DNA from: a virus
Virus record (IMG/VR): IMGVR_UViG_3300012971_000890
Length of the DNA stretch: 64,000 nt
Reading direction: 5' to 3' (one strand)
Shown: in pieces, positions 1 through 64,000 of the stretch
How positions within the stretch are numbered: position 1 is the first letter of the stretch
Layout: every line of letters begins with the position of its first letter
Made by a program: the position numbers and the translations under genes
The notes under the pieces: model-generated
Database searches by the model: none
What the model was told of the DNA's origin: nothing
The model's input: only the letters and a program-made list of their open reading frames with translations

Positions 1-133
1 GACCAAGAGAATGGCGGATACCAGCCGGGCCACCCGGTCAATGTGGCCGTGAAAAGGAACAATGATGTCCACCGAATGCCGAGCGAACGGAGCGTAGCCG
101 GTTCGACTTATCGGCCTCGACTGCATTTGTGCG

Positions 134-757
134 TTAAGCGCCACCAAATACCTCCGTGACCTTGGCGGCTAATTGGTAAGGATCATCCAGGTGGTGATGA
201 TGGTGGAACAGGCCCCGCAGGGCCGGGTTGTAGCCCTCGCCAATGCCAATAAAATGCAAGTCGCAGCGATAGTCACGCAGTTTGTTGGAGTTGAGACTTG
301 CAAGAAGGTTCAACTGATTCCTGGCGGTGTTTCGGTCTGTGATATAGACGAACCGCTTTCTGAAGTCGTGTGGCTCGCCACCGACCAGGGCCAAAGTAGT
401 AATCACCGCCTGGGCATCAGGGAATAACGGCGGTGGACTGTACCCCATCAGCCGGGACACCGCGATACCCTGATGGGCCGGCAGGTCATGGCTATCGGGG
501 TGGTAAACGTACACCCGGTCGTCCGTTTCTTCCAACTTCACAATCACCTGGACCAGTTGTTCCTTGATAATATCCAGGTAGCGCTTGCTATCCGGGTGGT
601 GGCGCAGCGAGATGTCCAAGACCAGTCCCGCCACCAGGGGACGGTAACTTTGAAAATCCGGGGGAATGTCCCTACTGCCGCCCACGTCGATGGAATCCTC
701 TAGGAACCCCGCCGGCAGCTTCAATGGTACGAAAGGTTGTTGCATATGACTCCTCAT
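134..757 (-). CDS. hypothetical protein with native His5 run near C-terminus
   Basis: 207-aa ORF; diverse composition; diverges from the 783 gene across a short intergenic region. Confidence 0.45.
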   Translation of the reverse strand: MRSHMQQPFVPLKLPAGFLEDSIDVGGSRDIPPDFQSYRPLVAGLVLDISLRHHPDSKRYLDIIKEQLVQVIVKLEETDDRVYVYHPDSHDLPAHQGIAVSRLMGYSPPPLFPDAQAVITTLALVGGEPHDFRKRFVYITDRNTARNQLNLLASLNSNKLRDYRCDLHFIGIGEGYNPALRGLFHHHHHLDDPYQLAAKVTEVFGGA

Positions 758-760
758 GGC

Positions 761-770
761 CTATATAAAA
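761..770 (+). promoter_or_regulatory. CTATATAAA promoter-like motif (recurring plus-strand motif)
   Basis: ctatataaaa about 12 nt upstream of the 783 start; same core repeated upstream of other plus-strand genes. Confidence 0.4.
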
Positions 771-782
771 AGAGAGTAAACC

Positions 783-1646
783 ATGTCAGACTACAAGCAG
801 CTAGATGAATATATTGAAAACCTGGAAAAGCTCCTCGTTTTTCTGCGCGACTATCGAAAGCGTCAATTCGAGGACAGCCAGACAGGCGACTACCTGCGCG
901 AATTTCATCATCTGAAAGAACTCCTCCGTAGTAGCGCGTGGCCACCCGCAATCCTTCCCGAATTCATGTGCCGCCCCGACTCCGAAACGGACAAGCACGA
1001 GCGGGCCATGACCATCCTGGCAGGTCTGGTGCCCCTCGCGCAACTGAGTTTCCTCGACTACGGGTGCGGGGAAGGGCACGTCGCCTGGGAAGCCTCGCAC
1101 GCTGCCAAAAAGGTCGTAGGATTTGACATCGAAGAGCAATCCTGGGGCCACTTGGTCAAAGATAATCTGTACTTCACCACTAATTTCAACGATGTGAGGC
1201 AGCACGGCCCCTACGACATAATCCTGTTATATGACGTGCTGGACCACTGCGATGACCCTGTGGCGACTCTGAAGCAAGTCAAGGAAGTGCGTCGAGGAAA
1301 CGGTCCCATTTATGCCCACTGCCATCCCTGGGCCAGCCGCCACGCCACACATTTATATCACACCGTCAACAAGGCGTTTCTGCACCTTGTATTCAGCGAC
1401 AAGGAACTCCTCAAACTAGGGTTCAAAGGAATCAAGACCGCCAAACTGCTCAACAGCATGGAAACCTACCGCAAGTGGTTCAAGGACGCTGGCCTCCAGG
1501 TCAAAATGGAAGTCCCCCACCGAAAGACCATCGAAGACTTTTTCTTTCACGATCCCCTCATCAGCCGGCGACTCAAAGCCCACTGGCCGGGCAACCTGCC
1601 CCACAACGAAGTGAACCTGGAGTCGGTGGATTATATCGTCGCCTAA
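783..1646 (+). CDS. class I SAM-dependent methyltransferase
   Basis: Motif I LDYGCGEGH, VVGFDIEE, DIILLYDVLDH; 287 aa. Confidence 0.7.
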   Translation: MSDYKQLDEYIENLEKLLVFLRDYRKRQFEDSQTGDYLREFHHLKELLRSSAWPPAILPEFMCRPDSETDKHERAMTILAGLVPLAQLSFLDYGCGEGHVAWEASHAAKKVVGFDIEEQSWGHLVKDNLYFTTNFNDVRQHGPYDIILLYDVLDHCDDPVATLKQVKEVRRGNGPIYAHCHPWASRHATHLYHTVNKAFLHLVFSDKELLKLGFKGIKTAKLLNSMETYRKWFKDAGLQVKMEVPHRKTIEDFFFHDPLISRRLKAHWPGNLPHNEVNLESVDYIVA

Positions 1647-2300
1647 CTATTTGAAGTCCCCCAGCCCAAGTTTGTGCTTAATCTTGGGCATCGCACGCCA
1701 CAAATCGTAATCGTCGTACTCATCGACCGTGGGCACCCAATCCACCACGTCAACGAAATGGTCATCCGCGTAGGCGGCAATCCTGCGAGCTTCTTCCTTC
1801 GGGGACAGGTTGGGGAACATCAACCCCAGAATGCGCAGCTTGTTGGTTATCTCAATGCTATGGGTGGTCAGGTTGTCCACCAGTACCCAGGGGCAACAAT
1901 CCAGGTTTAGTTCCTTGGCGACCTGGCCCGGCTCTGTCTGGCCCGTGCTGAAGACACCCTGGATGTACGGCTCCCAATTCAAGCCCCGAATAACCTTTAG
2001 GGCGTAATCCTTGTCGCTGTGCGTGAGAATATACAGGTCAGCGAAGTCGGTTACGGCCTTGACGAACTTGGAGGAGCCGGGCCGAGGGAAGATGTACATA
2101 TCCTTGCCCTCCGCGTGGATTTGAAAAACGTCGGGGTAAGGGCTTTCACCCGGCACCACCAACTTGGCATACTGGCTGTTACCCGGCGAGTCCTTCAGCC
2201 AGCCGATCTCCATATTATGGACCAGAGTTTCGTCCATATCGCAGAAGACAAACCGCTTCGTACTTTCCAGTACCTCAAGCCACAACTTAAAGTCGCTCAT
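1647..2300 (-). CDS. FCP1/NIF-like HAD-family phosphatase
   Basis: FVFCDMDETLVHN (DxDxT) plus RPG...ILTHSDKDYA and VLVDN blocks typical of the NIF/CTD-phosphatase fold; start taken at the internal MSDFK. Confidence 0.6.
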   Translation of the reverse strand: MSDFKLWLEVLESTKRFVFCDMDETLVHNMEIGWLKDSPGNSQYAKLVVPGESPYPDVFQIHAEGKDMYIFPRPGSSKFVKAVTDFADLYILTHSDKDYALKVIRGLNWEPYIQGVFSTGQTEPGQVAKELNLDCCPWVLVDNLTTHSIEITNKLRILGLMFPNLSPKEEARRIAAYADDHFVDVVDWVPTVDEYDDYDLWRAMPKIKHKLGLGDFK

Positions 2301-2308
2301 TGATATAT

Positions 2309-2884
2309 TTAGGCCGTATCGTTCAATCCTTCGTGGGCAAATGCCACCCACTCCTCTACCGAACCAAGGTGGGCCTGAAGCATCTTCAGATACTTCACCG
2401 CCTGGTTGAACTGGCGCTTGCCCACCGAGATCGCCGCCAGCACCGCCCACTGCTGCGCCCGGTTATAAGTCGGCAACTTCTCGAACTCGGCGGCGTAGGC
2501 ATCCAACGCCGCGTAAACCTTCTGCCGCAACTGGTCCACCGGCACCTTGGTGTACTTGGCGTTATTCTGCAAATTGACCTCGAACTCACGGCGGAAGGAA
2601 TCTGTAGCATCGCCCAGGTCAAGGAGGTAACCCTTAGTGAGCCACTGGAGGGTCTTCTGAACCTTTTCCTTGACGTAGGGGTAACCGGCGTAGTTGAAGG
2701 TGGGCCGCTCGCTCATGCGATGGACGAGATCACCGACGTGTTCCACAACCGGGTTGAGGATGCCGCCGCCCAATGCAAACTGGACGCGCAACATGGCATG
2801 TTCCGGGCGGTCACGTTGCATGTCCGCCAGGTCAAAGAAATCCTCTTTGGTGGCTTCGTTTAGCATATCATAAATATGGGGCAC
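2309..2884 (-). CDS. hypothetical protein
   Basis: 191-aa ORF; diverges from tmk. Confidence 0.45.
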   Translation of the reverse strand: MPHIYDMLNEATKEDFFDLADMQRDRPEHAMLRVQFALGGGILNPVVEHVGDLVHRMSERPTFNYAGYPYVKEKVQKTLQWLTKGYLLDLGDATDSFRREFEVNLQNNAKYTKVPVDQLRQKVYAALDAYAAEFEKLPTYNRAQQWAVLAAISVGKRQFNQAVKYLKMLQAHLGSVEEWVAFAHEGLNDTA

Positions 2885-3664
2885 ACCCTAAATAACAACA
2901 TGGCAGACGGATTTTCAGAGTTCTTCCAAGAACACTGGCTGGTGGAGCATGAAGACGTAAAGCTCCAGGTGCGGGACATCCTCAAGCAGACCAAGCCGAA
3001 GACGAAACGGGGCCTGCTCATTGTGTTTGAAGGCATCGACGGAGCCGGCAAATCCACCCAGGTCGATCTCCTCAAAAAGTGGCTGGAGAAGGAGCAGAAT
3101 TATGCCGTGACCTATACCAAGTGGAATTCGGCCAAACCCATCAAGCCCATCACCAGCAAGCTCAAGGATAAGCGGGAACTCAGTCCCGTTCTGTACAGCC
3201 TGATGCACGCCGCCGACATGGTTCACCGCTACGAAAATACTATCCTTCCAGCACTGTCGGCCAACAAGATCATAATTTGTGACCGCTACCTCTACACCAG
3301 CATCGTCCGCGACAAGGCCCGTGGCGTGGACGTGGAGTGGCTGAACAAGGTCTACAAGGACATGCGCGAGCCGGACATTCTTTTCCACTGCGCCGTGCCC
3401 ATCCACGTCGCTTTCGGGCGGCTCGTCAAGGAGAAGGGCCTGACCTACTACGGCACCGGCAGCGATCTGAACTTGGCAGACAGCCGCGAGGAGAACTACA
3501 TCAAGTACGAAAACATCCTCGACAAACTCTATCGCAAAGTTCTGCCAGAAGTGAAGTCCTACCATAAGCTGGATATGCGCAAAAGCATCCCGGAAATTCA
3601 AGACGACATCCAAGACATTGTGAAGAAAAAGACCGGAATCGGCAAGTACGCGAAGGAGGAATAG
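2876..3664 (+). CDS. tmk: thymidylate kinase
   Basis: P-loop IVFEGIDGAGKST; DRY-like CDRYLYTS; 262 aa. Confidence 0.85.
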   Translation: MGHTLNNNMADGFSEFFQEHWLVEHEDVKLQVRDILKQTKPKTKRGLLIVFEGIDGAGKSTQVDLLKKWLEKEQNYAVTYTKWNSAKPIKPITSKLKDKRELSPVLYSLMHAADMVHRYENTILPALSANKIIICDRYLYTSIVRDKARGVDVEWLNKVYKDMREPDILFHCAVPIHVAFGRLVKEKGLTYYGTGSDLNLADSREENYIKYENILDKLYRKVLPEVKSYHKLDMRKSIPEIQDDIQDIVKKKTGIGKYAKEE

Positions 3665-3885
3665 TGCAGGACTTCTATCAGTACATGGCCGGACAACATC
3701 GAGGGATGCTGCAATGGATTGGCAGGGAACTGAACGACCTCCTAACCTCCTCGGACACCCGTTACCAGTTCAATATGGACACAATAGATCGACTCAACCG
3801 CATCGTAAATACAATCCGCTCAGCCCTGAGCAGTGGCGGCGGTGGCGAACCCCCACCCAAAGGCGGGCACGCGGGCATGACCTGA
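3664..3885 (+). CDS. small hypothetical protein (GTG start)
   Basis: 73-aa ORF directly after the tmk stop; weak support. Confidence 0.2.
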   Translation: MQDFYQYMAGQHRGMLQWIGRELNDLLTSSDTRYQFNMDTIDRLNRIVNTIRSALSSGGGGEPPPKGGHAGMT

Positions 3886-3912
3886 GCGGGCGGCGAGTGC
3901 TGACCCGTGCGG

Positions 3913-4437
3913 TCAGGACAAACGACTGGCAACTTGATCCTTGTCGGACAAAATATAATCACCATCCCTAGTCTTCGGCCACTCAATGTTCAACGTCGGG
4001 TCGGCGTAATACACGCTCTCCTCCAGGCTGGGTTCGTAGCACCCACCCTGGGCATAAATTAGGATGGTGTTGTCGGTGGCCGCAAAGAACCCGTGGCCGC
4101 AGTGGGGCGGGACGAATAACTGTCGTGGGGCTTCTGGGTTCAGCCAGACCCCGAACCACTTCTTGTAGGTAGGTGAGGTCTTGCGCAAGTCAACCACCAC
4201 GTCCCATAGCTCACCGGAAACGCAGGTGCAGACCTTGAAGAAGGGAACCTTGTGAATCCCGCGAATGACGTTCCGGTGCGAGTAGGACCAGTTGACCTGG
4301 GTGGCGGGCACGAAGATGGGGGTGACCTCGCCAGAGCGGTTGAAGTTGTAGATTTCTTGGAAAAAGCCCCGGTGATCGTCGTAGCGATCCGGCTCGACAA
4401 GGTAGGCGTCCTTCACGGGCGTTTCGATGAGTTTCAT
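3913..4437 (-). CDS. rmlC: dTDP-4-dehydrorhamnose 3,5-epimerase-like cupin (RmlC family)
   Basis: DDHRGFFQE, IRGIH, GELWDVVVDLRKTSPTY, PPHCGHGF, YADPTLNIEWP all match RmlC blocks. Confidence 0.8.
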   Translation of the reverse strand: MKLIETPVKDAYLVEPDRYDDHRGFFQEIYNFNRSGEVTPIFVPATQVNWSYSHRNVIRGIHKVPFFKVCTCVSGELWDVVVDLRKTSPTYKKWFGVWLNPEAPRQLFVPPHCGHGFFAATDNTILIYAQGGCYEPSLEESVYYADPTLNIEWPKTRDGDYILSDKDQVASRLS

Positions 4438-4447
4438 TAGACTCCTG

Positions 4448-4458
4448 CATATATAAGG
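4448..4458 (+). promoter_or_regulatory. CATATATAAGG promoter-like motif
   Basis: TATATAA core about 35 nt upstream of the 4491 ATG; AGGAGG RBS follows. Confidence 0.35.
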
Positions 4459-4490
4459 CAGCCATCCCTAATAGAGTAGGAGGTTCAATT

Positions 4491-4685
4491 ATGGCATGGA
4501 TTATTGTTATAGGAATTCTCGTCGTTGGCATCATTCTGTTCGCCATTTTCACATTGCCGAAGCCAGAACCATGCTGCGACTGCAAGGAAAAATGCGGGGA
4601 AGACTGCCCGTGCGCCGGCGAGTGTGGGACTCAGTGCGTCCTTTGCTTCCCACCGCAGCCACCAGCTTACCCACCGATTCGTTAA
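4491..4685 (+). CDS. small membrane-anchored cysteine-rich protein
   Basis: N-terminal TM helix then CCDCKEKCGEDCPCAGECGTQCVLC; strong RBS. Confidence 0.45.
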   Translation: MAWIIVIGILVVGIILFAIFTLPKPEPCCDCKEKCGEDCPCAGECGTQCVLCFPPQPPAYPPIR

Positions 4686-4698
4686 GCAGGAGGGTTAA

Positions 4699-5277
4699 TT
4701 GATTACGAGTTGGACCGTCAAGCCGGCGTTTCAAGAGCAAAGCACGACCTATTACCAGGCCACGGCGATGGGCGACCCGCACATCGCCGGCTTTGACGGG
4801 GAGGTTTTCGACTTCCACGGAAAGGCCGGCTGCTGCTATTGCTTTTACGCCGACGACGATCTCATAGTCAATGCCAAACTGGCGAAAGCACCGCCCCCAC
4901 ACCTGCCCGACGCAACGATTATTGCCGAAGTCTTCGTCATGCACGGCGACGACACCGCCCATTATAACATGAACGGTAACGGGCACCCCGCGAGCGTGCG
5001 GGTGTTTGGCCCGAACAGAGTGATGGTCGTGCGGGCATGGTCCAAAGACAACCGCCAGGTCACCCACGGCATCCGGCGGGCCGGGGCGTGGGTGGCTCAG
5101 CAGCGACCCAGGGTTTTTGAAAACCTCGACCTGAGCCTGGAGGTCCAGCCCGCCGGGGAACCCACCGGAGTAATCGGCCAAACACTGCTCCCCCCAGAAA
5201 GGCGTCGTCGCAACGAAGACTTCGAGGTTTCCGATCTGTCTGCCCTGATTGAGAGGAACCCCGATGAGCGTTTATAA
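4699..5277 (+). CDS. hypothetical protein (TTG start)
   Basis: 192-aa ORF; AGGAGGG RBS 5 nt upstream. Confidence 0.45.
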   Translation: MITSWTVKPAFQEQSTTYYQATAMGDPHIAGFDGEVFDFHGKAGCCYCFYADDDLIVNAKLAKAPPPHLPDATIIAEVFVMHGDDTAHYNMNGNGHPASVRVFGPNRVMVVRAWSKDNRQVTHGIRRAGAWVAQQRPRVFENLDLSLEVQPAGEPTGVIGQTLLPPERRRRNEDFEVSDLSALIERNPDERL

Positions 5278-5923
5278 ACCCGGCGATGCCGTCCACGGCG
5301 AGTTCGTCACCAACAGTTTGGCCACCGGGGCAGCTACCGATGCCGACTTTGCCCCGGTCGGCACGCTCACGCGAAATGGCACAGACGATGGCGCGGTCAC
5401 CGTGCAGGTGCTACACCAGGACACAGGACGATACCATTTCTTCTTCACCATTCCCGCGACTTACGCCGCAGGCGACTCGGTGGTAATCACCATCAATGCC
5501 ACGCTCAACGCAATTCTCGCCAAGGCGGTCGTCTGGTCCGAACAACTGCGGGCGCACAACACCGATGACCTCTACGCCCTCCTGGCGGCTATGAACCCGC
5601 CTCCGAACTGGTCCGCCCTCAATATCGACCTGTCCGGGCGCATGGCCATTCAAAGCCGCATTACCAAGAACACGGCGCTCAGCAATTTCTTGTTCTTAAT
5701 GAACGACGGAACGGGCAATGCTCTACCGGGCCTCAATGTAACTGCCACCCGCACCATCGACGGCTCGGCGCTCGCTGCGTGTGCCAATACGGTCACCGAG
5801 GTCGGCAGTGGCTACTACAAGATCAACCTAGCGGCCAGCGACCTAAACGGCAACTGCATCGGGTTGAAGTTCAGCGCCGCCGGGGCCAAGGACAGCGATA
5901 TTACGATAGTGACAGTGCCGTAA
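5264..5923 (+). CDS. hypothetical virion-associated protein (distantly related to 12829-13290)
   Basis: GAGG RBS; Thr/Ala/Gly-rich beta-type composition; shares a TVxVxHxDTGxY..FTIxAT-like pattern with the 12829 gene. Confidence 0.45.
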   Translation: MSVYKPGDAVHGEFVTNSLATGAATDADFAPVGTLTRNGTDDGAVTVQVLHQDTGRYHFFFTIPATYAAGDSVVITINATLNAILAKAVVWSEQLRAHNTDDLYALLAAMNPPPNWSALNIDLSGRMAIQSRITKNTALSNFLFLMNDGTGNALPGLNVTATRTIDGSALAACANTVTEVGSGYYKINLAASDLNGNCIGLKFSAAGAKDSDITIVTVP

Positions 5924-5932
5924 GGGAGGAAC

Positions 5933-6982
5933 ATGAGTTTACGAATGATCGACGGGTTCGACCACTATAACTGGTCGCAGATGATGCGAAAGTGGAGTAC
6001 CTATGTCACGGGCTACATCGGCAACCCCGTGATCGGCCCTGGCAACGGTCGCTTCGGGGGCGGGGCGATGTACAATGGCGCGGCGGGTGGCCAGTACGCG
6101 CAACAATCGGTCTTTAAGACGTTAGACCCCCAATCCACCTGGATTTTAGGCGTGGCCTTTAAGTGGACCGGCGGCAACGTCTCCGCGTCCACAGTCCTCC
6201 TGGGCGTGTACGATGTTAACAGCAAGCAGGTCGATGCCCGCCTAAACTCCGACAATACGATGTCAGTCACCAGAGCAGGAACGGTCTTGGGGACAACCAG
6301 CTTCGTCATGAGTTCGGGCGCGTGGTACTATATCGAACTGAAAACGACCATCCACCCCACCGCCGGCAGCTTCGACCTGCATATCAACGGCGTATCACGC
6401 ACATCTGCCACCAACGTCAACACTCGCAACACGGCCAACAATACAGCGAACCAAGTCAGCATCGGCTTCCCGGACCAGACCAACACCGGCAGCATCACGA
6501 CGCTTGCCTTCGATGATTTTTATGCCTGCGACGGCAACGGCACCGTCAACAACAACTTCCTGGGCGATGTGAGAGTCGAGACACTTTATCCCAACGCGGT
6601 CGGCGCTACCACGCAGTTCACACCTACCAGTGGCACCAACTTCGGGTGCGTCAATGAAAATCCCATGAATGACGACGCGAGCTACGTTTACGGCAACACG
6701 GTGGGGAATATTGACACTTATAAGATCAGCGCGCTGTCCAGCATACCGCAAACCATCATGGGCACGCAGATTAACTCCACCGCCAGGAAGGACTCGTCGG
6801 GAAACCGGGCGATGGAGTTGGTAGTCCGATCTGGGGCTGCCAACTACCTCGGTTCTGACAACTACACAAATGCAACCTACGCGACGTACAACCGCATTGA
6901 CGAGACGGACCCGGCCACCAGCGCCCCTTGGACATCCCCTGGTATTGCCGCCGTCGAGATCGGACACAAACTAAGCATCTGA
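5933..6982 (+). CDS. structural paralog 1 of a 4-member tandem family (tail/fibre-associated candidate)
   Basis: MSLRMIDGFDHY N-terminus; conserved TRNTAN, NNFLGD, ARKD, RIDETDP..APWT blocks shared with the 6992, 8478 and 9528 genes. Confidence 0.65.
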   Translation: MSLRMIDGFDHYNWSQMMRKWSTYVTGYIGNPVIGPGNGRFGGGAMYNGAAGGQYAQQSVFKTLDPQSTWILGVAFKWTGGNVSASTVLLGVYDVNSKQVDARLNSDNTMSVTRAGTVLGTTSFVMSSGAWYYIELKTTIHPTAGSFDLHINGVSRTSATNVNTRNTANNTANQVSIGFPDQTNTGSITTLAFDDFYACDGNGTVNNNFLGDVRVETLYPNAVGATTQFTPTSGTNFGCVNENPMNDDASYVYGNTVGNIDTYKISALSSIPQTIMGTQINSTARKDSSGNRAMELVVRSGAANYLGSDNYTNATYATYNRIDETDPATSAPWTSPGIAAVEIGHKLSI

Positions 6983-6991
6983 GAGGAAAAC

Positions 6992-8005
6992 ATGCTGCGA
7001 TTTATGGATGGTTTCGATCACGTCGCTCTGGCAAACGTTGCCCAAAAATGGACCAATGCCAACTTGACACAGGTGTTCCTGCAAACCCCAGGACGGTTTG
7101 GCGGCTCGTACCTCCACTTCCACCAGGGCAACTCGTATGTGGGGAAGACCCTCGACAACCAAGCATCATGGGTGGTGGGCTTTGCTCTGCGCGTCGGAGT
7201 CGGTTATTCCGTTATCACCCCCTTATTCCAACTATTGGACGCCGGCACCATCCAGGTTGAGTTGTGGATTAAGAATGATAACACCCTGTTTGTTGCCCGC
7301 AACGGCACGGCGGTCACTGGCAGCAACTTTGCGTTTACCCCCGGCATCTGGCATTACGTCGAATACAAAGTCACCATCAGCGCCAGCATCCCTGCGAACT
7401 CATGGAAGGTCCGGGTGGATGGGCAGGACGTAATAAACGTACCAGCCGGCCAATCGTCCAAGAACACGGCGAACAGCACTGCCAATCAGATTAAATTTGG
7501 TCCCATAAACCAGAACGACGACCCCGATTACGACGACATATACATCTGCGACAGTCAAGGCACTACCAACAACGATTTCCTGGGCGATACAAAAGTCGTA
7601 ACGATGTTTCCCACATCGGCGGGCACCACAACCCAATGGACCCCACTTTCGGGTGCCAATTATACCAATGTAAACCAGACCCAACCCGACGACGATGCTT
7701 CTTACGTCTATACCTCCACGCCTGGGCAGACCGACACCTACCTTTGTGGGGACATTACCGATAACCCGGTCAACATCTTCGGAGTACAGACCAACCTTTA
7801 TGCCCGCAAAGACGACGCCGGAGTGAGAACCGTATCCAAGGTAATACGTTCGGGCGGGACAAATTACCCAGGGGCGGCGGTGGACAACTTGGCAGCCAAT
7901 TACGTCTTTTACACCGAAATAGATGAAAAAGACCCAGGCACCGGAGCCGCGTGGACAAAGGCTGGTTTCAATGCCGCAGAGTTCGGAGCAACCATCATCG
8001 CGTAA
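6992..8005 (+). CDS. structural paralog 2
   Basis: MLRFMDGFDHV; same conserved blocks (NDFLGD, YARKDD, EIDEKDPGTGAAWT). Confidence 0.65.
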   Translation: MLRFMDGFDHVALANVAQKWTNANLTQVFLQTPGRFGGSYLHFHQGNSYVGKTLDNQASWVVGFALRVGVGYSVITPLFQLLDAGTIQVELWIKNDNTLFVARNGTAVTGSNFAFTPGIWHYVEYKVTISASIPANSWKVRVDGQDVINVPAGQSSKNTANSTANQIKFGPINQNDDPDYDDIYICDSQGTTNNDFLGDTKVVTMFPTSAGTTTQWTPLSGANYTNVNQTQPDDDASYVYTSTPGQTDTYLCGDITDNPVNIFGVQTNLYARKDDAGVRTVSKVIRSGGTNYPGAAVDNLAANYVFYTEIDEKDPGTGAAWTKAGFNAAEFGATIIA

Positions 8006-8014
8006 AGGAGGGTA

Positions 8015-8449
8015 ATGGCTGTATTCACCAAGTTCTATCAATTCGTCCAAGACGTTGCCAATAAGGTCCACAACCTGGGCACCGATAACTTGAAAATGAT
8101 GTTGACCAACACCGCCCCGGTGTTAACTAATAAAGTCAATGGGGATTTGACCGAGATCACGGCGCAGGGTGGTTACACCGCCGGGGGCGCAACGGTAACC
8201 ATCTCCTCCAGTATCCAAAGCACCGGCATTTATCGACTCATTCCGTCCGCCGACGTTGTATGGAACGGGACGGGGAGCGGTTTCGGACCCTTCCGGTACA
8301 TCGTCCTATACAACAGCGTTGCCGGACCTGATGCCACCCACCGCCCGCTCGTCGCCGTATGGGACTTCGGCAGCAACGTCACCATCAATAGCGGCGATAC
8401 CTTCACTGTCAGCCTCGATAAAGTAAACGGCATCATTACGCTGCAATAA
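8015..8449 (+). CDS. hypothetical structural protein
   Basis: 144-aa ORF embedded in the paralog array; RBS GGAGGG. Confidence 0.5.
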   Translation: MAVFTKFYQFVQDVANKVHNLGTDNLKMMLTNTAPVLTNKVNGDLTEITAQGGYTAGGATVTISSSIQSTGIYRLIPSADVVWNGTGSGFGPFRYIVLYNSVAGPDATHRPLVAVWDFGSNVTINSGDTFTVSLDKVNGIITLQ

Positions 8450-8450
8450 A

Positions 8451-8462
8451 GCTATATAACAG
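8451..8462 (+). promoter_or_regulatory. GCTATATAACAG promoter-like motif
   Basis: Identical 12-mer recurs at about 15493; sits 16 nt upstream of the GTG start at 8478. Confidence 0.45.
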
Positions 8463-8477
8463 CGAAGGAGGTACATC

Positions 8478-9518
8478 GTGGCGCTCAGATTCGTTGACGG
8501 ATTCGATCATTACACAACGCCGACTCAAGCACTCAGAAAGTGGACGGCCAATTACACTAGCTACCCTGGAACCTTTGGCGGCACAAGCACTGGTCGTTTT
8601 AGTGGCGGTTCCTACCATATAAATAACTGCTATTCCGGCAACCCCCTTATAAAGACCCTCGACGCCCAGCCAACCTGGATACTAGGCACGGCCCACAAAT
8701 TCAACATGATAACCACGGGCGTTCAAGTATTCGCCGTGCTGGACGGGAACACGTTACAAATGGATGTTCGGCAGAATGCCGATGGCACGATGAGCGTCAC
8801 TCGTAACGGCACGGTCCTGGGCACAACCCCGTCTGCCGTGGGCCTCGCCAACCAGTGGAATTACTACGAGTTCAAGACCACCATTCACCCCACGGCGGGC
8901 GCTTATGAACTACGAGTCAACGGTCAAAGCCTGCTTTCTGCCACCAACGTCAATACCAGGAACACGGCCAACAGTTCCGCCAACCAGATACAGTGCGCCA
9001 GTTGGGCCACCAGTTACAACGGCGGTAGCGGCGTCTACGATTTCGATGACTTCTATGCCTGCGATGGAACGGGAACAAATAACAACGATTTTCTGGGGGA
9101 AATGAGAATTGAAACCCTGTATCCGAACTCACCGGGGACCAACACAAACTTCACCCCAAACCCCGCCGGGGCTAATTACGCCAACGTCAAGGAAACCCCT
9201 CCCGACGATGACGCCTCGGTGGTCATGGGCGGCACCTTCGGTTTGATGGATACCTACCTCATGAGCCATTTGAGTGGCACACCCACCAGCATCAAAGGCA
9301 CGATGCTCACCATCATGGCTCGAAAGGACAACGCGGGCACCAGAGCGGTGTCCCCTGTGATTCGCTCAGGAGGCAATAACAACACCGGGGCCACCATGTA
9401 CCTGGGGGCGTCCTATGTGTGCTATATGCGAATTGACGAAACGGACCCAGGGACCGGGGCAGCGTGGACGGCGGCAGGGGTAAACGCGGTAGAGTGCGGG
9501 CAAAGTGTAACCATATGA
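8478..9518 (+). CDS. structural paralog 3 (GTG start)
   Basis: MALRFVDGFDHY; blocks TRNTAN, NNDFLGE, ARKDNAGTR, RIDETDPGTGAAWT. Confidence 0.65.
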   Translation: MALRFVDGFDHYTTPTQALRKWTANYTSYPGTFGGTSTGRFSGGSYHINNCYSGNPLIKTLDAQPTWILGTAHKFNMITTGVQVFAVLDGNTLQMDVRQNADGTMSVTRNGTVLGTTPSAVGLANQWNYYEFKTTIHPTAGAYELRVNGQSLLSATNVNTRNTANSSANQIQCASWATSYNGGSGVYDFDDFYACDGTGTNNNDFLGEMRIETLYPNSPGTNTNFTPNPAGANYANVKETPPDDDASVVMGGTFGLMDTYLMSHLSGTPTSIKGTMLTIMARKDNAGTRAVSPVIRSGGNNNTGATMYLGASYVCYMRIDETDPGTGAAWTAAGVNAVECGQSVTI

Positions 9519-9527
9519 AGGAGGAAC

Positions 9528-10550
9528 GTGTCGCTGAGGTTTGTGGACAGTTTCGACCATTACGCCACCGCCAACGGCGCGCAAAAATGGACCAGCGTGG
9601 ACCATTTCACGATTGTGTCACCTGGCAGGTTCGGCACCGGCCAGTGTATGCAACTGTCTATGAACTGGCCGAACGTAACGAAAACGCTGGACGCCCAGCC
9701 AACCTGGATCATCGGCTTTGCCATAAAACTTAGTGCCTGGGTCAATGGGCCGACGCTACTAATCGTCCTCCAAGACGGCGCAAACTATCAGGCCGACCTC
9801 CGACTCAACCCCGATGGCACACTGTTCGTAACCCGAAACGGGACGGCTGTTACCGGAGGGACCAGTACCCGCTCTTTGCGTCTAAACACTTGGTACTACG
9901 TCGAGATGAAATGCACCATAGCGACGAGCATCCCGGCTAATTCCTGGCAGGTGCGAGTCAACGGTACGCAAGTCATCAGCGTGACGGCGGGCCAGAGTTC
10001 CCAGGTTACAGCCAACGCTACCGCCAACACGGTGAGGATCGGCGGGAACATGGGTACTTCCGCCTTCAACGCCTGGTTTGACGACCTTTATATGTGCGAC
10101 GGGCAAGGCAGCGCCAATAACGATTTTCTGGGCGACCTCAAGATCGTAGCCGTCTTGCCCAACGCCGCCGGCACCCTGACGCAGTGGGGTTCCCTGAGCG
10201 GACCCAACTACACCAACGTTAACCAACAGACGCCCGACGACGACACGTCCTACGTTGTCAGTTCCACGCCAGGTCAGATCGACACCTACCTTACCCCCGG
10301 CATCAGTGAAACACCCACGAATATTATTGGCGTACAGGCGGGCCTATACGCCCGCAAGGACGACGCTGCCACCCGAACGTTGACCAAGGTAATAAGGTCT
10401 GGCGGGGTTGCCTACACCGGCCTCAACCTTGCTATGACCACCACTTACGCTTATTACCTGGACATCAACGAGACGGACCCTGCCACCGGGTCGGCATGGA
10501 CCAAGGCGGGCGTCAACGCGGCTGAAATTGGAGTGCAGGAGATTGCATAA
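9528..10550 (+). CDS. structural paralog 4 (GTG start)
   Basis: MSLRFVDSFDHY; blocks NNDFLGD, YARKDDAATR, INETDPATGSAWTKAGVNAAE. Confidence 0.65.
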   Translation: MSLRFVDSFDHYATANGAQKWTSVDHFTIVSPGRFGTGQCMQLSMNWPNVTKTLDAQPTWIIGFAIKLSAWVNGPTLLIVLQDGANYQADLRLNPDGTLFVTRNGTAVTGGTSTRSLRLNTWYYVEMKCTIATSIPANSWQVRVNGTQVISVTAGQSSQVTANATANTVRIGGNMGTSAFNAWFDDLYMCDGQGSANNDFLGDLKIVAVLPNAAGTLTQWGSLSGPNYTNVNQQTPDDDTSYVVSSTPGQIDTYLTPGISETPTNIIGVQAGLYARKDDAATRTLTKVIRSGGVAYTGLNLAMTTTYAYYLDINETDPATGSAWTKAGVNAAEIGVQEIA

Positions 10551-12829
10551 TGGCCAACCGCGTATCCCAGGAAGTTATCGAAGTCGTCTACCAAGTGAAC
10601 CCCAACGCCCTGGTTACGCAGGATGTGGTGGAGGTCGCAGACGCTTATGCCAGCAACGCCCTGGTCACCCAGGACGTGCTGGAAGTCGTAGACGCTCCGA
10701 CCAGTAATCTGGTGGTTACCCAGGACGTGCTGGAGGTCTTGGACTCCACGCCCAGCAGCCTCCGTGCCACCCAAGTCACCCTTGAAGTTCTGCGCACCGT
10801 CACAGGCACGACGCCTCAGAACTACTTCGTTCCGGCCCAGCGCGGGCAGTTCATGGTAACCATGATGGGGGCGTCCGCTCCTCCATCCAATTATTCCCAG
10901 GTAATCGAGCAGGAAACGGGGCTAGTTTCATACTGGCAACTTAATGAAACCTCCGGCACGACCGCCACCGACAGCCAGGATGCCAACAACGGGGCATTTA
11001 CGGGCGGTTATACCCTCAACCCGGCCCCTCCCGGCACCCAAGTGCAAGGGGCCGTCACCCTGGACGGTAGCACGAACTACCTGTCGGTCAACCGAAATAT
11101 CCAAGACGACTTTACCATCGAATTCTGGTTCAAGACCACCGGGAGTGCGCCGGCAGGGAGCAACTATTACAATGGGTGGGGCCTGGTTAATGCTGAAGTT
11201 AGCGGCGTTACCAACGACTTCGGCACGAGTCTAGTAAACGGTGGACAAGTCGCCGCCGGCACAGGCAATCCCGACACCACCATCCGCAGCGTTGCCACCA
11301 ACCTCAATGACGGCAACTGGCACTACGTCGCCTTTACGCGAGTGCGATCAACGGGCGTAATCAATCTGTATGTCGATTCGGCGGCAGCAGTAACCGCACT
11401 CGGCAACTCCGGTGGCCTTACCGCCCCTGCCGCCATCAACTTTGGTCGAATCCTGTCTGGTGGTGGTTTCTTCCCTGGATCGCTGTCCAACGTGGCCTTC
11501 TATAACGTCGCCCTGTCCTCGGCCCAGGTGACAGCGCACTTCAACGCGGCGACAGGTGGTTCGCCTTACAGTGGCGTCATACTGGCGACAATGGGCATCG
11601 TATCCCTGTGGCAACTGCACGACCCCTACCTGGGCAGAGGGGCTTTCGACAGCAAGGGCGGTAATCCCGGTTACTTCTTTGGCTACAACTACCTTCTGGA
11701 CTCCGGCCCCGGCTCACTGATGTCCGGCTCGACGTTATTTAACGGGAGCAACGGATACATCCAAGTGCCCAACTCGGCCAACCTGTCGATCACAGGAAAT
11801 ATTACGGTTGAAGCCTGGTTCATGCTCAACACCGTGCAATCGGGCACCTGGAACAAAATCGTTGAGAAAGGTTTCTCATCTGGTTCGTCGCCGTATATCA
11901 ACTACTGCCTGGGAACCAACACCGGCAATCCATCGGCTTCTTCCGGCAATTATGTCGGCAACGGCAACGGCACCCTGGAGTGGTCACTGGCGCTCGGCGG
12001 TGTGCTTTATGAGTGCTTCAGCAAAACCATCCCGACCGCCGGCCAGTGGTACTACGTTGTGGGCACCTACGACGGTGCCAACCTGCGAATCTATGTGAAC
12101 GGCGTTCTGGAAAACACCCTGGCAGCAACCGGGGCAATCACCAATAGCGGCCAGCCGTTCATGATCGCCGCTCACAACCGGGGCGGCAGTCTGGGTGAAT
12201 ATTTCCCAGGCGAACTGTCCAACGTCGCCGTGTACAATGTTGCCCTCACCCAGACCCAAATCACCACCCACTACGCCAGCGCCGGCAACCCCAACGCCCG
12301 GCTTTCGCAGGAAGCGGTGGATACGCTATACACCGACGTAGCCAATGCGCGACTGTCGCAGGAAACGGCAGAGGTACTGTACGGGGACAATGCCAATTTA
12401 CTGGTCACCCAGGAAGCCCTGGAAGTGGCCCACATTGCAGCCAATACCAACCTTCTGGTCACCCAGGAAGCCCTGGAAGTGGCCCACATTGCCAGCGACA
12501 CAAACCTCCTCGTAACGCAGGAAGCCCTGGAGGTTTTGCGCAGTAGCGCGAACGCGACAAACGCAAGGTTGACGGCTTTATCAACGTGCGTGGGCACCAG
12601 CACGGTTACGCACATGCCCCAGGCAGCGATTACCGCCAGGGCCAGCATCGTCGCGCGGGCCGCAGCCGCACGCCCCGGTGTCGCCGCCCTCGCCGCCAAG
12701 ACATCCCTCGCCATTACAGGCAATGTCCTGCACAGCATTTTCCTCGGCGTAAATCGGGGCCGGATCATAAATATGGGTGGGGTTGGGGCGGGAAGACGGT
12801 CCAGCCTGGTCAATTGCGGAGGAGTTTAA
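10550..12829 (+). CDS. tail-fibre-like protein with two LamG/concanavalin-like domains and terminal 17-aa repeat arrays
   Basis: DFTIEFWFKT..WHYVAFTR..LYVD and VEAWFML..WYYVVGTYDG..IYVNG (LamG signatures); N-terminal (NALVTQDVLEV)x4 and C-terminal (N..LVTQEALEV)x5 repeats. Confidence 0.7.
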   Translation: MANRVSQEVIEVVYQVNPNALVTQDVVEVADAYASNALVTQDVLEVVDAPTSNLVVTQDVLEVLDSTPSSLRATQVTLEVLRTVTGTTPQNYFVPAQRGQFMVTMMGASAPPSNYSQVIEQETGLVSYWQLNETSGTTATDSQDANNGAFTGGYTLNPAPPGTQVQGAVTLDGSTNYLSVNRNIQDDFTIEFWFKTTGSAPAGSNYYNGWGLVNAEVSGVTNDFGTSLVNGGQVAAGTGNPDTTIRSVATNLNDGNWHYVAFTRVRSTGVINLYVDSAAAVTALGNSGGLTAPAAINFGRILSGGGFFPGSLSNVAFYNVALSSAQVTAHFNAATGGSPYSGVILATMGIVSLWQLHDPYLGRGAFDSKGGNPGYFFGYNYLLDSGPGSLMSGSTLFNGSNGYIQVPNSANLSITGNITVEAWFMLNTVQSGTWNKIVEKGFSSGSSPYINYCLGTNTGNPSASSGNYVGNGNGTLEWSLALGGVLYECFSKTIPTAGQWYYVVGTYDGANLRIYVNGVLENTLAATGAITNSGQPFMIAAHNRGGSLGEYFPGELSNVAVYNVALTQTQITTHYASAGNPNARLSQEAVDTLYTDVANARLSQETAEVLYGDNANLLVTQEALEVAHIAANTNLLVTQEALEVAHIASDTNLLVTQEALEVLRSSANATNARLTALSTCVGTSTVTHMPQAAITARASIVARAAAARPGVAALAAKTSLAITGNVLHSIFLGVNRGRIINMGGVGAGRRSSLVNCGGV
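10603..10800 (+). repeat. about 51-nt coding tandem repeats (x4) at the 5' end of the fibre gene
   Basis: Repeated ctggt(c/t)ac(c/g)caggacgtgctggaagtc units. Confidence 0.6.
12292..12550 (+). repeat. about 51-60-nt coding tandem repeats (x5) at the 3' end of the fibre gene
   Basis: Repeated ctggtcacccaggaagccctggaagtggcccacattgc units. Confidence 0.6.
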
Positions 12830-13290
12830 TGCGGGTAGTGAAGCAAGGCACAGCCAGGAACGTCATGGTCTTCATGACCCAAAGTGCCGACCATATTTCA
12901 GGCGCACCTGGCCTGACCCTGACCATCACCGCGAGTAAAGACGGCAGTGCCTTCGCATCCGTCACACCCACAGTCACAGATCGAGCCGCCGGTTGGTACT
13001 CCCTAGCCCTCACCGCCAGCCACACCGATACCCTGGGAGATTTCGCGTTGCATATCACCGGGACTGGCGCTGACCCCGCCGATTTGCTGATGCAAGTGGT
13101 CGCTTACGATTTCGCTGATGTGGTACGGCTGGGCCTCACGGCCTTGCCGAATGTCGCCCAGGGGACCGCAGGGGCGGTGCTAACGTCCGGCGCAGGCACC
13201 GGCCAACTAAATGTCGCCAGTGGTGTGGCCGACGCCAAAATAAAAACCATCAACACCGCCCTCTACGGCCCCCTGATCGGCTCTTCCTAA
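12829..13290 (+). CDS. hypothetical virion-associated protein
   Basis: ATG overlaps the fibre gene stop; composition similar to 5264-5923. Confidence 0.5.
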   Translation: MRVVKQGTARNVMVFMTQSADHISGAPGLTLTITASKDGSAFASVTPTVTDRAAGWYSLALTASHTDTLGDFALHITGTGADPADLLMQVVAYDFADVVRLGLTALPNVAQGTAGAVLTSGAGTGQLNVASGVADAKIKTINTALYGPLIGSS

Positions 13291-14186
13291 GTTTGCGCCT
13301 TGCGGATGATCTCCGCAATATCCGCCACGGCCTGCTTGTACTTGTCCGGCGTCTCGATGCACTTGGACAGGCTGCCGTAATGCTCCTCCAAGCACTCCAG
13401 CAACAGCTTCTTGATCGCCGGCTCGTCCGGCCCCCACGGCAGGGCGGACTCCTCGTACAGCTTCTCCAGTTCCTTCTCCTTGGTGGCGAAGTAGTCCCGA
13501 ATCTGCTGCTCGGTCCACTCGCCCCGGCGGATCGACTTCAACTGCTCCCGGTTGCGCTGGAGATCGAGGTCACCCTCGGCCATAATCATCTCAACTTCGT
13601 TGAGGAGGCGCACGACATGATATGCGAACTTCAAATCATAGCCGTGTTCCTCGATCATGGCCTGGCGTTTGCTTGACTCGCGCTCCTTCTTGCCCATCTT
13701 GTTGACCTGCTGATAGGCGTAGCCCTTGAAGGTATGCCAGCACTTCTTGTGCAGGAATATCTTGCGCTTCTCGCGGACCATCGTGCCCACGCGGGTAATA
13801 TGCAGCACGCAATTATCCGGCGTGAACAGGGAGTCAATCATGTTGGGATTATTTTGCATCACCAACTGAAAGTAGTCCACGATGTTATAGCAACACAGGT
13901 CATACTCCCGGCCCTTGCCACCCATCGCGTCGGTGTCGTTCAGGTGGTGTTCCTGATATTGAGCGAAGCGGTGCTTCTGGGTGCCGAACCCGATGATCTC
14001 GCCGCGCAGATGCGGGAAAATTTCCTCCTTGGGCGGGATGCACCAGGAGTAGATGTCCATGTCGGACGTGTCGCTGGACACGCCGTAGGCCACGCTGCCC
14101 ATCAGCGATTCGTAGTGAATGTTGTTGGGCAGCCAGGGCGGCGGGTGCGCAATCTTCTTCTCGGCCAGTTCCCGAATGTAGCTCAT
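13287..14186 (-). CDS. Pol-beta superfamily nucleotidyltransferase (RlaP/Nuc-transf-like or CD-NTase-like)
   Basis: GSVAYGVSSDTSDMDIY (GS...SDxD NTase motif); later acidic EYDLCCYNIVD; 299 aa. Confidence 0.55.
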   Translation of the reverse strand: MSYIRELAEKKIAHPPPWLPNNIHYESLMGSVAYGVSSDTSDMDIYSWCIPPKEEIFPHLRGEIIGFGTQKHRFAQYQEHHLNDTDAMGGKGREYDLCCYNIVDYFQLVMQNNPNMIDSLFTPDNCVLHITRVGTMVREKRKIFLHKKCWHTFKGYAYQQVNKMGKKERESSKRQAMIEEHGYDLKFAYHVVRLLNEVEMIMAEGDLDLQRNREQLKSIRRGEWTEQQIRDYFATKEKELEKLYEESALPWGPDEPAIKKLLLECLEEHYGSLSKCIETPDKYKQAVADIAEIIRKAQT

Positions 14187-14252
14187 CTCTACCTCCTACC
14201 CTCAATTCTACCACAACGCCCCTAAATAGACACAGCCGAAAGGAGAAGGTTC

Positions 14253-14843
14253 ATGCTGACCTTTGTGGAATTCGCCAAAGCTGCCGACGAGAGCCAGATC
14301 GACAGCCTGTACACCAAGGCCCACACCGCCGTCGAAATCGTCCGCATGTACCAGCCCGAACTGCTGGCCGACATCGCCACCATCGCCAACCTGTCGAGCG
14401 GTGCCTACGGCGTCTATAACTCCGGGGAGAACAAGAAGATGCTACCACCCGACAAGGAAAAGCAACTGGTATATTACGGGGCGGTACGGCGGCATAATCT
14501 CGACATGATCCCCAAAAAGACCCTGATGCAATATTACCCGGACCTCCACCCGGAGCAGATTCAGGACAGCGACACCATCCACGTCAACGTCCACCGCATC
14601 ATGCAGGAAAGCGACAGCGACCTGGAAGCCATCTTGGAGATCGCCTCTACCATCGTCCACGAATGCACCCACGAGAAAGAACGGGAGGCCACCGGCCAGA
14701 CCTCCGAGGTAGGGCCTGTGCGGGCCGAGCAGGCGTTCATGGCATGGGCGAGGCAGAATATGAACGCCCTGACCCGCCGCTTCCCACAACTGCAAGGCGA
14801 CGTGGTGGGGAGGAAAGGCCAACTGCCGGCAGGGAGGGTATGA
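14253..14843 (+). CDS. hypothetical protein with HExxH (HECTH) motif
   Basis: RBS GGAGAAGG; IVHECTHEKE possible metallopeptidase motif. Confidence 0.45.
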   Translation: MLTFVEFAKAADESQIDSLYTKAHTAVEIVRMYQPELLADIATIANLSSGAYGVYNSGENKKMLPPDKEKQLVYYGAVRRHNLDMIPKKTLMQYYPDLHPEQIQDSDTIHVNVHRIMQESDSDLEAILEIASTIVHECTHEKEREATGQTSEVGPVRAEQAFMAWARQNMNALTRRFPQLQGDVVGRKGQLPAGRV

Positions 14844-15490
14844 ACTTCAAACAGTGGATGCTGGCCGAAGCCGCCTTGGGGGTGCGGGACATTAAATTCG
14901 ACCCCCAGGGGAAACCCTCCCACCGAGTTGTCATTCATGGCGGCGGCACGGTCATCAACCTCACGGCCCCAGGCGGGATGGGCAAATCACCGAGGGTACT
15001 CGGCAGCCTGTCAAACCCGGACGTTTTCGGGGACACCCGCTTGCTGGATGGCGTGCCCCTGTATCAATGGCACGCCGACATCGAACGGGGCTGGGGACCG
15101 TTCCTGTATGACATTGCTATGGAATTTGCCACCCTCCGGGGCGGTTACCTCGTCTCCTCAACCTTCGTCAACCGCCTGGAGAATCGCTGGGACTTGCCCA
15201 AGGGTGAGGTCGGCGGGGATGCCAGCGAGCTTGCCGAGAAGGTCTATTACTACTACCTGCACAACCGACATGATGTGGAGGCGCATCAACCAAACATTAT
15301 GTTTTGGGACCGGGCCGAAGAACAAAACCGGATGCAATATATGTACATGCTGTATAGCAAACGCCCCACCACTCTCACCCAACTGATAGAACTCAACCGC
15401 CGGCTGGAAAGTCCCTACAAGGCGGTTCTGGTGAAGGGCATGGGCGCTGTGCCACAGCCGATCCTCAGCCTGGAAGAACTCAATGGCTAG
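14840..15490 (+). CDS. hypothetical protein (MNFKQW N-terminus family)
   Basis: ATGA overlap with upstream stop; RBS AGGGAGGG. Confidence 0.5.
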   Translation: MNFKQWMLAEAALGVRDIKFDPQGKPSHRVVIHGGGTVINLTAPGGMGKSPRVLGSLSNPDVFGDTRLLDGVPLYQWHADIERGWGPFLYDIAMEFATLRGGYLVSSTFVNRLENRWDLPKGEVGGDASELAEKVYYYYLHNRHDVEAHQPNIMFWDRAEEQNRMQYMYMLYSKRPTTLTQLIELNRRLESPYKAVLVKGMGAVPQPILSLEELNG

Positions 15491-15492
15491 AG

Positions 15493-15504
15493 CTATATAA
15501 CAGG
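15493..15504 (+). promoter_or_regulatory. GCTATATAACAG promoter-like motif
   Basis: Same 12-mer as at 8451; 16 nt upstream of the 15520 ATG. Confidence 0.45.
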
Positions 15505-15519
15505 GAACCCAGGAGGGAT

Positions 15520-15714
15520 ATGAAAACATTTGCTGAATATCTGGCAGAACAGGGTGAGGTCATCGAGGAGAAGAAGTGGATACAAAAGGCCATCAAGAAA
15601 AGCCACGAGGGATTTTGCACACCGATGACCAAGAAGACCTGCACACCCCGGCGCAAGGCATTGGCGCGGCGATTCAAGAAGGGTGGCGATCTCCATGACG
15701 AAGGTGATGATTGA
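15520..15714 (+). CDS. small basic protein (MKTFAEY N-terminus)
   Basis: RBS AGGAGGG; 64 aa, Lys/Arg-rich. Confidence 0.5.
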   Translation: MKTFAEYLAEQGEVIEEKKWIQKAIKKSHEGFCTPMTKKTCTPRRKALARRFKKGGDLHDEGDD

Positions 15715-16058
15715 TAAACCTGCACCCAGAATTGGAACTATTACGCCTGGCGATGGACGGAGAGGGACGCCCGGAGAACTACCACACGCTGGTCTTCTAC
15801 GGCCCTGGTGTGGCCCACAAGGTCAACTTTGACGTGAACGTGTTCCATGCCCGTTACATGATTTCCAACATGGATCGCGCCCACCCGGAATACGGCTGGC
15901 AGGTAATTCTGGCGAACGGCACCCTGGAGGACGCGGTGACCACGCTGGAGAGCTACCGCCCCTTCCTGCCGTGGAACAAGATTGACGAGGTTTGGCAGGA
16001 GGCCATCCGTATCGCCCCAGACGGCTCAGGATTCGGTGGTTTTGCAAACTGGCACTAA
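15711..16058 (+). CDS. hypothetical protein (TTG start; alternative ATG at about 15753)
   Basis: 115-aa ORF; start uncertain. Confidence 0.4.
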   Translation: MINLHPELELLRLAMDGEGRPENYHTLVFYGPGVAHKVNFDVNVFHARYMISNMDRAHPEYGWQVILANGTLEDAVTTLESYRPFLPWNKIDEVWQEAIRIAPDGSGFGGFANWH

Positions 16059-16059
16059 C

Positions 16060-16377
16060 ATGAAGTCGTTTAACGAGTGGAAAAAACAGGAGAAGAAGTC
16101 TGACGAGTCGCTGCGAAAGGACCGCCACGGTGGCCTCGTGCCCGACAATATGAAGCGGGCCAAACACGTTGACCTTATCACACTGCCGCCCGATGTCGAG
16201 GGGACGAACTGCGGGAACTGCCTTTACTACGTCCCGGACGGCAGCCACGGCTGGTGCGAACACAAGGACGTAATGATGCACGTCAACAAACGCATGTGCT
16301 GCAAGTATTGGGACAACGACGGGGTGGAACGCTCCTGGGGTGAGATGGAGGGAAGTGGGGTCGGGGGTAAGAAATGA
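16060..16377 (+). CDS. small cysteine-rich protein (MKSFNEW N-terminus)
   Basis: NCGNCLYY..HGWCEH..MCCKYW cysteine cluster. Confidence 0.5.
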   Translation: MKSFNEWKKQEKKSDESLRKDRHGGLVPDNMKRAKHVDLITLPPDVEGTNCGNCLYYVPDGSHGWCEHKDVMMHVNKRMCCKYWDNDGVERSWGEMEGSGVGGKK

Positions 16378-17129
16378 TTGGCTTCAAACAGTGGTTCTCG
16401 GAAAGCAAAGGCATCCGCGTCACCGACGAACTCGAACAGCAGATTGATGCCCTATACCCCAAGGTCCACCAGGCTGCACTCCAATCAAAACAGAGCGGCG
16501 AAGATATTGAAGTTGGCGATGCCACGTTCAGCGACCAATACTTCAAGGGTCGGCCCCGCCAGGTGAACATTCAGGTCATCAACGATCCGAGCATGGACTT
16601 CCACGGGGACTTCAACCCGGTCATGGGGGTCCGTATCAACGTCGCCCACACCGAGCCGCAGAACATCACCCCCAAATGGGCACGCCGGCTCCTGGTCCAT
16701 GAGTTGGGGATTCACGCCCAAGACCCCAAGATTGCTGATTTCCAGACCTTTGCTAAAATGGACAGGAACTATGTCCAGGCGGGTGAAGTTGGCCATTACA
16801 CCCAGGACATGGAGTTCGACGCCTACACCGGGCAAATAGTTGATTCGCTCATCAAGGCTGCCAAAATGAACCGGGGCCAGCCCCAGGCCGGTCAAATCGC
16901 CAAACTATTTGACGACACCTTGGAATTCATTCGCAGCCCCGACGCCGCCAAGGCCCGCCAGGTATACGGCATCATCGCGGACCCAGAATACTGGAAATCG
17001 TTCCACATCTACTACCAGCACTCGACCCCGCAACAGAAGAAACGCCTATTCCAGAGAATATACAAGGCAGTGCAGGACGCCAAGGCTATTTTGGGGCCGG
17101 TGCAGCAAGGGTTCGTCTATAATCCTTGA
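16374..17129 (+). CDS. hypothetical protein (MIGFKQW N-terminus)
   Basis: 251-aa ORF, ATGA overlap; HELGIH (HExxxH, non-canonical). Confidence 0.5.
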   Translation: MIGFKQWFSESKGIRVTDELEQQIDALYPKVHQAALQSKQSGEDIEVGDATFSDQYFKGRPRQVNIQVINDPSMDFHGDFNPVMGVRINVAHTEPQNITPKWARRLLVHELGIHAQDPKIADFQTFAKMDRNYVQAGEVGHYTQDMEFDAYTGQIVDSLIKAAKMNRGQPQAGQIAKLFDDTLEFIRSPDAAKARQVYGIIADPEYWKSFHIYYQHSTPQQKKRLFQRIYKAVQDAKAILGPVQQGFVYNP

Positions 17130-17653
17130 GGCGTTATCCCCAGGTCGCGCAGATCGAGCAGAGCGTGGTAGTTGTAGCCCTTGAAAAGTTTGGACGCTCC
17201 CGCCTGGCGGTCCACTACCGCCACAATGCCCAGGATCAGGGCACCCTTGGCCTCGGCAGCCCGTAATGCCTTTTGCGTCTGGGTGCCGGTGGTCACCACG
17301 TCTTCCACAATGATCGTGCCCTGCTTTGGCTCGCAGATGCCTTCCACCGCGCCGTCCTTCTTCACCACGAAGCCGCTTAATATACGGCCACGCAACTTCG
17401 CCAGGAGCAACATCGCGCCCACCAAGGGATCGGCCCCCACCGAAGGCCCGCCGATCTGCTGGGGGAAAGGGTGAAGGGTTTCAAGCAGGCAGTCCGCAAC
17501 GGTGTACAGCAACTCGCTGGTCCAGAGCTTGCTGCCGTCGATGAAGTAATTGCTGCGGCCTCCGGCGGACAATTCAAAATCGCCAAACTGGACACAGTGG
17601 GACTTCACCAGCCCCGCCAGCAGCGCCTTCTTCTCTGGGAGCAGATATTTCAT
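17117..17653 (-). CDS. pyrE: orotate phosphoribosyltransferase
   Basis: PRPP-binding IIVEDVVTTGTQ; FIDGSKLW; 178 aa. Confidence 0.85.
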   Translation of the reverse strand: MKYLLPEKKALLAGLVKSHCVQFGDFELSAGGRSNYFIDGSKLWTSELLYTVADCLLETLHPFPQQIGGPSVGADPLVGAMLLLAKLRGRILSGFVVKKDGAVEGICEPKQGTIIVEDVVTTGTQTQKALRAAEAKGALILGIVAVVDRQAGASKLFKGYNYHALLDLRDLGITPQGL

Positions 17654-17883
17654 GCGTACTTGTCCAGGGAGATGACCGAGGTTCGCCCGTCGTGCATCTC
17701 GGTATAAGTTACGGTCACCCCGTCCACCTGATAACTCCGGTCGCGGATCGCCCTGAGAATGTAGGGGAGGGTTGCCCCAATCACGATTTTGCCCTCCTCA
17801 TCAAATAACTCGGCGTAGATCGTGTCGGGGGCCAGCCCGCCATGTTCATTCCCCAGCATACGCACGTTGGTCAGTTTATACAA
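17650..17883 (-). CDS. hypothetical protein
   Basis: 77-aa ORF; overlap with pyrE start suggests coupling. Confidence 0.4.
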   Translation of the reverse strand: MYKLTNVRMLGNEHGGLAPDTIYAELFDEEGKIVIGATLPYILRAIRDRSYQVDGVTVTYTEMHDGRTSVISLDKYA

Positions 17884-18100
17884 CCTTCTTCCCCTTCAAC
17901 GGCTTGATGGGGGCGTACTCCAGTTGTTTCAGCGTCTCCTCCAACTTCTTGGCGTCGTCGCCGTAGCAGAAGTGCCGGTCAGCACCACCACTTTTGGAAA
18001 AGTGGATGGTGGCCGTATACTGCCCCGTGGGGCCATTGGTGAAGTTACAACGCGCGATGGCGTCCAGGTTGATATATTCGTTGCCTACAAATAGAAACAT
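17876..18100 (-). CDS. hypothetical protein
   Basis: AGGAGG RBS plus ATG (MFLFVGNEY) on the minus strand. Confidence 0.45.
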   Translation of the reverse strand: MFLFVGNEYINLDAIARCNFTNGPTGQYTATIHFSKSGGADRHFCYGDDAKKLEETLKQLEYAPIKPLKGKKVV

Positions 18101-18108
18101 ATTACCTC

Positions 18109-18117
18109 CTGTTTCCA
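18109..18117 (-). promoter_or_regulatory. TATAAT-type -10 element (minus strand)
   Basis: CTATAATGG about 12 nt upstream of the RBS of the 18100 gene, directly after the upstream terminator. Confidence 0.3.
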
Positions 18118-18123
18118 TTATAG

Positions 18124-18162
18124 ACAAAAAAAGAAGCCGGTGCTTTGGTAAGCACCGGCTTC
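18124..18162 (-). terminator. rho-independent terminator (also hairpin on plus strand)
   Basis: GAAGCCGGTGC-loop-GCACCGGCTTC perfect 11-bp stem followed by T7 on the minus strand. Confidence 0.65.
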
Positions 18163-18180
18163 GGGTTTGTCAGGGGCGAG

Positions 18181-19287
18181 TTAGGCGTTCGCCCCCGCCG
18201 GTTGCGGCTGTTGCATCCGCACGGCCTGGGCCTTGAGGTCGGTGATGGCCGTCTCCAGGTTGGTGAGCCGGCGCATCTTGGTGCGGTTGGTGGCGAGGTC
18301 GCTCACGTCACGCAGGGGAATGGTCTGGAGCTTGAGGGTCCAAGCCTCGATCTCCTCGAAGATGCTGCCGCTCGAACTGATGCGGTCGTAGGCGTTGCGA
18401 ACCGTCATCTCGTCGTCCGTCAGCAACTCCAGGCCCTCCGGGGACGCCAGGATCGTGGGCAGGCGGTCGCGGGTGTCCTTGACTTCCTTGATCTGCCGGT
18501 TGGCCACCAGATCATCGAAGGTCTTGTGGTTGGCCTCGTCGCTCTCGATCCAGGCCCGCAGCGTCTCGTCGCGCATGATCTGGCGGTAGTGCGACAGCAG
18601 GTTGCTCTGCGCCTTGGGGGCGGTGATGGTGCCACCCTCGGCGGCAATGCGAGCGCGGTGCTTGAGCAGCAGGTCGTAGGCATCCAGGCGGTTCTGCATG
18701 GAGTCCTTGTTCTCCCGCGTGCGCCGCGCCAACTCGTCCACCGTCGTGCCGGCCTGGTACAACTGCCACAGCACTTCCATCTGGTCGGGCTTCAGCCAGC
18801 CCTTCTTGGTGGAAACGTGCCAGTCCAGCAGCAACTTCTTCACATCCAGGTCGCTGGCTGCCTGGGGGATGCGGCAGAAGTAGATGTCCCGGATATTGGC
18901 CTTGATGGCGTCGGGAACCTCGGCGGACTGCAACAACTTGCGGAGGCACACCAAACGCCGGTTGCCCTCAGCAACAATGTCATCGGGGCGGACGAAGGGC
19001 ATTTCAATCAGCCCGCCGTCCCCCAGGATTTGCTGGTAGAGGGCCTTCGTGTCCGCCTGCTGCCAGATGCGCTCCTCCATCTGCTGCTCGGTCACGCCGT
19101 TGGAGAAACCCAATTCGGCGTGCAGGCGGGGATTGCTGAGGTCCAGGTGCAGATTGGCCACCGGACCCTTCTCCACCCCAATTGGGAGGGGCTTGCCTCC
19201 GACGTAGATGTTGTGGGTGGGAGTGGCGGGCGCGGGCCGATGCGGGGCGGGCGCAGCGTTCCGCCGCGCCCCAGGGGGGTTAGGCAT
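18181..19287 (-). CDS. ParB-like nuclease domain protein
   Basis: LHLDLSNPRLH, GGLIEMPFVRPDD..EGNRRLVCLRKL resemble the ParB N-terminal domain. Confidence 0.55.
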   Translation of the reverse strand: MPNPPGARRNAAPAPHRPAPATPTHNIYVGGKPLPIGVEKGPVANLHLDLSNPRLHAELGFSNGVTEQQMEERIWQQADTKALYQQILGDGGLIEMPFVRPDDIVAEGNRRLVCLRKLLQSAEVPDAIKANIRDIYFCRIPQAASDLDVKKLLLDWHVSTKKGWLKPDQMEVLWQLYQAGTTVDELARRTRENKDSMQNRLDAYDLLLKHRARIAAEGGTITAPKAQSNLLSHYRQIMRDETLRAWIESDEANHKTFDDLVANRQIKEVKDTRDRLPTILASPEGLELLTDDEMTVRNAYDRISSSGSIFEEIEAWTLKLQTIPLRDVSDLATNRTKMRRLTNLETAITDLKAQAVRMQQPQPAGANA

Positions 19288-19419
19288 GACCTACTCCTTA
19301 CTAGAGAGAGTCAGCGACCAGCGCAGGAACACGGGTTCGTGTTGGAAACTGCGCTGGCCGGTTTGGCGACTCGATCAAACCACCCCACAGTATGGGAACC
19401 TCAAACCGATCTGTCAAGA

Positions 19420-20200
19420 TCAATCTTCGTCCTTTTCCACGGACTGGAACAGGATGTCGAACTTGCCCCGCATCACCCCCTGGATGTCGCGGGTCTTCAC
19501 CCCCAGCCGGTGGTCGGACACGCGGCTCAGGATGAAGTTGTAAGTTCTTATTTTCCCACCGCGCCCGCCGCTCCCCAGGGCGTCCTTGCGGGCCGAGGCG
19601 TAGGCGGCGTTGGCGGCATTGCGCCGTTTTTCGCGCCACCGGGCGTTGACGATCTTGATGGCCTCCTCCTTGTTCTTGCCCTGGTCGCGCCCGTTGATAA
19701 AGACCCGGATCGCCGGGTCTTTTTTATAGACGCACCGAATGGCTGAGGCCACTTTGTTTACGTTCTGCCCACCGGCATTCTGCTTCCCCGTCTGGGCAGT
19801 GATCTCCAAGTCAGAGAGCGGGATCACGTCCTTGGGATCGGCTGGGGGCAAGGGCAGGACGGCCACCGAGATCATGCTGGTCTGGCGGCGTCCCTTGGTT
19901 TCGGTGGGCGGGACACGCTGGACGCAGTGGCCCCCGGTTTCGTGCTGGAACGCCTGGAAGACGCCCCGGCCCCGGAACTGGATGATGATGTGGCCGTTTT
20001 CAGAAGTGAGGGTTTCGTGCTTGAAGCCCTTGGAATCCGCGTATTTGCGGTAGGCTTCCGCCAAGGATTCGACAAACAGTTTGCTGTCGTCGCCACCCTC
20101 ACCGAACTGAAGTTCAACGATCAGTTCGGTGGCGCGCTCAAAGGGAGTCCAGGGGCTTGTTTTGGCCGACCCACTCCTGGTGGATGTGACGCTTGAATTT
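19420..20200 (-). CDS. class I peptide-chain release factor homolog lacking domain 1 (RF1-type PxT; PrfH-like); N-terminus uncertain
   Basis: GGQ (AGGQNVNK), PPT motif (VQRVPPTETKGRRQTS), RTYNF..VSDHR blocks; homology (ELQFGEGGDD) extends upstream of the TTG ORF start toward an ATG ORF ending CTT TGA. Confidence 0.6.
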
Positions 20201-20284
20201 CTTGCTCATGGCAATCGCTCCTTTCGGTGAGAGAAAGTTTCCCACCAGTATCGTACTGGCGGGGCGGGGATTTGTCAACCCGAT

Positions 20285-20296
20285 CCTATATAGAGG
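20285..20296 (+). promoter_or_regulatory. CCTATATAGAGG promoter-like motif
   Basis: Upstream of the 20298 ATG. Confidence 0.35.
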
Positions 20297-20297
20297 C

Positions 20298-20582
20298 ATG
20301 AAATCATTTGACCAATGGCTTCGAGAAAAAGACCCGGAGTTGGTCGAGGGGCTGCTGGGAGGGCTGAGCAAGGCGGCGGCACTGACCCTGGGGTTAGGGG
20401 GCAAGGGGCTGGCGGCACTAGGAGGGGGCGCGGCGGGCACCTTGTTGGGAGGACCGGCGGGGGCGATTCCTGGCGCACTCGGCGCGATGGCGTTGGCGGA
20501 TAAACCCATCGACAAGGGGTTGAGTTACTTATTCCCAAAGGCCACCACCGACTTGATGAAGAAGAAGATGCGGAAGAAATAA
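20298..20582 (+). CDS. glycine-rich small protein (MKSFDQW N-terminus)
   Basis: 95 aa; GLGGKGLAALGGGAAGTLLGGPAG; Lys-rich tail. Confidence 0.5.
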   Translation: MKSFDQWLREKDPELVEGLLGGLSKAAALTLGLGGKGLAALGGGAAGTLLGGPAGAIPGALGAMALADKPIDKGLSYLFPKATTDLMKKKMRKK

Positions 20583-20583
20583 A

Positions 20584-20615
20584 CCAGGCCACCCGAAGGT
20601 GGCCTGGCTCGTTTA
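20584..20615. terminator. bidirectional hairpin terminator between convergent genes
   Basis: CCAGGCCACC-CGAA-GGTGGCCTGG 10-bp stem. Confidence 0.6.
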
Positions 20616-20633
20616 CTGCGGTGGCGAACCTAT

Positions 20634-21353
20634 CTAGTCCTTATTCTCGTTTTCAAGTTCCACGTTCCAATAGCACACGTCGAGCCATTGCTTCCAGCTT
20701 TGGTAATAAACATCGCCCTTGAAGAAGTTATATTCCGGCTTCTTCGGCTCGCGGATGGTGGCCTCCCACGTCTTCCGGCCACTCTGGAAATGGCAGGTGA
20801 AGTAGGTAACCTGAACGTTATGCTCCACGACCACCTTGCGCCGGGGCATCCGGTCAGCCTTCGCCTTGTTACAGGCGATGCACGCCAGGCAGCAGTTCTC
20901 CCAGGTCGTTTTGCCACCCAGGCTGCGAGGCGTGATGTGGTCGATGGTCAGTTCCTCGGACGGGAACTTCTTGTGGCAATACTGGCAGCGCAAGCCATCC
21001 CGCTTGTAGATCGTCCGCCGGCTGAAGTGAATCTTCTGGATCGGCAGCTTGTCGTACCGATTCAGCTTGATGACTTCAGGAATGCGGAACGTCCCCCGGC
21101 AGCCGTGAATAGCGGCCTCGTCGTCCTTCGGGCGCAACTCGGCCCACTGCTGCCAGGTGTAAGGCTGGAAGCTGTACTGTGGCGACCCGTCGTCGCTGTG
21201 CCCGATAACCTCGTGGTCCACGATCTCGGCTTTCGGCGCACCGTGGGCGTCCGTGCTAAACAGCATGACGATAGCACGCGGCAGAGTGACCACCCCCACG
21301 GCGGTCCAGTTCTTGTTGAGTACCAAACACTTACGGTGCGCGAAAGTTCTCAT
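20634..21353 (-). CDS. HNH endonuclease
   Basis: CQYCHKKF..LTIDHITPRSLGGKTTWENCCLACIACN HNH motif. Confidence 0.75.
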   Translation of the reverse strand: MRTFAHRKCLVLNKNWTAVGVVTLPRAIVMLFSTDAHGAPKAEIVDHEVIGHSDDGSPQYSFQPYTWQQWAELRPKDDEAAIHGCRGTFRIPEVIKLNRYDKLPIQKIHFSRRTIYKRDGLRCQYCHKKFPSEELTIDHITPRSLGGKTTWENCCLACIACNKAKADRMPRRKVVVEHNVQVTYFTCHFQSGRKTWEATIREPKKPEYNFFKGDVYYQSWKQWLDVCYWNVELENENKD

Positions 21354-21450
21354 TTTTTCCCCCTATAACATGGGTTTCCTCCGGTTGAACATGGTGTCCT
21401 TACAGGCTGACACCGGCCTCGGCAGATAGGTTCACAGGAACAACCCGAAC

Positions 21451-21831
21451 CTAGTCAAAGAACGCCCCCAGGTCAGGAGCCTCGCCCAGCTTGGGCGGGT
21501 GCTGCTTGAGGCGGTGGGCGTATAGTCGTTCCAACTCCCCCTTCTTCCAGAAGACACTTTTGATGACTTCCTGGGGCACCGGCTTGCCCTGAGCGAGCGC
21601 CACGGCGACGGCATGTTTATGGAAGTCGGCATCGGGCCAGTCCTCAATCGCCTGCCTTGACGCGCGGACTTCCGGGACGTTGCTGCATAGCGGGTAGCCG
21701 CCGTGCTGCTGACACAATTCCTGGTGGTGGCGAAATAGCGCCTCCCGGTGGGCCATCGCTTCTTCCCTGGTCATTTCCCAGGGTTCCCGGCTTTCTGCTA
21801 TCTCCAGCCACCTTCGGAAGTCAGTCATCAA
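21451..21831 (-). CDS. hypothetical protein (MTDFRRW N-terminus)
   Basis: 126-aa ORF. Confidence 0.45.
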   Translation of the reverse strand: MMTDFRRWLEIAESREPWEMTREEAMAHREALFRHHQELCQQHGGYPLCSNVPEVRASRQAIEDWPDADFHKHAVAVALAQGKPVPQEVIKSVFWKKGELERLYAHRLKQHPPKLGEAPDLGAFFD

Positions 21832-22102
21832 TGCTCCGATACCTGGGTAACACCTTCCCTTTCCTTGCTTGGGCTACGTCGGCCAGGCGGTTCCTGGCCA
21901 TCCTATCTATGGACCTGTCCAGCAACTCTGTCGTCTCCTGCCGGTGCTGTTGCAAAGTTCGCTGAATTTCGCGGTTGTGGTCAATATAAAGGTCCGTCTT
22001 TATATCCCGGAGCCTTTTCTCAAAATACATTCCCACGAAGGCCACCGCCAGCAGCAGAACCAGGAACCCCACCATAAACAGGAAAAATACTTCACTCGTC
22101 AT
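21821..22102 (-). CDS. small membrane protein
   Basis: N-terminal TM helix; C-terminus ends PRYRSIDD. Confidence 0.45.
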   Translation of the reverse strand: MTSEVFFLFMVGFLVLLLAVAFVGMYFEKRLRDIKTDLYIDHNREIQRTLQQHRQETTELLDRSIDRMARNRLADVAQARKGKVLPRYRSIDD

Positions 22103-22625
22103 CCAGTGACCTATATTTCTTGGGCGGCTCCACCGCCCGCTTCCTCGGCCCCTTTTTCGGTCGGGGCGGGGTGCGCTTCATCTTTTCATACTGCTCCAAG
22201 TAGGCGGTGTCCAGCAGAACTTTGAAATCTGACAACTGGCTTTGCAGCTTCGCGGTCAACTCGGCCTTAACCTGGGCCGCGCCGTCCGTCACCACCTGCT
22301 TTGCCTCCTGCACCAGTTTCCGAGCCTCGCCGCCGACCCTCCCCACGTCCCTTTGGATCGTCTGAACGGCTTGATCGACCTTCGACGCCGCATCCCTTTG
22401 CAGGACTTCTAGTTGCGCGTTCACATGGGCCTCAAGTTCCTGGGACTTCTTCCCCAGAAAGTCGTGGAAGTGAACACGGTAGCTGTCGAGGTCCGCCTCG
22501 CGCCGGTCCAGCCGCCATTGCAGGTGCAACACCCGCCTTATGAGCCACGCTATTGTGCCGCCAGCCGACAAGGCCAGGAGCGCAAAAAGCGTCCATGCAA
22601 GCGCACCCATACCTGGATTGTACAC
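22092..22625 (-). CDS. membrane-anchored coiled-coil protein
   Basis: N-terminal TM then long coiled-coil; C-terminus KKYRSLDDE resembles the neighbour's. Confidence 0.5.
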   Translation of the reverse strand: MYNPGMGALAWTLFALLALSAGGTIAWLIRRVLHLQWRLDRREADLDSYRVHFHDFLGKKSQELEAHVNAQLEVLQRDAASKVDQAVQTIQRDVGRVGGEARKLVQEAKQVVTDGAAQVKAELTAKLQSQLSDFKVLLDTAYLEQYEKMKRTPPRPKKGPRKRAVEPPKKYRSLDDE

Positions 22626-22652
22626 CGGAAAGGGCGGGTTGTAAACTGGTAA

Positions 22653-23114
22653 TTAGTAGAGCCGGAGCGGATGAGTCCCTTCCGGGCCGGTGATGGCGTC
22701 AATGGCGTCGGCCTGGTTGGGGCCGATGCCCAGGGCGGTGTTAGTCGCCATCCCCTTGCGGCCCTGGCCGGCGGCAGTCAGGCCCAGGTCTTGAATTAAA
22801 AAGGTTTCAAGCCCCGCGATCTCGCACAGACGCTTGACCTCCAGCAGTTCATCCTCGTTCTGGGCCTGGAGGACGACCTTGGTGGTCAGGGTGCTTTCCA
22901 GCCACTCACGCTGGTCGGGGGTGATGCGAAGAATGTCCCATATGGTGGTGCCGGAGAACCCCTGAGCCGCCTGGAGAATGCGTTCCACCAGGAAGGCGCA
23001 GGCGGCGTGGCTACCCTGGGCGATCTCCTTCCCCCTCCGCATACCCACATCCCTGCGGATCACCAGCACTTGCTTCACGTTGTCGCCGGGCTTCGGCGTA
23101 GCTGATTCCATTGG
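22653..23114 (-). CDS. peptidyl-tRNA hydrolase, PTH2 family
   Basis: KQVLVIRRDVGMRRGKEIAQGSHAA and GMATNTALGIGP blocks typical of PTH2; start uncertain (ATG 23114 or downstream GTG). Confidence 0.6.
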   Translation of the reverse strand, partial: PMESATPKPGDNVKQVLVIRRDVGMRRGKEIAQGSHAACAFLVERILQAAQGFSGTTIWDILRITPDQREWLESTLTTKVVLQAQNEDELLEVKRLCEIAGLETFLIQDLGLTAAGQGRKGMATNTALGIGPNQADAIDAITGPEGTHPLRLY

Positions 23115-23304
23115 GGCCTCGCTTGCAGTTGATTTCTTCTTTGGTATCTTCCCGTACCCAGACCAGGAAATCGCACAGGACCGCGTAACGTTCCTTTGCG
23201 TCTTCGTGCTTACTATACTCCGAGAACAACCAGTGTGCCACCTTGATTTCCAGGTGTTCCTGAAACTCCTCAAGAAAGTCGGCCATATGCTCGAATGATG
23301 GCAT
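23011..23304 (-). CDS. hypothetical protein (overlaps the PTH2 5' end)
   Basis: 97-aa ORF; overlaps the neighbour. Confidence 0.25.
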   Translation of the reverse strand: MPSFEHMADFLEEFQEHLEIKVAHWLFSEYSKHEDAKERYAVLCDFLVWVREDTKEEINCKRGPNGISYAEARRQREASAGDPQGCGYAEGEGDRPG

Positions 23305-23506
23305 TGTATCCCTCGTAGCGGTTAGGGGCCTTTTCTTCGGGGTTGGTCAGGTCGTAAAATACGGAGGCCGGAATGCCCATACTTTCGTACAACTTGCTGT
23401 TGAAATATTCAAGATCGGCGGCGAAGCCGGTGGACACAGGCGGCAAAAACAAAAACATATCTTCCAACTGATATTGCAAAGCCCATTCTTCATATGTGCG
23501 CATCAA
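23270..23506 (-). CDS. hypothetical protein (MRTYEEW N-terminus)
   Basis: 78-aa ORF. Confidence 0.4.
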   Translation of the reverse strand: MMRTYEEWALQYQLEDMFLFLPPVSTGFAADLEYFNSKLYESMGIPASVFYDLTNPEEKAPNRYEGYNAIIRAYGRLS

Positions 23507-24033
23507 TATTCCTCTTCAATCGTGGCACGGAACCATGTGAACTTGCTGAAGCAGACGTGCAGTTCCGTCCCGTCGCTAAAAAGAATATGATGCACGAAAC
23601 GCCCCTGGTCATCAATATCAAATTCGTCGTACAACCAGAGGAACGCCCACTCCTCGCCGTCCTTGGGAAAACCGGCACCGCGATGCGTTTCTGCGTGCGG
23701 CTCGGCTTCGAGCAAATAACTGATGGACACCAGCATCGGCTTGGCGTCCTCGTCCTCTGGAGGTTGCTTGCGACCAAAATCCAGGCGGGCGACGATTTTG
23801 AATTCCTTGCCGGCCCGGTAGACCCCGGCGGTTCGGCACCAGGGGTCAGGAGCGGCATCATGCAGGCAGATCAGGTTGAGGAACTTCTGCGCCCCCGCCG
23901 GGAGGATCGGTTCCTTCTCCTTGAGCCACTTTTCGTACTCCTCGCACGCGGCCTCCCAATCTACCGCGACTTTTTCCTGGTCCTCGCTCGCGTCGTTCAT
24001 TCGATTTACGAGATCGGCGCTCATGAACCGCAT
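23503..24033 (-). CDS. hypothetical acidic protein
   Basis: 176-aa ORF. Confidence 0.45.
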   Translation of the reverse strand: MRFMSADLVNRMNDASEDQEKVAVDWEAACEEYEKWLKEKEPILPAGAQKFLNLICLHDAAPDPWCRTAGVYRAGKEFKIVARLDFGRKQPPEDEDAKPMLVSISYLLEAEPHAETHRGAGFPKDGEEWAFLWLYDEFDIDDQGRFVHHILFSDGTELHVCFSKFTWFRATIEEEY

Positions 24034-24232
24034 ACGCTCTCTCCTTATATTTGTCCCCGCACTGGTCGCATTTGAAAACCAGGGTCACCACCCGGTCCCA
24101 ACTCTCCTTGACGAACTCGGCGTGGATGAACCCGCCGCACTCACACTTCTTGGGGTAGCCTAGCCAGCACTCCCCGCACCGCCGATCACCGACCTGATGT
24201 TCGGCCTTCCCTACCAGAATTGTAACAGCCAT
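23858..24232 (-). CDS. putative zinc-ribbon protein (3' extent uncertain)
   Basis: CGECW..CECGG..CDQCG pairs; C-terminal tail low-complexity and overlaps the downstream gene. Confidence 0.3.
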   Translation of the reverse strand: MAVTILVGKAEHQVGDRRCGECWLGYPKKCECGGFIHAEFVKESWDRVVTLVFKCDQCGDKYKERAYAVHERRSRKSNERRERGPGKSRGRLGGRVRGVRKVAQGEGTDPPGGGAEVPQPDLPA

Positions 24233-24267
24233 ATTTCCATTCCTTCTTCCCCTTATCGGAAGTAAAG

Positions 24268-25230
24268 TTATAAAACCACTTCACGGTCGCTGAACGCCGA
24301 CAGGATGCGCACGCGGCCCTCGCCTGCCTGCACGCCCCCAATGATGGCGGCGGTGGGCAGTTGCCGCAGCACGGTGGGCGTGTTCTCAGGATGCACTGCC
24401 ATGATGAAACCGATGCCGCAGTTGAAGATGCGGTACATCTCCTCGTCCGTCACCCCCTTATTATATATGTCCCGGAATATTTGCTGGGGCTGGAGTTGGT
24501 GTTGCCGCCCGATGCAAATGTCAACATTTCGCGCCGGCTTGAATTTCGTGTAAGCGCCCCCGGTGACGTGCAGTGCGCCGTGGGCGATTTCAATGATCGG
24601 GAAGCAGGCGTCCCAATACAGCGCGGTCGGCATCAAGAAATCATCCGGCCATTCCCCGTTAGGCAGGAACGGGTCTTGGGCGTGCAGTTCACGGACCTTG
24701 GTAAAGCCGTTGGAGTGCAGGCCGGTGCTGGCCACCCCGATCAAATCATCCCCTTCGAGGTATTGGTTGACGGTGTAAATAGCGACCAGGCCCGACACGG
24801 TGAGGCTCACGTCCATCGCGTCGGTCATGTCGTTAATGCTCGTCTCGCCGCCGGTCATGGCGATGTGGCGTGGCTTGCAGTGCTTCGCCAGGGCCTCCAC
24901 GACGCCCACCACGGCCTCGTCGTCTTCCCAGGGCAGGGTGATGTGGTTTTGGAGTTTGAGGGGCTGCGCCCGGTACATCAGCAGGTCATTGAGGTTCATT
25001 GCCAGGGCGTCCAGGGCGGCGTACTCCCAGGTCCGGGCCTCCCAATGAAAGTAACCCTTGGTGCCGATCCCGTCCGTATGGTCCACATGGCCGCAGGTCT
25101 GCACGAGGTTGCTGCTCAAAAAGAAAACCGCGTGGTCGCCGTAGTCCACCACGCGAAGGAACGGGGTGTCCCAGGTGGTCCTGATAATTTCCAGTACCCG
25201 ACTGGTGCTGGGTTTAGTGGGGTCATACAT
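24268..25230 (-). CDS. purM: phosphoribosylformylglycinamidine cyclo-ligase (AIR synthetase)
   Basis: AMTGGETS, GLHSNGFT, FNCGIGF; GGAG RBS plus ATG at 25230. Confidence 0.85.
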   Translation of the reverse strand: MYDPTKPSTSRVLEIIRTTWDTPFLRVVDYGDHAVFFLSSNLVQTCGHVDHTDGIGTKGYFHWEARTWEYAALDALAMNLNDLLMYRAQPLKLQNHITLPWEDDEAVVGVVEALAKHCKPRHIAMTGGETSINDMTDAMDVSLTVSGLVAIYTVNQYLEGDDLIGVASTGLHSNGFTKVRELHAQDPFLPNGEWPDDFLMPTALYWDACFPIIEIAHGALHVTGGAYTKFKPARNVDICIGRQHQLQPQQIFRDIYNKGVTDEEMYRIFNCGIGFIMAVHPENTPTVLRQLPTAAIIGGVQAGEGRVRILSAFSDREVVL

Positions 25231-25239
25231 ATATAACTC
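25228..25239 (+). promoter_or_regulatory. CATATATAACTC promoter-like motif in the purM/25271 divergent region
   Basis: TATATAAC core about 30 nt upstream of the 25271 ATG. Confidence 0.35.
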
Positions 25240-25270
25240 CGTGAGAAACTTTCTCGAATTCCTCGATCTG

Positions 25271-25684
25271 ATGGAGAGGTACAAGCGAACCGCCGCCAAG
25301 TCGGAGAACTACCCGCTCAGCTACGGCGGCATCGGCAACTATCCGCCCTCGTATCTTATCACCAACGCCGCCGACGCCGTTACCTACTTTGACGAGGACG
25401 AGCGGTTGTTCAAAACCAACGACGCCCGGCCTTTTCAAATTACCAAGATCAACGGCAGCATCATTCCGCCCAAGGAACATGGGATGCCCGGCGAGGAAGT
25501 CCCCCAGAAGGCTCACGGTATGCCCGGCATCGAGCGGTTCCCCAAGGAGACGACGATGCCCGGTCGCATTGTGCCCTTTACGTCCTGGGTCGCCCTGGTC
25601 ACGAAGCCCAAGTTGCTGGACCCATCGAAAGAACCTTCACAAGTGATTCATCCTTGGCCGAAAGTGCCCGACCCGAACCCATGA
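25271..25684 (+). CDS. hypothetical protein with HGMPG/MPG repeats
   Basis: Internal ATG after the TATATAAC motif; repeated xHGMPGxE units. Confidence 0.4.
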   Translation: MERYKRTAAKSENYPLSYGGIGNYPPSYLITNAADAVTYFDEDERLFKTNDARPFQITKINGSIIPPKEHGMPGEEVPQKAHGMPGIERFPKETTMPGRIVPFTSWVALVTKPKLLDPSKEPSQVIHPWPKVPDPNP

Positions 25685-25940
25685 CCTCAATGGCAAACTG
25701 CTTACGGGCCAGGCTGCGCTTGCGGTCTTCGCCGGTCTTTATCGGCTGTTGATGGTGCTTGACCATCTGTACCAGCACGTCGGAAAGGCACGGTGCAACA
25801 ATATACTGTCGCTCAAGCAGCATGTCCATTGTCTGGCGCAGGAGTGACAGATCGGCACCAATGGTCCAACAGGCGTCGGTGATCGCGCTCACCAAAATCC
25901 GGTTCCGCCAGATTTCAGTCGTCCTTATCCCGGATGGCAT
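25599..25940 (-). CDS. hypothetical protein
   Basis: 113-aa ORF; partially overlaps the 25271 gene. Confidence 0.3.
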   Translation of the reverse strand: MPSGIRTTEIWRNRILVSAITDACWTIGADLSLLRQTMDMLLERQYIVAPCLSDVLVQMVKHHQQPIKTGEDRKRSLARKQFAIEVMGSGRALSAKDESLVKVLSMGPATWAS

Positions 25941-26208
25941 TTTTCATCCTTGAAAGGTAATCCTGAAGCTCCCGACGCTTCAGGTACGCTTCCCGCTCCT
26001 CATCGGTCAGACGATCCACGTCTATATAGTACACTTTGTTGTCATCAACAGGGGGCGAACCGTTCTGGCGTTCGAGCAAGTGGAGGCGGGCGTGGTCTGC
26101 GGCCATCGCCAGGTTGTACCAGACCATGTTCGACATCGACATATGGAAGTTGGTCTGGCACCGTGCGCGAAGTGAAATGTCTTCCAGTTCTCTGATTGAA
26201 AATTCCAT
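25915..26208 (-). CDS. hypothetical protein
   Basis: 97-aa ORF, charged. Confidence 0.4.
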   Translation of the reverse strand: MEFSIRELEDISLRARCQTNFHMSMSNMVWYNLAMAADHARLHLLERQNGSPPVDDNKVYYIDVDRLTDEEREAYLKRRELQDYLSRMKNAIRDKDD

Positions 26209-26236
26209 TCAAAAGCTCCAAAATTGTAGTCCAGCG

Positions 26237-26248
26237 ACTATATACTCA
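26237..26248 (+). promoter_or_regulatory. GACTATATACTC promoter-like motif
   Basis: About 30 nt upstream of 26278; AAGGAG RBS. Confidence 0.35.
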
Positions 26249-26277
26249 TTATTCGCCCTGAACTACAAAGGAGCAAC

Positions 26278-26817
26278 ATGCCAAATTGCAAAAAATGCGG
26301 TGACCATTATCCGAACCGCGTCGTCATTAACGGCAAGGTCCGTATCTTGAATAAACGGAAGTTCTGCCTTAGCTGCTCGCCTTTCGGACGCCACAACTGC
26401 AAGGACTTGACCCGATACCCCAACGCCTCGGCCCCCAACGCCAAAATATGTCAACGTTGCAAACAGGAGTTAGCCCTGGAACATTTTTATCTGAGCAAGG
26501 GTCGGCCTATGAGCTATTGCAAAACTTGTGCAAACCAAATGACTATAGCAAAACAACGAAACATCAAACGGTGGGCGGTGGCATATAAAGGGGGTCAATG
26601 TGAACGGTGCGGTTACAACAAGTGCCTCGCAGCCCTGGAATTTCACCACAAGAACCCAGCCACAAAACGACTCACATTGGGAAGGAACCAGTCCTTCGAC
26701 TACGATTATTTGAAACAGGAATTGGATCAGTGTTCTCTGCTCTGCGCCAATTGCCACCGGGAAGTCGAGGACGCAAATCGGCAGTCCAAGAGTCGAACTT
26801 GGTGTAACGACTTATAA
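26278..26817 (+). CDS. HNH endonuclease with zinc ribbons
   Basis: LEFHHKNPATK..CSLLCANCHREVE; multiple CxxC pairs. Confidence 0.65.
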   Translation: MPNCKKCGDHYPNRVVINGKVRILNKRKFCLSCSPFGRHNCKDLTRYPNASAPNAKICQRCKQELALEHFYLSKGRPMSYCKTCANQMTIAKQRNIKRWAVAYKGGQCERCGYNKCLAALEFHHKNPATKRLTLGRNQSFDYDYLKQELDQCSLLCANCHREVEDANRQSKSRTWCNDL

Positions 26818-27077
26818 GGTCGTCCCTCAAAACCGTCGAGGACACTGCCGCTAGTCGATCCAACCGTCGCCCCGCCACCAGTGCCACAGGCGGTGCTTCA
26901 TTACCTCCCAGATGAGGCGGGAAACGCTGTCAGCGTGGTAACTCCCCGCCCTGACGACCAAAATATATTTACTCGTCATTGTTGTTTTTGCGGCCCGCCG
27001 CGAGCGCGACGATGCCGTAGATTATCAGGAGAATCGCGGGCACGAGAATCAGCCCGTAACACAAACTGCCGAACGCG

Positions 27078-36901: not shown

Positions 36902-37228
36902 TCAAACCTCGATGTCCACCTTGGGCGGCTCGCGCCCGTCCTGGTCGTTGTAATACTGCGTGCCGCCGATGATGACCTCGGTGAGAATGTCTTTGTATAA
37001 GCGTCTCAGGTCACCGATGGCGAAGAAGACCTGCCGTCCCGCCTCCGGGTGGTCCTCCAAATAAGTGAGGATCGCCTTGAGACTCATGGCCAGGCCGAAC
37101 GCCTCGTCACCCCGGATGAATAGGCCAGGCCAGTCCTCTCCGACCTGGAGCGGGCCAGATTCAACTCGCCCCTGGCCGTCGTTGGGGGAAGGGAGACGCC
37201 TCACGGGCCTTGGCTGGTTGTCGGCCAT
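36902..37228 (-). CDS. hypothetical protein
   Basis: Internal ATG (MADNQ) chosen; upstream part is Arg-rich low complexity. Confidence 0.4.
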   Translation of the reverse strand: MADNQPRPVRRLPSPNDGQGRVESGPLQVGEDWPGLFIRGDEAFGLAMSLKAILTYLEDHPEAGRQVFFAIGDLRRLYKDILTEVIIGGTQYYNDQDGREPPKVDIEV

Positions 37229-37437
37229 TGCGTGTCTCCGTGTCCGGGGGTTCCTTTCTTCAGGCAGTCTGAAGATACACAATTGCCGTGGGGATCGACC
37301 TGAATGACGCCGCACCCTTCGCAGATGGTGACGCCGGCCAAACCCTGTTGCCAACTTTCCTCCGTCGTCACACCGTCCATGTCTCCCCGGTACTGCCCAA
37401 ATCGCTCGATTGAGCAGGCCCTACAGAAGTCCGCCAC
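37201..37437 (-). CDS. zinc-ribbon hypothetical protein
   Basis: CRAC..CEGCG..C..C. Confidence 0.35.
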   Translation of the reverse strand: MADFCRACSIERFGQYRGDMDGVTTEESWQQGLAGVTICEGCGVIQVDPHGNCVSSDCLKKGTPGHGDTQWPTTSQGP

Positions 37438-37559
37438 TTAAATCTCCTAGAGTGTATTTCGGAGGCTCATTTCATCCATGAACCTGGCATACTTGACCGC
37501 CTCCACCGGCTCCATCTTAGAACATTGCTGGAGGTATGCCAAGGCCGCACCGGCAAATG

Positions 37560-37880
37560 TCATCCGTCGTAGCGTTCTTTTAGTTTGAGAAACAGTTCCA
37601 CCGCCGGTTCGGGGGAGTCGAAGAAGGCATCATACTCGCCTTCTTTGCGCAGGCGGTGAGCCAGGTGCTTCTCCAGCCCCGCCGGCACCGACTCGCCGTC
37701 GAACAGCAGGTAGTCCACGCAGTAGTGTCCTTCGCTCTCCGGGTAGGCGGCGATGGCGGCTCGCATGTCCAGGCCGATGCCGGCCCGGAGGACGGTAATC
37801 ATCGCCTGCTTCAAGGTTTCCGGGTCCACCTGGACGACCGGCCTGGCGTCGGGTTTCGGTTGCGTAGCAATCTTTGGCAT
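37560..37880 (-). CDS. hypothetical protein
   Basis: 106-aa ORF. Confidence 0.4.
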   Translation of the reverse strand: MPKIATQPKPDARPVVQVDPETLKQAMITVLRAGIGLDMRAAIAAYPESEGHYCVDYLLFDGESVPAGLEKHLAHRLRKEGEYDAFFDSPEPAVELFLKLKERYDG

Positions 37881-37883
37881 GTA

Positions 37884-38390
37884 TCACCCCTTTCCTGCGA
37901 GATCGACCTTTATCCCATTGTTTTCGAGGATTTTCGCGGCCTTGGCAACCTCCTTGGCCTTTTTCTTCTCGGCCCGTTTCCGCTTCGCCTCGGCCTGCTG
38001 CTTCTTCTGATCGTCCACCACCCGCTTCGCCTTCAGGTAGCGGCGGTATTCGTCGTCGGTCAACGCGGACTTCAGCGAGACTTCCTGTACCAGTGTACTT
38101 CCCTGGGCAAGCGATGTTAACTGATAACCCTGCAATTTGTCGATGTCAACTGGCGCGATGGTTGGGTAGCCCGTCGTCCGGGGCGAGATTAAGAAGAATT
38201 TTTTGTTCAGGGCGATCTGCGCCTCGCGGTCCTTGATCCTTTTGAGGTTCTTCCAGCCCGCCGACTCCAATTGCCCCTGTATCTCGTAGTCCGGGTTGTC
38301 CAGCAACTCGGTGAGCGTTACCTCATGGACTTCGATTTGGGAGTCGTCCTCCTCGTACCAAACCTGATTTATCAATAATACCTTGAACAT
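37884..38390 (-). CDS. hypothetical protein with Lys/Ala-rich C-terminus
   Basis: 168-aa ORF. Confidence 0.45.
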   Translation of the reverse strand: MFKVLLINQVWYEEDDSQIEVHEVTLTELLDNPDYEIQGQLESAGWKNLKRIKDREAQIALNKKFFLISPRTTGYPTIAPVDIDKLQGYQLTSLAQGSTLVQEVSLKSALTDDEYRRYLKAKRVVDDQKKQQAEAKRKRAEKKKAKEVAKAAKILENNGIKVDLAGKG

Positions 38391-38441
38391 GATTCGTTGC
38401 CCTCACTACAATGTTATAGGTCTTTTAACCGGAGGAATTAT

Positions 38442-39113
38442 ATGCTTTCGATTGTTGCCGGCCTCGCACTATCCGTGATGCCGCTCGACTTCTCGCCACC
38501 GCCGAAGCCGTCCGCCTTTGACGCCTTTGGCCGTGCCGCACAGCGACTTTACACCGAGGAATTTCGGCGTCTGACCCAACCGCGTACCCAGCCGCGACCC
38601 ATGCCACCGGCTGACCCCGACGATAACGGGACCACGCCCGGCCAGGGGCAACCGCCCCCGACGCCTCCACAGCCCACGCGCCCGGCACAACCGACGACGC
38701 AGCCGGTGGTGCCGCCGATGCCCCCGGCCATTGACGAGGAGGGCGGCATCCCACCGGAACCGATTCCACCGCCCTTTCGCCAGCCCCAATTCAACCTGCC
38801 CGTGCCGCCCAGCCCGCCAGCCGTGCCGGCCATCAACGGTTACTGGCGTCCCACCCAATACGGTTGGCGGTGGGTTACCTTGCCTCCTGGGTTTCCGCCA
38901 CCCCCACCGAATTTTAACGTACCGCCCCCGCTTCCGGTGGAATATATCCTGCCGTATTACCATTACTACCGTTGGCTCTACGGCGATCCCTTCTACGGAC
39001 GTAATCACGGTGGGTTCTTCCGCACCAACGATGGATTGCGATTCCCCAGCGAATTCTACCGATACCGTCGAGGTTATTACGACTTGCCGCCCATACCGTT
39101 CTGGCCTCGCTAA
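38442..39113 (+). CDS. secreted proline-rich protein
   Basis: Signal-peptide-like MLSIVAGLALSVMP; PxxP-rich core; Tyr/Arg-rich C-terminus. Confidence 0.55.
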   Translation: MLSIVAGLALSVMPLDFSPPPKPSAFDAFGRAAQRLYTEEFRRLTQPRTQPRPMPPADPDDNGTTPGQGQPPPTPPQPTRPAQPTTQPVVPPMPPAIDEEGGIPPEPIPPPFRQPQFNLPVPPSPPAVPAINGYWRPTQYGWRWVTLPPGFPPPPPNFNVPPPLPVEYILPYYHYYRWLYGDPFYGRNHGGFFRTNDGLRFPSEFYRYRRGYYDLPPIPFWPR

Positions 39114-39122
39114 ATAACAAAA

Positions 39123-39155
39123 AGGCCGGGGTGCTAACCCCGGCCTTTCTTTTTG
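39123..39155 (+). terminator. rho-independent terminator
   Basis: AGGCCGGGG-loop-CCCCGGCCT then TTTCTTTTTG. Confidence 0.7.
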
Positions 39156-39227
39156 ATGCCGAGCGGGTGGTAGGGGTCTATGGGGTCGGCCTGGGTGAGT
39201 TTCATACGCTCGAACGGCGGGCGTCTC

Positions 39228-39530
39228 TCACGTTCCTCCTGTCTGCGGCGGCGTTTTTGGCGTTTCTTCCGATTGTCCCGCGCTCGGTTGTGGCCCATCC
39301 ATCTCCTCCGTGCGGCGACGTAACACCCCCAACAATATAACGAACGCCGTCATCACCGGGATGTACACCAGCGACCACCAGGGCCACCGCCACACATAAA
39401 CCCCGTCCCGGCTCAGAAACGGCCCGAAGACGAACAGCAGCAGAGCAACGTACCACCAGGGGTTCTTCCAGACAACGCGGCAGGCCCATCGGCACTCCTG
39501 CCAGTACGTCATTTTATTTCTTGGGTCCAT
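39228..39530 (-). CDS. membrane protein
   Basis: Trp-rich TM segments. Confidence 0.4.
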   Translation of the reverse strand: MDPRNKMTYWQECRWACRVVWKNPWWYVALLLFVFGPFLSRDGVYVWRWPWWSLVYIPVMTAFVILLGVLRRRTEEMDGPQPSAGQSEETPKTPPQTGGT

Positions 39531-39975
39531 CCTTCATATTCCCCAAAGTCAGGTGGAAACATTTCACAAAGCCTTCCGGTGGCATTGTGTACTGGCTGGA
39601 AACCGGCAAGCCAAGCTCAACACGAATGTCCTCCAGCCGGGTGCAGAAGGCGTTGAGCCACCAGTAAACGGTGCCGTGATAAATGTGGTTGCTGTAGAGG
39701 AACTTGATTTCCTCCCCGTCATACTTGCCCCAGGCGTCTAGGTTAACAGGCGTTTCGTTGCGCACTACCGAGATGTGGGCAGCGTACATTTGCCGAGCGG
39801 GCTTGCCTTTCCAGGGCGGGATCAAGGCGCGATAATAGTTCACGATCTCCGGGTCGATCTCCACCACGAGCCGGTAACCGTAGTCCTCCTTGATGCTGTA
39901 GCGCAGGACGCCCACCGATTCAAACAGGTCACCCTTGTAAGGCACTGGTATCGTCGGGGGCGTCGTGGTTAGCAT
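39514..39975 (-). CDS. hypothetical protein
   Basis: 153-aa ORF. Confidence 0.45.
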   Translation of the reverse strand: MLTTTPPTIPVPYKGDLFESVGVLRYSIKEDYGYRLVVEIDPEIVNYYRALIPPWKGKPARQMYAAHISVVRNETPVNLDAWGKYDGEEIKFLYSNHIYHGTVYWWLNAFCTRLEDIRVELGLPVSSQYTMPPEGFVKCFHLTLGNMKDGPKK

Positions 39976-40219
39976 CTGGGGGTTGATGATGTTTCTCCGA
40001 GGTCATACCCATTGTGTCGTCCAGGGCCTTGCCTTGCAAGTGCAAGCTGATGACCGTGCAGTTCTCGACGGCCCAATGAAGGTCGGTAACCATCGACCTC
40101 GCAGCCCGTTGGTCAACGTCGCTGTCAAGGTGCTGGCCATAATCCTCGATCATGCCGTGGATAACCCGAAGTGCGTCCGCAACGGCGGCGAATCGCCCCG
40201 CCAGTTCCATTTTGTTCAT
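39929..40219 (-). CDS. hypothetical protein
   Basis: 96-aa ORF. Confidence 0.35.
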   Translation of the reverse strand: MNKMELAGRFAAVADALRVIHGMIEDYGQHLDSDVDQRAARSMVTDLHWAVENCTVISLHLQGKALDDTMGMTSEKHHQPPDANHDAPDDTSALQG

Positions 40220-40238
40220 AGTGGTGCCCCGATTTGAG

Positions 40239-40311
40239 AGCGGGAGAAGGGATTTGAACCCTCACTCTCAGCGTTGGCAACGCCGCGCTTTAACCGTTAA
40301 GCTACTCCCGC
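40239..40311 (-). tRNA. tRNA-Gly (anticodon GCC)
   Basis: Acceptor GCGGGAG/CTCCCGC, U73; anticodon loop TTGCCAA; T-arm GGTTCAAATCC. Confidence 0.8.
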
Positions 40312-40326
40312 ATTCAGTTATATAGT

Positions 40327-40566
40327 TCAACCCAGCAAAAATCCGACGCGGCGCAGGGTTCGCACCCCGTTCTCCACCACAACGCGGTGCGTGCATCCCG
40401 CCGGGGTCGGGCCGTCGCCTTCGTAAACCTGATGGTTGGCAACAAGGTCCGCGATGAACTTCTTGGCGTCGTTGACGCTCCGCTCATCCGAACCCGTGGT
40501 TTGAACCTCGATGTCGCCCAGGGCCGTGTCCTTGATAATCATTTCTTCACCTGCTTCATGAGCCAT
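40327..40566 (-). CDS. hypothetical protein
   Basis: 79-aa ORF. Confidence 0.35.
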   Translation of the reverse strand: MAHEAGEEMIIKDTALGDIEVQTTGSDERSVNDAKKFIADLVANHQVYEGDGPTPAGCTHRVVVENGVRTLRRVGFLLG

Positions 40567-40985
40567 TCAATGGTCGGTTTGGGGCCGGCAAAGCTCATGA
40601 CCGCCAGGCCGGGGAAGTGCTTCTCGATCTCCTTCCGCCAGCGCCAACTCTCTTTGCGGGCCTCGCAGTTACTCATGACGTAAGCGATCACCGAGCGATG
40701 ACCACCCTCGGCCATTCTCGCCTCCAACTGGTCTTTTTCAAATCCAAAGCACGCAAGCTCCGCGATCCAGCCATTGTCCACCGGATATACGAACTCGTCC
40801 AGGTCGAAGGTGACCGGGAGGCCGTTGTCGGTGTTGACGGCGTAGGTGCCGGTGTCGGACTGGAGCTTGATATATTGCGTGGGCATCCCCGGACGCTCCA
40901 CGTTATGGAACTTGGCCCCTGGTTTCAGCGTTCCAAACTTCACCCAGCCCTCTGGCGGGTGATAATCACCGGACGGTTTGACCAT
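40539..40985 (-). CDS. hypothetical protein
   Basis: 148-aa ORF. Confidence 0.45.
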   Translation of the reverse strand: MVKPSGDYHPPEGWVKFGTLKPGAKFHNVERPGMPTQYIKLQSDTGTYAVNTDNGLPVTFDLDEFVYPVDNGWIAELACFGFEKDQLEARMAEGGHRSVIAYVMSNCEARKESWRWRKEIEKHFPGLAVMSFAGPKPTIEWLMKQVKK

Positions 40986-41241
40986 TTTTCTCCAACCATT
41001 CCTTGAGCGTCAGGCCCGATTTTTCAAGCATCTCCCGAAACTCGCGGCCCCGGCGTTTGCGGCATTCGCAAACACATTCCGGGCAGTCGCAAAAGGTCGC
41101 CGCGCCGCACTCGGCACAGTAATCCTCGGTCAACCACTTGATGATCTGGAGGCGGTCAGCGTCATCTAACATGCTGACGGCTTCCTTGAGTTGATCGACC
41201 GAAGGCCGACCGTTGGCGAACGCCGCGTATTCCTGCATCAA
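40966..41241 (-). CDS. cysteine-rich hypothetical protein
   Basis: CAECGAATFCDCPECVCEC. Confidence 0.4.
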   Translation of the reverse strand: MMQEYAAFANGRPSVDQLKEAVSMLDDADRLQIIKWLTEDYCAECGAATFCDCPECVCECRKRRGREFREMLEKSGLTLKEWLEKNGQTVR

Positions 41242-41245
41242 GTCC

Positions 41246-41557
41246 TCAGTTGTTGGAGGGATCGGGCGGGGGTTCGTTGTGAACCGTACCCGAATCCTCA
41301 GTCTGGGTCACCATCGGGTCGTTACCCTTCCAGGTTGAATCACCGCGAATGAGGATACGCCGGGGATTGCCGCCAGCTTTCTTCCAGCAGGCATCGCAGG
41401 CGATGATCCACTCGGACTCACCCCAGGTGCCATCGGGGCGGCAGAACTTCGCCTTTCCGCCCTGCATTTTGAAGAAATGATGCTTCTTGGCGTCCAGGTG
41501 GCCACAGTGCATCATGCGCTCCCCGTGGCGGGGCTGAATTTTGGTGAATTCCTTGCT
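41246..41557 (-). CDS. hypothetical protein (internal start to avoid the tRNA)
   Basis: MSKEFTKI start; a longer ORF would overlap tRNA-Thr. Confidence 0.4.
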   Translation of the reverse strand, partial: SKEFTKIQPRHGERMMHCGHLDAKKHHFFKMQGGKAKFCRPDGTWGESEWIIACDACWKKAGGNPRRILIRGDSTWKGNDPMVTQTEDSGTVHNEPPPDPSNN

Positions 41558-41679
41558 CATTATTTGAGAACTCCGGCACAGTAGGCGATCATCATGAGAG
41601 CGCCAATGACGGCCAACGTCCAAAGAAGGAGCCGACCAAAGAATTCTGGAATACCGGGAGGGCCTGCGCCATTCATAAG

Positions 41680-41750
41680 AGCCACTGCTGGGAGTCGAAC
41701 CCAAATCTCCTGCTTACAAGACAGGCATAATGCCGTTATACGACAGTGGC
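41680..41750 (-). tRNA. tRNA-Thr (anticodon UGU)
   Basis: Acceptor GCCACTG/CAGTGGC; anticodon loop CTTGTAA; T-arm GGTTCGACTCC. Confidence 0.7.
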
Positions 41751-41758
41751 GACAGCAA

Positions 41759-42040
41759 TCAGTTATTGTTATCTATGCGCAGCATGGGCAAACTTTGTTC
41801 CAGGGAGGCACCCAGCAGCGTCATTTCGTTTTTCAAAATCTCGCGGCGTTCCGGGTCCGTGCAGTCCTGGTACTCCCGCCCCAGGGCCACCAGCTTCTTG
41901 CACCCCTCAAAGTGAGCGCGATAAAAGTCAGCTTGTACCGAACTCGCCCGTCCCTCTATTTCCTTGAGGGACTGCTCCATTGCCGCCAGGGACTCCTCCA
42001 TCTTCTCAAGAATCATGCGCTGCTTCCTGCCAATATGCAA
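41759..42040 (-). CDS. hypothetical coiled-coil protein
   Basis: 93-aa ORF. Confidence 0.35.
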   Translation of the reverse strand: MHIGRKQRMILEKMEESLAAMEQSLKEIEGRASSVQADFYRAHFEGCKKLVALGREYQDCTDPERREILKNEMTLLGASLEQSLPMLRIDNNN

Positions 42041-42521
42041 AAGTATCCTCGGTCACCATCCACTCCTTGGTATGCAGGTTCTTCAAAAACTCGAAGAACG
42101 CCCGGCATTCCCCCTCCAGCCCAAGGGCCTTGAGGGAACGCAGGCAACGGGTGATGCGAAGCCAGTTGTGGTTGGTGGTGTTCCACACGTCCTTGCGTCG
42201 TTCCGCGAAGTTTTCCGCCTTCTTGACCTTCCACTGGCCCTGGAAGTCGTGGTACTCCAGACCCAGGAAGGCCAGAAAGCGGTGGAACGACTTCAGCACC
42301 CGATACTGCATGAGCTTGTCGGCCCTGAATACCGCCGTGTCCTCTACGCTAAGGAGCGGGGCATCGGCGTTAAAGCGGCTCGGCTCGTTTAGAGGAAAAA
42401 GCCACTGTATGTAGTCATGCTCGATCTCCATATCCTCGTCGTCCATTGCGAGAATATCGTCCAGAGTCCGGCCCTCGGAGTCCTTGCCTTCGCCGGAATA
42501 AAAGTCGGTCAGTTGCGACAT
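42006..42521 (-). CDS. hypothetical protein with OGFr_N-like YIQWLFPL motif
   Basis: HDYIQWLFPLNEPS; weak family call. Confidence 0.35.
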   Translation of the reverse strand: MSQLTDFYSGEGKDSEGRTLDDILAMDDEDMEIEHDYIQWLFPLNEPSRFNADAPLLSVEDTAVFRADKLMQYRVLKSFHRFLAFLGLEYHDFQGQWKVKKAENFAERRKDVWNTTNHNWLRITRCLRSLKALGLEGECRAFFEFLKNLHTKEWMVTEDTFAYWQEAAHDS

Positions 42522-42899
42522 TTATCCCCCTTTCTCGCATTCCTCGGCGCACTCTTGGTCTACGATCCGTTTTAACTCGGCGGGGTCCACCGGCTTGACC
42601 AGATGGCGGAAGCCGTTCCGGCGGGATTCCTCGACGTGTTGCGGGAAGGCGTGGGCGCTGATGATTACCACCTTGCAGCCGGGGTGGCGTTGCTGAATTT
42701 CCTGCGCCACTTCGTAGCCGTGCCGCCTGGGGAGGCCCAGGTCCACCAAGGCTACGTCCGGGGCCAGGCACGCCAGATCAAGGCTGCCGCCGTCGTGGGA
42801 CACGCTGACCTCGAAGCCGTGCATCTCCAGCAGGGCTTTATACGAGGTAGCGGTGTCAGCGTGGTCCTCCACGATCAACACTCGACAGATGCGGGCCAT
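42522..42899 (-). CDS. response regulator receiver (CheY-like REC) domain protein
   Basis: RVLIVEDHAD, DVALVDLGLP, KVVIISAH, LVKP. Confidence 0.7.
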   Translation of the reverse strand: MARICRVLIVEDHADTATSYKALLEMHGFEVSVSHDGGSLDLACLAPDVALVDLGLPRRHGYEVAQEIQQRHPGCKVVIISAHAFPQHVEESRRNGFRHLVKPVDPAELKRIVDQECAEECEKGG

Positions 42900-43014
42900 A
42901 CAGTTCCCTTTCAACACGGGGTAACATGGAACCATGCCTCCCGCCTTGAGAGGGACGCAAACCGCGTGCCCGACGTGGGAAACGCAAGGCGACCTCTGCC
43001 GCCCACCAGTAAAA

Positions 43015-43506
43015 TCATTCTACCTGGGATTCGGGCGGTTGTAAAGCACCTTCCAAGTAAGCTTTCCACTCGGTATCGGGGAGAACACCATGCCAGTCAT
43101 CGTCAATACTCCGGTGCGCCCGCGCGTTCGCCCGCTCTTCCCGGTCCTTCAGGTAGCCCAGGTTGGGGACCACAAATAGCATCACCAGCCGGATGTCGTT
43201 TGCCGACAATCGCTTCTGACCGAGAAGGCTGCACAGAACAGAAAGTTCCGTCTCCCCCTCGTCCCATAACCACCGCCGGAAGCGGGCCAGGTCTTGGTCA
43301 GCGACCCGGCGGTGCGTGATCGGATGACCCATGAAATGAAAAATGCCAAGTAAAAGGTCGATCACCGGCACCCGCTTATGGACCTGGAACCAGGACTGGC
43401 GGTCCATCTTCTTGAGGCAGGCGTCGGTGATTTTCAGGAATCGGTGGATGGGGCTGGCATCGGAGAGGCCCGATGTCTGCTCCAGGGTGATTATTTGCCG
43501 GGGCAA
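43015..43506 (-). CDS. hypothetical protein
   Basis: 163-aa ORF. Confidence 0.4.
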   Translation of the reverse strand: MPRQIITLEQTSGLSDASPIHRFLKITDACLKKMDRQSWFQVHKRVPVIDLLLGIFHFMGHPITHRRVADQDLARFRRWLWDEGETELSVLCSLLGQKRLSANDIRLVMLFVVPNLGYLKDREERANARAHRSIDDDWHGVLPDTEWKAYLEGALQPPESQVE

Positions 43507-43742
43507 TTTTTATCCTCAAGCCGCTCCAAAGAACCCACGGCCCAACCCAATCCATAGGTCAGATCGCTCTTGGGGAGCAGTTCGCCCTTCTCGTTCCTCT
43601 CCACGACCGGCTCATTCTCGGTGTCGCCCTCCTTGGCCGCGCCATAACCGGCCAGCCACTCGGCCATTTTGCCGTTCACTTCGGGACAGTGCTGCTCGTG
43701 CTGGCCATCCTGGTGATAACAATATTTGCAGGTCAGGGCCAT
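43491..43742 (-). CDS. hypothetical protein
   Basis: 83-aa ORF; CKYC..C. Confidence 0.35.
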   Translation of the reverse strand: MALTCKYCYHQDGQHEQHCPEVNGKMAEWLAGYGAAKEGDTENEPVVERNEKGELLPKSDLTYGLGWAVGSLERLEDKNCPGK

Positions 43743-43936
43743 TAGACCACCCCTGGTAAGTCCTCGAAGGTGCCGTCGCCGTCAAGGAACGGCAATATTA
43801 TGGCCAACAATTCTTGAAGGTCCACCAATTCGCAGTCATTCTCCAGGCGGCAGGCGGGCAGGTCCGCCCAGCGTTCCTTGCCTTCCTGGTGAACCGTCAC
43901 ATGAAAACCCCCGTGGTGTACTTCTTTACTTGCCAT
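43742..43936 (-). CDS. hypothetical protein
   Basis: 64-aa ORF. Confidence 0.3.
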   Translation of the reverse strand: MASKEVHHGGFHVTVHQEGKERWADLPACRLENDCELVDLQELLAIILPFLDGDGTFEDLPGVV

Positions 43937-44297
43937 TTTTCTTTTTGGTCTTCTTCTTGGGTTTTTCTTCCGCCGCCTCGGTCACCGGATTCACGCGCGT
44001 GGTCGTCGGGAACGTGCGATAATGCGGCTTGGGGGTGCCCGGAAGCACCGACTGCACTGCCGGGTTAAACACTTCGTCTTGCGGGAGGAACGGGGGTTGA
44101 ATATATGGCCCCTTCCGCATGTGGTCCACGCCCTTGACCTTCACCAATTGGTCGGCTTTAGCGGCGTCGATCTGGCCAAGGATCATCGCCTCGTGGGGCT
44201 TGGTTTCGATGTTCGTGAGGCCGGCGTCTTGCAACAGCAGGCATGTCTCGCCCAGGTCCGCCTGTTTTTCAACATAGATCATCACATTCATGGACAC
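43926..44297 (-). CDS. hypothetical protein with Lys-rich tail
   Basis: 123-aa ORF. Confidence 0.4.
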   Translation of the reverse strand: MSMNVMIYVEKQADLGETCLLLQDAGLTNIETKPHEAMILGQIDAAKADQLVKVKGVDHMRKGPYIQPPFLPQDEVFNPAVQSVLPGTPKPHYRTFPTTTRVNPVTEAAEEKPKKKTKKKNGK

Positions 44298-44301
44298 TCC
44301 T

Positions 44302-44574
44302 TTAAGGCCCCCAATGCTCGTGGAACCCTAGTTCCTCGGACTGGATCACCTTTTTCTCGATTTCAATAATAGAGTGCCCAAGCTCGGTTTCCTGCTCGAC
44401 CTCGGCCAAGGCGAACTCCTTGCTGATGGGGCCTTGTAGGGTGTGCATCTTGAACCCCTCCGGCCACTGCCGGATATGCTCCATGACCCGCTTTTTAGTT
44501 TCCTGGTCCACTATCCGCCTCCGTGTTAATTCCAAGCTCGTCCCGAAGCTCCTGGGGAATGCCCGAAGGGGCAT
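44302..44574 (-). CDS. hypothetical protein
   Basis: 90-aa ORF. Confidence 0.3.
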   Translation of the reverse strand: MPLRAFPRSFGTSLELTRRRIVDQETKKRVMEHIRQWPEGFKMHTLQGPISKEFALAEVEQETELGHSIIEIEKKVIQSEELGFHEHWGP

Positions 44575-45982
44575 CCATCACCGATGTCCGGCCACTGCCC
44601 GTCATGGGAAACGGGATGACCTCCTTGAGCGACGATTCTCCACAGAGTAGCATAACCAGGCGGTCTATGCCTAGCGCAATTCCCCCGTGCGGAGGCGTGC
44701 CCAGGTCGAAAGCCTCCAGCATGTGGCCCACACTGTCCAGCGTGTCGGGCTGATTGTAGCCCATGTTGCGAAAAGTGGCCTCCAAAATCTCCCGGCGGTG
44801 GGCGCGGATGCTGCCACTCCCGATCTCGTAGCCGTTGCACACAAGGTCATACTGATATGCCTGCACCCGCTCCAGATTTATTCCCTGCATGTGCCATTCC
44901 AGATGCTCGGCAATCGGCATCGAGAAGGGGTTGTGCATAAAAGTATAATCCCCCTTGGCGTCCAGCCGGTCTTCCGCCGTGACGACTTTCTTGTACATGG
45001 GGAAACGAGTCACCCAACAGAAGGCCAACAGGTTCTCAGCCTTTTCCTGGGGCGTGCGGATGTCAGGTTTGTCGGTCCCGTACATTTCCATCGCCTCGGC
45101 GTGGGTCAGCACCGGGAAACAGGAACGGCAGCCGTCCAAAAGGTCATAGCGGCTGTCCGTCTGGTCATTACACTTGCGCCCGGTCTTGGAACAGCAGAAT
45201 CGCACAACGTCGCTAATATGATGGAAAATACGCCATTCCTCCGGGAAGGCCATTTCCACGTCCAATTGCGTGAACTCAAACCCCCGGTCGTGGCGCAGGG
45301 ACTCGTCGCGGACGCACCTGGCGATCTGATAGTACCCCTGGAAACCCGCCGTCATTAGCAACTGCTTATATTGCTGCGGACTCTGGGGCAGGGCGTAGAA
45401 CTTCCCCGGCTGAAGGCGGGACGGCACCACAAAATCGCGCGCCCCCTCCTTCGTGGACTTGGTAAGGAGTGGCGTTTCGATCTGGGTGAACTTGGTCACC
45501 GAGCATTCACCCAGGATTTGATGGATGCACTTATAAACCTGGGCGCGGATAGTCAGGTTTCGCTGCATCCGCCTGCGGCGCAGGTCCAGGTAACGGAAGC
45601 GGAGCCGCATCTCCTCGTTAATATCACGCCCATCCCCGTCAATCGGGATCGGCAGTTCCTTGCACTTGTTGAGGACCGTGCAAGACTCCACCACGACCTC
45701 CACCGTGCCGGTGGCCATGTCCGGGTTGACGAGATGTTCGGGCCGCTTCACGATCCTGCCGGTGATCTCCACCACGTCTTCGGCGTTCAAGTCCTGCATC
45801 ATGTTGCGGCCCACGCACTGCACGATCCCGCTAAAGTCGCGGAGGTCCACAAAGACCAGCTTGCCGTGGAGACGCACCGTGTTCACCCAACCGTGCAGTC
45901 GCCACAAAGTAGCATCCGCGCCGCCGTTACCAAAGATTCGAGGGGTGGAGGATGCTTCGGTTAATTGTCCTGGCTGTTTCAT
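44495..45982 (-). CDS. aspS: aspartyl-tRNA synthetase
   Basis: OB-fold LHGWVNTVRLHGKLVFVDLRD; motif 2 IARCVRDESLRHDRGFEFTQLDVE; motif 3 GGIALGIDRLVMLL. Confidence 0.85.
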   Translation of the reverse strand: MKQPGQLTEASSTPRIFGNGGADATLWRLHGWVNTVRLHGKLVFVDLRDFSGIVQCVGRNMMQDLNAEDVVEITGRIVKRPEHLVNPDMATGTVEVVVESCTVLNKCKELPIPIDGDGRDINEEMRLRFRYLDLRRRRMQRNLTIRAQVYKCIHQILGECSVTKFTQIETPLLTKSTKEGARDFVVPSRLQPGKFYALPQSPQQYKQLLMTAGFQGYYQIARCVRDESLRHDRGFEFTQLDVEMAFPEEWRIFHHISDVVRFCCSKTGRKCNDQTDSRYDLLDGCRSCFPVLTHAEAMEMYGTDKPDIRTPQEKAENLLAFCWVTRFPMYKKVVTAEDRLDAKGDYTFMHNPFSMPIAEHLEWHMQGINLERVQAYQYDLVCNGYEIGSGSIRAHRREILEATFRNMGYNQPDTLDSVGHMLEAFDLGTPPHGGIALGIDRLVMLLCGESSLKEVIPFPMTGSGRTSVMDAPSGIPQELRDELGINTEADSGPGN

Positions 45983-46951
45983 AATGTTTCCAAGTAAGTC
46001 GTCACGGCGGCGACCCGCTCCTGCATGGGCATACGGCGGATATATTCTCCGTTCAACCACAGCAGTTTGCCAGGGTCGAAGGAAGCGGGCGAGTCGTTGA
46101 CCCCGGCCAGGGAAAAGCAGTCGATCAGCTTCTCCACCGAGAATATCTCCGTCGAGCCGTCCAAGGCCCAGCCCAGGCGGGCCAGGTAGTTGATGAGGGC
46201 GGCGGGCACGAACCCCATCTTCTGGTAGTATCCCAGGACCGCCGGGTTCAGGTCGTTTCGCTCCCTCACGTCTTGTTCGCTGAAACCGAGCTTTTTTAAT
46301 TTCGCCAGCACGTCCGCAGTCATGAACTGGTCCAGATCGCGCTTGCTCAGCTTCTTTTTCGAGCCGGGGGCGCAGATAAACGACAGGTGGGCAAAACGCG
46401 GCTCATCCCACCCCAAGGCCCGAAATAGCGCCAACTGGATCGGCAAGTTGCTCAGGTGTTCCTCGCCGCGCAGTATGTGGGTCACGCCCATGTCGTGGTC
46501 ATCGACCACCGTTGCGAAATTATACAGGAAGGTGCCGTCCGACCGCCTTATAACCGGGTCTTGAATGAGTTTGTCATCCCAACTGACCTTCCTCCGAATC
46601 AAATCGAAACAGCCGATGCCCACGCCGTCGTCCCAATGAGGTATGCTGAGCCGCACTGCCTTGCCGTCCTGGTAGGCCCAGCCCGACTTCAGCATCGTGT
46701 CGCACACTTCGCGGTAGCGCTCACCACGCTTCGACTGATAAAACGGGCCTTGGTCGAAGTCGAGGCCGAGCCAGCCCAGGCCGTCGAGGATGGGCTGGAC
46801 GGCTTCGGCCAGGTTGCGTTCGGTGTCGGTATCGTCAATGCGGAGGATGAACTGGCCTTTGTGGTGGCGGGCATAAAGCCAGTTATAGAGGGCAGTGCGG
46901 ACGCCGCCGATGTGCAGGTAGCCGGTGGGGCTGGGGGCAAAGCGTGTGACG
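45979..46951 (-). CDS. glutamyl-tRNA synthetase catalytic core (GluRS/GluQRS-like, no anticodon-binding domain); start codon unresolved
   Basis: HIGH region RFAPSPTGYLHIGG; KMSKS as KLSKR; ends after LLWLN block; no in-frame ATG near RFAPSP (possible ATT or long N-terminal extension). Confidence 0.7.
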
Positions 46952-46954
46952 ACT

Positions 46955-47197
46955 CTAGTAATAGTAGCCCTTCCAGGCGAAGAAGATTCGCCACACGATG
47001 TAAATGATGGCCGCGACACCGCCAAGCTCCCCCAGGAAGTGCAAAACGGCGGACAGCCGTTTGTATTTCCGCGCATAAGCAAACCAAGACGCCAGGCACA
47101 GGCCCGCCACGAAGACAATGAGGGCGACTAGCATCACATTGTCCAGCCATTCGAGGAAGTGCCACCGTTCCACGATGCGCTGGGTATGAGGGTTCAT
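46955..47197 (-). CDS. small membrane protein
   Basis: Two TM helices; 80 aa. Confidence 0.45.
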   Translation of the reverse strand: MNPHTQRIVERWHFLEWLDNVMLVALIVFVAGLCLASWFAYARKYKRLSAVLHFLGELGGVAAIIYIVWRIFFAWKGYYY

Positions 47198-47209
47198 GTG
47201 CGGACTCCG

Positions 47210-47536
47210 TTAAGCCGCAGGTTCGATGGTGGAACTCATGGAACCCTTGCAACGGGCAATCATCTTGTCCGGGCCGAAGGCGTGAATCTGTTCCTGCTTC
47301 AACTCCGCGTGTTCCTTGGTGGTCGTCAACAAGATTGTCCGGCTTTGCTCGTGGACTTCCTTGGCGTGCTGCATCCCCTTCTCCGGTGGAAAGCCGAAAA
47401 GTTTCTGTAACATGCCGATGACGTACTCAAAGGAGTGGTCGTCGTCGTTGTGCAGGATCACGTTGTACGGCGGCTGCCGCTTGGCCTTCGTTTCCTCTTT
47501 CTCCCGTGGCTTAGGTGTCACTATTGTACTGGTCAT
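47210..47536 (-). CDS. clpS: ClpS-like protease adaptor
   Basis: PPYNVILHNDDDHSFEYVIGMLQKLF core matches ClpS. Confidence 0.7.
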   Translation of the reverse strand: MTSTIVTPKPREKEETKAKRQPPYNVILHNDDDHSFEYVIGMLQKLFGFPPEKGMQHAKEVHEQSRTILLTTTKEHAELKQEQIHAFGPDKMIARCKGSMSSTIEPAA

Positions 47537-47738
47537 GCTTTTCTCCAGGTTGTTGAATCCCCCCTACTGTACCGCCGCACTCGCCCACTGTAAACCCTTT
47601 TCCCAGAAGGATGAAAAGGTGGTCGAGATGGGCCAGGGACACGCGGGGGTCCATGCCTGCAAACAGGTAGTCGATGGCCCAGGTGGACGGCACCGGCGGC
47701 GGAAGTGCCGTTACCCACTGCACTTCCGTTTCAAACAT
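47511..47738 (-). CDS. hypothetical protein
   Basis: 75-aa ORF. Confidence 0.25.
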   Translation of the reverse strand: MFETEVQWVTALPPPVPSTWAIDYLFAGMDPRVSLAHLDHLFILLGKGFTVGECGGTVGGIQQPGEKHDQYNSDT

Positions 47739-47949
47739 CCTGTTCCTTTGCCCACTGCTCGTAGGTCTTCATGCGGAGGCGGGGGCGGGCGTGCTTGTAG
47801 TGCAGGTAATAGGTCAGGCCCGTGGGTGCGGTCAACGGTTGCACGCTGATGAGCTTATCCGCGATCAGTTGGGGGTAGATACGCCGGACGAGGGGAATTT
47901 GGAAGCGCTTGAAGTCGCCGTCACCGCACCATTCCTTGTATGTTCGCAT
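47731..47949 (-). CDS. hypothetical protein (MRTYKEW N-terminus; C-terminus MKTYEQW)
   Basis: 72-aa ORF. Confidence 0.4.
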   Translation of the reverse strand: MRTYKEWCGDGDFKRFQIPLVRRIYPQLIADKLISVQPLTAPTGLTYYLHYKHARPRLRMKTYEQWAKEQDV

Positions 47950-47997
47950 GTCGTCCCTGATAAAAATAGGCGGGGCCGTCCGCCCCGCCCTAAGTCT

Positions 47998-48213
47998 CTA
48001 TTCGTCTTCGTCGCACCCCACCTGCAAGTAAATCGGGTCGCAGGCGTTTTCGGGTTCGACAATTTTGAGGACGTGTCCCCCGTTGGCGATGACCTCGTGG
48101 ACGATGGCCCGCCTTGCCTCCTCGTCGCTCTCCTGTTGCTTCACTGACACATTGGCCGTTATCGACCATCCGTGTGCGTCCACCAGCGTGACGGAGAAAA
48201 TCCACTCCATCAT
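47998..48213 (-). CDS. hypothetical protein
   Basis: 71-aa ORF. Confidence 0.35.
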   Translation of the reverse strand: MMEWIFSVTLVDAHGWSITANVSVKQQESDEEARRAIVHEVIANGGHVLKIVEPENACDPIYLQVGCDEDE

Positions 48214-48315
48214 AGGATTCCCCCAAAATGGTGCTACATCGGTAAATCTCCCTTGGGCAAAGGAACGTTGCTTGCGAGGGCCGCTAAGTAAATATTAACC
48301 GCCCTCAGAGAAATA

Positions 48316-48582
48316 TCAAGAGCGGATCGAGCGCTGCGCATCTTCGAGCCAGCCCTGCTCCTTTAATCCCTGGCACTGGCTGCACAGCTTGTAGGGCGTG
48401 AAAAGGTAGTTCTCCGGCAACACTTCCGTCGCCACCCCGCAGGCACCGCAGTAGTAATACATATCGGAGCCGGCTGGCAACTTCTGGTTTTCGATGTGTT
48501 CGATTTGAGCGGCGCTCTCCACACGCTTGGCATACTGCCGGATCGCTTCTTCCTTCGCGTATTCCAGATCGGTCTTGGCCAT
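48316..48582 (-). CDS. zinc-ribbon hypothetical protein
   Basis: CGACG..CSQC; internal ATG. Confidence 0.4.
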   Translation of the reverse strand: MAKTDLEYAKEEAIRQYAKRVESAAQIEHIENQKLPAGSDMYYYCGACGVATEVLPENYLFTPYKLCSQCQGLKEQGWLEDAQRSIRS

Positions 48583-48649
48583 ATGATTGAGGGGGTTGGA
48601 GGACGACTGACGACCGACCCTAACCTTATAACGAGGTCGGGCCGGGATG

Positions 48650-49201
48650 TCAAGAAGGCAAAACGCATTTAATCTTTTTTTCAGATATGGCGTCGATCTG
48701 GCGGGTGAACTCATCCACAAGCTTGAGCAATTCCTGGTCCAAGCGGCGTTCCTCGTCCTCGGTCAAAAGCGACTTCAGCCGCCGCTTGTCCTTCTGGTGC
48801 TGCTTCTTACCTTCATGGCGAATATTGCGCATCGCCACCCGCGACTCCTCGGCCAACTTGCGCACCTGGGCGACGACTTTTTCAATCTGCCCGGAATCCA
48901 TGCGGGGCAGGTTGGCGTACACGCAGTCGTCACCGCCGTAGGTGCTGATTCCCTGGGCGTCCAGGGCCTTGCGGATGTCCTTGCCGGCTTCGCGGTCGTG
49001 GGGGCGAATGGAAACCGCGTTATGCGGTGCCGGCATGACATATGCAAGCTTGCCGATGGCCTCACTGGAGCCTTTGAATTTCACCCGCAGGCTCTCGATG
49101 AGGGTGATGGTGTCGCCGCCTCGTAAATTGAAAATCGCGTCCTTGAAGTGCGTCAAACTGCGCTCCATCTTGGCACGACAAATTTGAATTAGCTCTTTCA
49201 T
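48650..49201 (-). CDS. frr: ribosome recycling factor
   Basis: VRKLAEESRVAMRNIRHEGKK and LTEDEERRLDQELLKLVDEF blocks match RRF; ATG at 49201. Confidence 0.8.
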   Translation of the reverse strand: MKELIQICRAKMERSLTHFKDAIFNLRGGDTITLIESLRVKFKGSSEAIGKLAYVMPAPHNAVSIRPHDREAGKDIRKALDAQGISTYGGDDCVYANLPRMDSGQIEKVVAQVRKLAEESRVAMRNIRHEGKKQHQKDKRRLKSLLTEDEERRLDQELLKLVDEFTRQIDAISEKKIKCVLPS

Positions 49202-49216
49202 TATTGGCCCACCCTG

Positions 49217-49230
49217 GATATTATAATATG
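49217..49230 (+). promoter_or_regulatory. GATATTATAATATG promoter-like element
   Basis: TATAAT-containing; about 25 nt upstream of 49256; AGGAGA RBS. Confidence 0.35.
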
Positions 49231-49255
49231 TCCGAGGTTTCAACTACAGGAGATA

Positions 49256-49795
49256 ATGATGAAATATCTGTTTGCGTTCATCGGATTGCTGGCCCTGGTG
49301 TCCTTCTCTGCCGCCCAGCACCACCAGCCGGGCCACCCTGGAGGACAAAGGCCACATATTCAACATCAACCCAGCCATCTGCACCCGGAACACCAGCACA
49401 TAAGACCCCACGACCACCGCAAGGGCGACCACCATCGCCCCAAGGGCGTCCACCCGCTCCACAGGGGCCACAAGCGGGTCCATGACAAGATTTACCACAA
49501 GCACCACGGTCACCATTTCAAATACGGCTACTACTACCGTGGTCCGAATCACTACCACTGGAGCAGCTACTTCTGGAGCAACAGATTGGGCTGTTACTTG
49601 TATTATGACCAAGGCGTGTCGTGTTACTATTACTGGTGCGCCCCGCACTACTGCTATTATCCCGTGACCTACTGTCCGGTCGGTTACGTCTTTGCCTTTG
49701 TGGCTCAGCCCGTGCCGCCGGCCACGCCGCCGCCACTGCCACCCGACTCCGATGAGGACGAAGGGCCTCCGGGAAAAGGGCCTCCCGGCAAGTAA
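49256..49795 (+). CDS. secreted histidine-rich / Tyr-Cys-rich protein
   Basis: Signal peptide MMKYLFAFIGLLALVSFSAA; about 30% His in the first half; then YYYW/C-rich and Pro-rich tail. Confidence 0.6.
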   Translation: MMKYLFAFIGLLALVSFSAAQHHQPGHPGGQRPHIQHQPSHLHPEHQHIRPHDHRKGDHHRPKGVHPLHRGHKRVHDKIYHKHHGHHFKYGYYYRGPNHYHWSSYFWSNRLGCYLYYDQGVSCYYYWCAPHYCYYPVTYCPVGYVFAFVAQPVPPATPPPLPPDSDEDEGPPGKGPPGK

Positions 49796-49802
49796 ACAAA
49801 AA

Positions 49803-49835
49803 GGGGCGAGTCAGCGACTCGCCCCTTTTTGTTTT
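49803..49835. terminator. bidirectional rho-independent terminator
   Basis: GGGGCGAGTC-AGC-GACTCGCCCC then T5GTTTT; A-run upstream. Confidence 0.75.
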
Positions 49836-50085
49836 AGAGTTGGATGGTGTTATAGCACTGGTCCCTCGCCAGCTTCTTGGCCATGTTCAGACAGGCTTGC
49901 CAGTCGCCGGTTTCCGACATCCCCTTTACAAAATACATCTTGCCCTCCTTGTCCGTGCAGCCCACGGTGCAGCCCGTTATATTACCCTGGCCGTCCGTTT
50001 TATAGCGGAACATCGCCTGGTCGCCGTACATTTCACGCAGCATACGGTTGACGGTTTCCACGGAAAGTTTGCGCGTGGCCATCAC
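49834..50085 (-). CDS. hypothetical protein
   Basis: 83-aa ORF. Confidence 0.4.
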   Translation of the reverse strand: MMATRKLSVETVNRMLREMYGDQAMFRYKTDGQGNITGCTVGCTDKEGKMYFVKGMSETGDWQACLNMAKKLARDQCYNTIQL

Positions 50086-50099
50086 TCCTCCAGATGGTA

Positions 50100-50288
50100 T
50101 TACCGATGCCCCGCTTTGGTAGGTTTTGCGGTCGCGGGTGCAGGGACGATTCGCCCATCGGCACCTACATAGAACTTCTTTTGCTGGGCGTTTTCGACCA
50201 GGGTTCTGCCGTCCAGACCATGCCCCAAGACCTTCCAGCCTTGCTCACGCAGCATCCCCAGCGTCTCTAGTTGAACCGTCGTAGCCAT
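50100..50288 (-). CDS. hypothetical protein
   Basis: 62-aa ORF. Confidence 0.35.
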   Translation of the reverse strand: MATTVQLETLGMLREQGWKVLGHGLDGRTLVENAQQKKFYVGADGRIVPAPATAKPTKAGHR

Positions 50289-50291
50289 AAG

Positions 50292-50362
50292 TGGAGCCTA
50301 GCGGATTTGAACCGCTAATCCGACAATGCCATTGTCGTGTGATCCCATTTCACTAAGGCCCC
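50292..50362 (-). tRNA. tRNA-Ala (anticodon GGC)
   Basis: G3:U70; anticodon loop ATGGCAT; T-arm GGTTCAAATCC. Confidence 0.75.
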
Positions 50363-51015
50363 TAAACCGGGAAAAACAGCAGATCAGCACTCACCGACGC
50401 CCCGGAAGATAAGGCGGCAGTTCCGTGTTGATTGCCCGTAAGGGACGCCGTTACAACACCCCCGCCGGATATTTGCGCCGCGCCTGCCAGCAACGCCTGA
50501 TCCCCTGGCACATAGATGCTCGTGTCAAAAGGCGGCTGAACCAAATAATATGGATTGTCCTGGGTGTAGAGGGCGATAATATCATTCTGAGCGGCGTTGA
50601 GCGCCGCTCCCGTCGCCCCGGACTGATAAACGCTCCAGTCCATCACGAAAATGGCACCGGCGTTAGAGCCAAAGTCCCCCAAATACTTCCTGGGAACCTT
50701 GCCGGGGATAGAGGCGGATATATCAGTCCAGACGTTGGTGTGTTGGGCGGTGGTGAGCTTGGCCACGTCCTTATAAATATCGGCCAACAGACGGGAACTT
50801 CGCTCCCCGACATTCAGGGTCATGGCGAAGTTATCCCCCTGCGTTATTTGAGCGCTGGTGGCCTCAACCTTGTAGTCGATGCGCACCACATGACCGTCCG
50901 GGCGAACTACCACATGCCCCGACTGGTCACCGCCGGTAACGTCCGCAACGCTCCAGTGCGGGATGCCGTTGGTGGTGAGCGCTTTATCAAGCCTCTGGAG
51001 AAAGTTGGATTCCAC
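50362..51015 (-). CDS. hypothetical protein
   Basis: 217-aa ORF; Ala/Gly/Ser/Thr-rich. Confidence 0.45.
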   Translation of the reverse strand: MESNFLQRLDKALTTNGIPHWSVADVTGGDQSGHVVVRPDGHVVRIDYKVEATSAQITQGDNFAMTLNVGERSSRLLADIYKDVAKLTTAQHTNVWTDISASIPGKVPRKYLGDFGSNAGAIFVMDWSVYQSGATGAALNAAQNDIIALYTQDNPYYLVQPPFDTSIYVPGDQALLAGAAQISGGGVVTASLTGNQHGTAALSSGASVSADLLFFPV

Positions 51016-51029
51016 TCCTCACCTTCCCC

Positions 51030-51233
51030 TTATGCCGCCCCGCCGCCAGGCAGAGGCGGCGGTATCGACACAACAACCTCGGCCTTGGGTGCCCATTTCT
51101 TAATCAGGTCGATGTCCGTCAACGCGGACGCCAGACTGTCGTAGGATTGCGGAGGGGCGCACAGGGTCGAGCCGTCGTTCCGCCGCAACTCCCAATTGAA
51201 CACGTCCTCTTTGACAACTACCAGAAAATACAT
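51030..51233 (-). CDS. YegP/DUF1508-like small protein
   Basis: YFLVVVKEDVFNWELRRNDGSTLCAPPQSYDSLASALTDIDLIKKWA fits the DUF1508 pattern; internal start avoids the tRNA. Confidence 0.45.
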   Translation of the reverse strand: MYFLVVVKEDVFNWELRRNDGSTLCAPPQSYDSLASALTDIDLIKKWAPKAEVVVSIPPPLPGGGAA

Positions 51234-51251
51234 AGTCCTCCTTCGTTCCAG

Positions 51252-51322
51252 TGGAGCGTAGGGGAGTTGCACCCCTATTTCCTGGTTGCGACCCAGGCGG
51301 ATTCCTGTTATCCGAACGCCCC
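51252..51322 (-). tRNA. tRNA-Ala (anticodon CGC)
   Basis: G3:U70; anticodon loop GTCGCAA; T-arm GGGTGCAACTCC. Confidence 0.7.
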
Positions 51323-51332
51323 AATGATCTAT

Positions 51333-51599
51333 TTATGCAGTTTGGCCAGATATTCCCGCCTCGGCCTGGGCTTTGTTATATTCCGCCATGCACTTGAGGC
51401 AGACCGCGATTTCCGCATCAATTTGCTGACCCCAGCCGCCCTTGTCGTCCAGCCACTTCACCGTCTTCTTGCCCTTCTCGTAAACGACTTTTTTGTTGAC
51501 ATTGCGGCGGTGCGGGAACTGGTAAGGCCGCTTGATGACGATGAGTTGCCGTGACACCCCCTTGGGCACCTGCGCTCCACACTTCTGACAACGATACAT
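51333..51599 (-). CDS. zinc-ribbon hypothetical protein
   Basis: CQKCG..CLKC. Confidence 0.4.
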   Translation of the reverse strand: MYRCQKCGAQVPKGVSRQLIVIKRPYQFPHRRNVNKKVVYEKGKKTVKWLDDKGGWGQQIDAEIAVCLKCMAEYNKAQAEAGISGQTA

Positions 51600-51666
51600 A
51601 AATGCCCTTATGTGTCTCCGGGGGCGGGCTGGCCCGGAGGGTTAAACCTTTCCTTTATTATAGCGT

Positions 51667-51951
51667 TTAGACCTGCGGTTTCTTGTTTTGACGACATTCC
51701 TCCGTGCGCCAGTCGTCCTCGAAGAACCACTGCGCATGACAAATGTAACAGAAACGCCCGACGACGTGCTTGTAATCGTGCTGCATACACCCCAGGGTGC
51801 CCCAATTCCTGGGGCTGTGGCGGCAAGGCTTGCCTTTGTTGGGGTAGACAACTTCAGACAGGACTTCCTTGCGGATTTCGCCGGTCTGGACCTTCTCCTC
51901 CAGGTCTGCGATGATCTCTCGCGCCTTATCCTTGCTGATCTTCTTTTTCAT
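51667..51951 (-). CDS. hypothetical Cys/His-containing protein
   Basis: Internal ATG MKKKISK. Confidence 0.4.
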   Translation of the reverse strand: MKKKISKDKAREIIADLEEKVQTGEIRKEVLSEVVYPNKGKPCRHSPRNWGTLGCMQHDYKHVVGRFCYICHAQWFFEDDWRTEECRQNKKPQV

Positions 51952-52282
51952 TATGCCAATCCAGTTGCCCTTCCAATTCGGGCCGTTCCTCGCGCAACTC
52001 AAAGGCCAATATATTACGGCCTCGGTCGCGGGTCGGCCAGATGATAACCTGATCCCCGTCAGGATTGGTGATCGTGAAAATGGGCAACTCGTCTTCCGGC
52101 GTCGTGTTCTTGCGCCACTCGATGTCTTCCAGTTCCACCCACTCGATCTGGTTGGGCGGCATCAATTCCAGAAACGTGCGGACCAGGGCCTCCACTCGCG
52201 CCTGACCGATACGCTCAACAAGCGCCGCACTGGCCAGGTAGCCGATGTCGCCAACCAGCCGCATCGGTCCCTGCATGGTCAT
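51926..52282 (-). CDS. hypothetical acidic protein
   Basis: Internal ATG MTMQGP. Confidence 0.4.
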   Translation of the reverse strand: MTMQGPMRLVGDIGYLASAALVERIGQARVEALVRTFLELMPPNQIEWVELEDIEWRKNTTPEDELPIFTITNPDGDQVIIWPTRDRGRNILAFELREERPELEGQLDWHNEKEDQQG

Positions 52283-52284
52283 GG

Positions 52285-52500
52285 CTAACTCCGCGTGAGA
52301 AGGGCGACGGCGATGGGAATGCCAATCCCGAAAACCACAATGCAGAGGAAAATAATCAACTCCCGCCAACCCCAATCCGCCCCTGGGGCCTTGGGGCGGG
52401 TACGGTCTTCACGACAATGGGCTGCGGCGCGACCGGCGGTGATGGGCGTGTTGGCTTCAATCTCGGCGGCGCGGCGAAATTCGTCCGTGATCTGTTCCAC
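52285..52500 (-). CDS. small membrane protein
   Basis: C-terminal TM helix. Confidence 0.35.
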   Translation of the reverse strand: MEQITDEFRRAAEIEANTPITAGRAAAHCREDRTRPKAPGADWGWRELIIFLCIVVFGIGIPIAVALLTRS

Positions 52501-52503
52501 GTC

Positions 52504-52914
52504 TTAGCTCTCCACGTCAATGTCCTCGTCCCCGCCCCCGCCCCGCTCACGGAGCATTTCCTTGAGGACTTCCATGAGCCGCTTCTGGCCGTTCTTGTCT
52601 TTCAGGTCCAGTTCCACAATGCGGTCGGCAACTTGGACCAGTTTCTCCGGCACTTGGGTGCCCGGCGGGATGACGGCGATTATGGGCTTATTGTACATGA
52701 TGGCGAAGCCCAACTCCACGGCGAACTTCACGTCCGTCTTGAAGGCGTTCGCCGGGGTGAGCGACACGAAGATGTGGCTGCCCTCGATCTTGGGGATCAG
52801 GGACTTGATGCAGTGTTGCTTCCAGCGCTCGAAGCTGGGGTCGCCGTCCGGCCACTGAAACGGTTCCGACTTGCCCGGCTTGTTATTCTTGTTGTTCTTG
52901 CGCCTCATCCTCAA
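52504..52914 (-). CDS. hypothetical protein (possible nucleoside deoxyribosyltransferase-like fold)
   Basis: HIFVSL..FAVELGFAIMYNKPIIAV weak resemblance. Confidence 0.35.
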   Translation of the reverse strand: MRMRRKNNKNNKPGKSEPFQWPDGDPSFERWKQHCIKSLIPKIEGSHIFVSLTPANAFKTDVKFAVELGFAIMYNKPIIAVIPPGTQVPEKLVQVADRIVELDLKDKNGQKRLMEVLKEMLRERGGGGDEDIDVES

Positions 52915-53147
52915 ATCTCCTCGATGGTAACCCGCACTCGCTTGCCCTCGATCTGGCGAGCCTCGCGGTGTTCACAGTTCTCGTCCCAGCTTTGGATGCG
53001 GACGAACATCTGGCCCTGCGGGTTGGGCGGGGCCTCGTCACTAATCGTGGCGATCAACGCCTGCCCGCCGTCCTCCTCCTTGAACTTCCGGCAATTCTCC
53101 GGCCAGTCGGTTTCACAAAAGCCCTCAAATACCTTCTTGAACGGCAT
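52911..53147 (-). CDS. hypothetical protein
   Basis: 78-aa ORF. Confidence 0.4.
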   Translation of the reverse strand: MPFKKVFEGFCETDWPENCRKFKEEDGGQALIATISDEAPPNPQGQMFVRIQSWDENCEHREARQIEGKRVRVTIEEI

Positions 53148-53445
53148 CGCCTTCCCCCTTTACGTCGTTGGTCCGAATAATTTCCACGATGGCGACCCGG
53201 ACGATCTCATTGACGGGCCGCTCGAACAAGTCCGCGAAGGCCGGATCATGTTGCATCTTTTGGAGCATTTTGTCAAGCTCCCCCACGTCAACGTACTGGC
53301 CCGAAACCTTGATGTCCGGGGGAATCTGATCGAAGTGCGCCGGCTTGGTAGGCCGGAAGTCGTAGAAATTGATGGTACAAAAGTTCTGGAGCCGCGACAT
53401 CAAGACGCCCGGCTCCTCCAACTTTTTGAGAAATTCTCGGCTCAT
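53125..53445 (-). CDS. hypothetical protein
   Basis: Internal ATG MSREFLKKL. Confidence 0.4.
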   Translation of the reverse strand: MSREFLKKLEEPGVLMSRLQNFCTINFYDFRPTKPAHFDQIPPDIKVSGQYVDVGELDKMLQKMQHDPAFADLFERPVNEIVRVAIVEIIRTNDVKGEGDAVQEGI

Positions 53446-53828
53446 CGGGCGCGAATCTCCAGGTGTTTGAGGTCGCAGACGTAATCCAGGGGGCGACAGC
53501 CTTTTATTTCCCGAAGCCCGCCGCACACGCTGCGGATGTGCTGCTGGCCGTCGTGTTCCTCGAAGCGGTAGAAATATTCGACCTGACCCATTTCTTGTAT
53601 CACGAAAGCACGCCCCGGCACCCACACCTGGGCGTCCTCACCCATCTCATACAGGGTCATGCCACCGTCATTCTCCTTGCGTTCGCTGAAGGTAACCAGA
53701 TAGCGCTTGCCCTCGTAGGCGACATGCAAGCCCTCCTGGCCCCATTGGAAGTAGCCAAGCACCTGGGCCACTCCAGGTTGAATGGCCAGCGCCTTGGCAG
53801 TGCCCACGACCAGTGCTTCTAAACTCAT
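53442..53828 (-). CDS. hypothetical protein
   Basis: 128-aa ORF. Confidence 0.45.
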   Translation of the reverse strand: MSLEALVVGTAKALAIQPGVAQVLGYFQWGQEGLHVAYEGKRYLVTFSERKENDGGMTLYEMGEDAQVWVPGRAFVIQEMGQVEYFYRFEEHDGQQHIRSVCGGLREIKGCRPLDYVCDLKHLEIRAR

Positions 53829-53953
53829 GGCGTCCTCCAGTGGGCGTGGTAGGGAACGATCCTACGTCCTTCCGCTTAGCCGCGTAGGCTCACTATAATG
53901 CCGAGTTACCCCGGCACCCCCGGCCTCGCGGAGTCCTGCCGCACACGCCCTTA

Positions 53954-54123
53954 TTTCTCGTGTTGTCCGTGCCAACCGCAGTCGTCGCACCATTCGTGAA
54001 CGACCACCTTCTCCTCGGTCCTGTCCTCGACCGTCTCGCCGTCAACGACCTTCTTGACGGTCTTCTTTTCCTTACGCACAGACCGGCTGGTTTTTTGCGA
54101 GCCGCAACGTGGACAGTTCATGA
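53954..54123 (-). CDS. small zinc-ribbon protein (56 aa, not in the supplied ORF track)
   Basis: MNCPRCGSQK...CDDCGW; coordinates approximate. Confidence 0.35.
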
Positions 54124-54444
54124 CACCCCCTGGTCCTGGGCCTCGTCAATCGCCACTTCGCCAAGGTTGCTGCCCATCAGCGCCCGGCGGGCGATCTCGT
54201 ACTGGCTCATCATGTACTCGGCAATGCACCCTCCCCAATCCTGCCGCCCTGCGCAATCCTCGCAGCGAGTGATGTAGGCCGCACCAACCCGCTCGATGAC
54301 GGCGACCATCAGTTGGTTGTCACGGTGCTTTTGCTTCAAGTCCTCGATGGTGGTGGCCGGAAGCTGGATGACGATGCAGGGCTTGTCCTCCTGACAAAAG
54401 AAGCAGTTCCGCATCTTGGGAACGTTGGGCTGCCAGTTTGGCAT
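54118..54444 (-). CDS. hypothetical Cys-containing protein
   Basis: 108-aa ORF. Confidence 0.4.
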   Translation of the reverse strand: MPNWQPNVPKMRNCFFCQEDKPCIVIQLPATTIEDLKQKHRDNQLMVAVIERVGAAYITRCEDCAGRQDWGGCIAEYMMSQYEIARRALMGSNLGEVAIDEAQDQGVS

Positions 54445-54453
54445 TCGCTCTCC

Positions 54454-55458
54454 TTAGAAACCCGACGCATGGGCGTCGTAATACTCCAACCGAACGGGAA
54501 AGGTTTTTTGCGGGGCCTGGGCGAAGTCGGGGTCCGCCGAGAAGTCCAAATATGCGACCGGGAACTTTTCGTAGGAGCGGTCAGTCCAGTCCGCGATTTG
54601 CCCGTGTGTTTTGAAAAAGGCGTGCCAGCCGTTCCAGTCGTCATACTGGCTCTGCTGGAGGGACAGATAATAGTTGCCCTCGTCGCCGCCAATATTGACG
54701 TAAGGGGGCTTGTAACCGCCGATCAGCAACATCAACTTCTTCGATGCCAGGATGGCGTAATACTGCGCCAGCTTGTTCCGCAGGGCCTTCTGCGCCCGGA
54801 CGAGGTTGTAGGCGTCCGTTTCCTCGGAATATGCAACCAGGAGGGGGAGAAGGTCGTCAATTTGTTGTTTGTAGGAGGGGTCGATGGAGAAAGGTTGTCG
54901 CTCCGGCGGGGCGAGCGGCTGCATCTGGGCGACCCGCACAATGGCGTCCTTCAACGACACCTTGCGACGATCCCAGACTGCGCGGAAGGCAGGCTCGTCA
55001 CACCAATTTCCCAGGACGTTCCACTCGTCATGGAACTCACCCCAGCCCTCCGGCCAGGTTTGATCGGTAGGCAACGACCTCTGCACCGGCGGGTCACACT
55101 CCCGGCAATCGTCGTGGAAGACGAGAAAGATTTCATCATCCGTCGCCGTGAGGAATCGCTCGCGGTCGGCAAGAAGCTGCTTCACCGCCTCAGTCGGCGG
55201 GCCGTACATTTCCTCCAGGTCTTCCTCGTCCTGAGCGTTGCGGAACGCCTCCCGCAGCCCTTCGATTTCCTCGCGGACCTCGGCCTCGGTGGCACCCCGC
55301 CGTACCTGTACGCTCTGAAGCGGGCGCTCGGCCAGGCCGACCTCGCAGGACTCGTTCTCCCGCTCGATGTAGTCGTAGGTGTCGTCCCGGTAGGTGCAGA
55401 AGGCACGCATCTGCTCCTGCTGGATGGGACCGAAAGCAGGTTGGTAATCGTCTTTCAT
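54454..55458 (-). CDS. hypothetical acidic protein
   Basis: 334-aa ORF. Confidence 0.5.
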   Translation of the reverse strand: MKDDYQPAFGPIQQEQMRAFCTYRDDTYDYIERENESCEVGLAERPLQSVQVRRGATEAEVREEIEGLREAFRNAQDEEDLEEMYGPPTEAVKQLLADRERFLTATDDEIFLVFHDDCRECDPPVQRSLPTDQTWPEGWGEFHDEWNVLGNWCDEPAFRAVWDRRKVSLKDAIVRVAQMQPLAPPERQPFSIDPSYKQQIDDLLPLLVAYSEETDAYNLVRAQKALRNKLAQYYAILASKKLMLLIGGYKPPYVNIGGDEGNYYLSLQQSQYDDWNGWHAFFKTHGQIADWTDRSYEKFPVAYLDFSADPDFAQAPQKTFPVRLEYYDAHASGF

Positions 55459-55460
55459 AG

Positions 55461-55532
55461 TAGCCCCGCCAGGAATCGAACCCGGACCTGTTCTTTAGGA
55501 AAGAACCGTGCTTTCCGTTACACCACGGGGCC
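55461..55532 (-). tRNA. tRNA-Arg (anticodon CCU)
   Basis: Acceptor GGCCCCG/CGGGGCT; anticodon loop TTCCTAA; T-arm GGTTCGATTCC. Confidence 0.7.
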
Positions 55533-55541
55533 ATCGCCATT

Positions 55542-55976
55542 CTATCGCTTCTGCATGTGAATCATAGCCCGATTTATGTCCGCGTGGGCACCAGGGTAAT
55601 CCTCCGTGCAGGGAATGTGGAATTCCATCGGGAATCCCTTGTCCCGCAGCCGCAATGCCAAGTGGTGCATCTCCGGGCTGGTAATCGGATACTCGTCGCC
55701 GTCCACCTTGATGGAGTCGTAGCACCAGAAGCCTTTCTCCAGACAGACCTTGTGTTCCATCGGGTACATCAGGCCGATCCAGATGTCGGGCTGCCCGTCC
55801 TCACAGCAGCAGACCATGTGCTGTTCGCCGCACTCGGAACACCGGGCGATGTCGCATCCGCCCAGGTGTTTTTCTCCCACCGCTACATTACAGTCGGGAC
55901 ACTGCGGTTGTAAAGTGTCCTCGAAGTGAGACAGCCAGGGGTGGACCTTCAACACCTGCTCGAAGTGGTCCATTTT
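55542..55976 (-). CDS. cysteine-rich hypothetical protein
   Basis: CPDC..CDIARCSECG..CCC. Confidence 0.45.
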   Translation of the reverse strand, partial: KMDHFEQVLKVHPWLSHFEDTLQPQCPDCNVAVGEKHLGGCDIARCSECGEQHMVCCCEDGQPDIWIGLMYPMEHKVCLEKGFWCYDSIKVDGDEYPITSPEMHHLALRLRDKGFPMEFHIPCTEDYPGAHADINRAMIHMQKR

Positions 55977-56180
55977 ATTTCTCCACCAACATGGGGAGCA
56001 GCAGGAACCGCATCTGGCTGTCAGGGGCGATAACCTCGGCGTCACGCCCTACCTGTGCGATCTTTTCATCAAGAAACTTCACGGCCCGGCAATCCTCGCC
56101 GCCGAACGCCGCGCACAGGTCGCGGTACTCTCCTAACGTGGAGGGACAAGGCTCGCCACTGTCATCGGCGGTACGCATCT
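55975..56180 (-). CDS. small hypothetical protein
   Basis: GAAGG RBS plus ATG (MRTADD). Confidence 0.35.
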
Positions 56181-56248
56181 TTCGACCTTCCAATTCTCGC
56201 CTGCATGTGATAAATACGATGTATGCAGGCATTTCAAAGGAGTTGCAT

Positions 56249-56824
56249 ATGCCTTTCCACGACGACGCTCCCAAGCTCGTGGCCCTGGCCAAATCTTTCG
56301 TCCCCTCTGATAAACAAAAGGACTTTTTCGTTAAATTGGATGAGGACTTAGGCCAGAAGTCTTCAGACGCCAACGTGAAGCAACTGTTCGCTGCCGCCCG
56401 TCTCATCGTTGACCCGCCTTTTGTGCCAGCCCCCTTCGCTTTATGGGTGGCATTTTACGCCCTGGTCGGGGCACATTTAACCCTGGTATTCGCGGTTATC
56501 CTGTCCTTCTTTCTGCTGCCCTTTTACGCCCCCTGGTATATCGCCCTGCCGCTCATGGCTTTCATCTGGTTCTTCTCCACCACCAGCGTCGAATGCAAAC
56601 TCACCCAGCTTGAGAACGTCATCCGCAAGCGGCTGGGCCTGAAACGGATTGGCGGTTTTGTGGGCCATTACCTGATCCGGCCCGCGAGGAGGATGGCCCG
56701 TCGAGCGGCCAACATGCAGATGCCCAAAATGCCAAAGATAAACCTGCGAGTCTGGAAATATTCTAACCGAAAGCGACGGTTAGATACTCCTGTATTTAAT
56801 GAGAAACCGTCAAAAACAGCTTGA
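56249..56824 (+). CDS. membrane protein
   Basis: AAGGAG RBS; three TM helices; basic C-terminus. Confidence 0.5.
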   Translation: MPFHDDAPKLVALAKSFVPSDKQKDFFVKLDEDLGQKSSDANVKQLFAAARLIVDPPFVPAPFALWVAFYALVGAHLTLVFAVILSFFLLPFYAPWYIALPLMAFIWFFSTTSVECKLTQLENVIRKRLGLKRIGGFVGHYLIRPARRMARRAANMQMPKMPKINLRVWKYSNRKRRLDTPVFNEKPSKTA

Positions 56825-57166
56825 GTACCAGAGGGCGTGGTACGCTCGCAATAAGCAGAAACAACTCGCGTGGAACAGGGATCGCAAAGAAAAAATGAAA
56901 CTATGGTGGCAGGAGCTTAAATCCAGTCTCCACTGCGCCCGGTGCCCTGAGAACCACCTGCCGCCCTAGACTTTCACCACCAGAACCAGTCCCAGAAAGA
57001 CCGCGACCTGGGAAACTGCGTCGGACGCGGTTGGTCAAAGGAGAGGATACTGGATGAAGTCGCCAAATGTACCGTCCTTTGCTCCAACTGCCACCGGAAA
57101 CTTCATTGGGAAGAAGATCAAGCACCCCCGCCAGGACTTGCACCCGGAATTTCTGGTTAGAAGCCA
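56789..57166 (+). pseudogene. HNH endonuclease interrupted by a -1 frameshift (or programmed frameshift)
   Basis: Frame 1 MRNRQKQLEYQRAWYARNKQK..LHCARCPENHLP then stop; frame -1 continues ALDFHHQNQ..VAKCTVLCSNCHRKLHW; shift at CCGCCC about 56940. Confidence 0.55.
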
Positions 57167-57227
57167 GACGTGATGTCTCTTTCACCACGGGGGCAGGTAC
57201 TCCTACATAGTAGCAATGGCCTCCAAT

Positions 57228-57557
57228 TTAGTCAACGCCCGCGAACTCCTCCTCTGGATACGCCACTACCGTACACTCGTAATCCCGGTAGCCCGGTCCA
57301 TAGAAGTAGAAGGAGATTCCGTCCTTTCGCTGCTCCCACTGGCCACGCCTCCACACAATCTCCCCCACCGACACGGTGAAGGTCTGGTACGTCCGACCCT
57401 CGTACTCATGGTCCTGGTAGTGCAGGATCGAGGAAATAAACTGCCCCCGGTCGTCCTGCCGGTCAGTGGGGAGCGTCTTGGGGAGCGTCTTGGGGGGCGA
57501 TTCGCTGGCCCTGGGGCCGCTTCTCGCACCAATGCGTTGCCAGATGCGTTTGTCCAT
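57228..57557 (-). CDS. hypothetical protein
   Basis: 109-aa ORF; preferred over the overlapping plus-strand low-complexity ORF. Confidence 0.3.
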   Translation of the reverse strand: MDKRIWQRIGARSGPRASESPPKTLPKTLPTDRQDDRGQFISSILHYQDHEYEGRTYQTFTVSVGEIVWRRGQWEQRKDGISFYFYGPGYRDYECTVVAYPEEEFAGVD

Positions 57558-57869
57558 GCCGCTACTATAGTGCGGCGGGGGGAGCTTGTAAAGAAAGGAT
57601 TGGGCCTGCGGTCGCGCTCACGGCACGGAGGACATAGCCTCGCCAGCCGCTTGCTCCCTTATTTGGTTCGGGAGGAATCCCCGCTCACGTTGCGGCCCGC
57701 AACGGGCACCCCTCCAGCCGGGTAGCCTTAATCGACCCCCACTGCCGGAGGATCGCTGCTGAGCGCTTGGCCATTGCCGGACGCACTGGAGGAGTTTGCC
57801 AGTCAACTTCGATCCAGCGCCCGGCCCGTCCCTTGCGTAAACCACGATTTCCTCCCTCCCCCTGCGCTC

Positions 57870-58028
57870 TCAACCCAGCAACAAACCCAGCAGACAGCCA
57901 AGAAGGGCGGCAAGCGTGCCCATCAGGATGCCCGCCGCAAACCGATCACCCTTCGGAGGGGCCTGGGCAGGGGTCAGGGCCATCCGACTTTTCAAAAGCT
58001 CGAAAGCTTCGCTAGGTTTCGTATCCAT
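57870..58028 (-). CDS. small membrane protein (52 aa, not in the ORF track)
   Basis: MDTKPSEAFELLKSRMALTPAQAPPKGDRFAAGILMGTLAALLGCLLGLLLG; coordinates approximate. Confidence 0.25.
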   Translation of the reverse strand: MDTKPSEAFELLKSRMALTPAQAPPKGDRFAAGILMGTLAALLGCLLGLLLG

Positions 58029-58200
58029 CGTATTTCCCGTAGGTCGCAGGACACTCCGGGCAGCGTTTGGCCTTGTGCCGCTCGAAGCGCACTTTCTGGC
58101 GTTTCAAAAAACGATGGTAACGGCTGCCACTCCAGCCGTCCGCCTGCTCCACCTTGGCGTGGCCACGATGGTCACGGCGGGCCTTGCTCTCCTGTTCCAT
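58012..58200 (-). CDS. small basic protein
   Basis: 62-aa ORF. Confidence 0.3.
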   Translation of the reverse strand: MEQESKARRDHRGHAKVEQADGWSGSRYHRFLKRQKVRFERHKAKRCPECPATYGKYDGYET

Positions 58201-58405
58201 TCACAACCTCCGCGACCGCCTGGTAGCAGGCGTAAGCGATAATAACGTGGTTCCAGTGTTCGTAGTCGTAGCCGCTTATATCCCGCGCCTCCCACAACTG
58301 CTCGATTTTTTCAAAACGAGCGGCGGCGTCGGGGAGCAGCACCAGAGGGTCGGGGAGCCAGTGGTGTTCCTGGCACTTCGGGCAGAAGAAGAAGACTGGC
58401 TTCAT
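58172..58405 (-). CDS. hypothetical protein
   Basis: 77-aa ORF; CPKC. Confidence 0.35.
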   Translation of the reverse strand: MKPVFFFCPKCQEHHWLPDPLVLLPDAAARFEKIEQLWEARDISGYDYEHWNHVIIAYACYQAVAEVVNGTGEQGPP

Positions 58406-58596
58406 GGTCGCCTGTCCGCCGCCTTGTTGGTCTTCTTGAGGCGGGTACGCAACTCGCGGAGTTCCCTGGCCCGTTCCTGGGGGTTCTTAATTCCCAAACC
58501 GTCCACCCACCACTCGGTCCAGCAGAGGAAACACCAGTGGCCAGGGGCGTCATACTCGACGGGGCGCTCGTGGCACTTTTCGCATTTCTCCGTCAT
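58402..58596 (-). CDS. hypothetical Cys/Trp-rich protein
   Basis: 64-aa ORF. Confidence 0.35.
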   Translation of the reverse strand: MTEKCEKCHERPVEYDAPGHWCFLCWTEWWVDGLGIKNPQERARELRELRTRLKKTNKAADRRP

Positions 58597-58597
58597 G

Positions 58598-59071
58598 CTA
58601 CACCGGCTTCGCCACTACGTCAAACCAAAACTCCTGGTCGTCGCCCAGGCCCGCGAACCCCACCCACTGCAAAACGGGCGGCTCGTCCACGCTTTTCTCG
58701 AAGACAAGATCGGTCGGGGTGCGGTCGAACAGGTGGATGATCCCCTGGGCACCCAGCCGCTTCAACATCAGGCGGCAGCACCGCAAGCCCTTGGGCACAT
58801 CGGGGCGGGGGTCATTTTCCCCCGTGGGCTGAAGCCAAAGTTCCAGCAACAGGCGGTCCCCCTCGAATCGCTTGCCCAGGAGTATTCGCGTGCCGAGTTG
58901 GCACATTTTGGATATGCCCGTCCCGACCGGCCTTCCGTCCGGCCAGAAGAAATCGAACCCCGAATATCGAATTCGTTCATGGGAATGGTCGAGGCTACTA
59001 TTCCGGCGAACCTCCACCGTAAGGCAACGTCCATGCTCGAACAACGCTCCTGGCCCTCCGGGCGGACACAA
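58598..59071 (-). CDS. hypothetical protein
   Basis: 157-aa ORF; start uncertain. Confidence 0.35.
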   Translation of the reverse strand: MCPPGGPGALFEHGRCLTVEVRRNSSLDHSHERIRYSGFDFFWPDGRPVGTGISKMCQLGTRILLGKRFEGDRLLLELWLQPTGENDPRPDVPKGLRCCRLMLKRLGAQGIIHLFDRTPTDLVFEKSVDEPPVLQWVGFAGLGDDQEFWFDVVAKPV

Positions 59072-59075
59072 TATA

Positions 59076-59148
59076 TACCCCGTAGGGGAATCGGACCCCT
59101 GTTTTTGCCTTGAGAGGGCAATGTCCTAGACCGCTAGACGAACGGGGC
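59076..59148 (-). tRNA. tRNA-Glu (anticodon CUC)
   Basis: Acceptor GCCCCGT/ACGGGGT (G1:U72); anticodon loop CTCTCAA; T-arm GGTCCGATTCC. Confidence 0.65.
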
Positions 59149-59164
59149 ATAAAACGCCTCCTAG

Positions 59165-59236
59165 TCCTCCCGCCGGGATTCGCACCTGGGTTTCCGCGAT
59201 GTAAGCGCGGCGTCTTAACTACTGGACCACGGGAGG
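59165..59236 (-). tRNA. tRNA-like gene, anticodon loop CTTACAT (UAC, Val-like) with D/T-stem mismatches
   Basis: Acceptor CCTCCCG/CGGGAGG; T-loop TGCGAAT; one T-stem mismatch; possibly degenerate. Confidence 0.4.
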
Positions 59237-59299
59237 AATTGACCGGAGAAAAAATCGCAAAGGGAAACGTTTGGCGCTCTGCCACTGAGCTAAGGGGGA

Positions 59300-59385
59300 G
59301 TCAGTTTTAATTCCCCCTGCCGGGAATCGAACCCAGCGACCTCCCTCTTATGTGGAGAAGTAGCCCTTTACTGCACCGTCCGGTC
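59300..59385 (-). ncRNA. tRNA-like element with irregular arrangement (canonical T-arm and D-arm-like segments)
   Basis: GGTTCGATTCCCGG plus CAGGGGGA 3' end, followed by hairpin AGGGGGA-N12-TCCCCCT and a TAGCTCAGTGGCAGAGCGCC D-arm-like segment; no standard cloverleaf found by eye. Confidence 0.25.
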
Positions 59386-59659
59386 AATGCGCTTTCAATT
59401 CCTTCTCGGCAGCTTTCCAGAACTCGATGTCCCGGCCTTTGGGGCACCCCGCCTGCTGCCATTTTTGTTTTGCAAGTCTTGCAATTTCGTCCTGAGTCGG
59501 CTCGCGGTGATTCCCATTCCCCCAGATCAGCCAGTGGCCGAAGACCAGGAGGTTCACCGCCGCCAGGGCCAGCATGGTAATCGCCATGCCAGGCTCCTGC
59601 CGCCTCCATTCGTACACGGCCAGCACCAACAGCGCCAGCCCGATCCATCCGTAGATCAT
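59384..59659 (-). CDS. membrane protein with C-terminal DUF2934-like motif
   Basis: Two TM helices then DEIARLAKQKWQQAGCPKGRDIEFWKAAEKEL. Confidence 0.5.
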   Translation of the reverse strand: MIYGWIGLALLVLAVYEWRRQEPGMAITMLALAAVNLLVFGHWLIWGNGNHREPTQDEIARLAKQKWQQAGCPKGRDIEFWKAAEKELKAH

Positions 59660-59703
59660 ACAGCCTATTTACCATCGTACCGAGAAAAACGCCGGTTGTA
59701 AAG

Positions 59704-60186
59704 TCAATACGACCGTCTGCGCCCAGCGAAAGTGTCCGTCTGCGAATTGCAAGCCGGGCAGAGGAGCCGCAAATTCTCCCGCCTGTTGTCGTCCCGCACG
59801 CCGTTGATGTGGTCGAGGATCATCACCAGGGGCTTTCCGTTCCAAACCGGGGGCTGACCGCATTCTGAACATTCGTTCTTGAGCAGGCCCTCTCTGATAA
59901 GCCGCTTCTTGAGCCTGCCCCGATCAGTCCTCGAACCCTCAACCAGCAACTCCTCCAACGGTCTGTTCAGCCTACCCCCACGGCGATTGTTTTTGTTACT
60001 TCCCCTGCCCAGGCGAATATGACTGTAATCAATATCCAGGCGATCCAGGTGCTTTTTCAGTGTGTTGCAATTGCCGCCTATATGATTCAGGCCAAAGGCT
60101 TTTAATACTTGAGCAAGGGACGAGGCGGAAGCTACAAGCGTTTTTAACTCCTCCTCGGTGATCCTGCAAATACGGCTTTGTCTCAT
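59704..60186 (-). CDS. HNH homing endonuclease
   Basis: CSECG..LVMILDHINGVRDDNRRENLRLLCPACNS. Confidence 0.7.
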   Translation of the reverse strand: MRQSRICRITEEELKTLVASASSLAQVLKAFGLNHIGGNCNTLKKHLDRLDIDYSHIRLGRGSNKNNRRGGRLNRPLEELLVEGSRTDRGRLKKRLIREGLLKNECSECGQPPVWNGKPLVMILDHINGVRDDNRRENLRLLCPACNSQTDTFAGRRRSY

Positions 60187-60231
60187 ACCATATTATATGG
60201 TAGCACAAACCATATCTGCAAGAAAGTGCAA

Positions 60232-60303
60232 CTGCCCGGCTAGGACTCGAACCTAGACTACCGGCTCCAAAGGCCGGGGTGACTACCATTACACCACCGG
60301 GCA
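60232..60303 (-). tRNA. tRNA-Gln (anticodon UUG)
   Basis: U1:A72, G73; anticodon loop CTTTGGA; T-arm GGTTCGAGTCC. Confidence 0.8.
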
Positions 60304-60305
60304 AA

Positions 60306-60572
60306 TCACCAGACCGGAATGCCCTCCGCGTTCAGTTGCAGAAACTCATGCGGGTCCACAGGCTCGACCCCGCCCAGGAGGCCACCCGAATATAATACCT
60401 CACCCCGTTCCTCGTGGCAACTTTCAAACCACCAGTCGTCGGAGTCCTCGAACACCTTGGTGACCCGGACGACCTTTTTATAACCACGCGGGTGGCAGGC
60501 CCCGACCAGGCGGACATATTCGCCCTCGCGGGGAATATAATCGTTCTGCGGGTTCCAGGTGGTGAAGTGTTT
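60306..60572 (-). CDS. hypothetical protein
   Basis: Internal ATG MKHFTTW chosen to avoid the tRNA. Confidence 0.4.
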   Translation of the reverse strand, partial: KHFTTWNPQNDYIPREGEYVRLVGACHPRGYKKVVRVTKVFEDSDDWWFESCHEERGEVLYSGGLLGGVEPVDPHEFLQLNAEGIPVW

Positions 60573-60578
60573 CATAAG

Positions 60579-60650
60579 CTGCCGGGGGAGGAGTCGAACC
60601 TCCATTTGCTGGTTCAGAGCCAGCCGTCCTACCAGTTAGACGACCCGGCA
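60579..60650 (-). tRNA. tRNA-Gln (anticodon CUG)
   Basis: U1:A72, G73; anticodon loop CTCTGAA; T-arm GGTTCGACTCC. Confidence 0.75.
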
Positions 60651-60664
60651 GAATATATACGATC

Positions 60665-61381
60665 ATGCGCGGCACAGTCAACGGCCTGTGGATTGGCGAT
60701 CAACTCGGTCAGATGGAGAAAATGTCAATCCGCTCCTTTATGCAATATCGCTACGAATACCGCCTCTGGACTTACGCTCCCGTCGAGGGGGTGCCGGAAG
60801 GCGTGGAGATCATGGACGCCAACACCATCATCCCACATGCAGAAGTCTTCCAGTATGACCCAGGAACCTTCGGCGGCAGGCTCATGCAGGGCTTCTCCGA
60901 TCTATTTCGCTACAAACTCCTTCATCAGAACGGCGGCTGGTGGGCCGACCTGGATGTTACCCTATTGCGGCCCCTGCCGGAAGCTGACTATTCTCTAGCC
61001 CGCCACTGCCACACCAACTACGTCGCTAATGTGATGCACATGCCTCAAGGATGCCCCATCATGGGAGACGCCTACCACGTTGTCAAAAAACTCATCGGCC
61101 CCAGGAACAAAAACTGGTTCCTGCCGGTGCAGGTCATGATTAACCTGCTGGAAATCGCGGACGTGCCCGTTGAAGTCACAAACTTCGGTCACGACTTCTG
61201 GCCCAACCTCAACCGCCTTATCATGGAGCCTTGCACCGCACCCGACTGGAACGGGGTCCACTGGTGCGCGTCGAATTGGAGATTCAACGGTTTCGACCCG
61301 GAGGCCCCGCCCCACGGTGGATTGTATAGCAAACTATGCCGGTATTTCAACGGTTCTTCTTGGGCGACGGCAGGGGCTTGA
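60665..61381 (+). CDS. GT32-like glycosyltransferase (DXD sugar-binding region)
   Basis: FSDLFRYKLLHQNGGWWADLDV matches the SDLxRYxLLxxxGGxYxDxD signature. Confidence 0.6.
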   Translation: MRGTVNGLWIGDQLGQMEKMSIRSFMQYRYEYRLWTYAPVEGVPEGVEIMDANTIIPHAEVFQYDPGTFGGRLMQGFSDLFRYKLLHQNGGWWADLDVTLLRPLPEADYSLARHCHTNYVANVMHMPQGCPIMGDAYHVVKKLIGPRNKNWFLPVQVMINLLEIADVPVEVTNFGHDFWPNLNRLIMEPCTAPDWNGVHWCASNWRFNGFDPEAPPHGGLYSKLCRYFNGSSWATAGA

Positions 61382-61889
61382 ACTTGGGGTTGAGCCGGGA
61401 CTTCGGCCCGTAGATGACGTTGGGCAACACGACGTATACCAGACCGTTCCACTCCCGCCAAAACTTCTCTTTGGACCACTTCCTCACCTTGAGGGCGTGC
61501 TGGCCGCTATTGTCAATGACTCGCACGAACTCGGCCTCGTAGTGGACCAGTACCAGGACATGCCCATCAGTGCCAATGGCGCAGCCATAGCCGTTTTTGC
61601 AGGCCCACCGGATCAGGTGCGTTTGGTAGGTTTTCTTGGGCTGGAAATAGAAGGCAATCTTCTTGGTCATCATGGCTTTAACGGCCATGTCGGGGCTGGC
61701 CCCGTACTTGAAGGACGGGTACAGTTTGTACCCGTTGGGCACCCGGTTATGAAGGCAGAGGGTGGTGAGACTGCACCAGACGCAACTGCCGTCCTTGTTC
61801 CGAATCCGGTGTTCCTGCTTGATTATAACCTGGACTTGACGCGGTGGCTCGGCGGCGATCATTGACACCGCCAACAACAACGCCATCAT
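61347..61889 (-). CDS. secreted papain-like (C39/CHAP-like) cysteine peptidase; endolysin candidate
   Basis: Signal/SAR-like MMALLLAVSMIAA; catalytic-Cys context GSCVWCSL; His context GHVLVLVHYE. Confidence 0.45.
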   Translation of the reverse strand: MMALLLAVSMIAAEPPRQVQVIIKQEHRIRNKDGSCVWCSLTTLCLHNRVPNGYKLYPSFKYGASPDMAVKAMMTKKIAFYFQPKKTYQTHLIRWACKNGYGCAIGTDGHVLVLVHYEAEFVRVIDNSGQHALKVRKWSKEKFWREWNGLVYVVLPNVIYGPKSRLNPKFKPLPSPKKNR

Positions 61890-61924
61890 AAAGGGTGGTT
61901 CCTTTCTGGGAATAAAGCCACCCT

Positions 61925-61933
61925 ATTATATCA
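61925..61933 (-). promoter_or_regulatory. extended -10 element TGATATAAT
   Basis: TGnTATAAT on the minus strand about 35 nt upstream of the peptidase ATG, overlapping the upstream stop. Confidence 0.35.
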
Positions 61934-62059
61934 GTCCTTTTGGTTGCTAAAGAAGGTGTCCCATACTAGGAAGACGCCCCAAATAACGACCCAAAGTGCC
62001 ACGGCCAGGACATAAATTACGACATCCTCGACCTTAGTTTGCCAACGGCTCCAATTCAT
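61931..62059 (-). CDS. holin-like single-TM small protein (42 aa, not in the ORF track)
   Basis: MNWSRWQTKVEDVVIYVLAVALWVVIWGVFLVWDTFFSNQKD; directly upstream of the secreted peptidase. Confidence 0.35.
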   Translation of the reverse strand: MNWSRWQTKVEDVVIYVLAVALWVVIWGVFLVWDTFFSNQKD

Positions 62060-62318
62060 TTTCACTTATCATCTGCCAGAACGGGCACTCGCCCCGCATC
62101 TGCCAGAACACGCGATATTGCCAGGTCCAGCCGTTCTCGGCCCACTGCCGCTCCAGTACCGTCATTTCCTTCCGACCCGCCGTGCGCATCGCCCGGTCGC
62201 CAATTTGAAATCGAGGCTGCGGGATTATCCTGATTTTTGTCTCCATTGTTCTTCTGCCCATTCCTTTATGTTGGAGGTCGTGACATAATATCGCTGGCCA
62301 CAACCTAGACACCAACAT
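62034..62318 (-). CDS. hypothetical protein
   Basis: 94-aa ORF; 26-nt overlap with the holin-like ORF. Confidence 0.3.
   Translation of the reverse strand: MLVSRLWPAILCHDLQHKGMGRRTMETKIRIIPQPRFQIGDRAMRTAGRKEMTVLERQWAENGWTWQYRVFWQMRGECPFWQMISENELEPLAN

Positions 62319-64000: not shown

Follow-up and report, generated by a model that had tools for sequence, protein, structure and literature searches.

The question raised by this locus is whether a short AT-rich string that recurs ahead of genes is a promoter and, if so, which polymerase would read it. In the window (the whole stretch of 64,000 nucleotides analysed here), the recurring CTATATAA motif is a genuine element. The strings that a sequence-only reading had pointed out are present and enriched, but their invariant part is only the palindromic hexamer TATATA, often with C before and A after it (usual form cTATATAa), and the (C/A)AG tail described as a general feature is confined to the copies at 761, 8451 and 15493. 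TATATA occurs 13 times in the window against 1.89 expected, CTATATA nine times (1.18 expected) and TATATAA seven times (1.04 expected); for each of them, 0 of 100 shuffles held as many. Ten of the 13 copies lie outside called genes, where only 10.4% of the bases are found (binomial p=3e-8), and three lie inside genes, at 24462, 26023 and 36327; the motif is rarer inside genes than between them, not equally frequent in both. With 8 copies against 0.82 expected, TATATA is also the top enriched intergenic hexamer of the window. Its sites are the following.

762..767, unstranded: TATATA box cCTATATAAa in the 37-nt divergent gap between 134-745 (minus) and the methyltransferase gene 783-1646 (plus)
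4450..4455, unstranded: TATATA box CATATATAA between the dTDP-sugar epimerase gene 3913-4437 (minus) and a 64-aa gene 4491-4685 (plus)
8453..8458, plus: TATATA box GCTATATAACAG between the co-directional 8015-8449 and 8478-9518, 7 nt before AGGAGG
15494..15499, plus: TATATA box GCTATATAACAG between 14840-15490 and 15520-15714, 11 nt before AGGAGG
20287..20292, unstranded: palindrome CTATATAG, 5 nt before ATG 20298, no SD
25230..25235, unstranded: TATATA copy overlapping the ATG and the SD-ATG spacer of 24268-25230 (minus)
26239..26244, unstranded: TATATA box ACTATATAC between 25915-26208 (minus) and the HNH endonuclease gene 26278-26817 (plus)
40319..40324, minus: TATATA box aaCTATATAAc, 7 nt upstream of the mature 5' end of tRNA-Gly(gcc) 40238-40311 (minus)
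59072..59077, unstranded: TATATA copy overlapping the 3' end of tRNA-Glu 59075-59149 (minus)
60654..60659, plus: TATATA box 5 nt before ATG 60665 of the glycosyltransferase-like gene 60665-61381 (plus), no SD

Boxes 762, 4450, 20287 and 26239 each occupy a divergent gap. Box 762 is 15 nt from ATG 783 and, on the minus strand, 7 nt from the SD of the 745 start; box 20287 is, on the minus strand, 77 nt upstream of the SD-led ATG 20209 of the release-factor gene; box 26239 is 33 nt from the plus-strand start and 30 nt from the minus-strand start. The distance of 12-35 nt to an RBS, as earlier proposed, does not describe these sites exactly: box 8453 is about 7 nt and box 15494 is 11 nt from its SD, boxes 4450 and 26239 are separated from theirs by about 22-24 nt, no clear SD was found on the plus side of 762, and there is none at 20287. 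The copy at 25230, once thought to precede a plus-strand gene, overlaps the start of 24268-25230 (minus) and no credible plus-strand gene follows it; as a promoter it is doubtful. ATG 60665 is the start used in the public gene call. Among the genes downstream of boxes are those for a methyltransferase, a dTDP-sugar epimerase, a release factor, an HNH endonuclease, a glycosyltransferase and a tRNA, a functional mixture in which no temporal class is evident and which does not bear out the suggested restriction to structural and late genes.

The core is unchanged in the relatives L013, L014 and L015, which are 72-83% identical to the window in nucleotide sequence, while adjacent intergenic bases diverge and carry indels. 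At 762, CTATATA is invariant in L013 between diverged flanks with indels; at 4450, CATATATA is kept in L013 though an 8-nt indel adjoins it; and at 8453, CTATATA is invariant in all three, with a spacer that varies in sequence and length. TATATA is used in relatives across 30-57% GC, which probably have different hosts; the lower-GC ones (L050, L052, L062, L063) are partial contigs. When the window, the L055 extension, L050 and L052 are pooled (113.6 kb), TATATA is found 19 times in intergenic and 4 times in coding sequence, and no other AT-only hexamer is as intergenic; for the AT-only hexamers taken together the intergenic share is 22.6% (Fisher p=1e-9), and ATATAT, of the same composition, has no intergenic bias (9 versus 24; Fisher p=1e-4). 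With one gene caller used on every locus, TATATA is intergenic versus coding 18 to 3 in lineage loci and 3 to 52 in unrelated phage loci (p=1e-11), supporting its specificity to this soil megaphage lineage.

The spacing of the hexamer is that of a -10 element. Where an SD is absent, the gap to the start codon, a proxy for start-site distance, is 5-6 nt in the window and in relatives. TATATA-N5-ATG occurs in the window at 20298 and 60665, both starts without an RBS, and the N5 gap recurs at L050 7081. Divergent start codons surround a single box as CAT-N6-TATATA-N6-ATG at L050 8245 and L052 9989 and as CAT-N5-TATATA-N5-ATG at L062 903, and are 19 or 17 bp apart, respectively; start codons in relatives are anchored by aligned protein N-termini (MxxFKQWL). 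TATATA also stands 7-11 nt upstream of several RBSs and 7 nt upstream of tRNA-Gly. Most genes here still have strong GGAGG-type SDs, and leaderless genes are a minority. Upstream of the boxes no -35 is conserved, only a weak C at -1, and matches to bipartite sigma-70 promoters are not enriched (6 versus 8.9 expected); the bipartite class was rejected, there being no TTGACA-like -35 element 16-18 bp upstream. Position 6 of the hexamer is A in all TATATA boxes, never T, and the canonical sigma-70 -10 hexamer, defined by A2 and T6, was rejected on this base. Registers shifted by 2 read TATAAC, TATAAA, TATAAG, TATAGA, TATACC and similar, mostly without T at position 6, and no TATATA register gives the A(-11)/T(-7) pair. 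This pair is needed by primary sigmas (PMC10268837, PMC7598289), and T(-7) is among the two best-conserved promoter bases (PMC10268837).

We propose that TATATA (cTATATAa) may be the -10-type core of a -35-less promoter class in this megaphage lineage. RNA polymerase would melt the DNA at the hexamer and start about 6-7 nt downstream. The products would be leaderless mRNAs with the ATG 5-6 nt after the box, mRNAs with a 5' end at or just before an SD that the box precedes by 7-11 nt and, from box 40319, a tRNA-Gly transcript whose first base is the mature 5' end or adjoins it. The hexamer reads the same on both strands, so that a single copy between divergent genes could fire both ways. The promoter-like behaviour suggested by the sequence-only reading appears sound, the element being intergenic, conserved in diverged relatives, lineage-specific and placed like a -10 before start codons; judged by its geometry, TATATA very probably has promoter function, and the position of the start and bidirectional firing are likely on the same grounds. 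With a start 7 nt past box 8453, the transcript would begin within the SD or at its border, which counts against this scheme. Bidirectional bacterial promoters that work by symmetry (Warman et al., 2021, as described in PMC10268837) use one symmetric -10 region for divergent transcription, as TATATA would do; the divergent start codons of the relatives, 17 or 19 bp apart, come close to the 18 bp that usually separate the starts there. In that description the element is a 7-mer, TAnnnTA, with reciprocal -11A/-7T, whereas the perfect palindrome here has 6 bp and carries A at position 6.

TATAAT elements coexist with these boxes.

18117..18122, minus: TATAAT box right after the strong terminator hairpin 18162-18133, 6 nt before the SD of 17876-18100 (minus)
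49217..49228, unstranded: palindrome ATATTATAATAT, TATAAT on both strands, between the ribosome-recycling-factor gene 48650-49201 (minus) and 49256-49795 (plus)
60192..60197, minus: TATAAT box 5 nt before ATG 60186 of the HNH gene 59704-60186 (minus), no SD
61925..61930, minus: TGATATAAT, extended -10 type, 35 nt upstream of 61347-61889 (minus)

The site at 49217 had been counted as a copy of the motif and is a different element. A split by strand, TATATA before plus-strand and TATAAT before minus-strand genes, had also been proposed. The minus-strand TATAAT boxes at 18117, 60192 and 61925 are confirmed, but the rule is not strict because TATATA also precedes minus-strand features, namely tRNA-Gly (40319) and, just beyond the window, two genes (L055 6583 and 7193); furthermore, the TATAAT at 49222 precedes a plus-strand gene. 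The TATAATA boxes of the window fit the TAnnnTA form known from bidirectional bacterial promoters, as that form is given in the description cited above. Since position 6 of TATATA is never T, we treat the two elements as distinct. They are interspersed in the tRNA and translation-gene region, and the TATAAT at 60192 has the same distance (N5) to its SD-less start as the TATATA boxes, so that a single reader for both is possible. Hybrid TATATAAT boxes occur at L055 7193, L057 5919, L052 3939/3959 and L050 12703; together with the shared distance, they would fit one reader of loose consensus, contrary to our proposal.

The window encodes a candidate reader of its own, a sigma-70 family protein whose gene, noticed in the sequence-only reading, we confirm as divergent and conserved in relatives.

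63177-63872, minus: divergent sigma-70-family gene, 231 aa, with sigma2, a short linker and sigma4

The protein matches PHROG 351 and Pfam Sigma70_r4 (28.7 bits, above cutoff, E=9.6e-7); Sigma70_r2 is below cutoff (18.2 bits), and against the NCBIfam subfamily models it is under cutoff for all. Its sigma2 and sigma4 regions align to SigA chains. Region 2.3/2.4 has YIGQALKHAMTV where YATWWIRQAITR is expected, and the -35 helix has VTRQNVQY in place of VTRERIRQ. The family is kept in relatives at 47-57% identity, with one member on a 669,797-bp contig. Because it is divergent, this sigma is the leading candidate reader of TATATA: host core RNA polymerase carrying it may read these boxes, and the coexisting TATAAT(A) boxes would be read by the host primary sigma. 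The assignment of the reader is the least secure part and is made tentatively; the explanation as a whole, -35-less TATATA promoters served by phage sigma and host core, we put forward with comparable reserve. The phage sigma keeps a recognisable region 4, yet TATATA comes without a -35-like element, which speaks against this reader.

T4 late promoters carry TATAAATA, which is read by gp55 with gp33 and the gp45 clamp. They too are AT-rich, -10-only promoters of a large phage without a -35, but the likeness to them that had been suggested is not upheld: TATAAATA has only two matches in the window, 8618 and 50772, both inside genes, and the window sigma has ordinary sigma-70-type sigma2 and sigma4 domains. 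A second comparison is with phiEco32, whose sigma gp36 reads the single element tAATGTAtA, with starts 6-8 bp downstream (PMC8948821). In both cases a phage sigma-70-family protein goes with a single AT-rich -10 element and no -35, and the spacing to leaderless starts here would imply the same start distance. The systems differ in that AATGTATA has 0 matches in the window, gp36 lacks the region 4 that the window sigma keeps, and the window element is a perfect palindrome that would be used in both directions.

Other readers, or no polymerase at all, have to be weighed against the phage sigma. In the first place, several bacterial phyla routinely make leaderless mRNAs from -10-only promoters, and the reader could be the host primary sigma holoenzyme, with TATATA a variant of a loose TATAWW family and the phage sigma serving other promoters. 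Leaderless promoters of Actinobacteria and Deinococcus-Thermus have a TANNNT -10 a few nt before the start codon, no SD and a weak or absent -35, much as here; they have T at position 6, and leaderless genes are a minority in our phage. The common position of TATATA and TATAAT before leaderless starts (N5 at 20298, 60665 and 60186), the hybrid boxes of L055, L057, L052 and L050 and the interspersion of both types in the tRNA/translation-gene region agree with such a reader. We nonetheless find it rather unlikely: every TATATA box has A at position 6, and most shifted registers offer no T. In L050 and L052, moreover, TATATA is intergenic versus coding 7 to 0 and TATAAT 8 to 10; TATATA has no intergenic bias in unrelated phages; and the motif persists in relatives of 30-57% GC, probably with different hosts.

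The lineage specificity and persistence over a wide GC range would also suit a promoter of a phage-encoded RNA polymerase with genes beyond the 74 kb examined, in a lineage that reaches 670 kb, and a start immediately after the box would retain the 8453 SD in the transcript. Early genes of jumbo phages that encode a multisubunit polymerase carry short AT-rich motifs with their centre near -10 (PMC7598289), which resemble ours in being lineage-specific and belonging to very large phages; they are, however, about 10 nt long and read by virion polymerases, whereas here we see a sigma gene, arguing for host core enzyme, and no polymerase gene in about 74 kb. Neither beta/beta'-like nor single-subunit RNA polymerase genes were found among the proteins scanned in the window or in the gene lists of relatives, and the tight 5-6 nt gap to SD-less starts would be expected of leaderless transcription from a sigma-type -10. 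We regard this polymerase as improbable. Least of all do we expect the motif to be something other than a promoter, that is, a site for a regulator or DNA-bending protein, an RNA-level signal (AU-rich translation enhancer, nuclease site) or AT-rich filler. An AU-rich enhancer could act at those boxes that come as close as 3-7 nt to an SD, such as 8453 and, on the minus strand, 4450. Palindromes are typical of dimeric DNA-binding proteins; in L052, two TATATA boxes lie within a 44-bp perfect palindrome. Against this, one would expect a specific regulator to bind a palindrome longer than 6 bp, ATATAT of equal composition lacks the intergenic bias, either orientation is used at a fixed 5-6 nt from SD-less start codons, and TATATA also precedes a tRNA, which is untranslated.

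Returning to the phage sigma as reader, palindromic TATATA, with A at -7, might be a code carried by the lineage itself across hosts of 30-57% GC and read by a minimal megaphage sigma without region 1.2, with the conserved W-W dyad lost and the -35 helix rewritten; bidirectional firing would be built in, with leaderless mRNA pairs from gaps as short as 16 nt. We consider this possible though not probable. We know of no cultured hosts for soil megaphages, which keeps their gene regulation obscure. With a short motif marking transcription units, operon and start-codon calls could be corrected, for leaderless starts such as 20298 escape Prodigal-style callers or are set in the wrong place; TATATA also offers a marker by which this lineage can be recognised. 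Should a -10 element without T(-7) indeed be read by the phage sigma, it would be a natural case of altered base specificity in the sigma2 pockets.

The strings that the sequence-only reading reported upstream of plus-strand genes, and took for a candidate promoter, are present at the positions it quoted. The conserved unit is the TATATA palindrome, often preceded by C and often followed by A; this core of the proposed longer motif stands, but the full GCTATATAACAG is common to 8451 and 15493 only. Two further sites drop out: that at 49217 is actually ATATTATAATAT, a TATAAT palindrome, and that at 25228, proposed as a plus-strand promoter, overlaps the ATG and the spacer between Shine-Dalgarno sequence (SD) and ATG of a minus-strand gene, with no credible plus-strand gene after it.

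Cut down to TATATA, the observation is real and significant. Against dinucleotide-preserving shuffles (n = 100), the window holds 13 TATATA where 1.89 are expected, nine CTATATA (1.18 expected) and seven TATATAA (1.04 expected), counts that 0 of 100 shuffles reach. A similar frequency inside genes had been named as what would speak against a promoter, and this is not what is seen: in our gene model, which matches the public gene calls wherever those exist, 10 of the 13 TATATA copies lie outside genes, whereas intergenic sequence makes up just 10.4% of the window (p=3e-8). In an unbiased k-mer comparison, TATATA is the top intergenic hexamer (8 vs. 0.82 expected), and the leading intergenic 7-mers are TATAATA, CTATATA, and TATATAA. 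We then pooled the window, the 10 kb past its right end (L055), and two distant relatives (L050, L052). In this set TATATA is 83% intergenic (19 intergenic, 4 coding), compared with 22.6% for all AT-only hexamers combined (Fisher p=1e-9) and 9 intergenic vs. 24 coding copies for ATATAT, which has the same composition (p=1e-4); TATAAT is evenly split (22 vs. 22). As a control, a single self-trained gene caller was run on every locus, with seven unrelated phage loci (L001-L007, tail-fibre-protein matches too diverged for footprinting) as negatives. TATATA was 18 intergenic vs. 3 coding in the lineage loci, and 3 vs. 52 in the phages that have only a tail-fibre-like protein in common with it (p=1e-11). 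Confinement to intergenic DNA thus characterises this lineage rather than phages at large.

The hexamer is also conserved. In three relatives from one metagenome scan (L013, L014, L015), 72-83% identical to window 136-13592, CTATATA is invariant at the counterparts of 762, 4450 (CATATATA at the latter), and 8453, while the flanking intergenic bases show substitutions and indels. More distant relatives were found via homologues of the 251-aa protein encoded at 16374-17129; their loci are non-syntenic with the window, yet carry the same hexamer:

L050 and L052, 44% GC: 7 of 7 TATATA intergenic
L062, 49% GC: 2 of 2 intergenic
L063, 30% GC: 4 of 5 intergenic, grouped in a single divergent gap
L057, 55% GC, carrying the sigma gene: 2 of 2 outside real genes, one between two tRNAs

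In L052, a gap between divergent genes contains a perfect palindrome of 44 bp (3925-3968, GACTACTCCTATATAATGGAACGTTCCATTATATAGGAGTAGTC) with two TATATA boxes, each followed on its far side by GGAG and then ATG.

The spacing is most telling in several genes that lack an SD and begin almost directly after a box:

Window, start at 20298: TATATA-GAGGC-ATG
Window, start at 60665: TATATA-CGATC-ATG (same start in the public gene call)
Window, start at 60186: TATAAT-ATGGT-ATG (same start in the public call)
L050, start at 7081: TATATA-CCAAC-ATG
L050 8245 and L052 9989: CAT-atctgt-TATATA-cctatt-ATG
L062 903: CAT-ggtaa-TATATA-gtcat-ATG, with a different opposite-strand partner gene

As judged from the alignment of N-termini in the 251-aa family at MxxFKQWL, which rules out a start further upstream, the box-adjacent ATGs of this family are the true starts. 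A -10 hexamer leaves 5-6 nt before position +1. Because this is the gap seen here, genes with TATATA 5-6 nt before an SD-less ATG are best read as leaderless. An archaeal TATA-box reading was rejected on the same spacing, since the gap would then be 25-30 nt. In the relatives, two divergent genes share one palindromic box, and their start codons are separated by 17 or 19 bp; symmetry-based bidirectional promoters have a similar arrangement, with 18 bp (PMC10268837).

Elsewhere the spacing is longer. The gap from box to SD is 7-11 nt at 8453, 15494, 762 (minus strand), and L055 6583, and that from box to start 20-35 nt at 4450 (plus strand) and 26239 (both directions); with these gaps and the SD-less starts, the 12-35 nt to the ribosome-binding site given for every site does not hold. 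The box at 40319 lies 7 nt upstream of the mature 5' end of tRNA-Gly. Two more minus-strand tRNAs have a box resembling a -10 element that stops 6-7 nt short of their mature 5' end:

51322, minus strand: CATAAATA-gatcatt before tRNA-Ala(cgc)
55532, minus strand: GATAGAAT-ggcgat before tRNA-Arg(cct)

We rejected a general rule that tRNAs start at such boxes, as most directly follow the stop codons of upstream genes. No conserved -35 element was found upstream of TATATA boxes, and matches to bipartite sigma-70 promoters are not enriched in the window (6 vs. 8.9 expected).

Intergenic enrichment is likewise seen for TATAAT, which frequently takes the form TATAATA:

Before minus-strand genes: 18117, 27527, 38437, 49220, 51657, 60192, 61925, 62775
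Before a plus-strand gene: 49222

The proposed division into plus-strand TATATA and minus-strand TATAAT survives as a tendency but not as a strict rule, because TATAAT precedes the plus-strand gene at 49222 and TATATA precedes minus-strand features (tRNA-Gly and two genes in the L055 extension). The two hexamers also show a regional bias: by manual count, TATATA boxes outnumber TATAAT boxes six to one in 1-27 kb, while 27-74 kb has four TATATA and about nine TATAAT boxes. The perfect palindrome ATATTATAATAT (49217-49228) separates divergent genes and reads TATAAT on either strand; it has the look of an ordinary TAnnnTA-type bidirectional promoter. Both hexamers are equally far from leaderless start codons, and so work alike. 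They differ at the sixth position, which is A in TATATA; primary sigmas read a -11A/-7T pair (PMC10268837, PMC7598289), and no shifted register of TATATA restores it. Comparing the 61925 TATAAT box with one of the TATATA boxes of L057 was set aside, the downstream genes not being homologous.

What reads the box? The window's own sigma-70-family protein (63177-63872, minus strand, 231 aa) consists of sigma2, a short linker, and sigma4. Region 4 is primary-sigma-like, with the -35 recognition helix VTRERIRQ changed to VTRQNVQY, and YATWWIRQAITR in region 2.3/2.4 reads YIGQALKHAMTV, so that the protein has lost the conserved W-W dyad. It falls under the cutoff of each NCBIfam subfamily model, and family members in relatives are 47-57% identical. 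The phiEco32 sigma gp36 reads a single element, tAATGTAtA, and transcription starts 6-8 bp downstream of it (PMC8948821). Given this precedent of a divergent sigma paired with a non-canonical, lineage-specific box lacking a -35, the phage sigma is the leading single candidate reader of TATATA, a plausible link that we infer only. Against it count the retention of region 4 without a matching DNA element, the existence of hybrid TATATAAT boxes, and the mixed functions of the downstream genes: methyltransferase, sugar epimerase, PHROG-2448 paralogues, release factor, HNH endonuclease, glycosyltransferase, and tRNA. This mixture also contradicts the suggested specificity for structural genes. Reading by the host primary sigma is a live alternative, and reading by a phage-encoded polymerase (PMC7598289) is another.

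An unrelated 58-kb IMG/VR phage (UViG_3300045391_002373, 60% GC) encodes a SigA-like sigma of 281 aa, 25% identical to the window's. Its 13-mer TAGGGTATATAAT occurs exactly three times (6362, 8462, 16571) and nine times at <=3 mismatches vs. about one expected, and is probably that phage's own promoter. As evidence for a link between TATATA and sigma it was rejected, since the sigma is ordinary and the box ends in canonical TATAAT.

The window has 57% GC, densely packed genes, and SDs of GGAGG type, and also codes for thymidylate kinase and sugar-modifying enzymes. Translation functions are abundant (window 26778-60650 and L055 1-9872): the window carries 13 tRNA genes, every one of them on the minus strand, and the adjoining 10 kb seven more, together with genes or gene fragments for aminoacyl-tRNA synthetases of both classes (I and II), a release factor, a ribosome recycling factor, and PTH2. 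Other features are:

5933-9518: three tandem PHROG 2448 paralogues (349, 337, 346 aa; the 8453 box precedes the third), then two Laminin_G_3 proteins; probably a tail-fibre or receptor-binding cassette
18181-19287, minus strand: ParB-like protein, 368 aa, EGNRR motif
19420-20209, minus strand: release factor
30536-33445, minus strand: ORF of 887-969 aa with Major Vault Protein shoulder (Pfam E=7.7e-26) and Vault_3 repeat (2.5e-10), unusual in a phage
48650-49201: ribosome recycling factor
L055 6472-6566: ARAGORN tRNA-Pro(agg), unusually long at 95 nt, which may contain an intron or insertion
L055 8773-9062: non-coding stretch of ~290 nt, conserved in L057 1-268

This last stretch, just past the window's right end and upstream of an AlaRS fragment and the sigma gene, starts GGGCGGG and includes GGTTCGATTCCCGCGCCGCCCA, which looks like the acceptor stem and T arm of a tRNA or tmRNA; it has no ARAGORN or Rfam match. 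The release-factor gene appears to need an RF2-type +1 frameshift: from ATG 20209, with a good SD, 23 codons lead to an in-frame TGA (CTT TGA G), and the +1 frame continues into the release-factor ORF to give 262 aa with a GGQ motif. Because its stop-recognition motif PPT is of the PxT type of RF1 (best NCBIfam match prfA), frameshifting at UGA would respond to host RF2 rather than to the phage release factor itself.

Megablast with window 1-20000 gave no match among GenBank phages, and no close relatives were found in IMG/VR. Contigs identical or near-identical to the window come from soil metagenomes, and a contig of 669,797 bp encodes both a sigma homologue (56% identical) and ribosomal protein L12; the window is thus part of a very large phage, in a lineage that includes megaphages. 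The ParB-like protein, searched alone and as an alignment, had no matches on genome contigs. Its homologues (43% identical) lie on bacterial contigs with N_methyl and SBP_bac_10 proteins and large kinase-WD40 proteins, a hint, no more, of a Planctomycetota host.

Intergenic restriction, conservation in relatives, and -10-like spacing uphold the initial view of the motif as a promoter element, and TATATA boxes are well supported, if indirectly, as candidate promoters. Functionally they resemble the -10-only phage promoters (T4 late, phiEco32 middle/late) and the symmetry-based bidirectional promoter, but lie outside the sequence classes of both. They also lack the -7T and the -35 element of ordinary sigma-70 promoters. 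The suggested likeness to the T4 late promoter fails, as TATAAATA occurs only twice in the window, both times inside genes, and AATGTATA of the phiEco32 class is absent from it. No description matching TATATA turned up in a search of the literature on phage promoters. Single-element promoters specific to a phage, promoters firing in both directions, and leaderless genes all have individual precedents; the TATATA element belongs to an uncharacterised megaphage lineage.

Follow-up and report, generated by a model that had tools for sequence, protein, structure and literature searches.

A four-copy array of phrog_2448 genes beside a ten-repeat LamG protein gene in a jumbo-phage-like contig: an elaborated case of a catalogued phage family

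Organization of the gene cassette

The window analysed here, a 64,000-nt stretch of a jumbo-phage-like contig (IMGVR_UViG_3300012971_000890), contains a block of genes on the + strand spanning positions 4491-13290. Its members are as follows.

4491..4685, + strand: 64-aa ORF, which opens the gene block; called in the gene table of the ENA contig, no PHROG match
4699..5277, + strand: 192-aa ORF with coding-like GC3; no Pfam or PHROG match
5264..5923, + strand: 219-aa ORF carrying two copies of a domain of ~60-85 aa that is common to the 153-aa ORF at the far end of the cassette
5933..6982, + strand: paralog 1 (P1), type A, 349 aa; phrog_2448, E=3.4e-40 over the full length
6992..8005, + strand: paralog 2 (P2), type B, 337 aa; phrog_2448, E=1e-45
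8015..8449, + strand: orf144, 144 aa, between P2 and P3; phrog_644, E=1.6e-14
8478..9518, + strand: paralog 3 (P3), type A, 346 aa, GTG start; phrog_2448, E=1.3e-43
9528..10550, + strand: paralog 4 (P4), type B, 340 aa, GTG start; phrog_2448 member, modelled with AF2
10550..12829, + strand: 759-aa TQ-repeat/LamG protein; Laminin_G_3, E=5.7e-39, and phrog_13560 on both arrays
12829..13290, + strand: orf153, 153 aa, kept in the relative L041 (dN/dS 0.08)

The start codon of the 759-aa gene overlaps the stop codon of P4, and its own stop codon is overlapped by the ATG of orf153. An initial annotation of this DNA had described the four paralogs and the 759-aa gene, and had missed orf144 and the ORFs of 64, 192, 219 and 153 aa. 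The domain shared by the 219-aa ORF and orf153 was detected by BLASTP (E=8e-9), and phmmer was also used. Two further resemblances were examined and rejected. The 219-aa ORF showed no significant similarity (E=2.1 and 0.008) to the 'tail fiber' proteins of ~240 aa encoded ahead of the family genes of AchV4 and Lucius, and phmmer did not bear out an apparent likeness between orf153 and the ORF that follows the family gene in L029.

Locus L035, which adjoins the window clade in the NJ tree, likewise has a homolog of orf144 (E=1.4e-38) ahead of its family gene. Relatives of orf144 occur in the structural module of Pam1 and as a 'minor tail protein' in a Gordonia phage; the gene had a dN/dS of 0.04, and a PDB sequence search with it returned nothing meaningful.

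On the opposite strand, the cassette is flanked by genes for a dTDP-sugar epimerase and an RlaP nucleotidyltransferase, and its neighbours in the window are genes of nucleotide and sugar metabolism. No tape-measure, gpJ-like or other recognizable tail gene was found adjoining it. Comparison of the region with 50,697 phage records by blastn yielded no close relative, and scans for sigma-70 promoters and intrinsic terminators gave scores at or under chance.

The four paralogs belong to phrog_2448

P1-P4 aligned end to end with pairwise identities of 38-54% (41-54% in the alignments; P1 versus P2 by BLASTP: 38%, E=2e-69), bearing out the four consecutive paralogs of the initial annotation, and in 100% of bootstraps P1 grouped with P3 (type A) and P2 with P4 (type B). 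The motifs that it had listed were present with minor variation, namely LRF/M-x-D-G/S-FDH, TAN..TAN, NN(D/N)FLG(D/E), ARKD(D/S/N) and I(D/N)E(T/K)DP...(A/P)WT. All four proteins matched phrog_2448 with E values of 3e-40 to 7e-47, over profile positions of about 1-335 of 335. This family, which makes up at least 27,000 clusters when grouped at 50% identity, has no Pfam entry and no assigned function. It ranks among the larger phage families that lack a function, and sequence searches found it no related solved structure. Those PDB searches, performed with a profile of the four paralogs, a profile of 65 members and two Chi-like homologs, gave nothing meaningful.

The AF2 model of P4 (pLDDT 95) consists of a concanavalin-A-like jelly roll (about residues 1-195) and a C-terminal beta domain (about residues 210-340). 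The two-domain arrangement of phrog_2448, in which a C-terminal beta domain of ~130 aa follows the jelly roll, is found here, and BFVD models of cultured-phage homologs have the same predicted fold (TM 0.8-0.9). Comparison of the paralogs, as proposed in the initial annotation, showed that they differ mainly in patches of the lectin-like N-terminal domain; within the family it is this lectin-like core that varies or can be swapped. Fold searches identified the N-terminal jelly roll only: none of the PDB matches listed extended over the C-terminal domain, which also lacked a Pfam match, and C-domains searched on their own against Pfam yielded no consistent result. A Cohesin match in 2 of the 65 members could not be reproduced and was discarded.

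The 759-aa repeat protein

In the 759-aa protein, five repeats are followed by two LamG domains, five more repeats, an Ala/Arg-rich linker and a short hydrophobic C-terminal end. The parts are as follows.

10556..10798, + strand: N-terminal array of five 17-aa RVSQ/LVTQ-xxx-EV repeats (residues 3-83)
10883..11554, + strand: LamG jelly roll 1 (about residues 112-335); Laminin_G_2 and Laminin_G_3, confident AF2 segment
11582..12289, + strand: LamG jelly roll 2 (about residues 345-580); Laminin_G_3 at residues 398-571, confident AF2 segment
12296..12544, + strand: C-terminal array of five 17-18-aa repeats (residues 583-665), two of ARLSQE and three of LLVTQEALEV type

The two LamG domains of the initial annotation were recovered as two stretches of Laminin_G_3 (PF13385; 134.1 bits against a cut-off of 27.6). 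Its count of five C-terminal repeats was correct, and the N-terminal array, which it had counted as four, holds five. The 51-nt DNA units of the N-terminal array are 65-80% identical; in the C-terminal array TRF found a period of 54 nt (2.4 copies, 88% matches), two 54-nt units being 87% identical. With TQ-repeat membership set at two or more tandem units of 17-18 aa, the protein qualifies with ten units of the form [RL]V[TS]Q-xxx-E-[VT]-[LV]. It matched phrog_13560 as a whole (E=9.7e-13) and with the two arrays scanned apart (E=9.5e-8 and 1.7e-7), and its ends, MANRVSQ... and ...RRSSLVNCGGV, agree with those of the 28 canonical repeat proteins compared. In the AF2 monomer model the pLDDT of the arrays is below 50, so that the model is uninformative on their fold or pairing.

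A frameshift or read-through at the Ala/Arg-rich C-terminus was considered and rejected: since the overlapping frame holds no further repeats and the tail is conserved in an ortholog (77%, identical layout), the tail is genuine coding sequence. The earlier label 'tail-fibre-like' fits poorly, as the protein is an elaborated member of the small repeat-protein family and not a recognizable fibre. A weak match to the 'tail fiber protein' phrog_24534 (E=1.4e-5) fell over the LamG region, no fibre Pfam family matched, and the AF2 model has no extended shaft.

A conserved gene pair in unrelated phages

For comparison, related loci were retrieved with the four-paralog alignment as query, and the sample compared held 34 IMG/VR loci in addition to cultured phages. 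The phrog_13560 repeat is normally a stand-alone ORF of ~70 aa; canonical members have 64-70 aa, an 'MA-x-RVTQ' start, three 17-aa 'RVTQxxxEVL' repeats and a short hydrophobic end. When 731 kb of related loci was scanned, every repeat-bearing ORF (28/28) adjoined a phrog_2448 gene. As a conserved gene pair the two families recur in many unrelated phages, which is the main point that the initial annotation had missed; no earlier description of them as a pair was found.

Among cultured phages the pair is carried by CcrSwift/phiCbK (gp098-099) and Brevundimonas phage Delta (31-33). CcrSwift gp098, CcrKarma_gp103 and Ccr2_gp098, all annotated 'hypothetical protein', share with the window protein the MA-x-RV[ST]Q start, the 17-aa repeat, the hydrophobic end and the position, but whereas canonical phrog_13560 has three repeats, the window protein has ten, as two arrays around two LamG domains in 759 aa. 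Its closest analogues are DELTA_33, with a Gly-rich domain and five variant repeats, and P0125, with four LamG domains and two repeats. Fusion of the repeats to larger proteins was also seen in the 740-aa fibre-like protein of L020, in DELTA_33 (annotated as a Gly-rich 'minor tail protein') and in proteins of 280-440 aa in at least eight loci. The repeat partner is not obligatory, because family genes occur with no detectable repeats in Chi-like phages, in AchV4 and in L026.

Full-length HMM members of phrog_2448, like the window paralogs, include AchV4 gp0025/gp0026, CcrSwift gp099, DELTA_31 and SP37_52/53 of Salmonella phage 37. Such genes in cultured phages, which have no assigned function, are often in tandem with two to three copies, whereas the window has four in the order A-B-A-B. 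Copy number varies by lineage from one to four, and the window array is the largest among the 34 loci and the cultured phages sampled. The family genes end the tail-gene cluster in five cultured groups (Chi-like, phiCbK-like, Brevundimonas, Sphingomonas and Achromobacter phages), a position that the window copies, lying away from recognizable tail genes, do not share. AchV4 gp0025 and gp0026, the sole family members with known virion presence, were detected by LC-MS/MS in purified virions (PMC7996906); together with the tail-cluster-end position of the homologs, this supports indirectly the earlier reading of the paralogs as structural genes. The YSD1 papers examined do not mention the homologs. 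Chi-like and phiCbK-like flagellotropic phages carry the family, and their cell-surface receptor-binding proteins are still unidentified (PMC9266447).

Stability of the cassette

The initial annotation had allowed for an assembly artefact absent from other assemblies. The same gene order was found in independent ones (a 76.6-kb ENA contig and two Logan runs) and in part in a diverged JGI contig, so that the array is not such an artefact.

It had also regarded the gene array and the repeat arrays as substrates for recombination-driven diversification, and a host-range cassette of that kind would vary rapidly. Arrays of paralogs and repeats in tandem can in principle recombine, the two similar 54-nt units of the C-terminal array and the lineage-dependent copy number would also fit, and yet this reading appears very improbable. 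DNA stretches shared between paralogs are at most 87 nt with 64-84% identity (the longest, 87 nt, at 70%), and the duplications are old (about 50% amino acid identity); identity between the copies is too low for ongoing recombination. A relative at dS≈1 has kept the 5+5 layout of the repeats and, as far as its contig reaches, the order of the genes; every gene compared is under purifying selection, with dN/dS of 0.04-0.13 (0.11 for P3 versus L041). No reverse transcriptase or invertase was present among the ORFs scanned, and the combination of near-identical DNA repeats with such an enzyme, as looked for in DGRs, shufflons and gene-conversion arrays, was not found. The cassette is inherited stably, without rapid shuffling.

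Possible function of the module

The window cassette is an elaborated case of a catalogued family and not a new kind of system. We somewhat favour the explanation that it represents a lineage-specific expansion of the widespread two-gene module, acting as a multivalent accessory adhesin. Across phages, the gene pairing is probably an accessory host-surface-binding module, and for the cassette the related adhesin modules suggested in the initial annotation are plausible, given a lectin-like predicted fold and the patches of that domain in which the paralogs mainly differ. In such a scheme, an A-B gene pair would have been duplicated to give A-B-[orf144]-A-B, and the repeat protein would have been enlarged to 5+5 repeats with two lectin-fold LamG domains inserted between the arrays. 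The phrog_2448 component (about 340 aa) would be a virion protein with variable jelly-roll patches and a conserved C-terminal beta domain, whereas the repeat protein may serve as an adaptor or scaffold linking the lectin-fold proteins to each other or to the virion. Host-surface glycans could then be bound at adsorption by as many as six lectin-type domains that differ in specificity.

Lectin-type jelly rolls are familiar in siphophage baseplates, TP901-1 BppU/BppL being one such system. The baseplate CBMs and receptor-binding proteins of this type (CBM2 of the evolved Dit of Lactobacillus phage J-1, gp23 of mycobacteriophage Douge, the receptor-binding domain of TM4 gp23) have no sequence relationship to the family, nor any counterpart to its C-terminal domain or repeat partner.

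The concanavalin-A-like fold is generic and common to enzymes too. The paralogs might instead be virion-borne enzymes, such as polysaccharide lyases or glycanases acting as depolymerases, with four copies covering several capsule or EPS chemistries. Concanavalin-A-like families PL7, PL14, PL20 and GH16 were considered, but none of the 65 members scanned matched a Pfam lyase or hydrolase family, and fold matches of the paralogs to non-catalytic lectins and CBMs were equally good. Moreover, the polar residues that were candidates for an active site were lost once distant Chi-like and Brevundimonas members had been added, which left only D10, W131, Y133, K286 and P327 nearly invariant; an enzymatic role is improbable. 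It seems unlikely, too, that the module is mounted elsewhere than at the tail tip, on head fibres, neck or whiskers, or has been redeployed off the tail in this jumbo phage. The isolation of the window cassette from tail genes would suit such a location, as would the relative of orf144 in Pam1, which sits among head, adaptor and needle genes, and locus L045, where the terminase gene comes after the module. Against this, all cultured siphophages examined have the family gene behind those for the gpJ-like or central tail proteins, and the order in L045 would also suit a tail module that ends there in a circularly permuted genome.

In lambda-type phages, the side tail fibre and its assembly protein (Stf/Tfa) are encoded after gpJ. 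The family resembles this arrangement in its position after a gpJ-like central tail protein and in having a small ORF directly beside the putative binding protein, which is the classical place of Tfa, so the small TQ-repeat protein could be an assembly chaperone for the lectin-fold protein and not a structural adaptor. The repeat protein has no confident fold of its own and is absent from the phiCbK virion bands analysed, although a gel would probably miss a 7-kDa protein. The family nevertheless has neither a fibre shaft nor Tfa homology, and its repeats are often fused to large and evidently structural proteins (the window protein with its two LamG domains, L020, DELTA_33 and the proteins of eight or more loci), which would be unusual for a chaperone; we regard this role as doubtful.

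With the adhesin explanation retained, a more specific and quite tentative idea, to which we give rather low weight, is that the 17-aa 'RVTQxxxEVL' unit is a new docking motif, each unit, or about three, recruiting one phrog_2448 protein via its conserved C-terminal domain. By analogy of function only, in the cellulosome scaffoldin (cohesin-dockerin) tandem short modules could each recruit one paralogous carbohydrate-binding or carbohydrate-active protein; the window system has no homology to it, and contact between the repeat and the family protein is a proposal. If the idea were true, the pair would constitute a general, very widespread plug-in system by which exchangeable receptor-binding modules are fitted to phage particles. 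The window protein would then act as a viral 'scaffoldin' that presents four distinct lectins along with two that it carries itself, and accessory receptor-binding proteins could be found and engineered by a simple rule in many phages. The cultured carriers of the pair, the short-repeat partner and the swappable lectin-like core make the function of the family testable. With phylogeny ignored, repeat number and family copy number were weakly correlated, L045 (2 copies, 3 repeats) being a counter-example.

Organization of the cassette

The four paralogs lie in a single plus-strand block (4491-13290) with opposite-strand genes on both sides. Its products are, in order, 64, 192 and 219 aa, P1, P2, 144 aa, P3, P4, 759 aa and 153 aa, and its central part is arranged as follows.

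5933-6982, + strand, P1, family paralog
6992-8005, + strand, P2, family paralog
8015-8449, + strand, orf144, 144 aa, between copies 2 and 3
8478-9518, + strand, P3, family paralog
9528-10550, + strand, P4, family paralog
10550-12829, + strand, LamG/TQ-repeat protein, 759 aa

The initial annotation had placed the four ORFs correctly and had quoted conserved blocks, which were found with slight variation; its two LamG domains were recovered in the 759-aa ORF (Pfam Laminin_G_3, E=5.7e-39). It had overlooked orf144 and the wider plus-strand block. P1-P4 could be aligned over their whole length with 41-54% identity (P1 versus P2 in BLASTP, 38%, E=2e-69). Since the gene order was found again in an ENA contig and two Logan assemblies, and in part in a diverged JGI contig, the array is not an assembly artefact.

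The phrog_2448 family and its variable region

P1-P4 are each full-length members of phrog_2448. An exhaustive profile search collected 27,242 cluster representatives (50% identity) at E≤1e-3 and 20,684 at E≤1e-10, the best-scoring 150 being nearly all 325-360 aa long. No Pfam family covering the whole protein was detected, and a sequence search for related solved structures returned none for the family. Structural relatives over the full length (TM 0.8-0.9) were found in Brevundimonas, Caulobacter, Sphingomonas, Achromobacter, Serratia, Providencia, Vibrio (VpV262) and Roseovarius phages; those named are all listed as uncharacterised, except the AchV4 virion protein. Comparison with related phages showed that copy number varies from one to three among 34 IMG/VR loci (one family gene in 28, two in three and three in one), the four of the window being the highest count seen. 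Predicted structures of six successive UniProt accessions (BFVD A0A7G8AMI0-AMI5, 425-465 aa), presumably from one phage, also match the family fold, which suggests a still larger array elsewhere.

Alignment of P1-P4 revealed five patches with only 10-22% identity (residues 21-30, 41-50, 71-80, 111-120 and 171-180), all in the jelly roll and coinciding with the family-wide minimum of conservation; the C-terminal domain was evenly conserved. In Lu11_0243, AchV4_0026/0027 and DELTA_32, the jelly-roll core has been replaced, since only profile positions ~1-20 and ~180-342 remain. The pattern is that of a conserved C-terminal module combined with a variable, swappable lectin-like module, as would be expected if an anchor were joined to a ligand-binding domain.

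Conserved linkage of a repeat protein to the family gene

A six-frame scan with a small HMM of the 17-18-aa repeat unit covered 731 kb, the window and 42 further loci together. It found 28 ORFs with at least two repeat units; each lay no more than 157 nt from a family gene, and none occurred elsewhere in these 731 kb. Most HMM-negative loci had recognisable divergent repeats in the adjoining ORF (L015, L022, L031, L035, L009, L034 and L037). Searching a collection of 5.8 billion proteins with the repeat profile gave 68 proteins, nearly all stand-alone and 51-140 aa long (mode ~68-70 aa), none bearing a functional name; four were traced to contigs, each adjoining one or two family genes, although one of these contigs (L044) shares its sample with locus L018 and is not independent. 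The same association was seen in 1) CcrSwift, where gp098 (69 aa, three repeats) immediately precedes gp099, the family gene, 2) Brevundimonas phage Delta, where DELTA_33, a Gly-rich "minor tail protein" annotated in related phages as "lectin-like domain protein", comes after DELTA_31/32 and has five C-terminal repeats of variant sequence, and 3) an uncultured 595-kb phage, where a divergently transcribed four-repeat ORF adjoins two tandem family genes. That the repeat is the conserved partner of the phrog_2448 gene is our main new result.

The canonical repeat protein starts with MA-x-RVTQ and has three 17-aa repeats, a short linker and a hydrophobic C-terminal stretch (e.g. QQPLVIIIAG or RRLIFMLGA). 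The 759-aa protein, which begins with MANRVSQ and ends with RRSSLVNCGGV, has five 17-18-aa repeats at each end (residues 3-83 and 583-665), and is best understood as a canonical repeat protein with an array grown to ten units and with two inserted LamG domains. An ortholog with 77% identity has an identical layout. In the AF2 model of the 759-aa protein, confidence was limited to the two LamG domains, both arrays and the tail having pLDDT below 50, which fits segments that would fold only upon partner binding.

Two other arrangements were observed. In a nanopore-derived contig (L046, 3237-7661), a six-repeat ORF (RVSH/RVTQ variants) and then a collagen-repeat protein come after two family genes disrupted by frameshifts that are probably due to sequencing errors. 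In three viral loci, a conserved ORF of ~185 aa (L017 12712-13251, L028 14785-15339, L029 2069-2626; mutual E 1e-73 to 1e-93) lies shortly downstream of the family/repeat pair and may be an additional accessory part of the module.

Age of the array

A neighbor-joining tree grouped the window copies as ((P2,P4),(P1,P3)), with 100% bootstrap for each pair and only 51% for monophyly of all four. Together with the order P1-P2-orf144-P3-P4, this indicates that the array was formed by duplication of a two-gene unit of types A and B; by the same tree, the arrays of L026 and of Chi-like phages arose independently. In the relative L041, gene order is as in the window (orf145, P3, P4, LamG of 747 aa, orf152), with 76-92% amino acid identity, dS of 0.8-1.5 and dN/dS of 0.04-0.13; its contig opens with just 31 aa of the gene before orf145, the four-copy count there being beyond its coverage. 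The initial annotation had proposed recombination-driven diversification. The paralogs share DNA stretches of only up to 87 nt with 64-84% identity, and 87% identity is reached in just two 54-nt repeat units. Contrary to that proposal, the cassette is therefore old, is kept by selection and at present offers little substrate for homologous recombination. That it is actively recombining is highly improbable and was rejected on array age, selection and low DNA similarity of the paralogs.

Genomic position and possible role

Homologs were found in 211 phage records by tblastn. In five cultured phages the family gene closes the tail-gene cluster or lies close to its end, downstream of tape-measure and gpJ-like proteins: 1) Chi-like phage 37, Brevundimonas Delta and AchV4 have it at or near this end, 2) in Sphingomonas Lucius the family part forms the N-terminal portion of a 527-aa "putative tail fiber", and 3) in CcrSwift it directly precedes the lysis cassette. 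The order in L044 is BR0599, Phage-tail_3/gpJ-like, a 240-aa protein and the family gene. LC-MS/MS of AchV4 virions purified on CsCl identified gp0025 and gp0026, which according to the authors resemble no characterised structural protein (PMC7996906). Homology and synteny thus support reading the window paralogs as putative virion proteins, probably of the tail tip; the cassette of the window has no neighbouring tail gene.

With a dN/dS of 0.04, orf144 is more strongly conserved than any other cassette gene; it belongs to phrog_644 and has relatives in cyanophage Pam1 (Pam1_09), EBPR siphovirus 2 and Gordonia phages, where in one case the annotation is "minor tail protein"; Pam1_09 is unassigned in the Pam1 annotation and placed between the needle-head and needle genes. 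A ~60-85-aa domain is common to the 219-aa ORF (5264-5923) preceding the paralogs, where it occurs twice, and to orf153 (12829-13290) following the LamG gene (E=8e-9). Neither ORF had a match in the PHROG search, nor had orf153 in tblastn against the phage collection.

Family membership, fold prediction, gene linkage, the presence of two homologs in virions, variable patches and purifying selection are the observed elements. We infer that the family proteins would bind host-surface glycans and that the repeat protein would tie them to each other or to the particle. The window cassette would encode a multivalent complex of four different lectin-fold proteins and two LamG domains. Repeat number loosely increases with family copy number (mode 3 with one copy, 3-9 with two, 10 with four), a suggestive trend with counter-examples (Spearman 0.46, p=0.02, n=24, phylogeny uncorrected).

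A module decorating the head or neck would agree with the isolated position of the cassette and the Pam1 context of the orf144 relative, but siphophage synteny points to the tail, making this rather unlikely. It is unlikely, too, that the small repeat protein is a chaperone: its gene position is compatible with such a role, but the repeats are often fused to large structural proteins. The jelly-roll fold is common to PL7, PL14, PL20 and GH16, and the paralogs could be lyases or glycanases; no enzyme family was matched by sequence, and distant members have lost candidate catalytic residues. An enzymatic function is unlikely.

Both phrog_2448 and phrog_13560, the repeat family, are catalogued without assigned function, and a non-exhaustive literature search found no paper describing their pairing. 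The nearest functional analogues are lectin-type CBMs and receptor-binding proteins of siphophage baseplates, which have no sequence kinship with the window proteins, and the side-fibre/assembly-protein gene pairs downstream of gpJ, likewise unrelated in sequence. The cassette is an expanded, elaborated form of an existing uncharacterised module and no new type of system. It is of value as a way into a phage family that is very large and still "dark", and into a possible docking-repeat mechanism testable using cultured Caulobacter and Brevundimonas phages.

Genomic surroundings

No close relative of the window was found at the DNA level among 50,697 phage records; a protein identical to P4 is located on a 151-kb contig. 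The minus-strand genes at 26778-60650 are interspersed with thirteen tRNA genes (Ile-TAT, Val x2, Ala x3, Gly, Thr, Arg x2, Glu, Gln x2), and scattered tRNA genes in such number are typical of jumbo phages. Thymidylate kinase, dTDP-sugar epimerase, PurM-like and aaRS-like proteins, an HNH endonuclease and a sigma-like factor are also encoded. With these features the window resembles a portion of a jumbo-phage genome. A 969-aa ORF (30536-33445, minus strand) has a strong coding signal (GC3 0.81) and no PHROG match at E≤0.001.

The cassette is surrounded by sugar and nucleotide metabolism genes (783-4437 and 13287-14186: methyltransferase, NIF phosphatase, thymidylate kinase, dTDP-4-dehydrorhamnose 3,5-epimerase and RlaP nucleotidyltransferase), and a GT2 glycosyltransferase gene lies immediately outside the window start. 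It is conceivable that the lectin-like cassette is tied to these sugar-modifying genes, for example through virion glycosylation. A 214-aa ORF (19420-20064, minus strand) is listed for the matching ENA contig with the Pfam PCRF and RF-1 domains of peptide chain release factors, and such a gene in a phage could bear on stop-codon usage.

Follow-up and report, generated by a model that had tools for sequence, protein, structure and literature searches.

A leader resembling the T4 capsid targeting sequence at the N-termini of otherwise unrelated proteins in a huge phage

The capsid targeting sequence (CTS) of phage T4, MKTYQEFIAE (PMC8442874), is an N-terminal leader of about ten residues carried by otherwise unrelated proteins; in the T4 genome (NC_000866), ipII and ipIII begin MKTYQEFIAEA and ipI begins MKTFKEFTST. 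Mutagenesis of the IPIII CTS assigned targeting to residues 4 and 7, which direct packaging into the prohead core, and processing to residues 8 and 10, which direct cleavage by the prohead protease gp21; an Asp at position 10 permits targeting without processing (PMC9026906), so uncleaved tagged proteins are possible. Basicity is a trait of the T4 internal proteins that does not define the CTS, which packages foreign proteins too (PMC9026906).

Other routes into the head are also known. T4 packages the enzyme Alt by means of a cleaved N-terminal propeptide, although its leader, MELITELFDE, is not of the MKT[YF]xEF type, and the T4 annotation includes short ORFs, alt.-1 and alt.-2, that repeat the beginning of the gene for a packaged protein. 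The giant phages phiKZ, 201phi2-1 and SPN3US load many proteins, enzymes among them, through N-terminal propeptides cut at x-x-Glu by a T4-related prohead protease, and SPN3US gp53 and gp54 are paralogues with identical N-termini (PMC5694885). Most propeptides in these phages are 80-160 residues long, share no short consensus and are cleaved at A/S-x-E (PMC5694885), whereas the leader described here is short and T4-type.

We analyzed a 64,000-nucleotide stretch of viral DNA (hereafter the window), in which 11 or 12 of about 120 genes encode the N-terminal leader M-[KR]-[ST]-[FY]-x-[EQ]-[WFY]. The phage is a huge soil phage, and the tagged proteins are otherwise unrelated. We consider this heptapeptide likely to be the front of a T4-type CTS of about 10-13 residues, M-K-[TS]-[FY]-x-[EQ]-[WFY]-[LIVMF]-x-E. 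The T4 form, MKT[YF]xEF[IT]xE, and the form found here, M[KR][ST][FY]x[EQ][WFY][LIVMF]xE, are nearly identical as consensus sequences: residues 4 and 7 are aromatic, residue 8 is hydrophobic, and the Glu at 10 precedes a small residue. As in T4, several of the tagged genes are adjacent; the capsid protein of the lineage is of gp23 type, and its relatives have a gp21-type protease. The two systems differ in that position 7, which is Phe in T4, is mostly Trp here; that at least 11 tagged genes occur in 64 kb, compared to 3 or 4 in the whole T4 genome; and that the cargo is mostly acidic or neutral and larger, reaches 251 aa and includes a predicted phosphatase, whereas the T4 internal proteins have pI 8.9-9.5. 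In addition, some members here have no cleavage motif, and in one protein the tag appears a second time near the C-terminus. The T4-type CTS itself is known; what would be new is a further case of it, in this huge phage.

The leader family in the window

The original prediction listed nine such N-termini, all of which are present in the sequence. Seven of its coordinates were right, while 21831 and 23506 were off by 3 nt because a preceding in-frame TTG codon had been counted as the start; the true ATG starts are minus-strand positions 21828 and 23503. We found two additional members, 2300 (MSDFKLWLEVLES) and 14253 (MLTFVEFAKAADES), and a looser one, 60575 (Table 1). The sequences downstream of the tag had also been described as unrelated, which all-against-all BLASTP with the first 12 residues removed bears out for nearly all pairs. 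The exception is 14253 and 16374, with 64% identity over the 14 residues directly after the tag (E=0.02), a weak similarity that suggests distant paralogy.

Table 1. Tagged genes, named by the position of their start codon, and late-promoter-like motifs in the window. A slash follows the Glu of a hydrophobic-x-Glu motif.
Feature	Coordinates	Strand	Length (aa)	N-terminus	Remarks
Tagged NIF/HAD-type phosphatase	1647..2300	-	217	MSDFKLWLEVLE/S	Pfam NIF 3.7e-11
Tagged protein with HExxH motif (VHECTHE)	14253..14843	+	196	MLTFVEFAKAADE/S	Degenerate tag
Tagged protein	14840..15490	+	216	MNFKQWMLAE/A	Leader one residue shorter than others
Tagged basic protein	15520..15714	+	64	MKTFAEYLAE/Q	pI 9.2; closest to T4 MKTYQEFIAE/A
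Tagged protein, Cys-rich cargo	16060..16377	+	105	MKSFNEWKKQE	Weak DUF7828 match
Tagged protein with invariant HELGIH motif	16374..17129	+	251	MIGFKQWFSE/SKGIR	
Tagged basic protein, Gly/Ala-rich cargo	20298..20582	+	94	MKSFDQWLRE/K	pI 9.8
Tagged protein	21451..21828	-	125	MTDFRRWLEIAE/S	IAE ending at residue 12
Tagged mini-portal	23270..23503	-	77	MRTYEEWALQYQLE	Remainder resembles T4-type portal segment; no clear cleavage motif
Tagged protein	27078..27353	-	91	MKSYKEWYRVLLKME	No canonical cleavage motif
Tagged mini-capsid	47731..47949	-	72	MRTYKEWCGDGDFKR	gp23 segment and second tag
Possible loose member	60306..60575	-	89	MKHFTTWNPQ	Aromatic only at 4, 7; PSSM rank 6
CTAAATA, T4-type late-promoter-like	14222..14228	+			Upstream of tagged cluster 14253-17129
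CTAAATA	2306-2312	-			Ends 5 nt before 2300 ATG
CTATATA	15493-15499	+			Upstream of 15520
CTATATA	20286-20292	+			Ends 5 nt before 20298 ATG

A comparison with shuffled controls had been proposed, and it places the leader far above chance (P ~1e-10; binomial P ~6e-11 for the nine Trp-type members with curated starts). With starts picked blind to the motif, 6 of 120 proteins matched M-x(1,2)-[FY]-x-x-W, whereas 2000 shuffles of the N-terminal 40 residues gave 0.32 on average and never more than 3; 12 of 120 matched when any aromatic residue was accepted in the last position (shuffle mean 1.8, maximum 7). Across all six frames there are 16 ATG-initiated Trp-type matches, 10 of them at credible gene starts.

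Most start codons are supported by other evidence. The starts of 14253, 14840, 15520, 16374, 21828 and 23503 coincide with independent gene calls on public contigs, giving the lengths in Table 1, as does that of 60575, which is fixed by a tRNA-Gln gene (60578-60650) directly upstream. Gene 2300 is called at its full 217 aa, and the start of 47949 matches its 71- and 74-aa orthologues. For 16060 and 20298, both the public gene calls and the caller used here begin slightly upstream, at non-ATG codons (six codons upstream in the public calls for 16060); the CTATATA motif before 20298 favours the tagged start. For 27353, our caller picked a TTG 33 nt inside the ORF.

The cargo includes a predicted phosphatase (2300, whose DxDET motif comes after the leader), two related His-Glu-motif proteins, small basic proteins, the mini-capsid, the mini-portal and several unknown folds. 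Just three proteins (15520, 20298 and 47949; pI 9.2-9.8) are basic; pI values among the rest are 4.4-7.7, and lengths go up to 251 aa. From its first residue on, the 15520 protein is weakly similar to phrog_8765, 'internal virion protein' (E=0.16). Gene 14840 overlaps its upstream gene at ATGA and has the Shine-Dalgarno sequence GGGAGGGT. In the AlphaFold model of the 16374 protein, residues 1-12 are unstructured and precede a folded domain.

Correspondence with the T4 sequence and head genes of relatives

The positions conserved here, aromatic 4 and 7, hydrophobic 8 and Glu near 10, are those mapped in T4. Within the window, aromatic 4 and 7 define the search pattern; independently of that pattern, orthologue alignments A1 and A3, like the phosphatase family, show an invariant F4 and W, F or Y at position 7. 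Positions 8 and 10 lie outside the search pattern for 29 non-redundant tags from related phages, of which 28 have L, I, V or M at position 8 and 13 have E at position 10. At 80 capsid loci, a hydrophobic-x-Glu motif ends at residues 9-14 in 20 of 30 tagged N-termini compared to 207 of 881 untagged ones (odds ratio 6.5, P=1e-6). Seven of 11 window members have such a motif (LAE, LAE, FSE and LRE at residue 10, VLE and IAE at 12, ADE at 13), and the remaining four checked, 16060, 23503, 27353 and 47949, have no clean site.

Applied to 1208 T4 ORFs, a PSSM built from metagenomic tags only gives its four highest scores to gp61.1, ipII, ipIII and ipI, and gp24, which is also cleaved by gp21, comes seventh. 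The same matrix puts 11 window members among the 12 best-scoring of 880 window ORFs, led by 20298, 15520 and 16060 in that order; the twelfth member, 14840, has a register one residue shorter and is not scored by it.

A search of related phages, also proposed originally, found the tag in both orthologues and metagenomic relatives. The leader and its Glu are retained in the 14253 family at 40-43% identity, including a homologue in relative L089 (43% identity) that begins MKSFIQWLEQS about 2 kb downstream of the capsid gene and one in LR756511 that begins MRTWHEFVKAVDE. They are likewise retained in 16374 orthologues at 47-66% identity. Seven orthologues of 14840 (36-48% identity) retain F3, the aromatic residue, E10 and A/V11, and the 20298 homologue in L084 begins MKKFSEWLEDKDPE. 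The phosphatase family retains leader and Glu down to ~29% identity, as F-[KR]-x-W-[LIV]-E ahead of the DLDETL motif; its other, mostly more distant, homologues have no leader.

Relatives carry T4-type head genes. Homologues of T4 gp21 occur in 74 of the searched loci, almost all within the 80 capsid loci, and gp20 homologues in 37. In LR756511, protease, scaffold and capsid genes lie in a row and five tagged genes form a cluster; in other relatives (e.g. L084, L058, L033, L089), tagged genes cluster near the capsid gene. In the window there are two fragments, one gp23-type and the other weakly gp20-type, and no prohead protease, scaffold or full-length capsid gene was found in it or in 10 kb on either side. 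From the relatives and the fragments, we infer that this phage has head genes of its own.

If the leader acts as the CTS does in T4 IPIII, aromatic residues 4 and 7 would dock the newly made protein on the scaffolding core of the assembling prohead, and the capsid shell would close round the core. A gp21-type prohead protease would then cut after the Glu of hydrophobic-x-Glu, at about residues 8-13, and the leader would leave the head while the mature cargo remained inside with the DNA and was injected when the next cell is infected. For this phage, docking, cleavage, packaging and injection are all proposed by analogy. Such a mechanism would make the tagged genes candidates for internal or ejected proteins of this huge phage, and the close match to the T4 CTS suggests that the leader probably marks proteins that this phage injects into its host.

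Competing explanations

A targeting signal was among the readings first offered for the tag, and the evidence above supports it and gives it a name, a T4-type CTS. The leader might instead be a docking or targeting peptide for another destination, such as a virion compartment, a chaperone, a membrane, or a host or phage machine, its likeness to the T4 CTS reflecting a common short helix motif and not function. Several observations fit this reading: the phage's own head module is absent from the window and its 10 kb flanks, several members have no cleavage motif, the cargo is unlike the T4 internal proteins in size and charge, and the tagged mini-capsid gene lies among translation genes. Moreover, T4 gp61.1, which has the same leader, is annotated only as a hypothetical protein and is not among the head proteins in the cited T4 literature. 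We nevertheless judge another destination unlikely, since the conserved positions are those mapped for targeting and processing in T4, hydrophobic-x-Glu is enriched directly after the tag, the tagged genes of relatives cluster beside protease, scaffold and capsid genes, and the leader has no hydrophobic stretch like that of a secretion signal.

The tag could also be a translation-initiation or early-elongation context, as the original prediction suggested, with favoured codons after the AUG raising expression and the peptide itself having no role. Lysine (AAA or AAG) as second codon, with Ser or Thr third, is common at bacterial and phage N-termini, and every copy but one is at a start codon. 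The proposed check for nucleotide-level conservation, however, came out against it: among leader copies, identical amino acids share a codon in just 44% of pairs, and nucleotide identity over codons 2-7 averages 0.51. The use of different synonymous codons points to selection on the peptide. Conservation is strongest at aromatic 4 and 7 and at hydrophobic 8 rather than at codons 2-3, and it extends as far as a Glu near residue 10. Among phosphatase homologues, the spacing between Met and the F-x-x-W core ranges from 1 to 8 residues, and there is a conserved in-frame copy near a C-terminus. Together, these observations make a role in translation very improbable.

Equally hard to sustain is the proposal that the tag is a functionless relic or linker of modular gene shuffling, a common 5' segment that once let recombination swap the cargo. 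The clusters in the window and in LR756511 differ in cargo and share the tag and a promoter-like motif, the mini-capsid gene has the tag on both sides of its capsid fragment, and T-even internal-protein loci are variable hotspots. As history, then, shuffling could be the route by which the family spread. It does not account for the family's upkeep: the low nucleotide identity, together with a leader kept under purifying selection in orthologues at 40-66% identity, indicates that the peptide is selected today, and the copies match too poorly, over too short a stretch, for homologous recombination to operate at present.

Chance or mis-called starts, to which the non-ATG calls upstream of 16060 and 20298 and the internal TTG call for 27353 might point, are refuted with near certainty by the shuffle enrichment, which holds with motif-blind starts, by the independent gene calls for most members, and by orthologues that carry the tag.

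Head-protein fragments and a late-promoter-like motif

The 47949 protein, or mini-capsid, carries the most conserved segment of T4-type gp23 after its N-terminal tag, matches phrog_138 'major head protein' (1.8e-9) and is 58% identical to the LR756511 capsid protein. As originally noted, it also bears MKTYEQW near its C-terminus; this copy is in frame (47772-47752) and is followed by AKEQDV and the stop codon. Relatives keep the mini-capsid as a short gene, including the C-terminal MKTY[ED]QW, and its neighbours are translation genes (ClpS, aminoacyl-tRNA synthetases, RRF) in a conserved block, not head genes. The 23503 protein, or mini-portal, has matches to Portal_T4 (E=0.0044) and phrog_213 (E=0.0011) that fall short of the curated thresholds. 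It can be aligned with 'EERW..QDEDFWIPIRP..YFRNKL', a portal segment of relatives, and with residues 355-378 of T4 gp20. The N-termini of both fragments align to their parents (capsid 'QRL[FY]NE[IM]', portal 'EERW'), so their likeness to the tag may be partly by descent.

According to a review of T4, the most conserved region of gp23 is Gol, the region that binds EF-Tu and sets off the Lit defence. Speculatively, the tag could have uses beyond cargo loading, the mini-capsid and mini-portal being assembly regulators, EF-Tu binders, or decoys for the host's immune sensors of capsid or portal proteins; we regard this as a long shot.

CTAAATA is the predicted late-promoter consensus of the T4-like phage Aeh1 (PMC1524935). 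The motif CTAWATA occurs 13 times in the window compared to 2.9 expected, a count reached in none of 100 shuffles, and precedes four tagged genes and one tail-fibre-like gene. It is not enriched before tagged genes at the 80 capsid loci (2 of 30, compared to 50 of 881). In LR756511, the same motif is found 8-10 nt upstream of tagged genes.

Leader-bearing proteins and the T4 capsid targeting sequence

The original prediction described nine proteins in the window, named here by start-codon position, whose N-termini begin with a nearly identical heptapeptide (the tag, or leader), and offered a translation context, a targeting signal or a remnant of gene shuffling as explanations. All nine N-termini are present, with two of the coordinates 3 nt off (the true ATG codons lie at 21828 and 23503, and an in-frame TTG comes before each of them), and the further copy of the tag noted at the C-terminus of the 47949 protein is real. 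Additional members are listed in the table. The downstream sequences are unrelated, as had been claimed, once the first 12 residues are removed, except for a weak similarity between 14253 and 16374. A targeting signal proved to be the right one of the three explanations, and it corresponds to a known system, the capsid targeting sequence (CTS) of phage T4.

Positions of the features discussed, with strand where assigned
Feature	Position	Strand	Remarks
Additional tagged protein	2300	-	N-terminus MSDFKLWLEVLES
Additional tagged protein	14253	+	N-terminus MLTFVEFAKAADES
Looser tagged protein	60575	-	MKHFTTWNPQ; start fixed by the tRNA-Gln directly upstream
C-terminal tag of 47949 protein	47772-47752		MKTYEQW
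Mini-capsid	47731-47949	-	72 aa; counterpart at L097 2175-2399
Mini-portal candidate	23270-23503	-	77 aa; weak alignment to a portal (gp20) segment
CTAWATA sites	761, 2306(-), 2888, 8452, 14222, 15493, 20286, 26238, 39110, 40319(-)		
Translation gene set	26778-60650, 19420-20064, 22653-23111, 34740-35501, 44495-47536	-	13 tRNA genes, release-factor homologue, PTH2, ClpS, aminoacyl-tRNA synthetase genes (seryl-tRNA-synthetase-like catalytic fragment, AspRS, GlxRS-like protein)
HNH endonuclease			
Laminin-G tail-fibre-like paralogues			
M-x-LRF-x-DGFDHY paralogues	5945-10550	+	four consecutive genes, ~340 aa each

The T4 CTS, MKTYQEFIAE, undergoes a single cleavage and its cargo is retained in the head (PMC8442874). 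It is the sole thing that T4 Ip1-3, anti-defence effectors that each block a different GmrSD restriction enzyme, have in common (PMC12373910), and the ip genes of T-even phages are recognised by it (PMC12373910; PMC3012670). Mutagenesis of the IPIII leader showed residues 4 and 7 to be the main determinants of capsid targeting and residues 8 and 10 to govern processing, with Asp at residue 10 blocking cleavage while targeting was retained (PMC9026906). In our reading of the T4 genome, ipII and ipIII begin with MKTYQEFIAEA and ipI with MKTFKEFTST. In the window tags, positions 4 and 7 are aromatic; position 8 is hydrophobic in 8 of 11 tags, and 7 of 11 have hydrophobic-x-Glu with its Glu at one of residues 10-13. 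The best cases, MKTFAEYLAE/Q, MKSFDQWLRE/K and MNFKQWMLAE/A (slash, end of the site), are near-copies of the T4 sequence. The T4 IPs are basic, whereas most of the window cargo proteins are not.

When 1208 T4 ORFs were scored with a PSSM built from metagenomic tags only, gp61.1, ipII, ipIII and ipI took the first four ranks. Among 880 ORFs of the window, the same matrix placed every one of the 12 members except 14840 in the top 12; 14840 has a register one residue shorter, which the model does not score. None of the papers searched had the tag heptapeptides that were tried. That the leader directs these proteins to a destination other than the prohead core strikes us as rather unlikely. We regard the window, part of a distant huge soil phage, as carrying a CTS family of the T4 type whose candidate cargo set is unusually large and partly enzymatic.

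T4 gene 61.1 (NC_000866, 18966-19130(-)), whose product outscores IPI-III with the tag matrix, encodes a 54-aa hypothetical protein with the N-terminus MKTFKEFIKEDMV, and T4 itself may here have a CTS-bearing protein that has gone unrecognised.

Selection on the leader peptide

The view of the leader as a pure relic of gene shuffling fails because the leader is under purifying selection in orthologues. The 16374 family (nine sequences at 47-66% identity, from phages of ~44% G+C) keeps F4, with position 7 aromatic and position 8 hydrophobic, and is invariant over E10-S-K-G-I-R; the 14840 family (36-48% identity) keeps F3, an aromatic residue, E10 and A/V11. Homologues of 14253 begin with MKSFIQWLEQS in the related metagenomic locus L089 and with MRTWHEFVKAVDE in LR756511. 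Among homologues of the 2300 phosphatase, those down to ~29% identity have F-[KR]-x-W-[LIV]-E right in front of the catalytic DLDETL, while others, mostly more distant, are without it, so that the leader here is an add-on module.

A translation-initiation or early-elongation context was not borne out either: synonymous codon variation among the copies, their variable distance from Met and the C-terminal copy in the 47949 protein all speak against it. Conservation did not extend to the nucleotide level, where only 44% of pairs sharing an amino acid used the same codon and mean nucleotide identity over codons 2-7 among the tagged members was 0.51. Selection acts on the leader peptide, not on the DNA.

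Chance is ruled against by the enrichment statistics, as M-x(1,2)-[FY]-x-x-W opens 6 of 120 proteins with gene starts picked blind to the motif (mean 0.32 and maximum 3 in 2000 shuffles of the N-terminal 40 residues) and 9 proteins with curated starts (binomial P ~6e-11). A six-frame scan gave 16 ATG-initiated Trp-type matches, 10 of which lie at credible gene starts. Independent gene calls on public contigs use the same starts for most tagged members, with upstream non-ATG starts used instead for 16060 and 20298.

Tagged genes and head genes in related phages

A search with the capsid segment conserved in the 47949 protein yielded 80 IMG/VR loci, totalling 835 kb, that surround T4-type capsid genes. 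The tag recurs in these related phages, with 30 tagged N-termini among 932 crude gene calls and the consensus M-K-[TS]-F-x-E-[WFY]-[LIV]-x-E, of which positions 2, 3, 8 and 10 lay outside the search pattern. Of the tagged N-termini, 20 of 30 had hydrophobic-x-Glu ending at residues 9-14, compared with 207 of the 881 that lack the tag (P=1e-6). In loci L033, L058, L084 and L089 tagged genes are grouped in small clusters at a distance of a few kb from the capsid gene, and LR756511 has a five-gene tagged cluster around its 14253 homologue, with cargo differing from that of the window's cluster. Because the leader was found in many of the 80 loci, it could be a general search key for first-strike effectors. 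If it works as in T4, a ten-residue pattern would reveal from sequence alone the head-loaded, injected proteins of an uncultivated huge phage, the CTS would be far older than the T-even phages where it was defined, and far more widely distributed, and the leader could serve engineering as a portable packaging tag. The mechanism itself is already known from T4; what is now shown is that the leader occurs widely in uncultivated phages whose capsids are of the T4 type.

Homologues of T4 gp21 were found in 74 of the searched loci, almost all within the 80 capsid loci, those of gp20 in 37 loci, and those of gp23 in all 80 plus L001 and L002. In LR756511 the genes run protease, scaffold, capsid, and T4-like phages have annotated head maturation proteases that match the first of these. 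In L089 the protease is at 8164-8844 and the scaffold at 8890-9789. T4 gp20, gp21, gp22, gp23 and gp24 gave zero tblastn matches in the window, which has no protease, scaffold or full capsid gene, and there are no head genes in the 10 kb on each side. The 14840 and 16374 proteins likewise matched nothing by tblastn in 50,697 phage records, and in that set these cargo proteins have no cultured-phage relatives. The portal gene of L089 (3051-5561, 836 aa) has an apparent insert relative to other portals (…CVSGDTKIATP…HNC…), which appears to be an intein or homing-endonuclease-like segment.

CTAWATA occurs 13 times in the window, where 2.9 occurrences would be expected. At most sites a gene start (783, 2300, 8478, 14253, 15520, 20298, 26278) or a tRNA-Gly (40311) follows 5-40 nt downstream. 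Four tagged genes are preceded by CTAWATA, and the same motif comes before tagged genes in LR756511. Both the T4 late promoter TATAAATA and the CTAAATA predicted as late-promoter consensus for Aeh1 are similar to it; a broader late-promoter motif showed no enrichment before tagged genes in the 80 capsid loci. We count the promoter link as no more than a side observation.

Candidate cargo and phage gene content

By analogy with T4, the leader would dock the protein onto the scaffolding core, the shell would close around the docked protein, a gp21-type protease would cut after Glu, and the leader would exit the head while the cargo remained with the DNA, later to be injected. The AlphaFold model of 16374, in which residues 1-12 are unstructured and a confident fold begins near residue 18, fits this scheme. 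Cleavage at the predicted Glu would give mature proteins that start SKGIRVTDEL (16374), AALGVR (14840), QGEVIEE (15520) and KDPELVE (20298). Candidate cargo includes a predicted phosphatase, two His-Glu-motif proteins, small basic proteins and head-protein mimics. Four members (16060, 23503, 27353 and 47949) are without a cleavage motif and may be packaged uncleaved, like the T4 E10D mutant, or not packaged.

The 47949 protein, or mini-capsid, consists of a tag, the most conserved gp23-type capsid segment (IPLVRRIYPQLIA..VQPL..PTGL) and the second tag, in frame. It matches phrog_138 (1.8e-9) and is 58% identical to the LR756511 capsid protein. Relatives keep it as a short gene (71-120 aa, all with Pfam Gp23 matches) with C-terminal MKTY[ED]QW, and it lies within a conserved block with ClpS, two aminoacyl-tRNA synthetases (GlxRS and AspRS) and RRF. 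Full-length capsid proteins contain a stretch, 'QRL[FY]NE[IM]', with which its N-terminus also aligns, so that its likeness to the tag may come in part from the parent gene. The most conserved region of T4 gp23 is the Gol region, involved in EF-Tu binding and Lit protease activation (PMC3014915), which makes the mini-capsid an interesting lead; it might bind EF-Tu or serve as an immune decoy. The 23503 protein might be the portal counterpart of the mini-capsid, a 'mini-portal', an identity that is tentative because its portal profile matches fall below curated thresholds and its alignment to the portal stretch 'EERW..QDEDFWIPIRP..YFRNKL' is gapped, with a 12-residue deletion.

The window belongs to a huge soil phage that has not been cultivated; its G+C is 55-62%, a simple codon-usage caller finds ~120 genes in it, and it lies on a 151-kb contig. 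The metagenomic huge phages LR756500, LR756501 and LR756503 are the only matches to its largest protein, at 39-40% identity. A 670-kb contig (JGI 3300047160) is syntenic with one block of the window, and contigs near-identical to the window are present in soil metagenomes (JGI 3300005764 and 3300004633; ENA ERZ27257192). Huge phages typically carry a translation gene set as dense as this one. Four paralogues share another kind of N-terminus, M-x-LRF-x-DGFDHY, and are followed by a 759-aa laminin-G-domain protein; the paralogues are probably a set of alternative tail-fibre/receptor-binding proteins.

Follow-up and report, generated by a model that had tools for sequence, protein, structure and literature searches.

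Autoregulatory recoding has its textbook example in prfB, the gene of RF2, whose programmed +1 frameshift has been regarded as unique to that factor. The prfB cassette reads AGGGGG-NNN-CUU-UGA-C, where the C that follows the stop codon provides a weak termination context (PMC12421855). When more than 12,000 genomes were surveyed in 2025, prfA gave no sign of a programmed frameshift and TAG was absent from all 8,164 prfB motifs (PMC12421855), and a 2016 review of recoding describes a UAG/RF1 counterpart of RF2 regulation as 'unknown' (PMC5009743). In RECODE, every CUU-stop +1 entry is a prfB gene. The release-factor case known from giant viruses involves a factor of the eukaryote type and a site of another kind. 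That gene, found in a giant amoeba virus, needs both readthrough and frameshifting for its expression (PMC5009743).

For phages, a report on huge genomes lists 'release factor 1 and 2' (PMC7162821), and Borges et al. describe RF1 in the TGA-recoded Jade phages and RF2 in the Lak and Agate phages; truncation, a CUU-stop cassette and frameshifting are not mentioned in these huge-phage and recoded-phage reports on release-factor genes. A broad survey of release-factor evolution makes no mention of phages, and the word 'frameshift' is absent from it (PMC6514570). In the searchable literature, outside of which lie the subscription journals, we found no earlier description of frameshifting in a phage release-factor gene; within it, a CUU-stop cassette on an RF1-type gene, the use of UAG and UAA in such a cassette, and the arrangement of sites in tandem are likewise undescribed.

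Here, we analyze a release-factor gene from a 64,000-nucleotide stretch of viral DNA (IMG/VR record IMGVR_UViG_3300012971_000890), referred to below as the window, in which the cassette known from prfB sits on an RF1-type factor. We consider it probable that this gene encodes a phage RF1-type class I release factor without domain 1 that is expressed via an RF2-style programmed +1 frameshift. In the family to which it belongs, the cassette uses all three stop codons, occurs with or without an SD-like stimulator, and is often found in tandem, providing a natural series of variants with which to dissect what makes CUU-stop sites shift, as well as direct access to the way in which large phages track, and add to, the termination capacity of their host.

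Anatomy of the leader and the release-factor frame

The gene lies on the minus strand, and its features are collected in Table 1. The promoter candidate matches the consensus at 10 of 12 positions, and promoter-like sites number 2 against 0.4 expected from shuffled sequences. Directly 5' of the release-factor gene is an HNH endonuclease gene, whose terminator hairpin lies ahead of this promoter, so that the release-factor gene looks like its own transcription unit.

Table 1. Features of the release-factor locus in the window, ordered from 5' to 3' along the gene.
Feature	Position	Strand	Remarks
Terminator hairpin	20610-20581	(-)	13-bp; 3' of the HNH gene, 5' of the promoter
Candidate sigma-70-like promoter	20250..20278	(-)	TTGACA-17 nt-TACGAT; 5' of the leader; consensus match only
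Shine-Dalgarno sequence	20218..20223	(-)	AAGGAG; spacer to the leader ATG of 8 nt
Zero-frame leader ORF	20141..20209	(-)	23 sense codons; ATG 20209-20207; peptide MSKKFKRHIHQEWVGQNKPLDSL
E-site codon	20146-20144	(-)	TCC, directly 5' of CTT
P-site slip codon	20143-20141	(-)	CTT, last sense codon of the leader
Shift site	20138..20143	(-)	CTT TGA, then G; TGA at 20140-20138
+1-frame release-factor ORF	19420..20139	(-)	239 codons and TGA stop at 19422-19420; RF1-like domains 2, 3 and 4
Hairpin 3' of the shift site	20100..20131	(-)	perfect, 11-bp; CACCGAACUGA / UCAGUUCGGUG; 10-nt loop; starts 6 nt after UGA
TTG, gene-caller start	20062..20064	(-)	first start-like codon in the release-factor frame; yields the 214-aa product P0001

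A 23-codon ATG ORF that ends in CTT TGA, with the release-factor frame in +1 relative to it, had been recognized in the first-pass annotation, and we find the same arrangement, with the ATG lying 9 nt past position 20200, where that annotation had closed the locus. The first +1 codon is GAG at 20139, which is also where homology to release factors starts. The +1 frame is open from 20205, and its upstream stop, the TGA at 20208-20206, overlaps the leader ATG; from this stop down to the TTG there is no ATG, GTG or TTG in the release-factor frame. Joined across the shift site, leader and release-factor frame give a predicted fusion of 262 aa, with a trans-frame junction that is predicted to read ...NKPLDSL-ERATELIVELQ... 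(junction peptide ...GQNKPLDSLERATELIVELQFGEGGDDSK).

The leader has the appearance of a protein-coding segment in its own right. The closest relatives of the window for which DNA is at hand, L122 and L121 (70% and 78% identity, respectively), keep AAGGAG and its 8-nt spacer in front of an ATG in the former and a GTG in the latter, followed by a 0-frame leader that is homologous and likewise 23 codons long, and by TG[TC] CTT TGA G. In L122, the leader peptide (MSKKFKRHTCQERITPNKPLDCL) is conserved in the 0 frame and the third-position changes are synonymous. The leader's C-terminal KPLDSL, in turn, aligns with the RF1 interdomain linker PKDPMDE. Three other close relatives (P0002, P0003 and P0005) entered the analysis as gene maps only, and the site comparison was made via L121 and L122.

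The simplest account of the locus would dispense with recoding altogether and have translation start at the TTG, giving a 214-aa protein to which the upstream ORF is unrelated. Gene callers indeed return exactly P0001, the ORF listing agrees, and the same protein is found with 100% identity on 3 contigs. However, such a start would leave out the release-factor-frame stretch ERATELIVELQFGEGGDDSK and lies 3' of the segment ELQFGEGGDDSKLFVES, in which release-factor homology upstream of the first in-frame TTG had already been noted and which holds the family-invariant residues G13, G15, G16, D18, K20 and F22. It would also leave the conservation of CTT plus a stop codon among relatives (see below) unexplained, and the called N-termini of homologues are themselves erratic across the 120 best database matches, as expected of a gene that callers mis-annotate. 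The TTG is thus most likely a mis-annotated start, and we regard initiation there as extremely unlikely.

The shift site across relatives

A database search returned thousands of short RF1-like proteins, and we fetched the loci of 40 viral and 80 metagenomic ones, 91 of them unique, in which we ran a register-aware search for CTT plus a stop codon one base behind the release-factor frame. The pair is present in exact register in 78 of the 91 unique loci, mostly 11-14 codons 5' of the invariant GxGG, and most homologues do not start cleanly in frame; the outcome that would have refuted the first-pass annotation, clean starts and no conserved CUU-stop context, is thus not what the relatives show. 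Within the 60-nt zone 5' of GxGG, the hexamer is present in 77/91 loci; shuffled sequences have it in 3.9 on average and in 9 at most. Where the called N-terminus of a homologue extends far enough, it nearly always shows F[DE] about 10 residues before the GxGGxDSK block, and the underlying DNA is TTTGA. The stop codon after CTT is TGA at 44, TAG at 33 and TAA at 1 of the 78 sites; since it varies among the three, the conserved property is a leader-frame stop and not an amino acid in the release-factor frame. This comparative evidence strongly supports a programmed +1 frameshift, as read from the sequences of the family.

A pseudogene, or an assembly indel in an otherwise ordinary short release-factor gene, could produce the same pattern at a single locus, because a single T added to the sequence of a clean-fusion relative such as L182 suffices. 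To this reading we assign a negligible probability: the site occupies an identical position in 78 loci that are independent and divergent (34-88% identity) and whose downstream ORFs are intact and under constraint, the stimulatory elements are conserved as well, and the window's protein is found unchanged on 3 contigs.

The 13 loci that lack CTT plus a stop are informative for a further alternative, in which the leader ends at UGA and ribosomes restart, with no slip, at a non-canonical codon of the release-factor frame such as CTG or ATC. Five of them are clean genes with SD and ATG in frame, among which L182 reads CTG CTT GAA, that is, the site minus one T; two have GTT TGA; and the remaining six carry an in-frame TGA after a short leader, with no slippery codon. 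These last six point to some stop-dependent, non-slip mechanism within the family, and termination-reinitiation would also fit the good SD and ATG of the leader and the leader stop that abuts the release-factor frame. It does not account for a pre-stop codon that is specifically CTT in 78/91 loci, for SD-like elements at the 3-nt spacing of prfB, or for clean fusions that read through CTT GAA. No start-like codon is conserved 3' of the stop among the relatives, and the end of the leader aligns with the RF1 linker, as would be expected of a part of the protein. We therefore consider reinitiation very unlikely; of the two routes offered in the first-pass annotation, programmed frameshifting gains strong support from the 78/91 loci, the clean fusions and the lack of a start in the release-factor frame, whereas unusual initiation is disfavored.

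Compared with prfB, the programmed frameshift that we propose has the following likenesses and differences:

(i) The overall layout is shared. Both genes open with a short leader preceded by SD and ATG (23 codons here, while the TGA of E. coli prfB is codon 26), followed by CTT_T and a stop and then by the body of the protein in +1, and clean in-frame homologues exist for both.

(ii) In many family members, CTT is preceded at a distance of exactly 3 nt by an SD-like GGAGG, GGGGG or AGGAG, and the stop is followed by C, the base after the stop being C at 47, G at 17, T at 10 and A at 4 of the 78 loci.

(iii) The product is RF1-like and lacks domain 1, and the shift site falls at the domain 2 junction, not inside domain 1 as in prfB.

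(iv) TAG is used at 33/78 proximal and 21/32 distal sites, whereas prfB has 0 TAG in 8,164 genomes (PMC12421855).

(v) Many proximal sites, the window's included, have no SD-like element. Of the distal sites, 88% form an anti-SD duplex of -6 kcal/mol or stronger, as do 38% of the proximal ones; the background value is 9%. A conserved Cys codon in the E site (TGT at 44 and TGC at 6 of the 78 proximal sites) often stands in for the SD-like stimulator.

(vi) Tandem cassettes occur in 41% of the site-bearing loci.

The second cassette lies 28-70 nt 5' of the first-found site and was counted only in the register where a +1 shift enters the leader frame; it is present in 32 loci, whereas shuffling yields 0.8 on average and never more than 5. 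Such double-cassette genes begin with SD and ATG and a leader of 7-18 codons, typically MSKKN..RR, which runs into a distal CTT-stop with a strong SD-like element 3 nt 5' of it. A middle segment of 9-23 codons follows, with no start-like codon in 16 of the 32 loci, and leads to the proximal (TGT)CTT-stop and then to release-factor domain 2. The stop pairs, given as first/second, are TAG/TAG in 11 loci, TAG/TGA in 10, TAA/TAG in 5, TAA/TGA in 2 and TGA/TGA in 4. A deposited huge phage of 595 kb (LR756511.1) is of this kind, with CTT TAA C followed by CTT TGA C. Some single-site genes retain an in-frame relic of the first cassette; the gene in the window has the single-site form, with UGA as its sensor.

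The window's own site departs from the family in several respects. An SD-like element 5' of CTT TGA, envisaged in the first-pass annotation, is absent: the sequence CCCCTGGACTCC-CTT forms an anti-SD duplex of -3.0 kcal/mol, a background-like value (background median -1.6). The stop context is TGA G and not the weak context with C, and the E-site codon is TCC, as opposed to TGY in the window's relatives and the family-typical TGT. Shortly after the stop, however, the mRNA can fold into a perfect hairpin (Table 1), which could be a lineage-specific stimulator that replaces the missing SD-like element and that, with UGA in the A site, would lie at about the mRNA entry channel. Compared with synonymous recodings, its stability in the window corresponds to z = -3.65; for L122 and L121 the values are -3.81 and -1.78, respectively, whereas the family mean for downstream RNA structure is only -0.92, and alifold on the family yields no consensus downstream structure.

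Protein identity and proposed regulation

The fusion protein is best matched by bacterial RF1 (prfA), in profile as well as in structure. It scores 206.8 bits against the RF1 profile NF001859 (cutoff 400) and 194.8 bits against TIGR00019 (cutoff 423.25), compared with 128 bits against the RF2 profile. As the NF001859 match is limited to profile positions 103-341 of 347, domain 1 is absent, and the reading of the ORF as domains 2-4 of a class I release factor is borne out. Pfam assigns the C-terminal half of PCRF and the RF-1 domain. The three motifs listed in the first pass (GGQ, PxT and RTYNF..SDHR) are all present: the release-factor frame contains GEGGDDSK, VQRVPPTE..GRRQTS (PPT being of the PxT type), the GGQ of AGGQNVNK, GGKIRTYNF, and IRTYNF..SDHR. 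PPT itself is found in 54/91 unique loci.

Among solved structures, T. thermophilus RF1 (residues 98-340) is the best match. The alignment keeps Q181, P-x-T, T194, GGQ and the IRTYNF switch-loop region, of which Q181, P-x-T and T194 are conserved family-wide along with the GxGGxD tip. The family-invariant residues of the GxGG region align with the RF1 alpha-5 tip, which reads the first base of the stop codon. Differences from RF1 are the low identity (~35-37%), the missing domain 1, the replacement of His193 by Gln, a domain 2 that is shorter by 6 residues, and the proposed expression by recoding. An AF2 model of the fusion (pLDDT 89) superimposes on domains 2-4 of ribosome-bound RF1 with a TM score of 0.86-0.87, and on closed, free RF1 with one of about 0.57; the match is thus to the open, ribosome-bound form. 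Together, the profile, motif and structure matches identify a divergent RF1-type factor without domain 1. In release factors, domain 1 contacts RF3 and the L7/L12 stalk, and from the general architecture of these proteins its loss predicts independence from RF3.

The likeness to PrfH suggested by the first-pass annotation stands for the architecture but not beyond it. PrfH as such is ruled out by a score of 28.8 bits against a cutoff of 166.65 (TIGR03072) and by the RF1 decoding residues, which are kept and are conserved in the family; there is no RtcB, the partner of PrfH in a two-gene operon, among the ten neighbor ORFs scanned, and the proposed expression by frameshift is a further difference from PrfH. 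ArfB is ruled out by a score of 22 bits against a cutoff of 100 (NF006718) and by the full PCRF codon-recognition domain, which ArfB lacks.

The retained decoding residues suggest that the product would terminate at UAA and UAG. The His193 -> Gln replacement, which is found in most family members, makes this codon specificity uncertain.

We propose the following sequence of events for the window gene. Ribosomes would start at the leader ATG with the help of its SD, translate 23 codons and then pause, the P site being filled by CUU and the A site by UGA. Action of a release factor at this point would set the 23-aa peptide free. If termination is slow, the peptidyl-tRNA-Leu could re-pair from CUU to UUU, whereupon the ribosome would read GAG and continue in +1, giving the 262-aa product in which the leader joins release-factor domain 2 at the place occupied in RF1 by the interdomain linker. 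Since the slip would compete with termination, the infected cell would make more of the factor the lower its termination capacity, and leader and factor would form a sensor-effector loop.

What such a loop reads would depend on the stop codon of the sensor. At least one UAG or UAA sensor is found in 46/78 loci, and in these relatives the RF1-type product could act on its own sensor, making the loop truly autoregulatory. The other 32 loci, among them the window, have UGA only. A PPT product should not read UGA, so the predicted specificity of the window's product (UAA/UAG) mismatches its sensor, unlike in prfB, and strict autoregulation would not apply; the loop in the window most likely reads the sufficiency of host RF2, unless the specificity is broader than PxT suggests. 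Across the family, no decoding-motif residue co-varies with the sensor stop (147 tests). The best association, that of K/R in GGQNVN[KR] with the sensor stop (p = 2.7e-4 over 147 tests, a value that carries no phylogenetic correction), lies outside the decoding motifs, and we rejected it as a specificity switch.

A more elaborate version of the proposal is possible but, in our view, doubtful. Here, the family would be a dedicated, RF3-independent phage factor gated by one or two tandem UGA, UAG or UAA +1 sensors, possibly with broadened specificity. Mixed pairs of sensors, with UAG followed by UGA (10 loci) or UAA followed by UAG or UGA (7 loci), would work as an AND gate with an ultrasensitive response, sensing the sufficiency of host RF1 and that of host RF2 separately. 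Stop specificity may be broadened, possibly to the point of omnipotence, given the His193 -> Gln replacement and the lack of residue-sensor co-variation. If it were omnipotent, every type of sensor would be truly autoregulatory, and the relatives with an in-frame UGA would represent the long-predicted, never observed 'readthrough-autoregulated' release-factor design.

Genomic setting

The neighborhood of the gene has a bearing on what the factor is for. The window encodes 13 tRNA genes and two aminoacyl-tRNA synthetases, alongside genes of PHROG families, and a PTH2 peptidyl-tRNA hydrolase gene lies 2.4 kb 5' of the release-factor gene on the same strand. The ten neighbor ORFs that we scanned include the HNH and PTH2 genes, a phosphoribosyltransferase-like and an AIR-synthase-related gene, and several with no family match. 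The PTH2-HNH-RF synteny is the same on the contig of P0003; in some 15 related loci the release-factor gene has the HNH gene as its neighbor, and PTH2 is found again in several loci. Related release-factor genes are often found inside tRNA arrays.

With its PTH2, tRNA arrays and aminoacyl-tRNA synthetase genes, this setting resembles one devoted to translation repair and, together with the missing domain 1, as in PrfH, and the Gln in place of His193 in the decoding loop, it would fit a product that is expressed in the manner proposed but serves as a stop-codon-independent ribosome-rescue factor like PrfH or ArfB, freeing ribosomes stalled by anti-phage nucleases of the host. This role has a modest share of the probability. 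The PrfH and ArfB profiles score far below their cutoffs and the scanned neighbors include no RtcB, while Q181, P-x-T, T194 and the GxGGxD tip, conserved across the family, speak for a factor that reads stop codons. By unscored inspection of the sequence, no basic C-terminal tail like that of ArfB is apparent.

Recoded phages suggest yet another purpose, that of a genetic-code-switch module, the role put forward for RF1 of the Jade phages, which would boost termination at UAA and UAG while UGA is suppressed. Borges et al. found RF1 beside a suppressor tRNA and TrpRS in TGA-recoded phages, and our family includes the six relatives with an in-frame TGA, in four of which switching to code 4 raises ORF coverage by more than it does in most controls, in code-4/code-15 tests that are noisy on GC-rich or short loci. 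In the window, on the other hand, TGA is a functional stop, at which the release-factor gene itself and 43/89 greedy ORFs end, and there is no suppressor tRNA among the window's 13 tRNAs or in the flanks of 16 related loci. We judge a role in code switching to be unlikely, and we retain a termination factor under +1 frameshift control as the preferred reading.

The family is found in viral contigs, in contrast to ordinary RF1. Among the matches listed, species-representative bacterial genomes contain ordinary RF1 only, at no more than 41% identity, and a megablast search of deposited phages with 24 kb from the window gave no match. The close relatives P0002 and P0005 adjoin bacterial-looking genes, and 'phage-encoded' may therefore not hold for the whole family. 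The relatives on viral contigs sit on contigs of 150-570 kb, and the window itself carries four phrog_2448 paralogues.

Variants of the shift site and possible bacterial members of the RF family

Across six of the viral and metagenomic loci compared with the window's RF gene (L005, L021, L132, L155, L168 and L198), a TGA lies in frame between a short leader, equipped with SD and ATG, and RF domain 2, at the position that the CTT-stop occupies in other members, just 5' of the GxGG codons (at about 3000 in the coordinates of the viral loci). This in-frame TGA could act as a readthrough-type sensor, a kind that had never been seen for RF genes according to a 2016 review (PMC5009743), and four of the six loci lack a start-like codon 3' of the TGA. 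Alternatively, the TGA could simply be a sense codon in recoded phages or hosts; the gain in ORF coverage under code 4 exceeded that of most controls in 4/6 of these loci, a measure that is noisy on GC-rich or short loci.

Two further relatives, L018 and L178, carry GTT TGA, with GTT replacing CTT as the shift codon, and L178 has a canonical AGGGGG-TTA spacer at this site. Re-pairing of tRNA-Val on UUU would make for a poorer slip at both.

The RF family may also occur in bacterial (possibly planctomycete) chromosomes or prophages. The genes beside two close relatives of the window protein, P0002 and P0005 (84% and 78% identity), look bacterial in the contig gene maps: MarR, Pirin, DoxX and DUF1501; a 1202-aa TPR Ser/Thr kinase.

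Genes around the RF gene and the translation module

Features of the window outside the RF gene
Feature	Coordinates	Strand	Remarks
phrog_2448 paralogues, four in tandem	5933-10550	+	about 340 aa each; PHROG of no known function
Laminin_G_3 protein, 759-aa	10550-12829		follows the phrog_2448 tandem
Second σ70-like promoter	19389-19417	-	TTGACA-17-CATACT; 10/12 consensus match; begins 3 nt past RF stop codon
HNH endonuclease gene	20634-21353	-	directly 5' of RF gene
PTH2-type peptidyl-tRNA hydrolase	22653-23273	-	archaeal/eukaryotic-type; 2.4 kb upstream of RF gene, same strand
969-aa ORF, Major Vault Protein match	30536-33445	-	shoulder and vault repeat domains
Aminoacyl-tRNA synthetase pair, adjacent	44495-46060 and 45979-47118	both -	

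The HNH gene is kept beside the RF gene in about 15 related loci (30-64% identity); a homing endonuclease of the free-standing kind would be expected to show less conservation than this. Between the HNH gene and the RF promoter lies a 13-bp terminator. A downstream 368-aa ORF (18181-19287), without a family match in either Pfam or PHROG, is presumably transcribed from the second σ70-like promoter.

PTH2 also lies near the RF gene in L009, L010, L170 and the 670-kb contig of the database protein P0003, an arrangement that may represent a translation-rescue module. The synthetases, one class II (D/K/N) and one class I (E/Q), have coordinates that overlap by ~80 nt. Along with 13 tRNA genes, all of them minus-strand and scattered over 26778-60650, they are the mark of an extended translation module in this phage. 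At the related locus L001, ARAGORN placed a tRNA-like gene (1891-1963) 1 kb 5' of the double-cassette RF gene. Its 'anticodon' has only 2 nt (tRNA-???, tg), so the call could reflect an unusual tRNA or be artefactual.

Other genes of the window

The phrog_2448 paralogues and the Laminin_G_3 protein may constitute a diversified structural or receptor-binding cluster. The Major Vault Protein-like ORF, which matches PF11978 (7.7e-26) and PF17795 (2.5e-10), is unusual for a phage-like genome.
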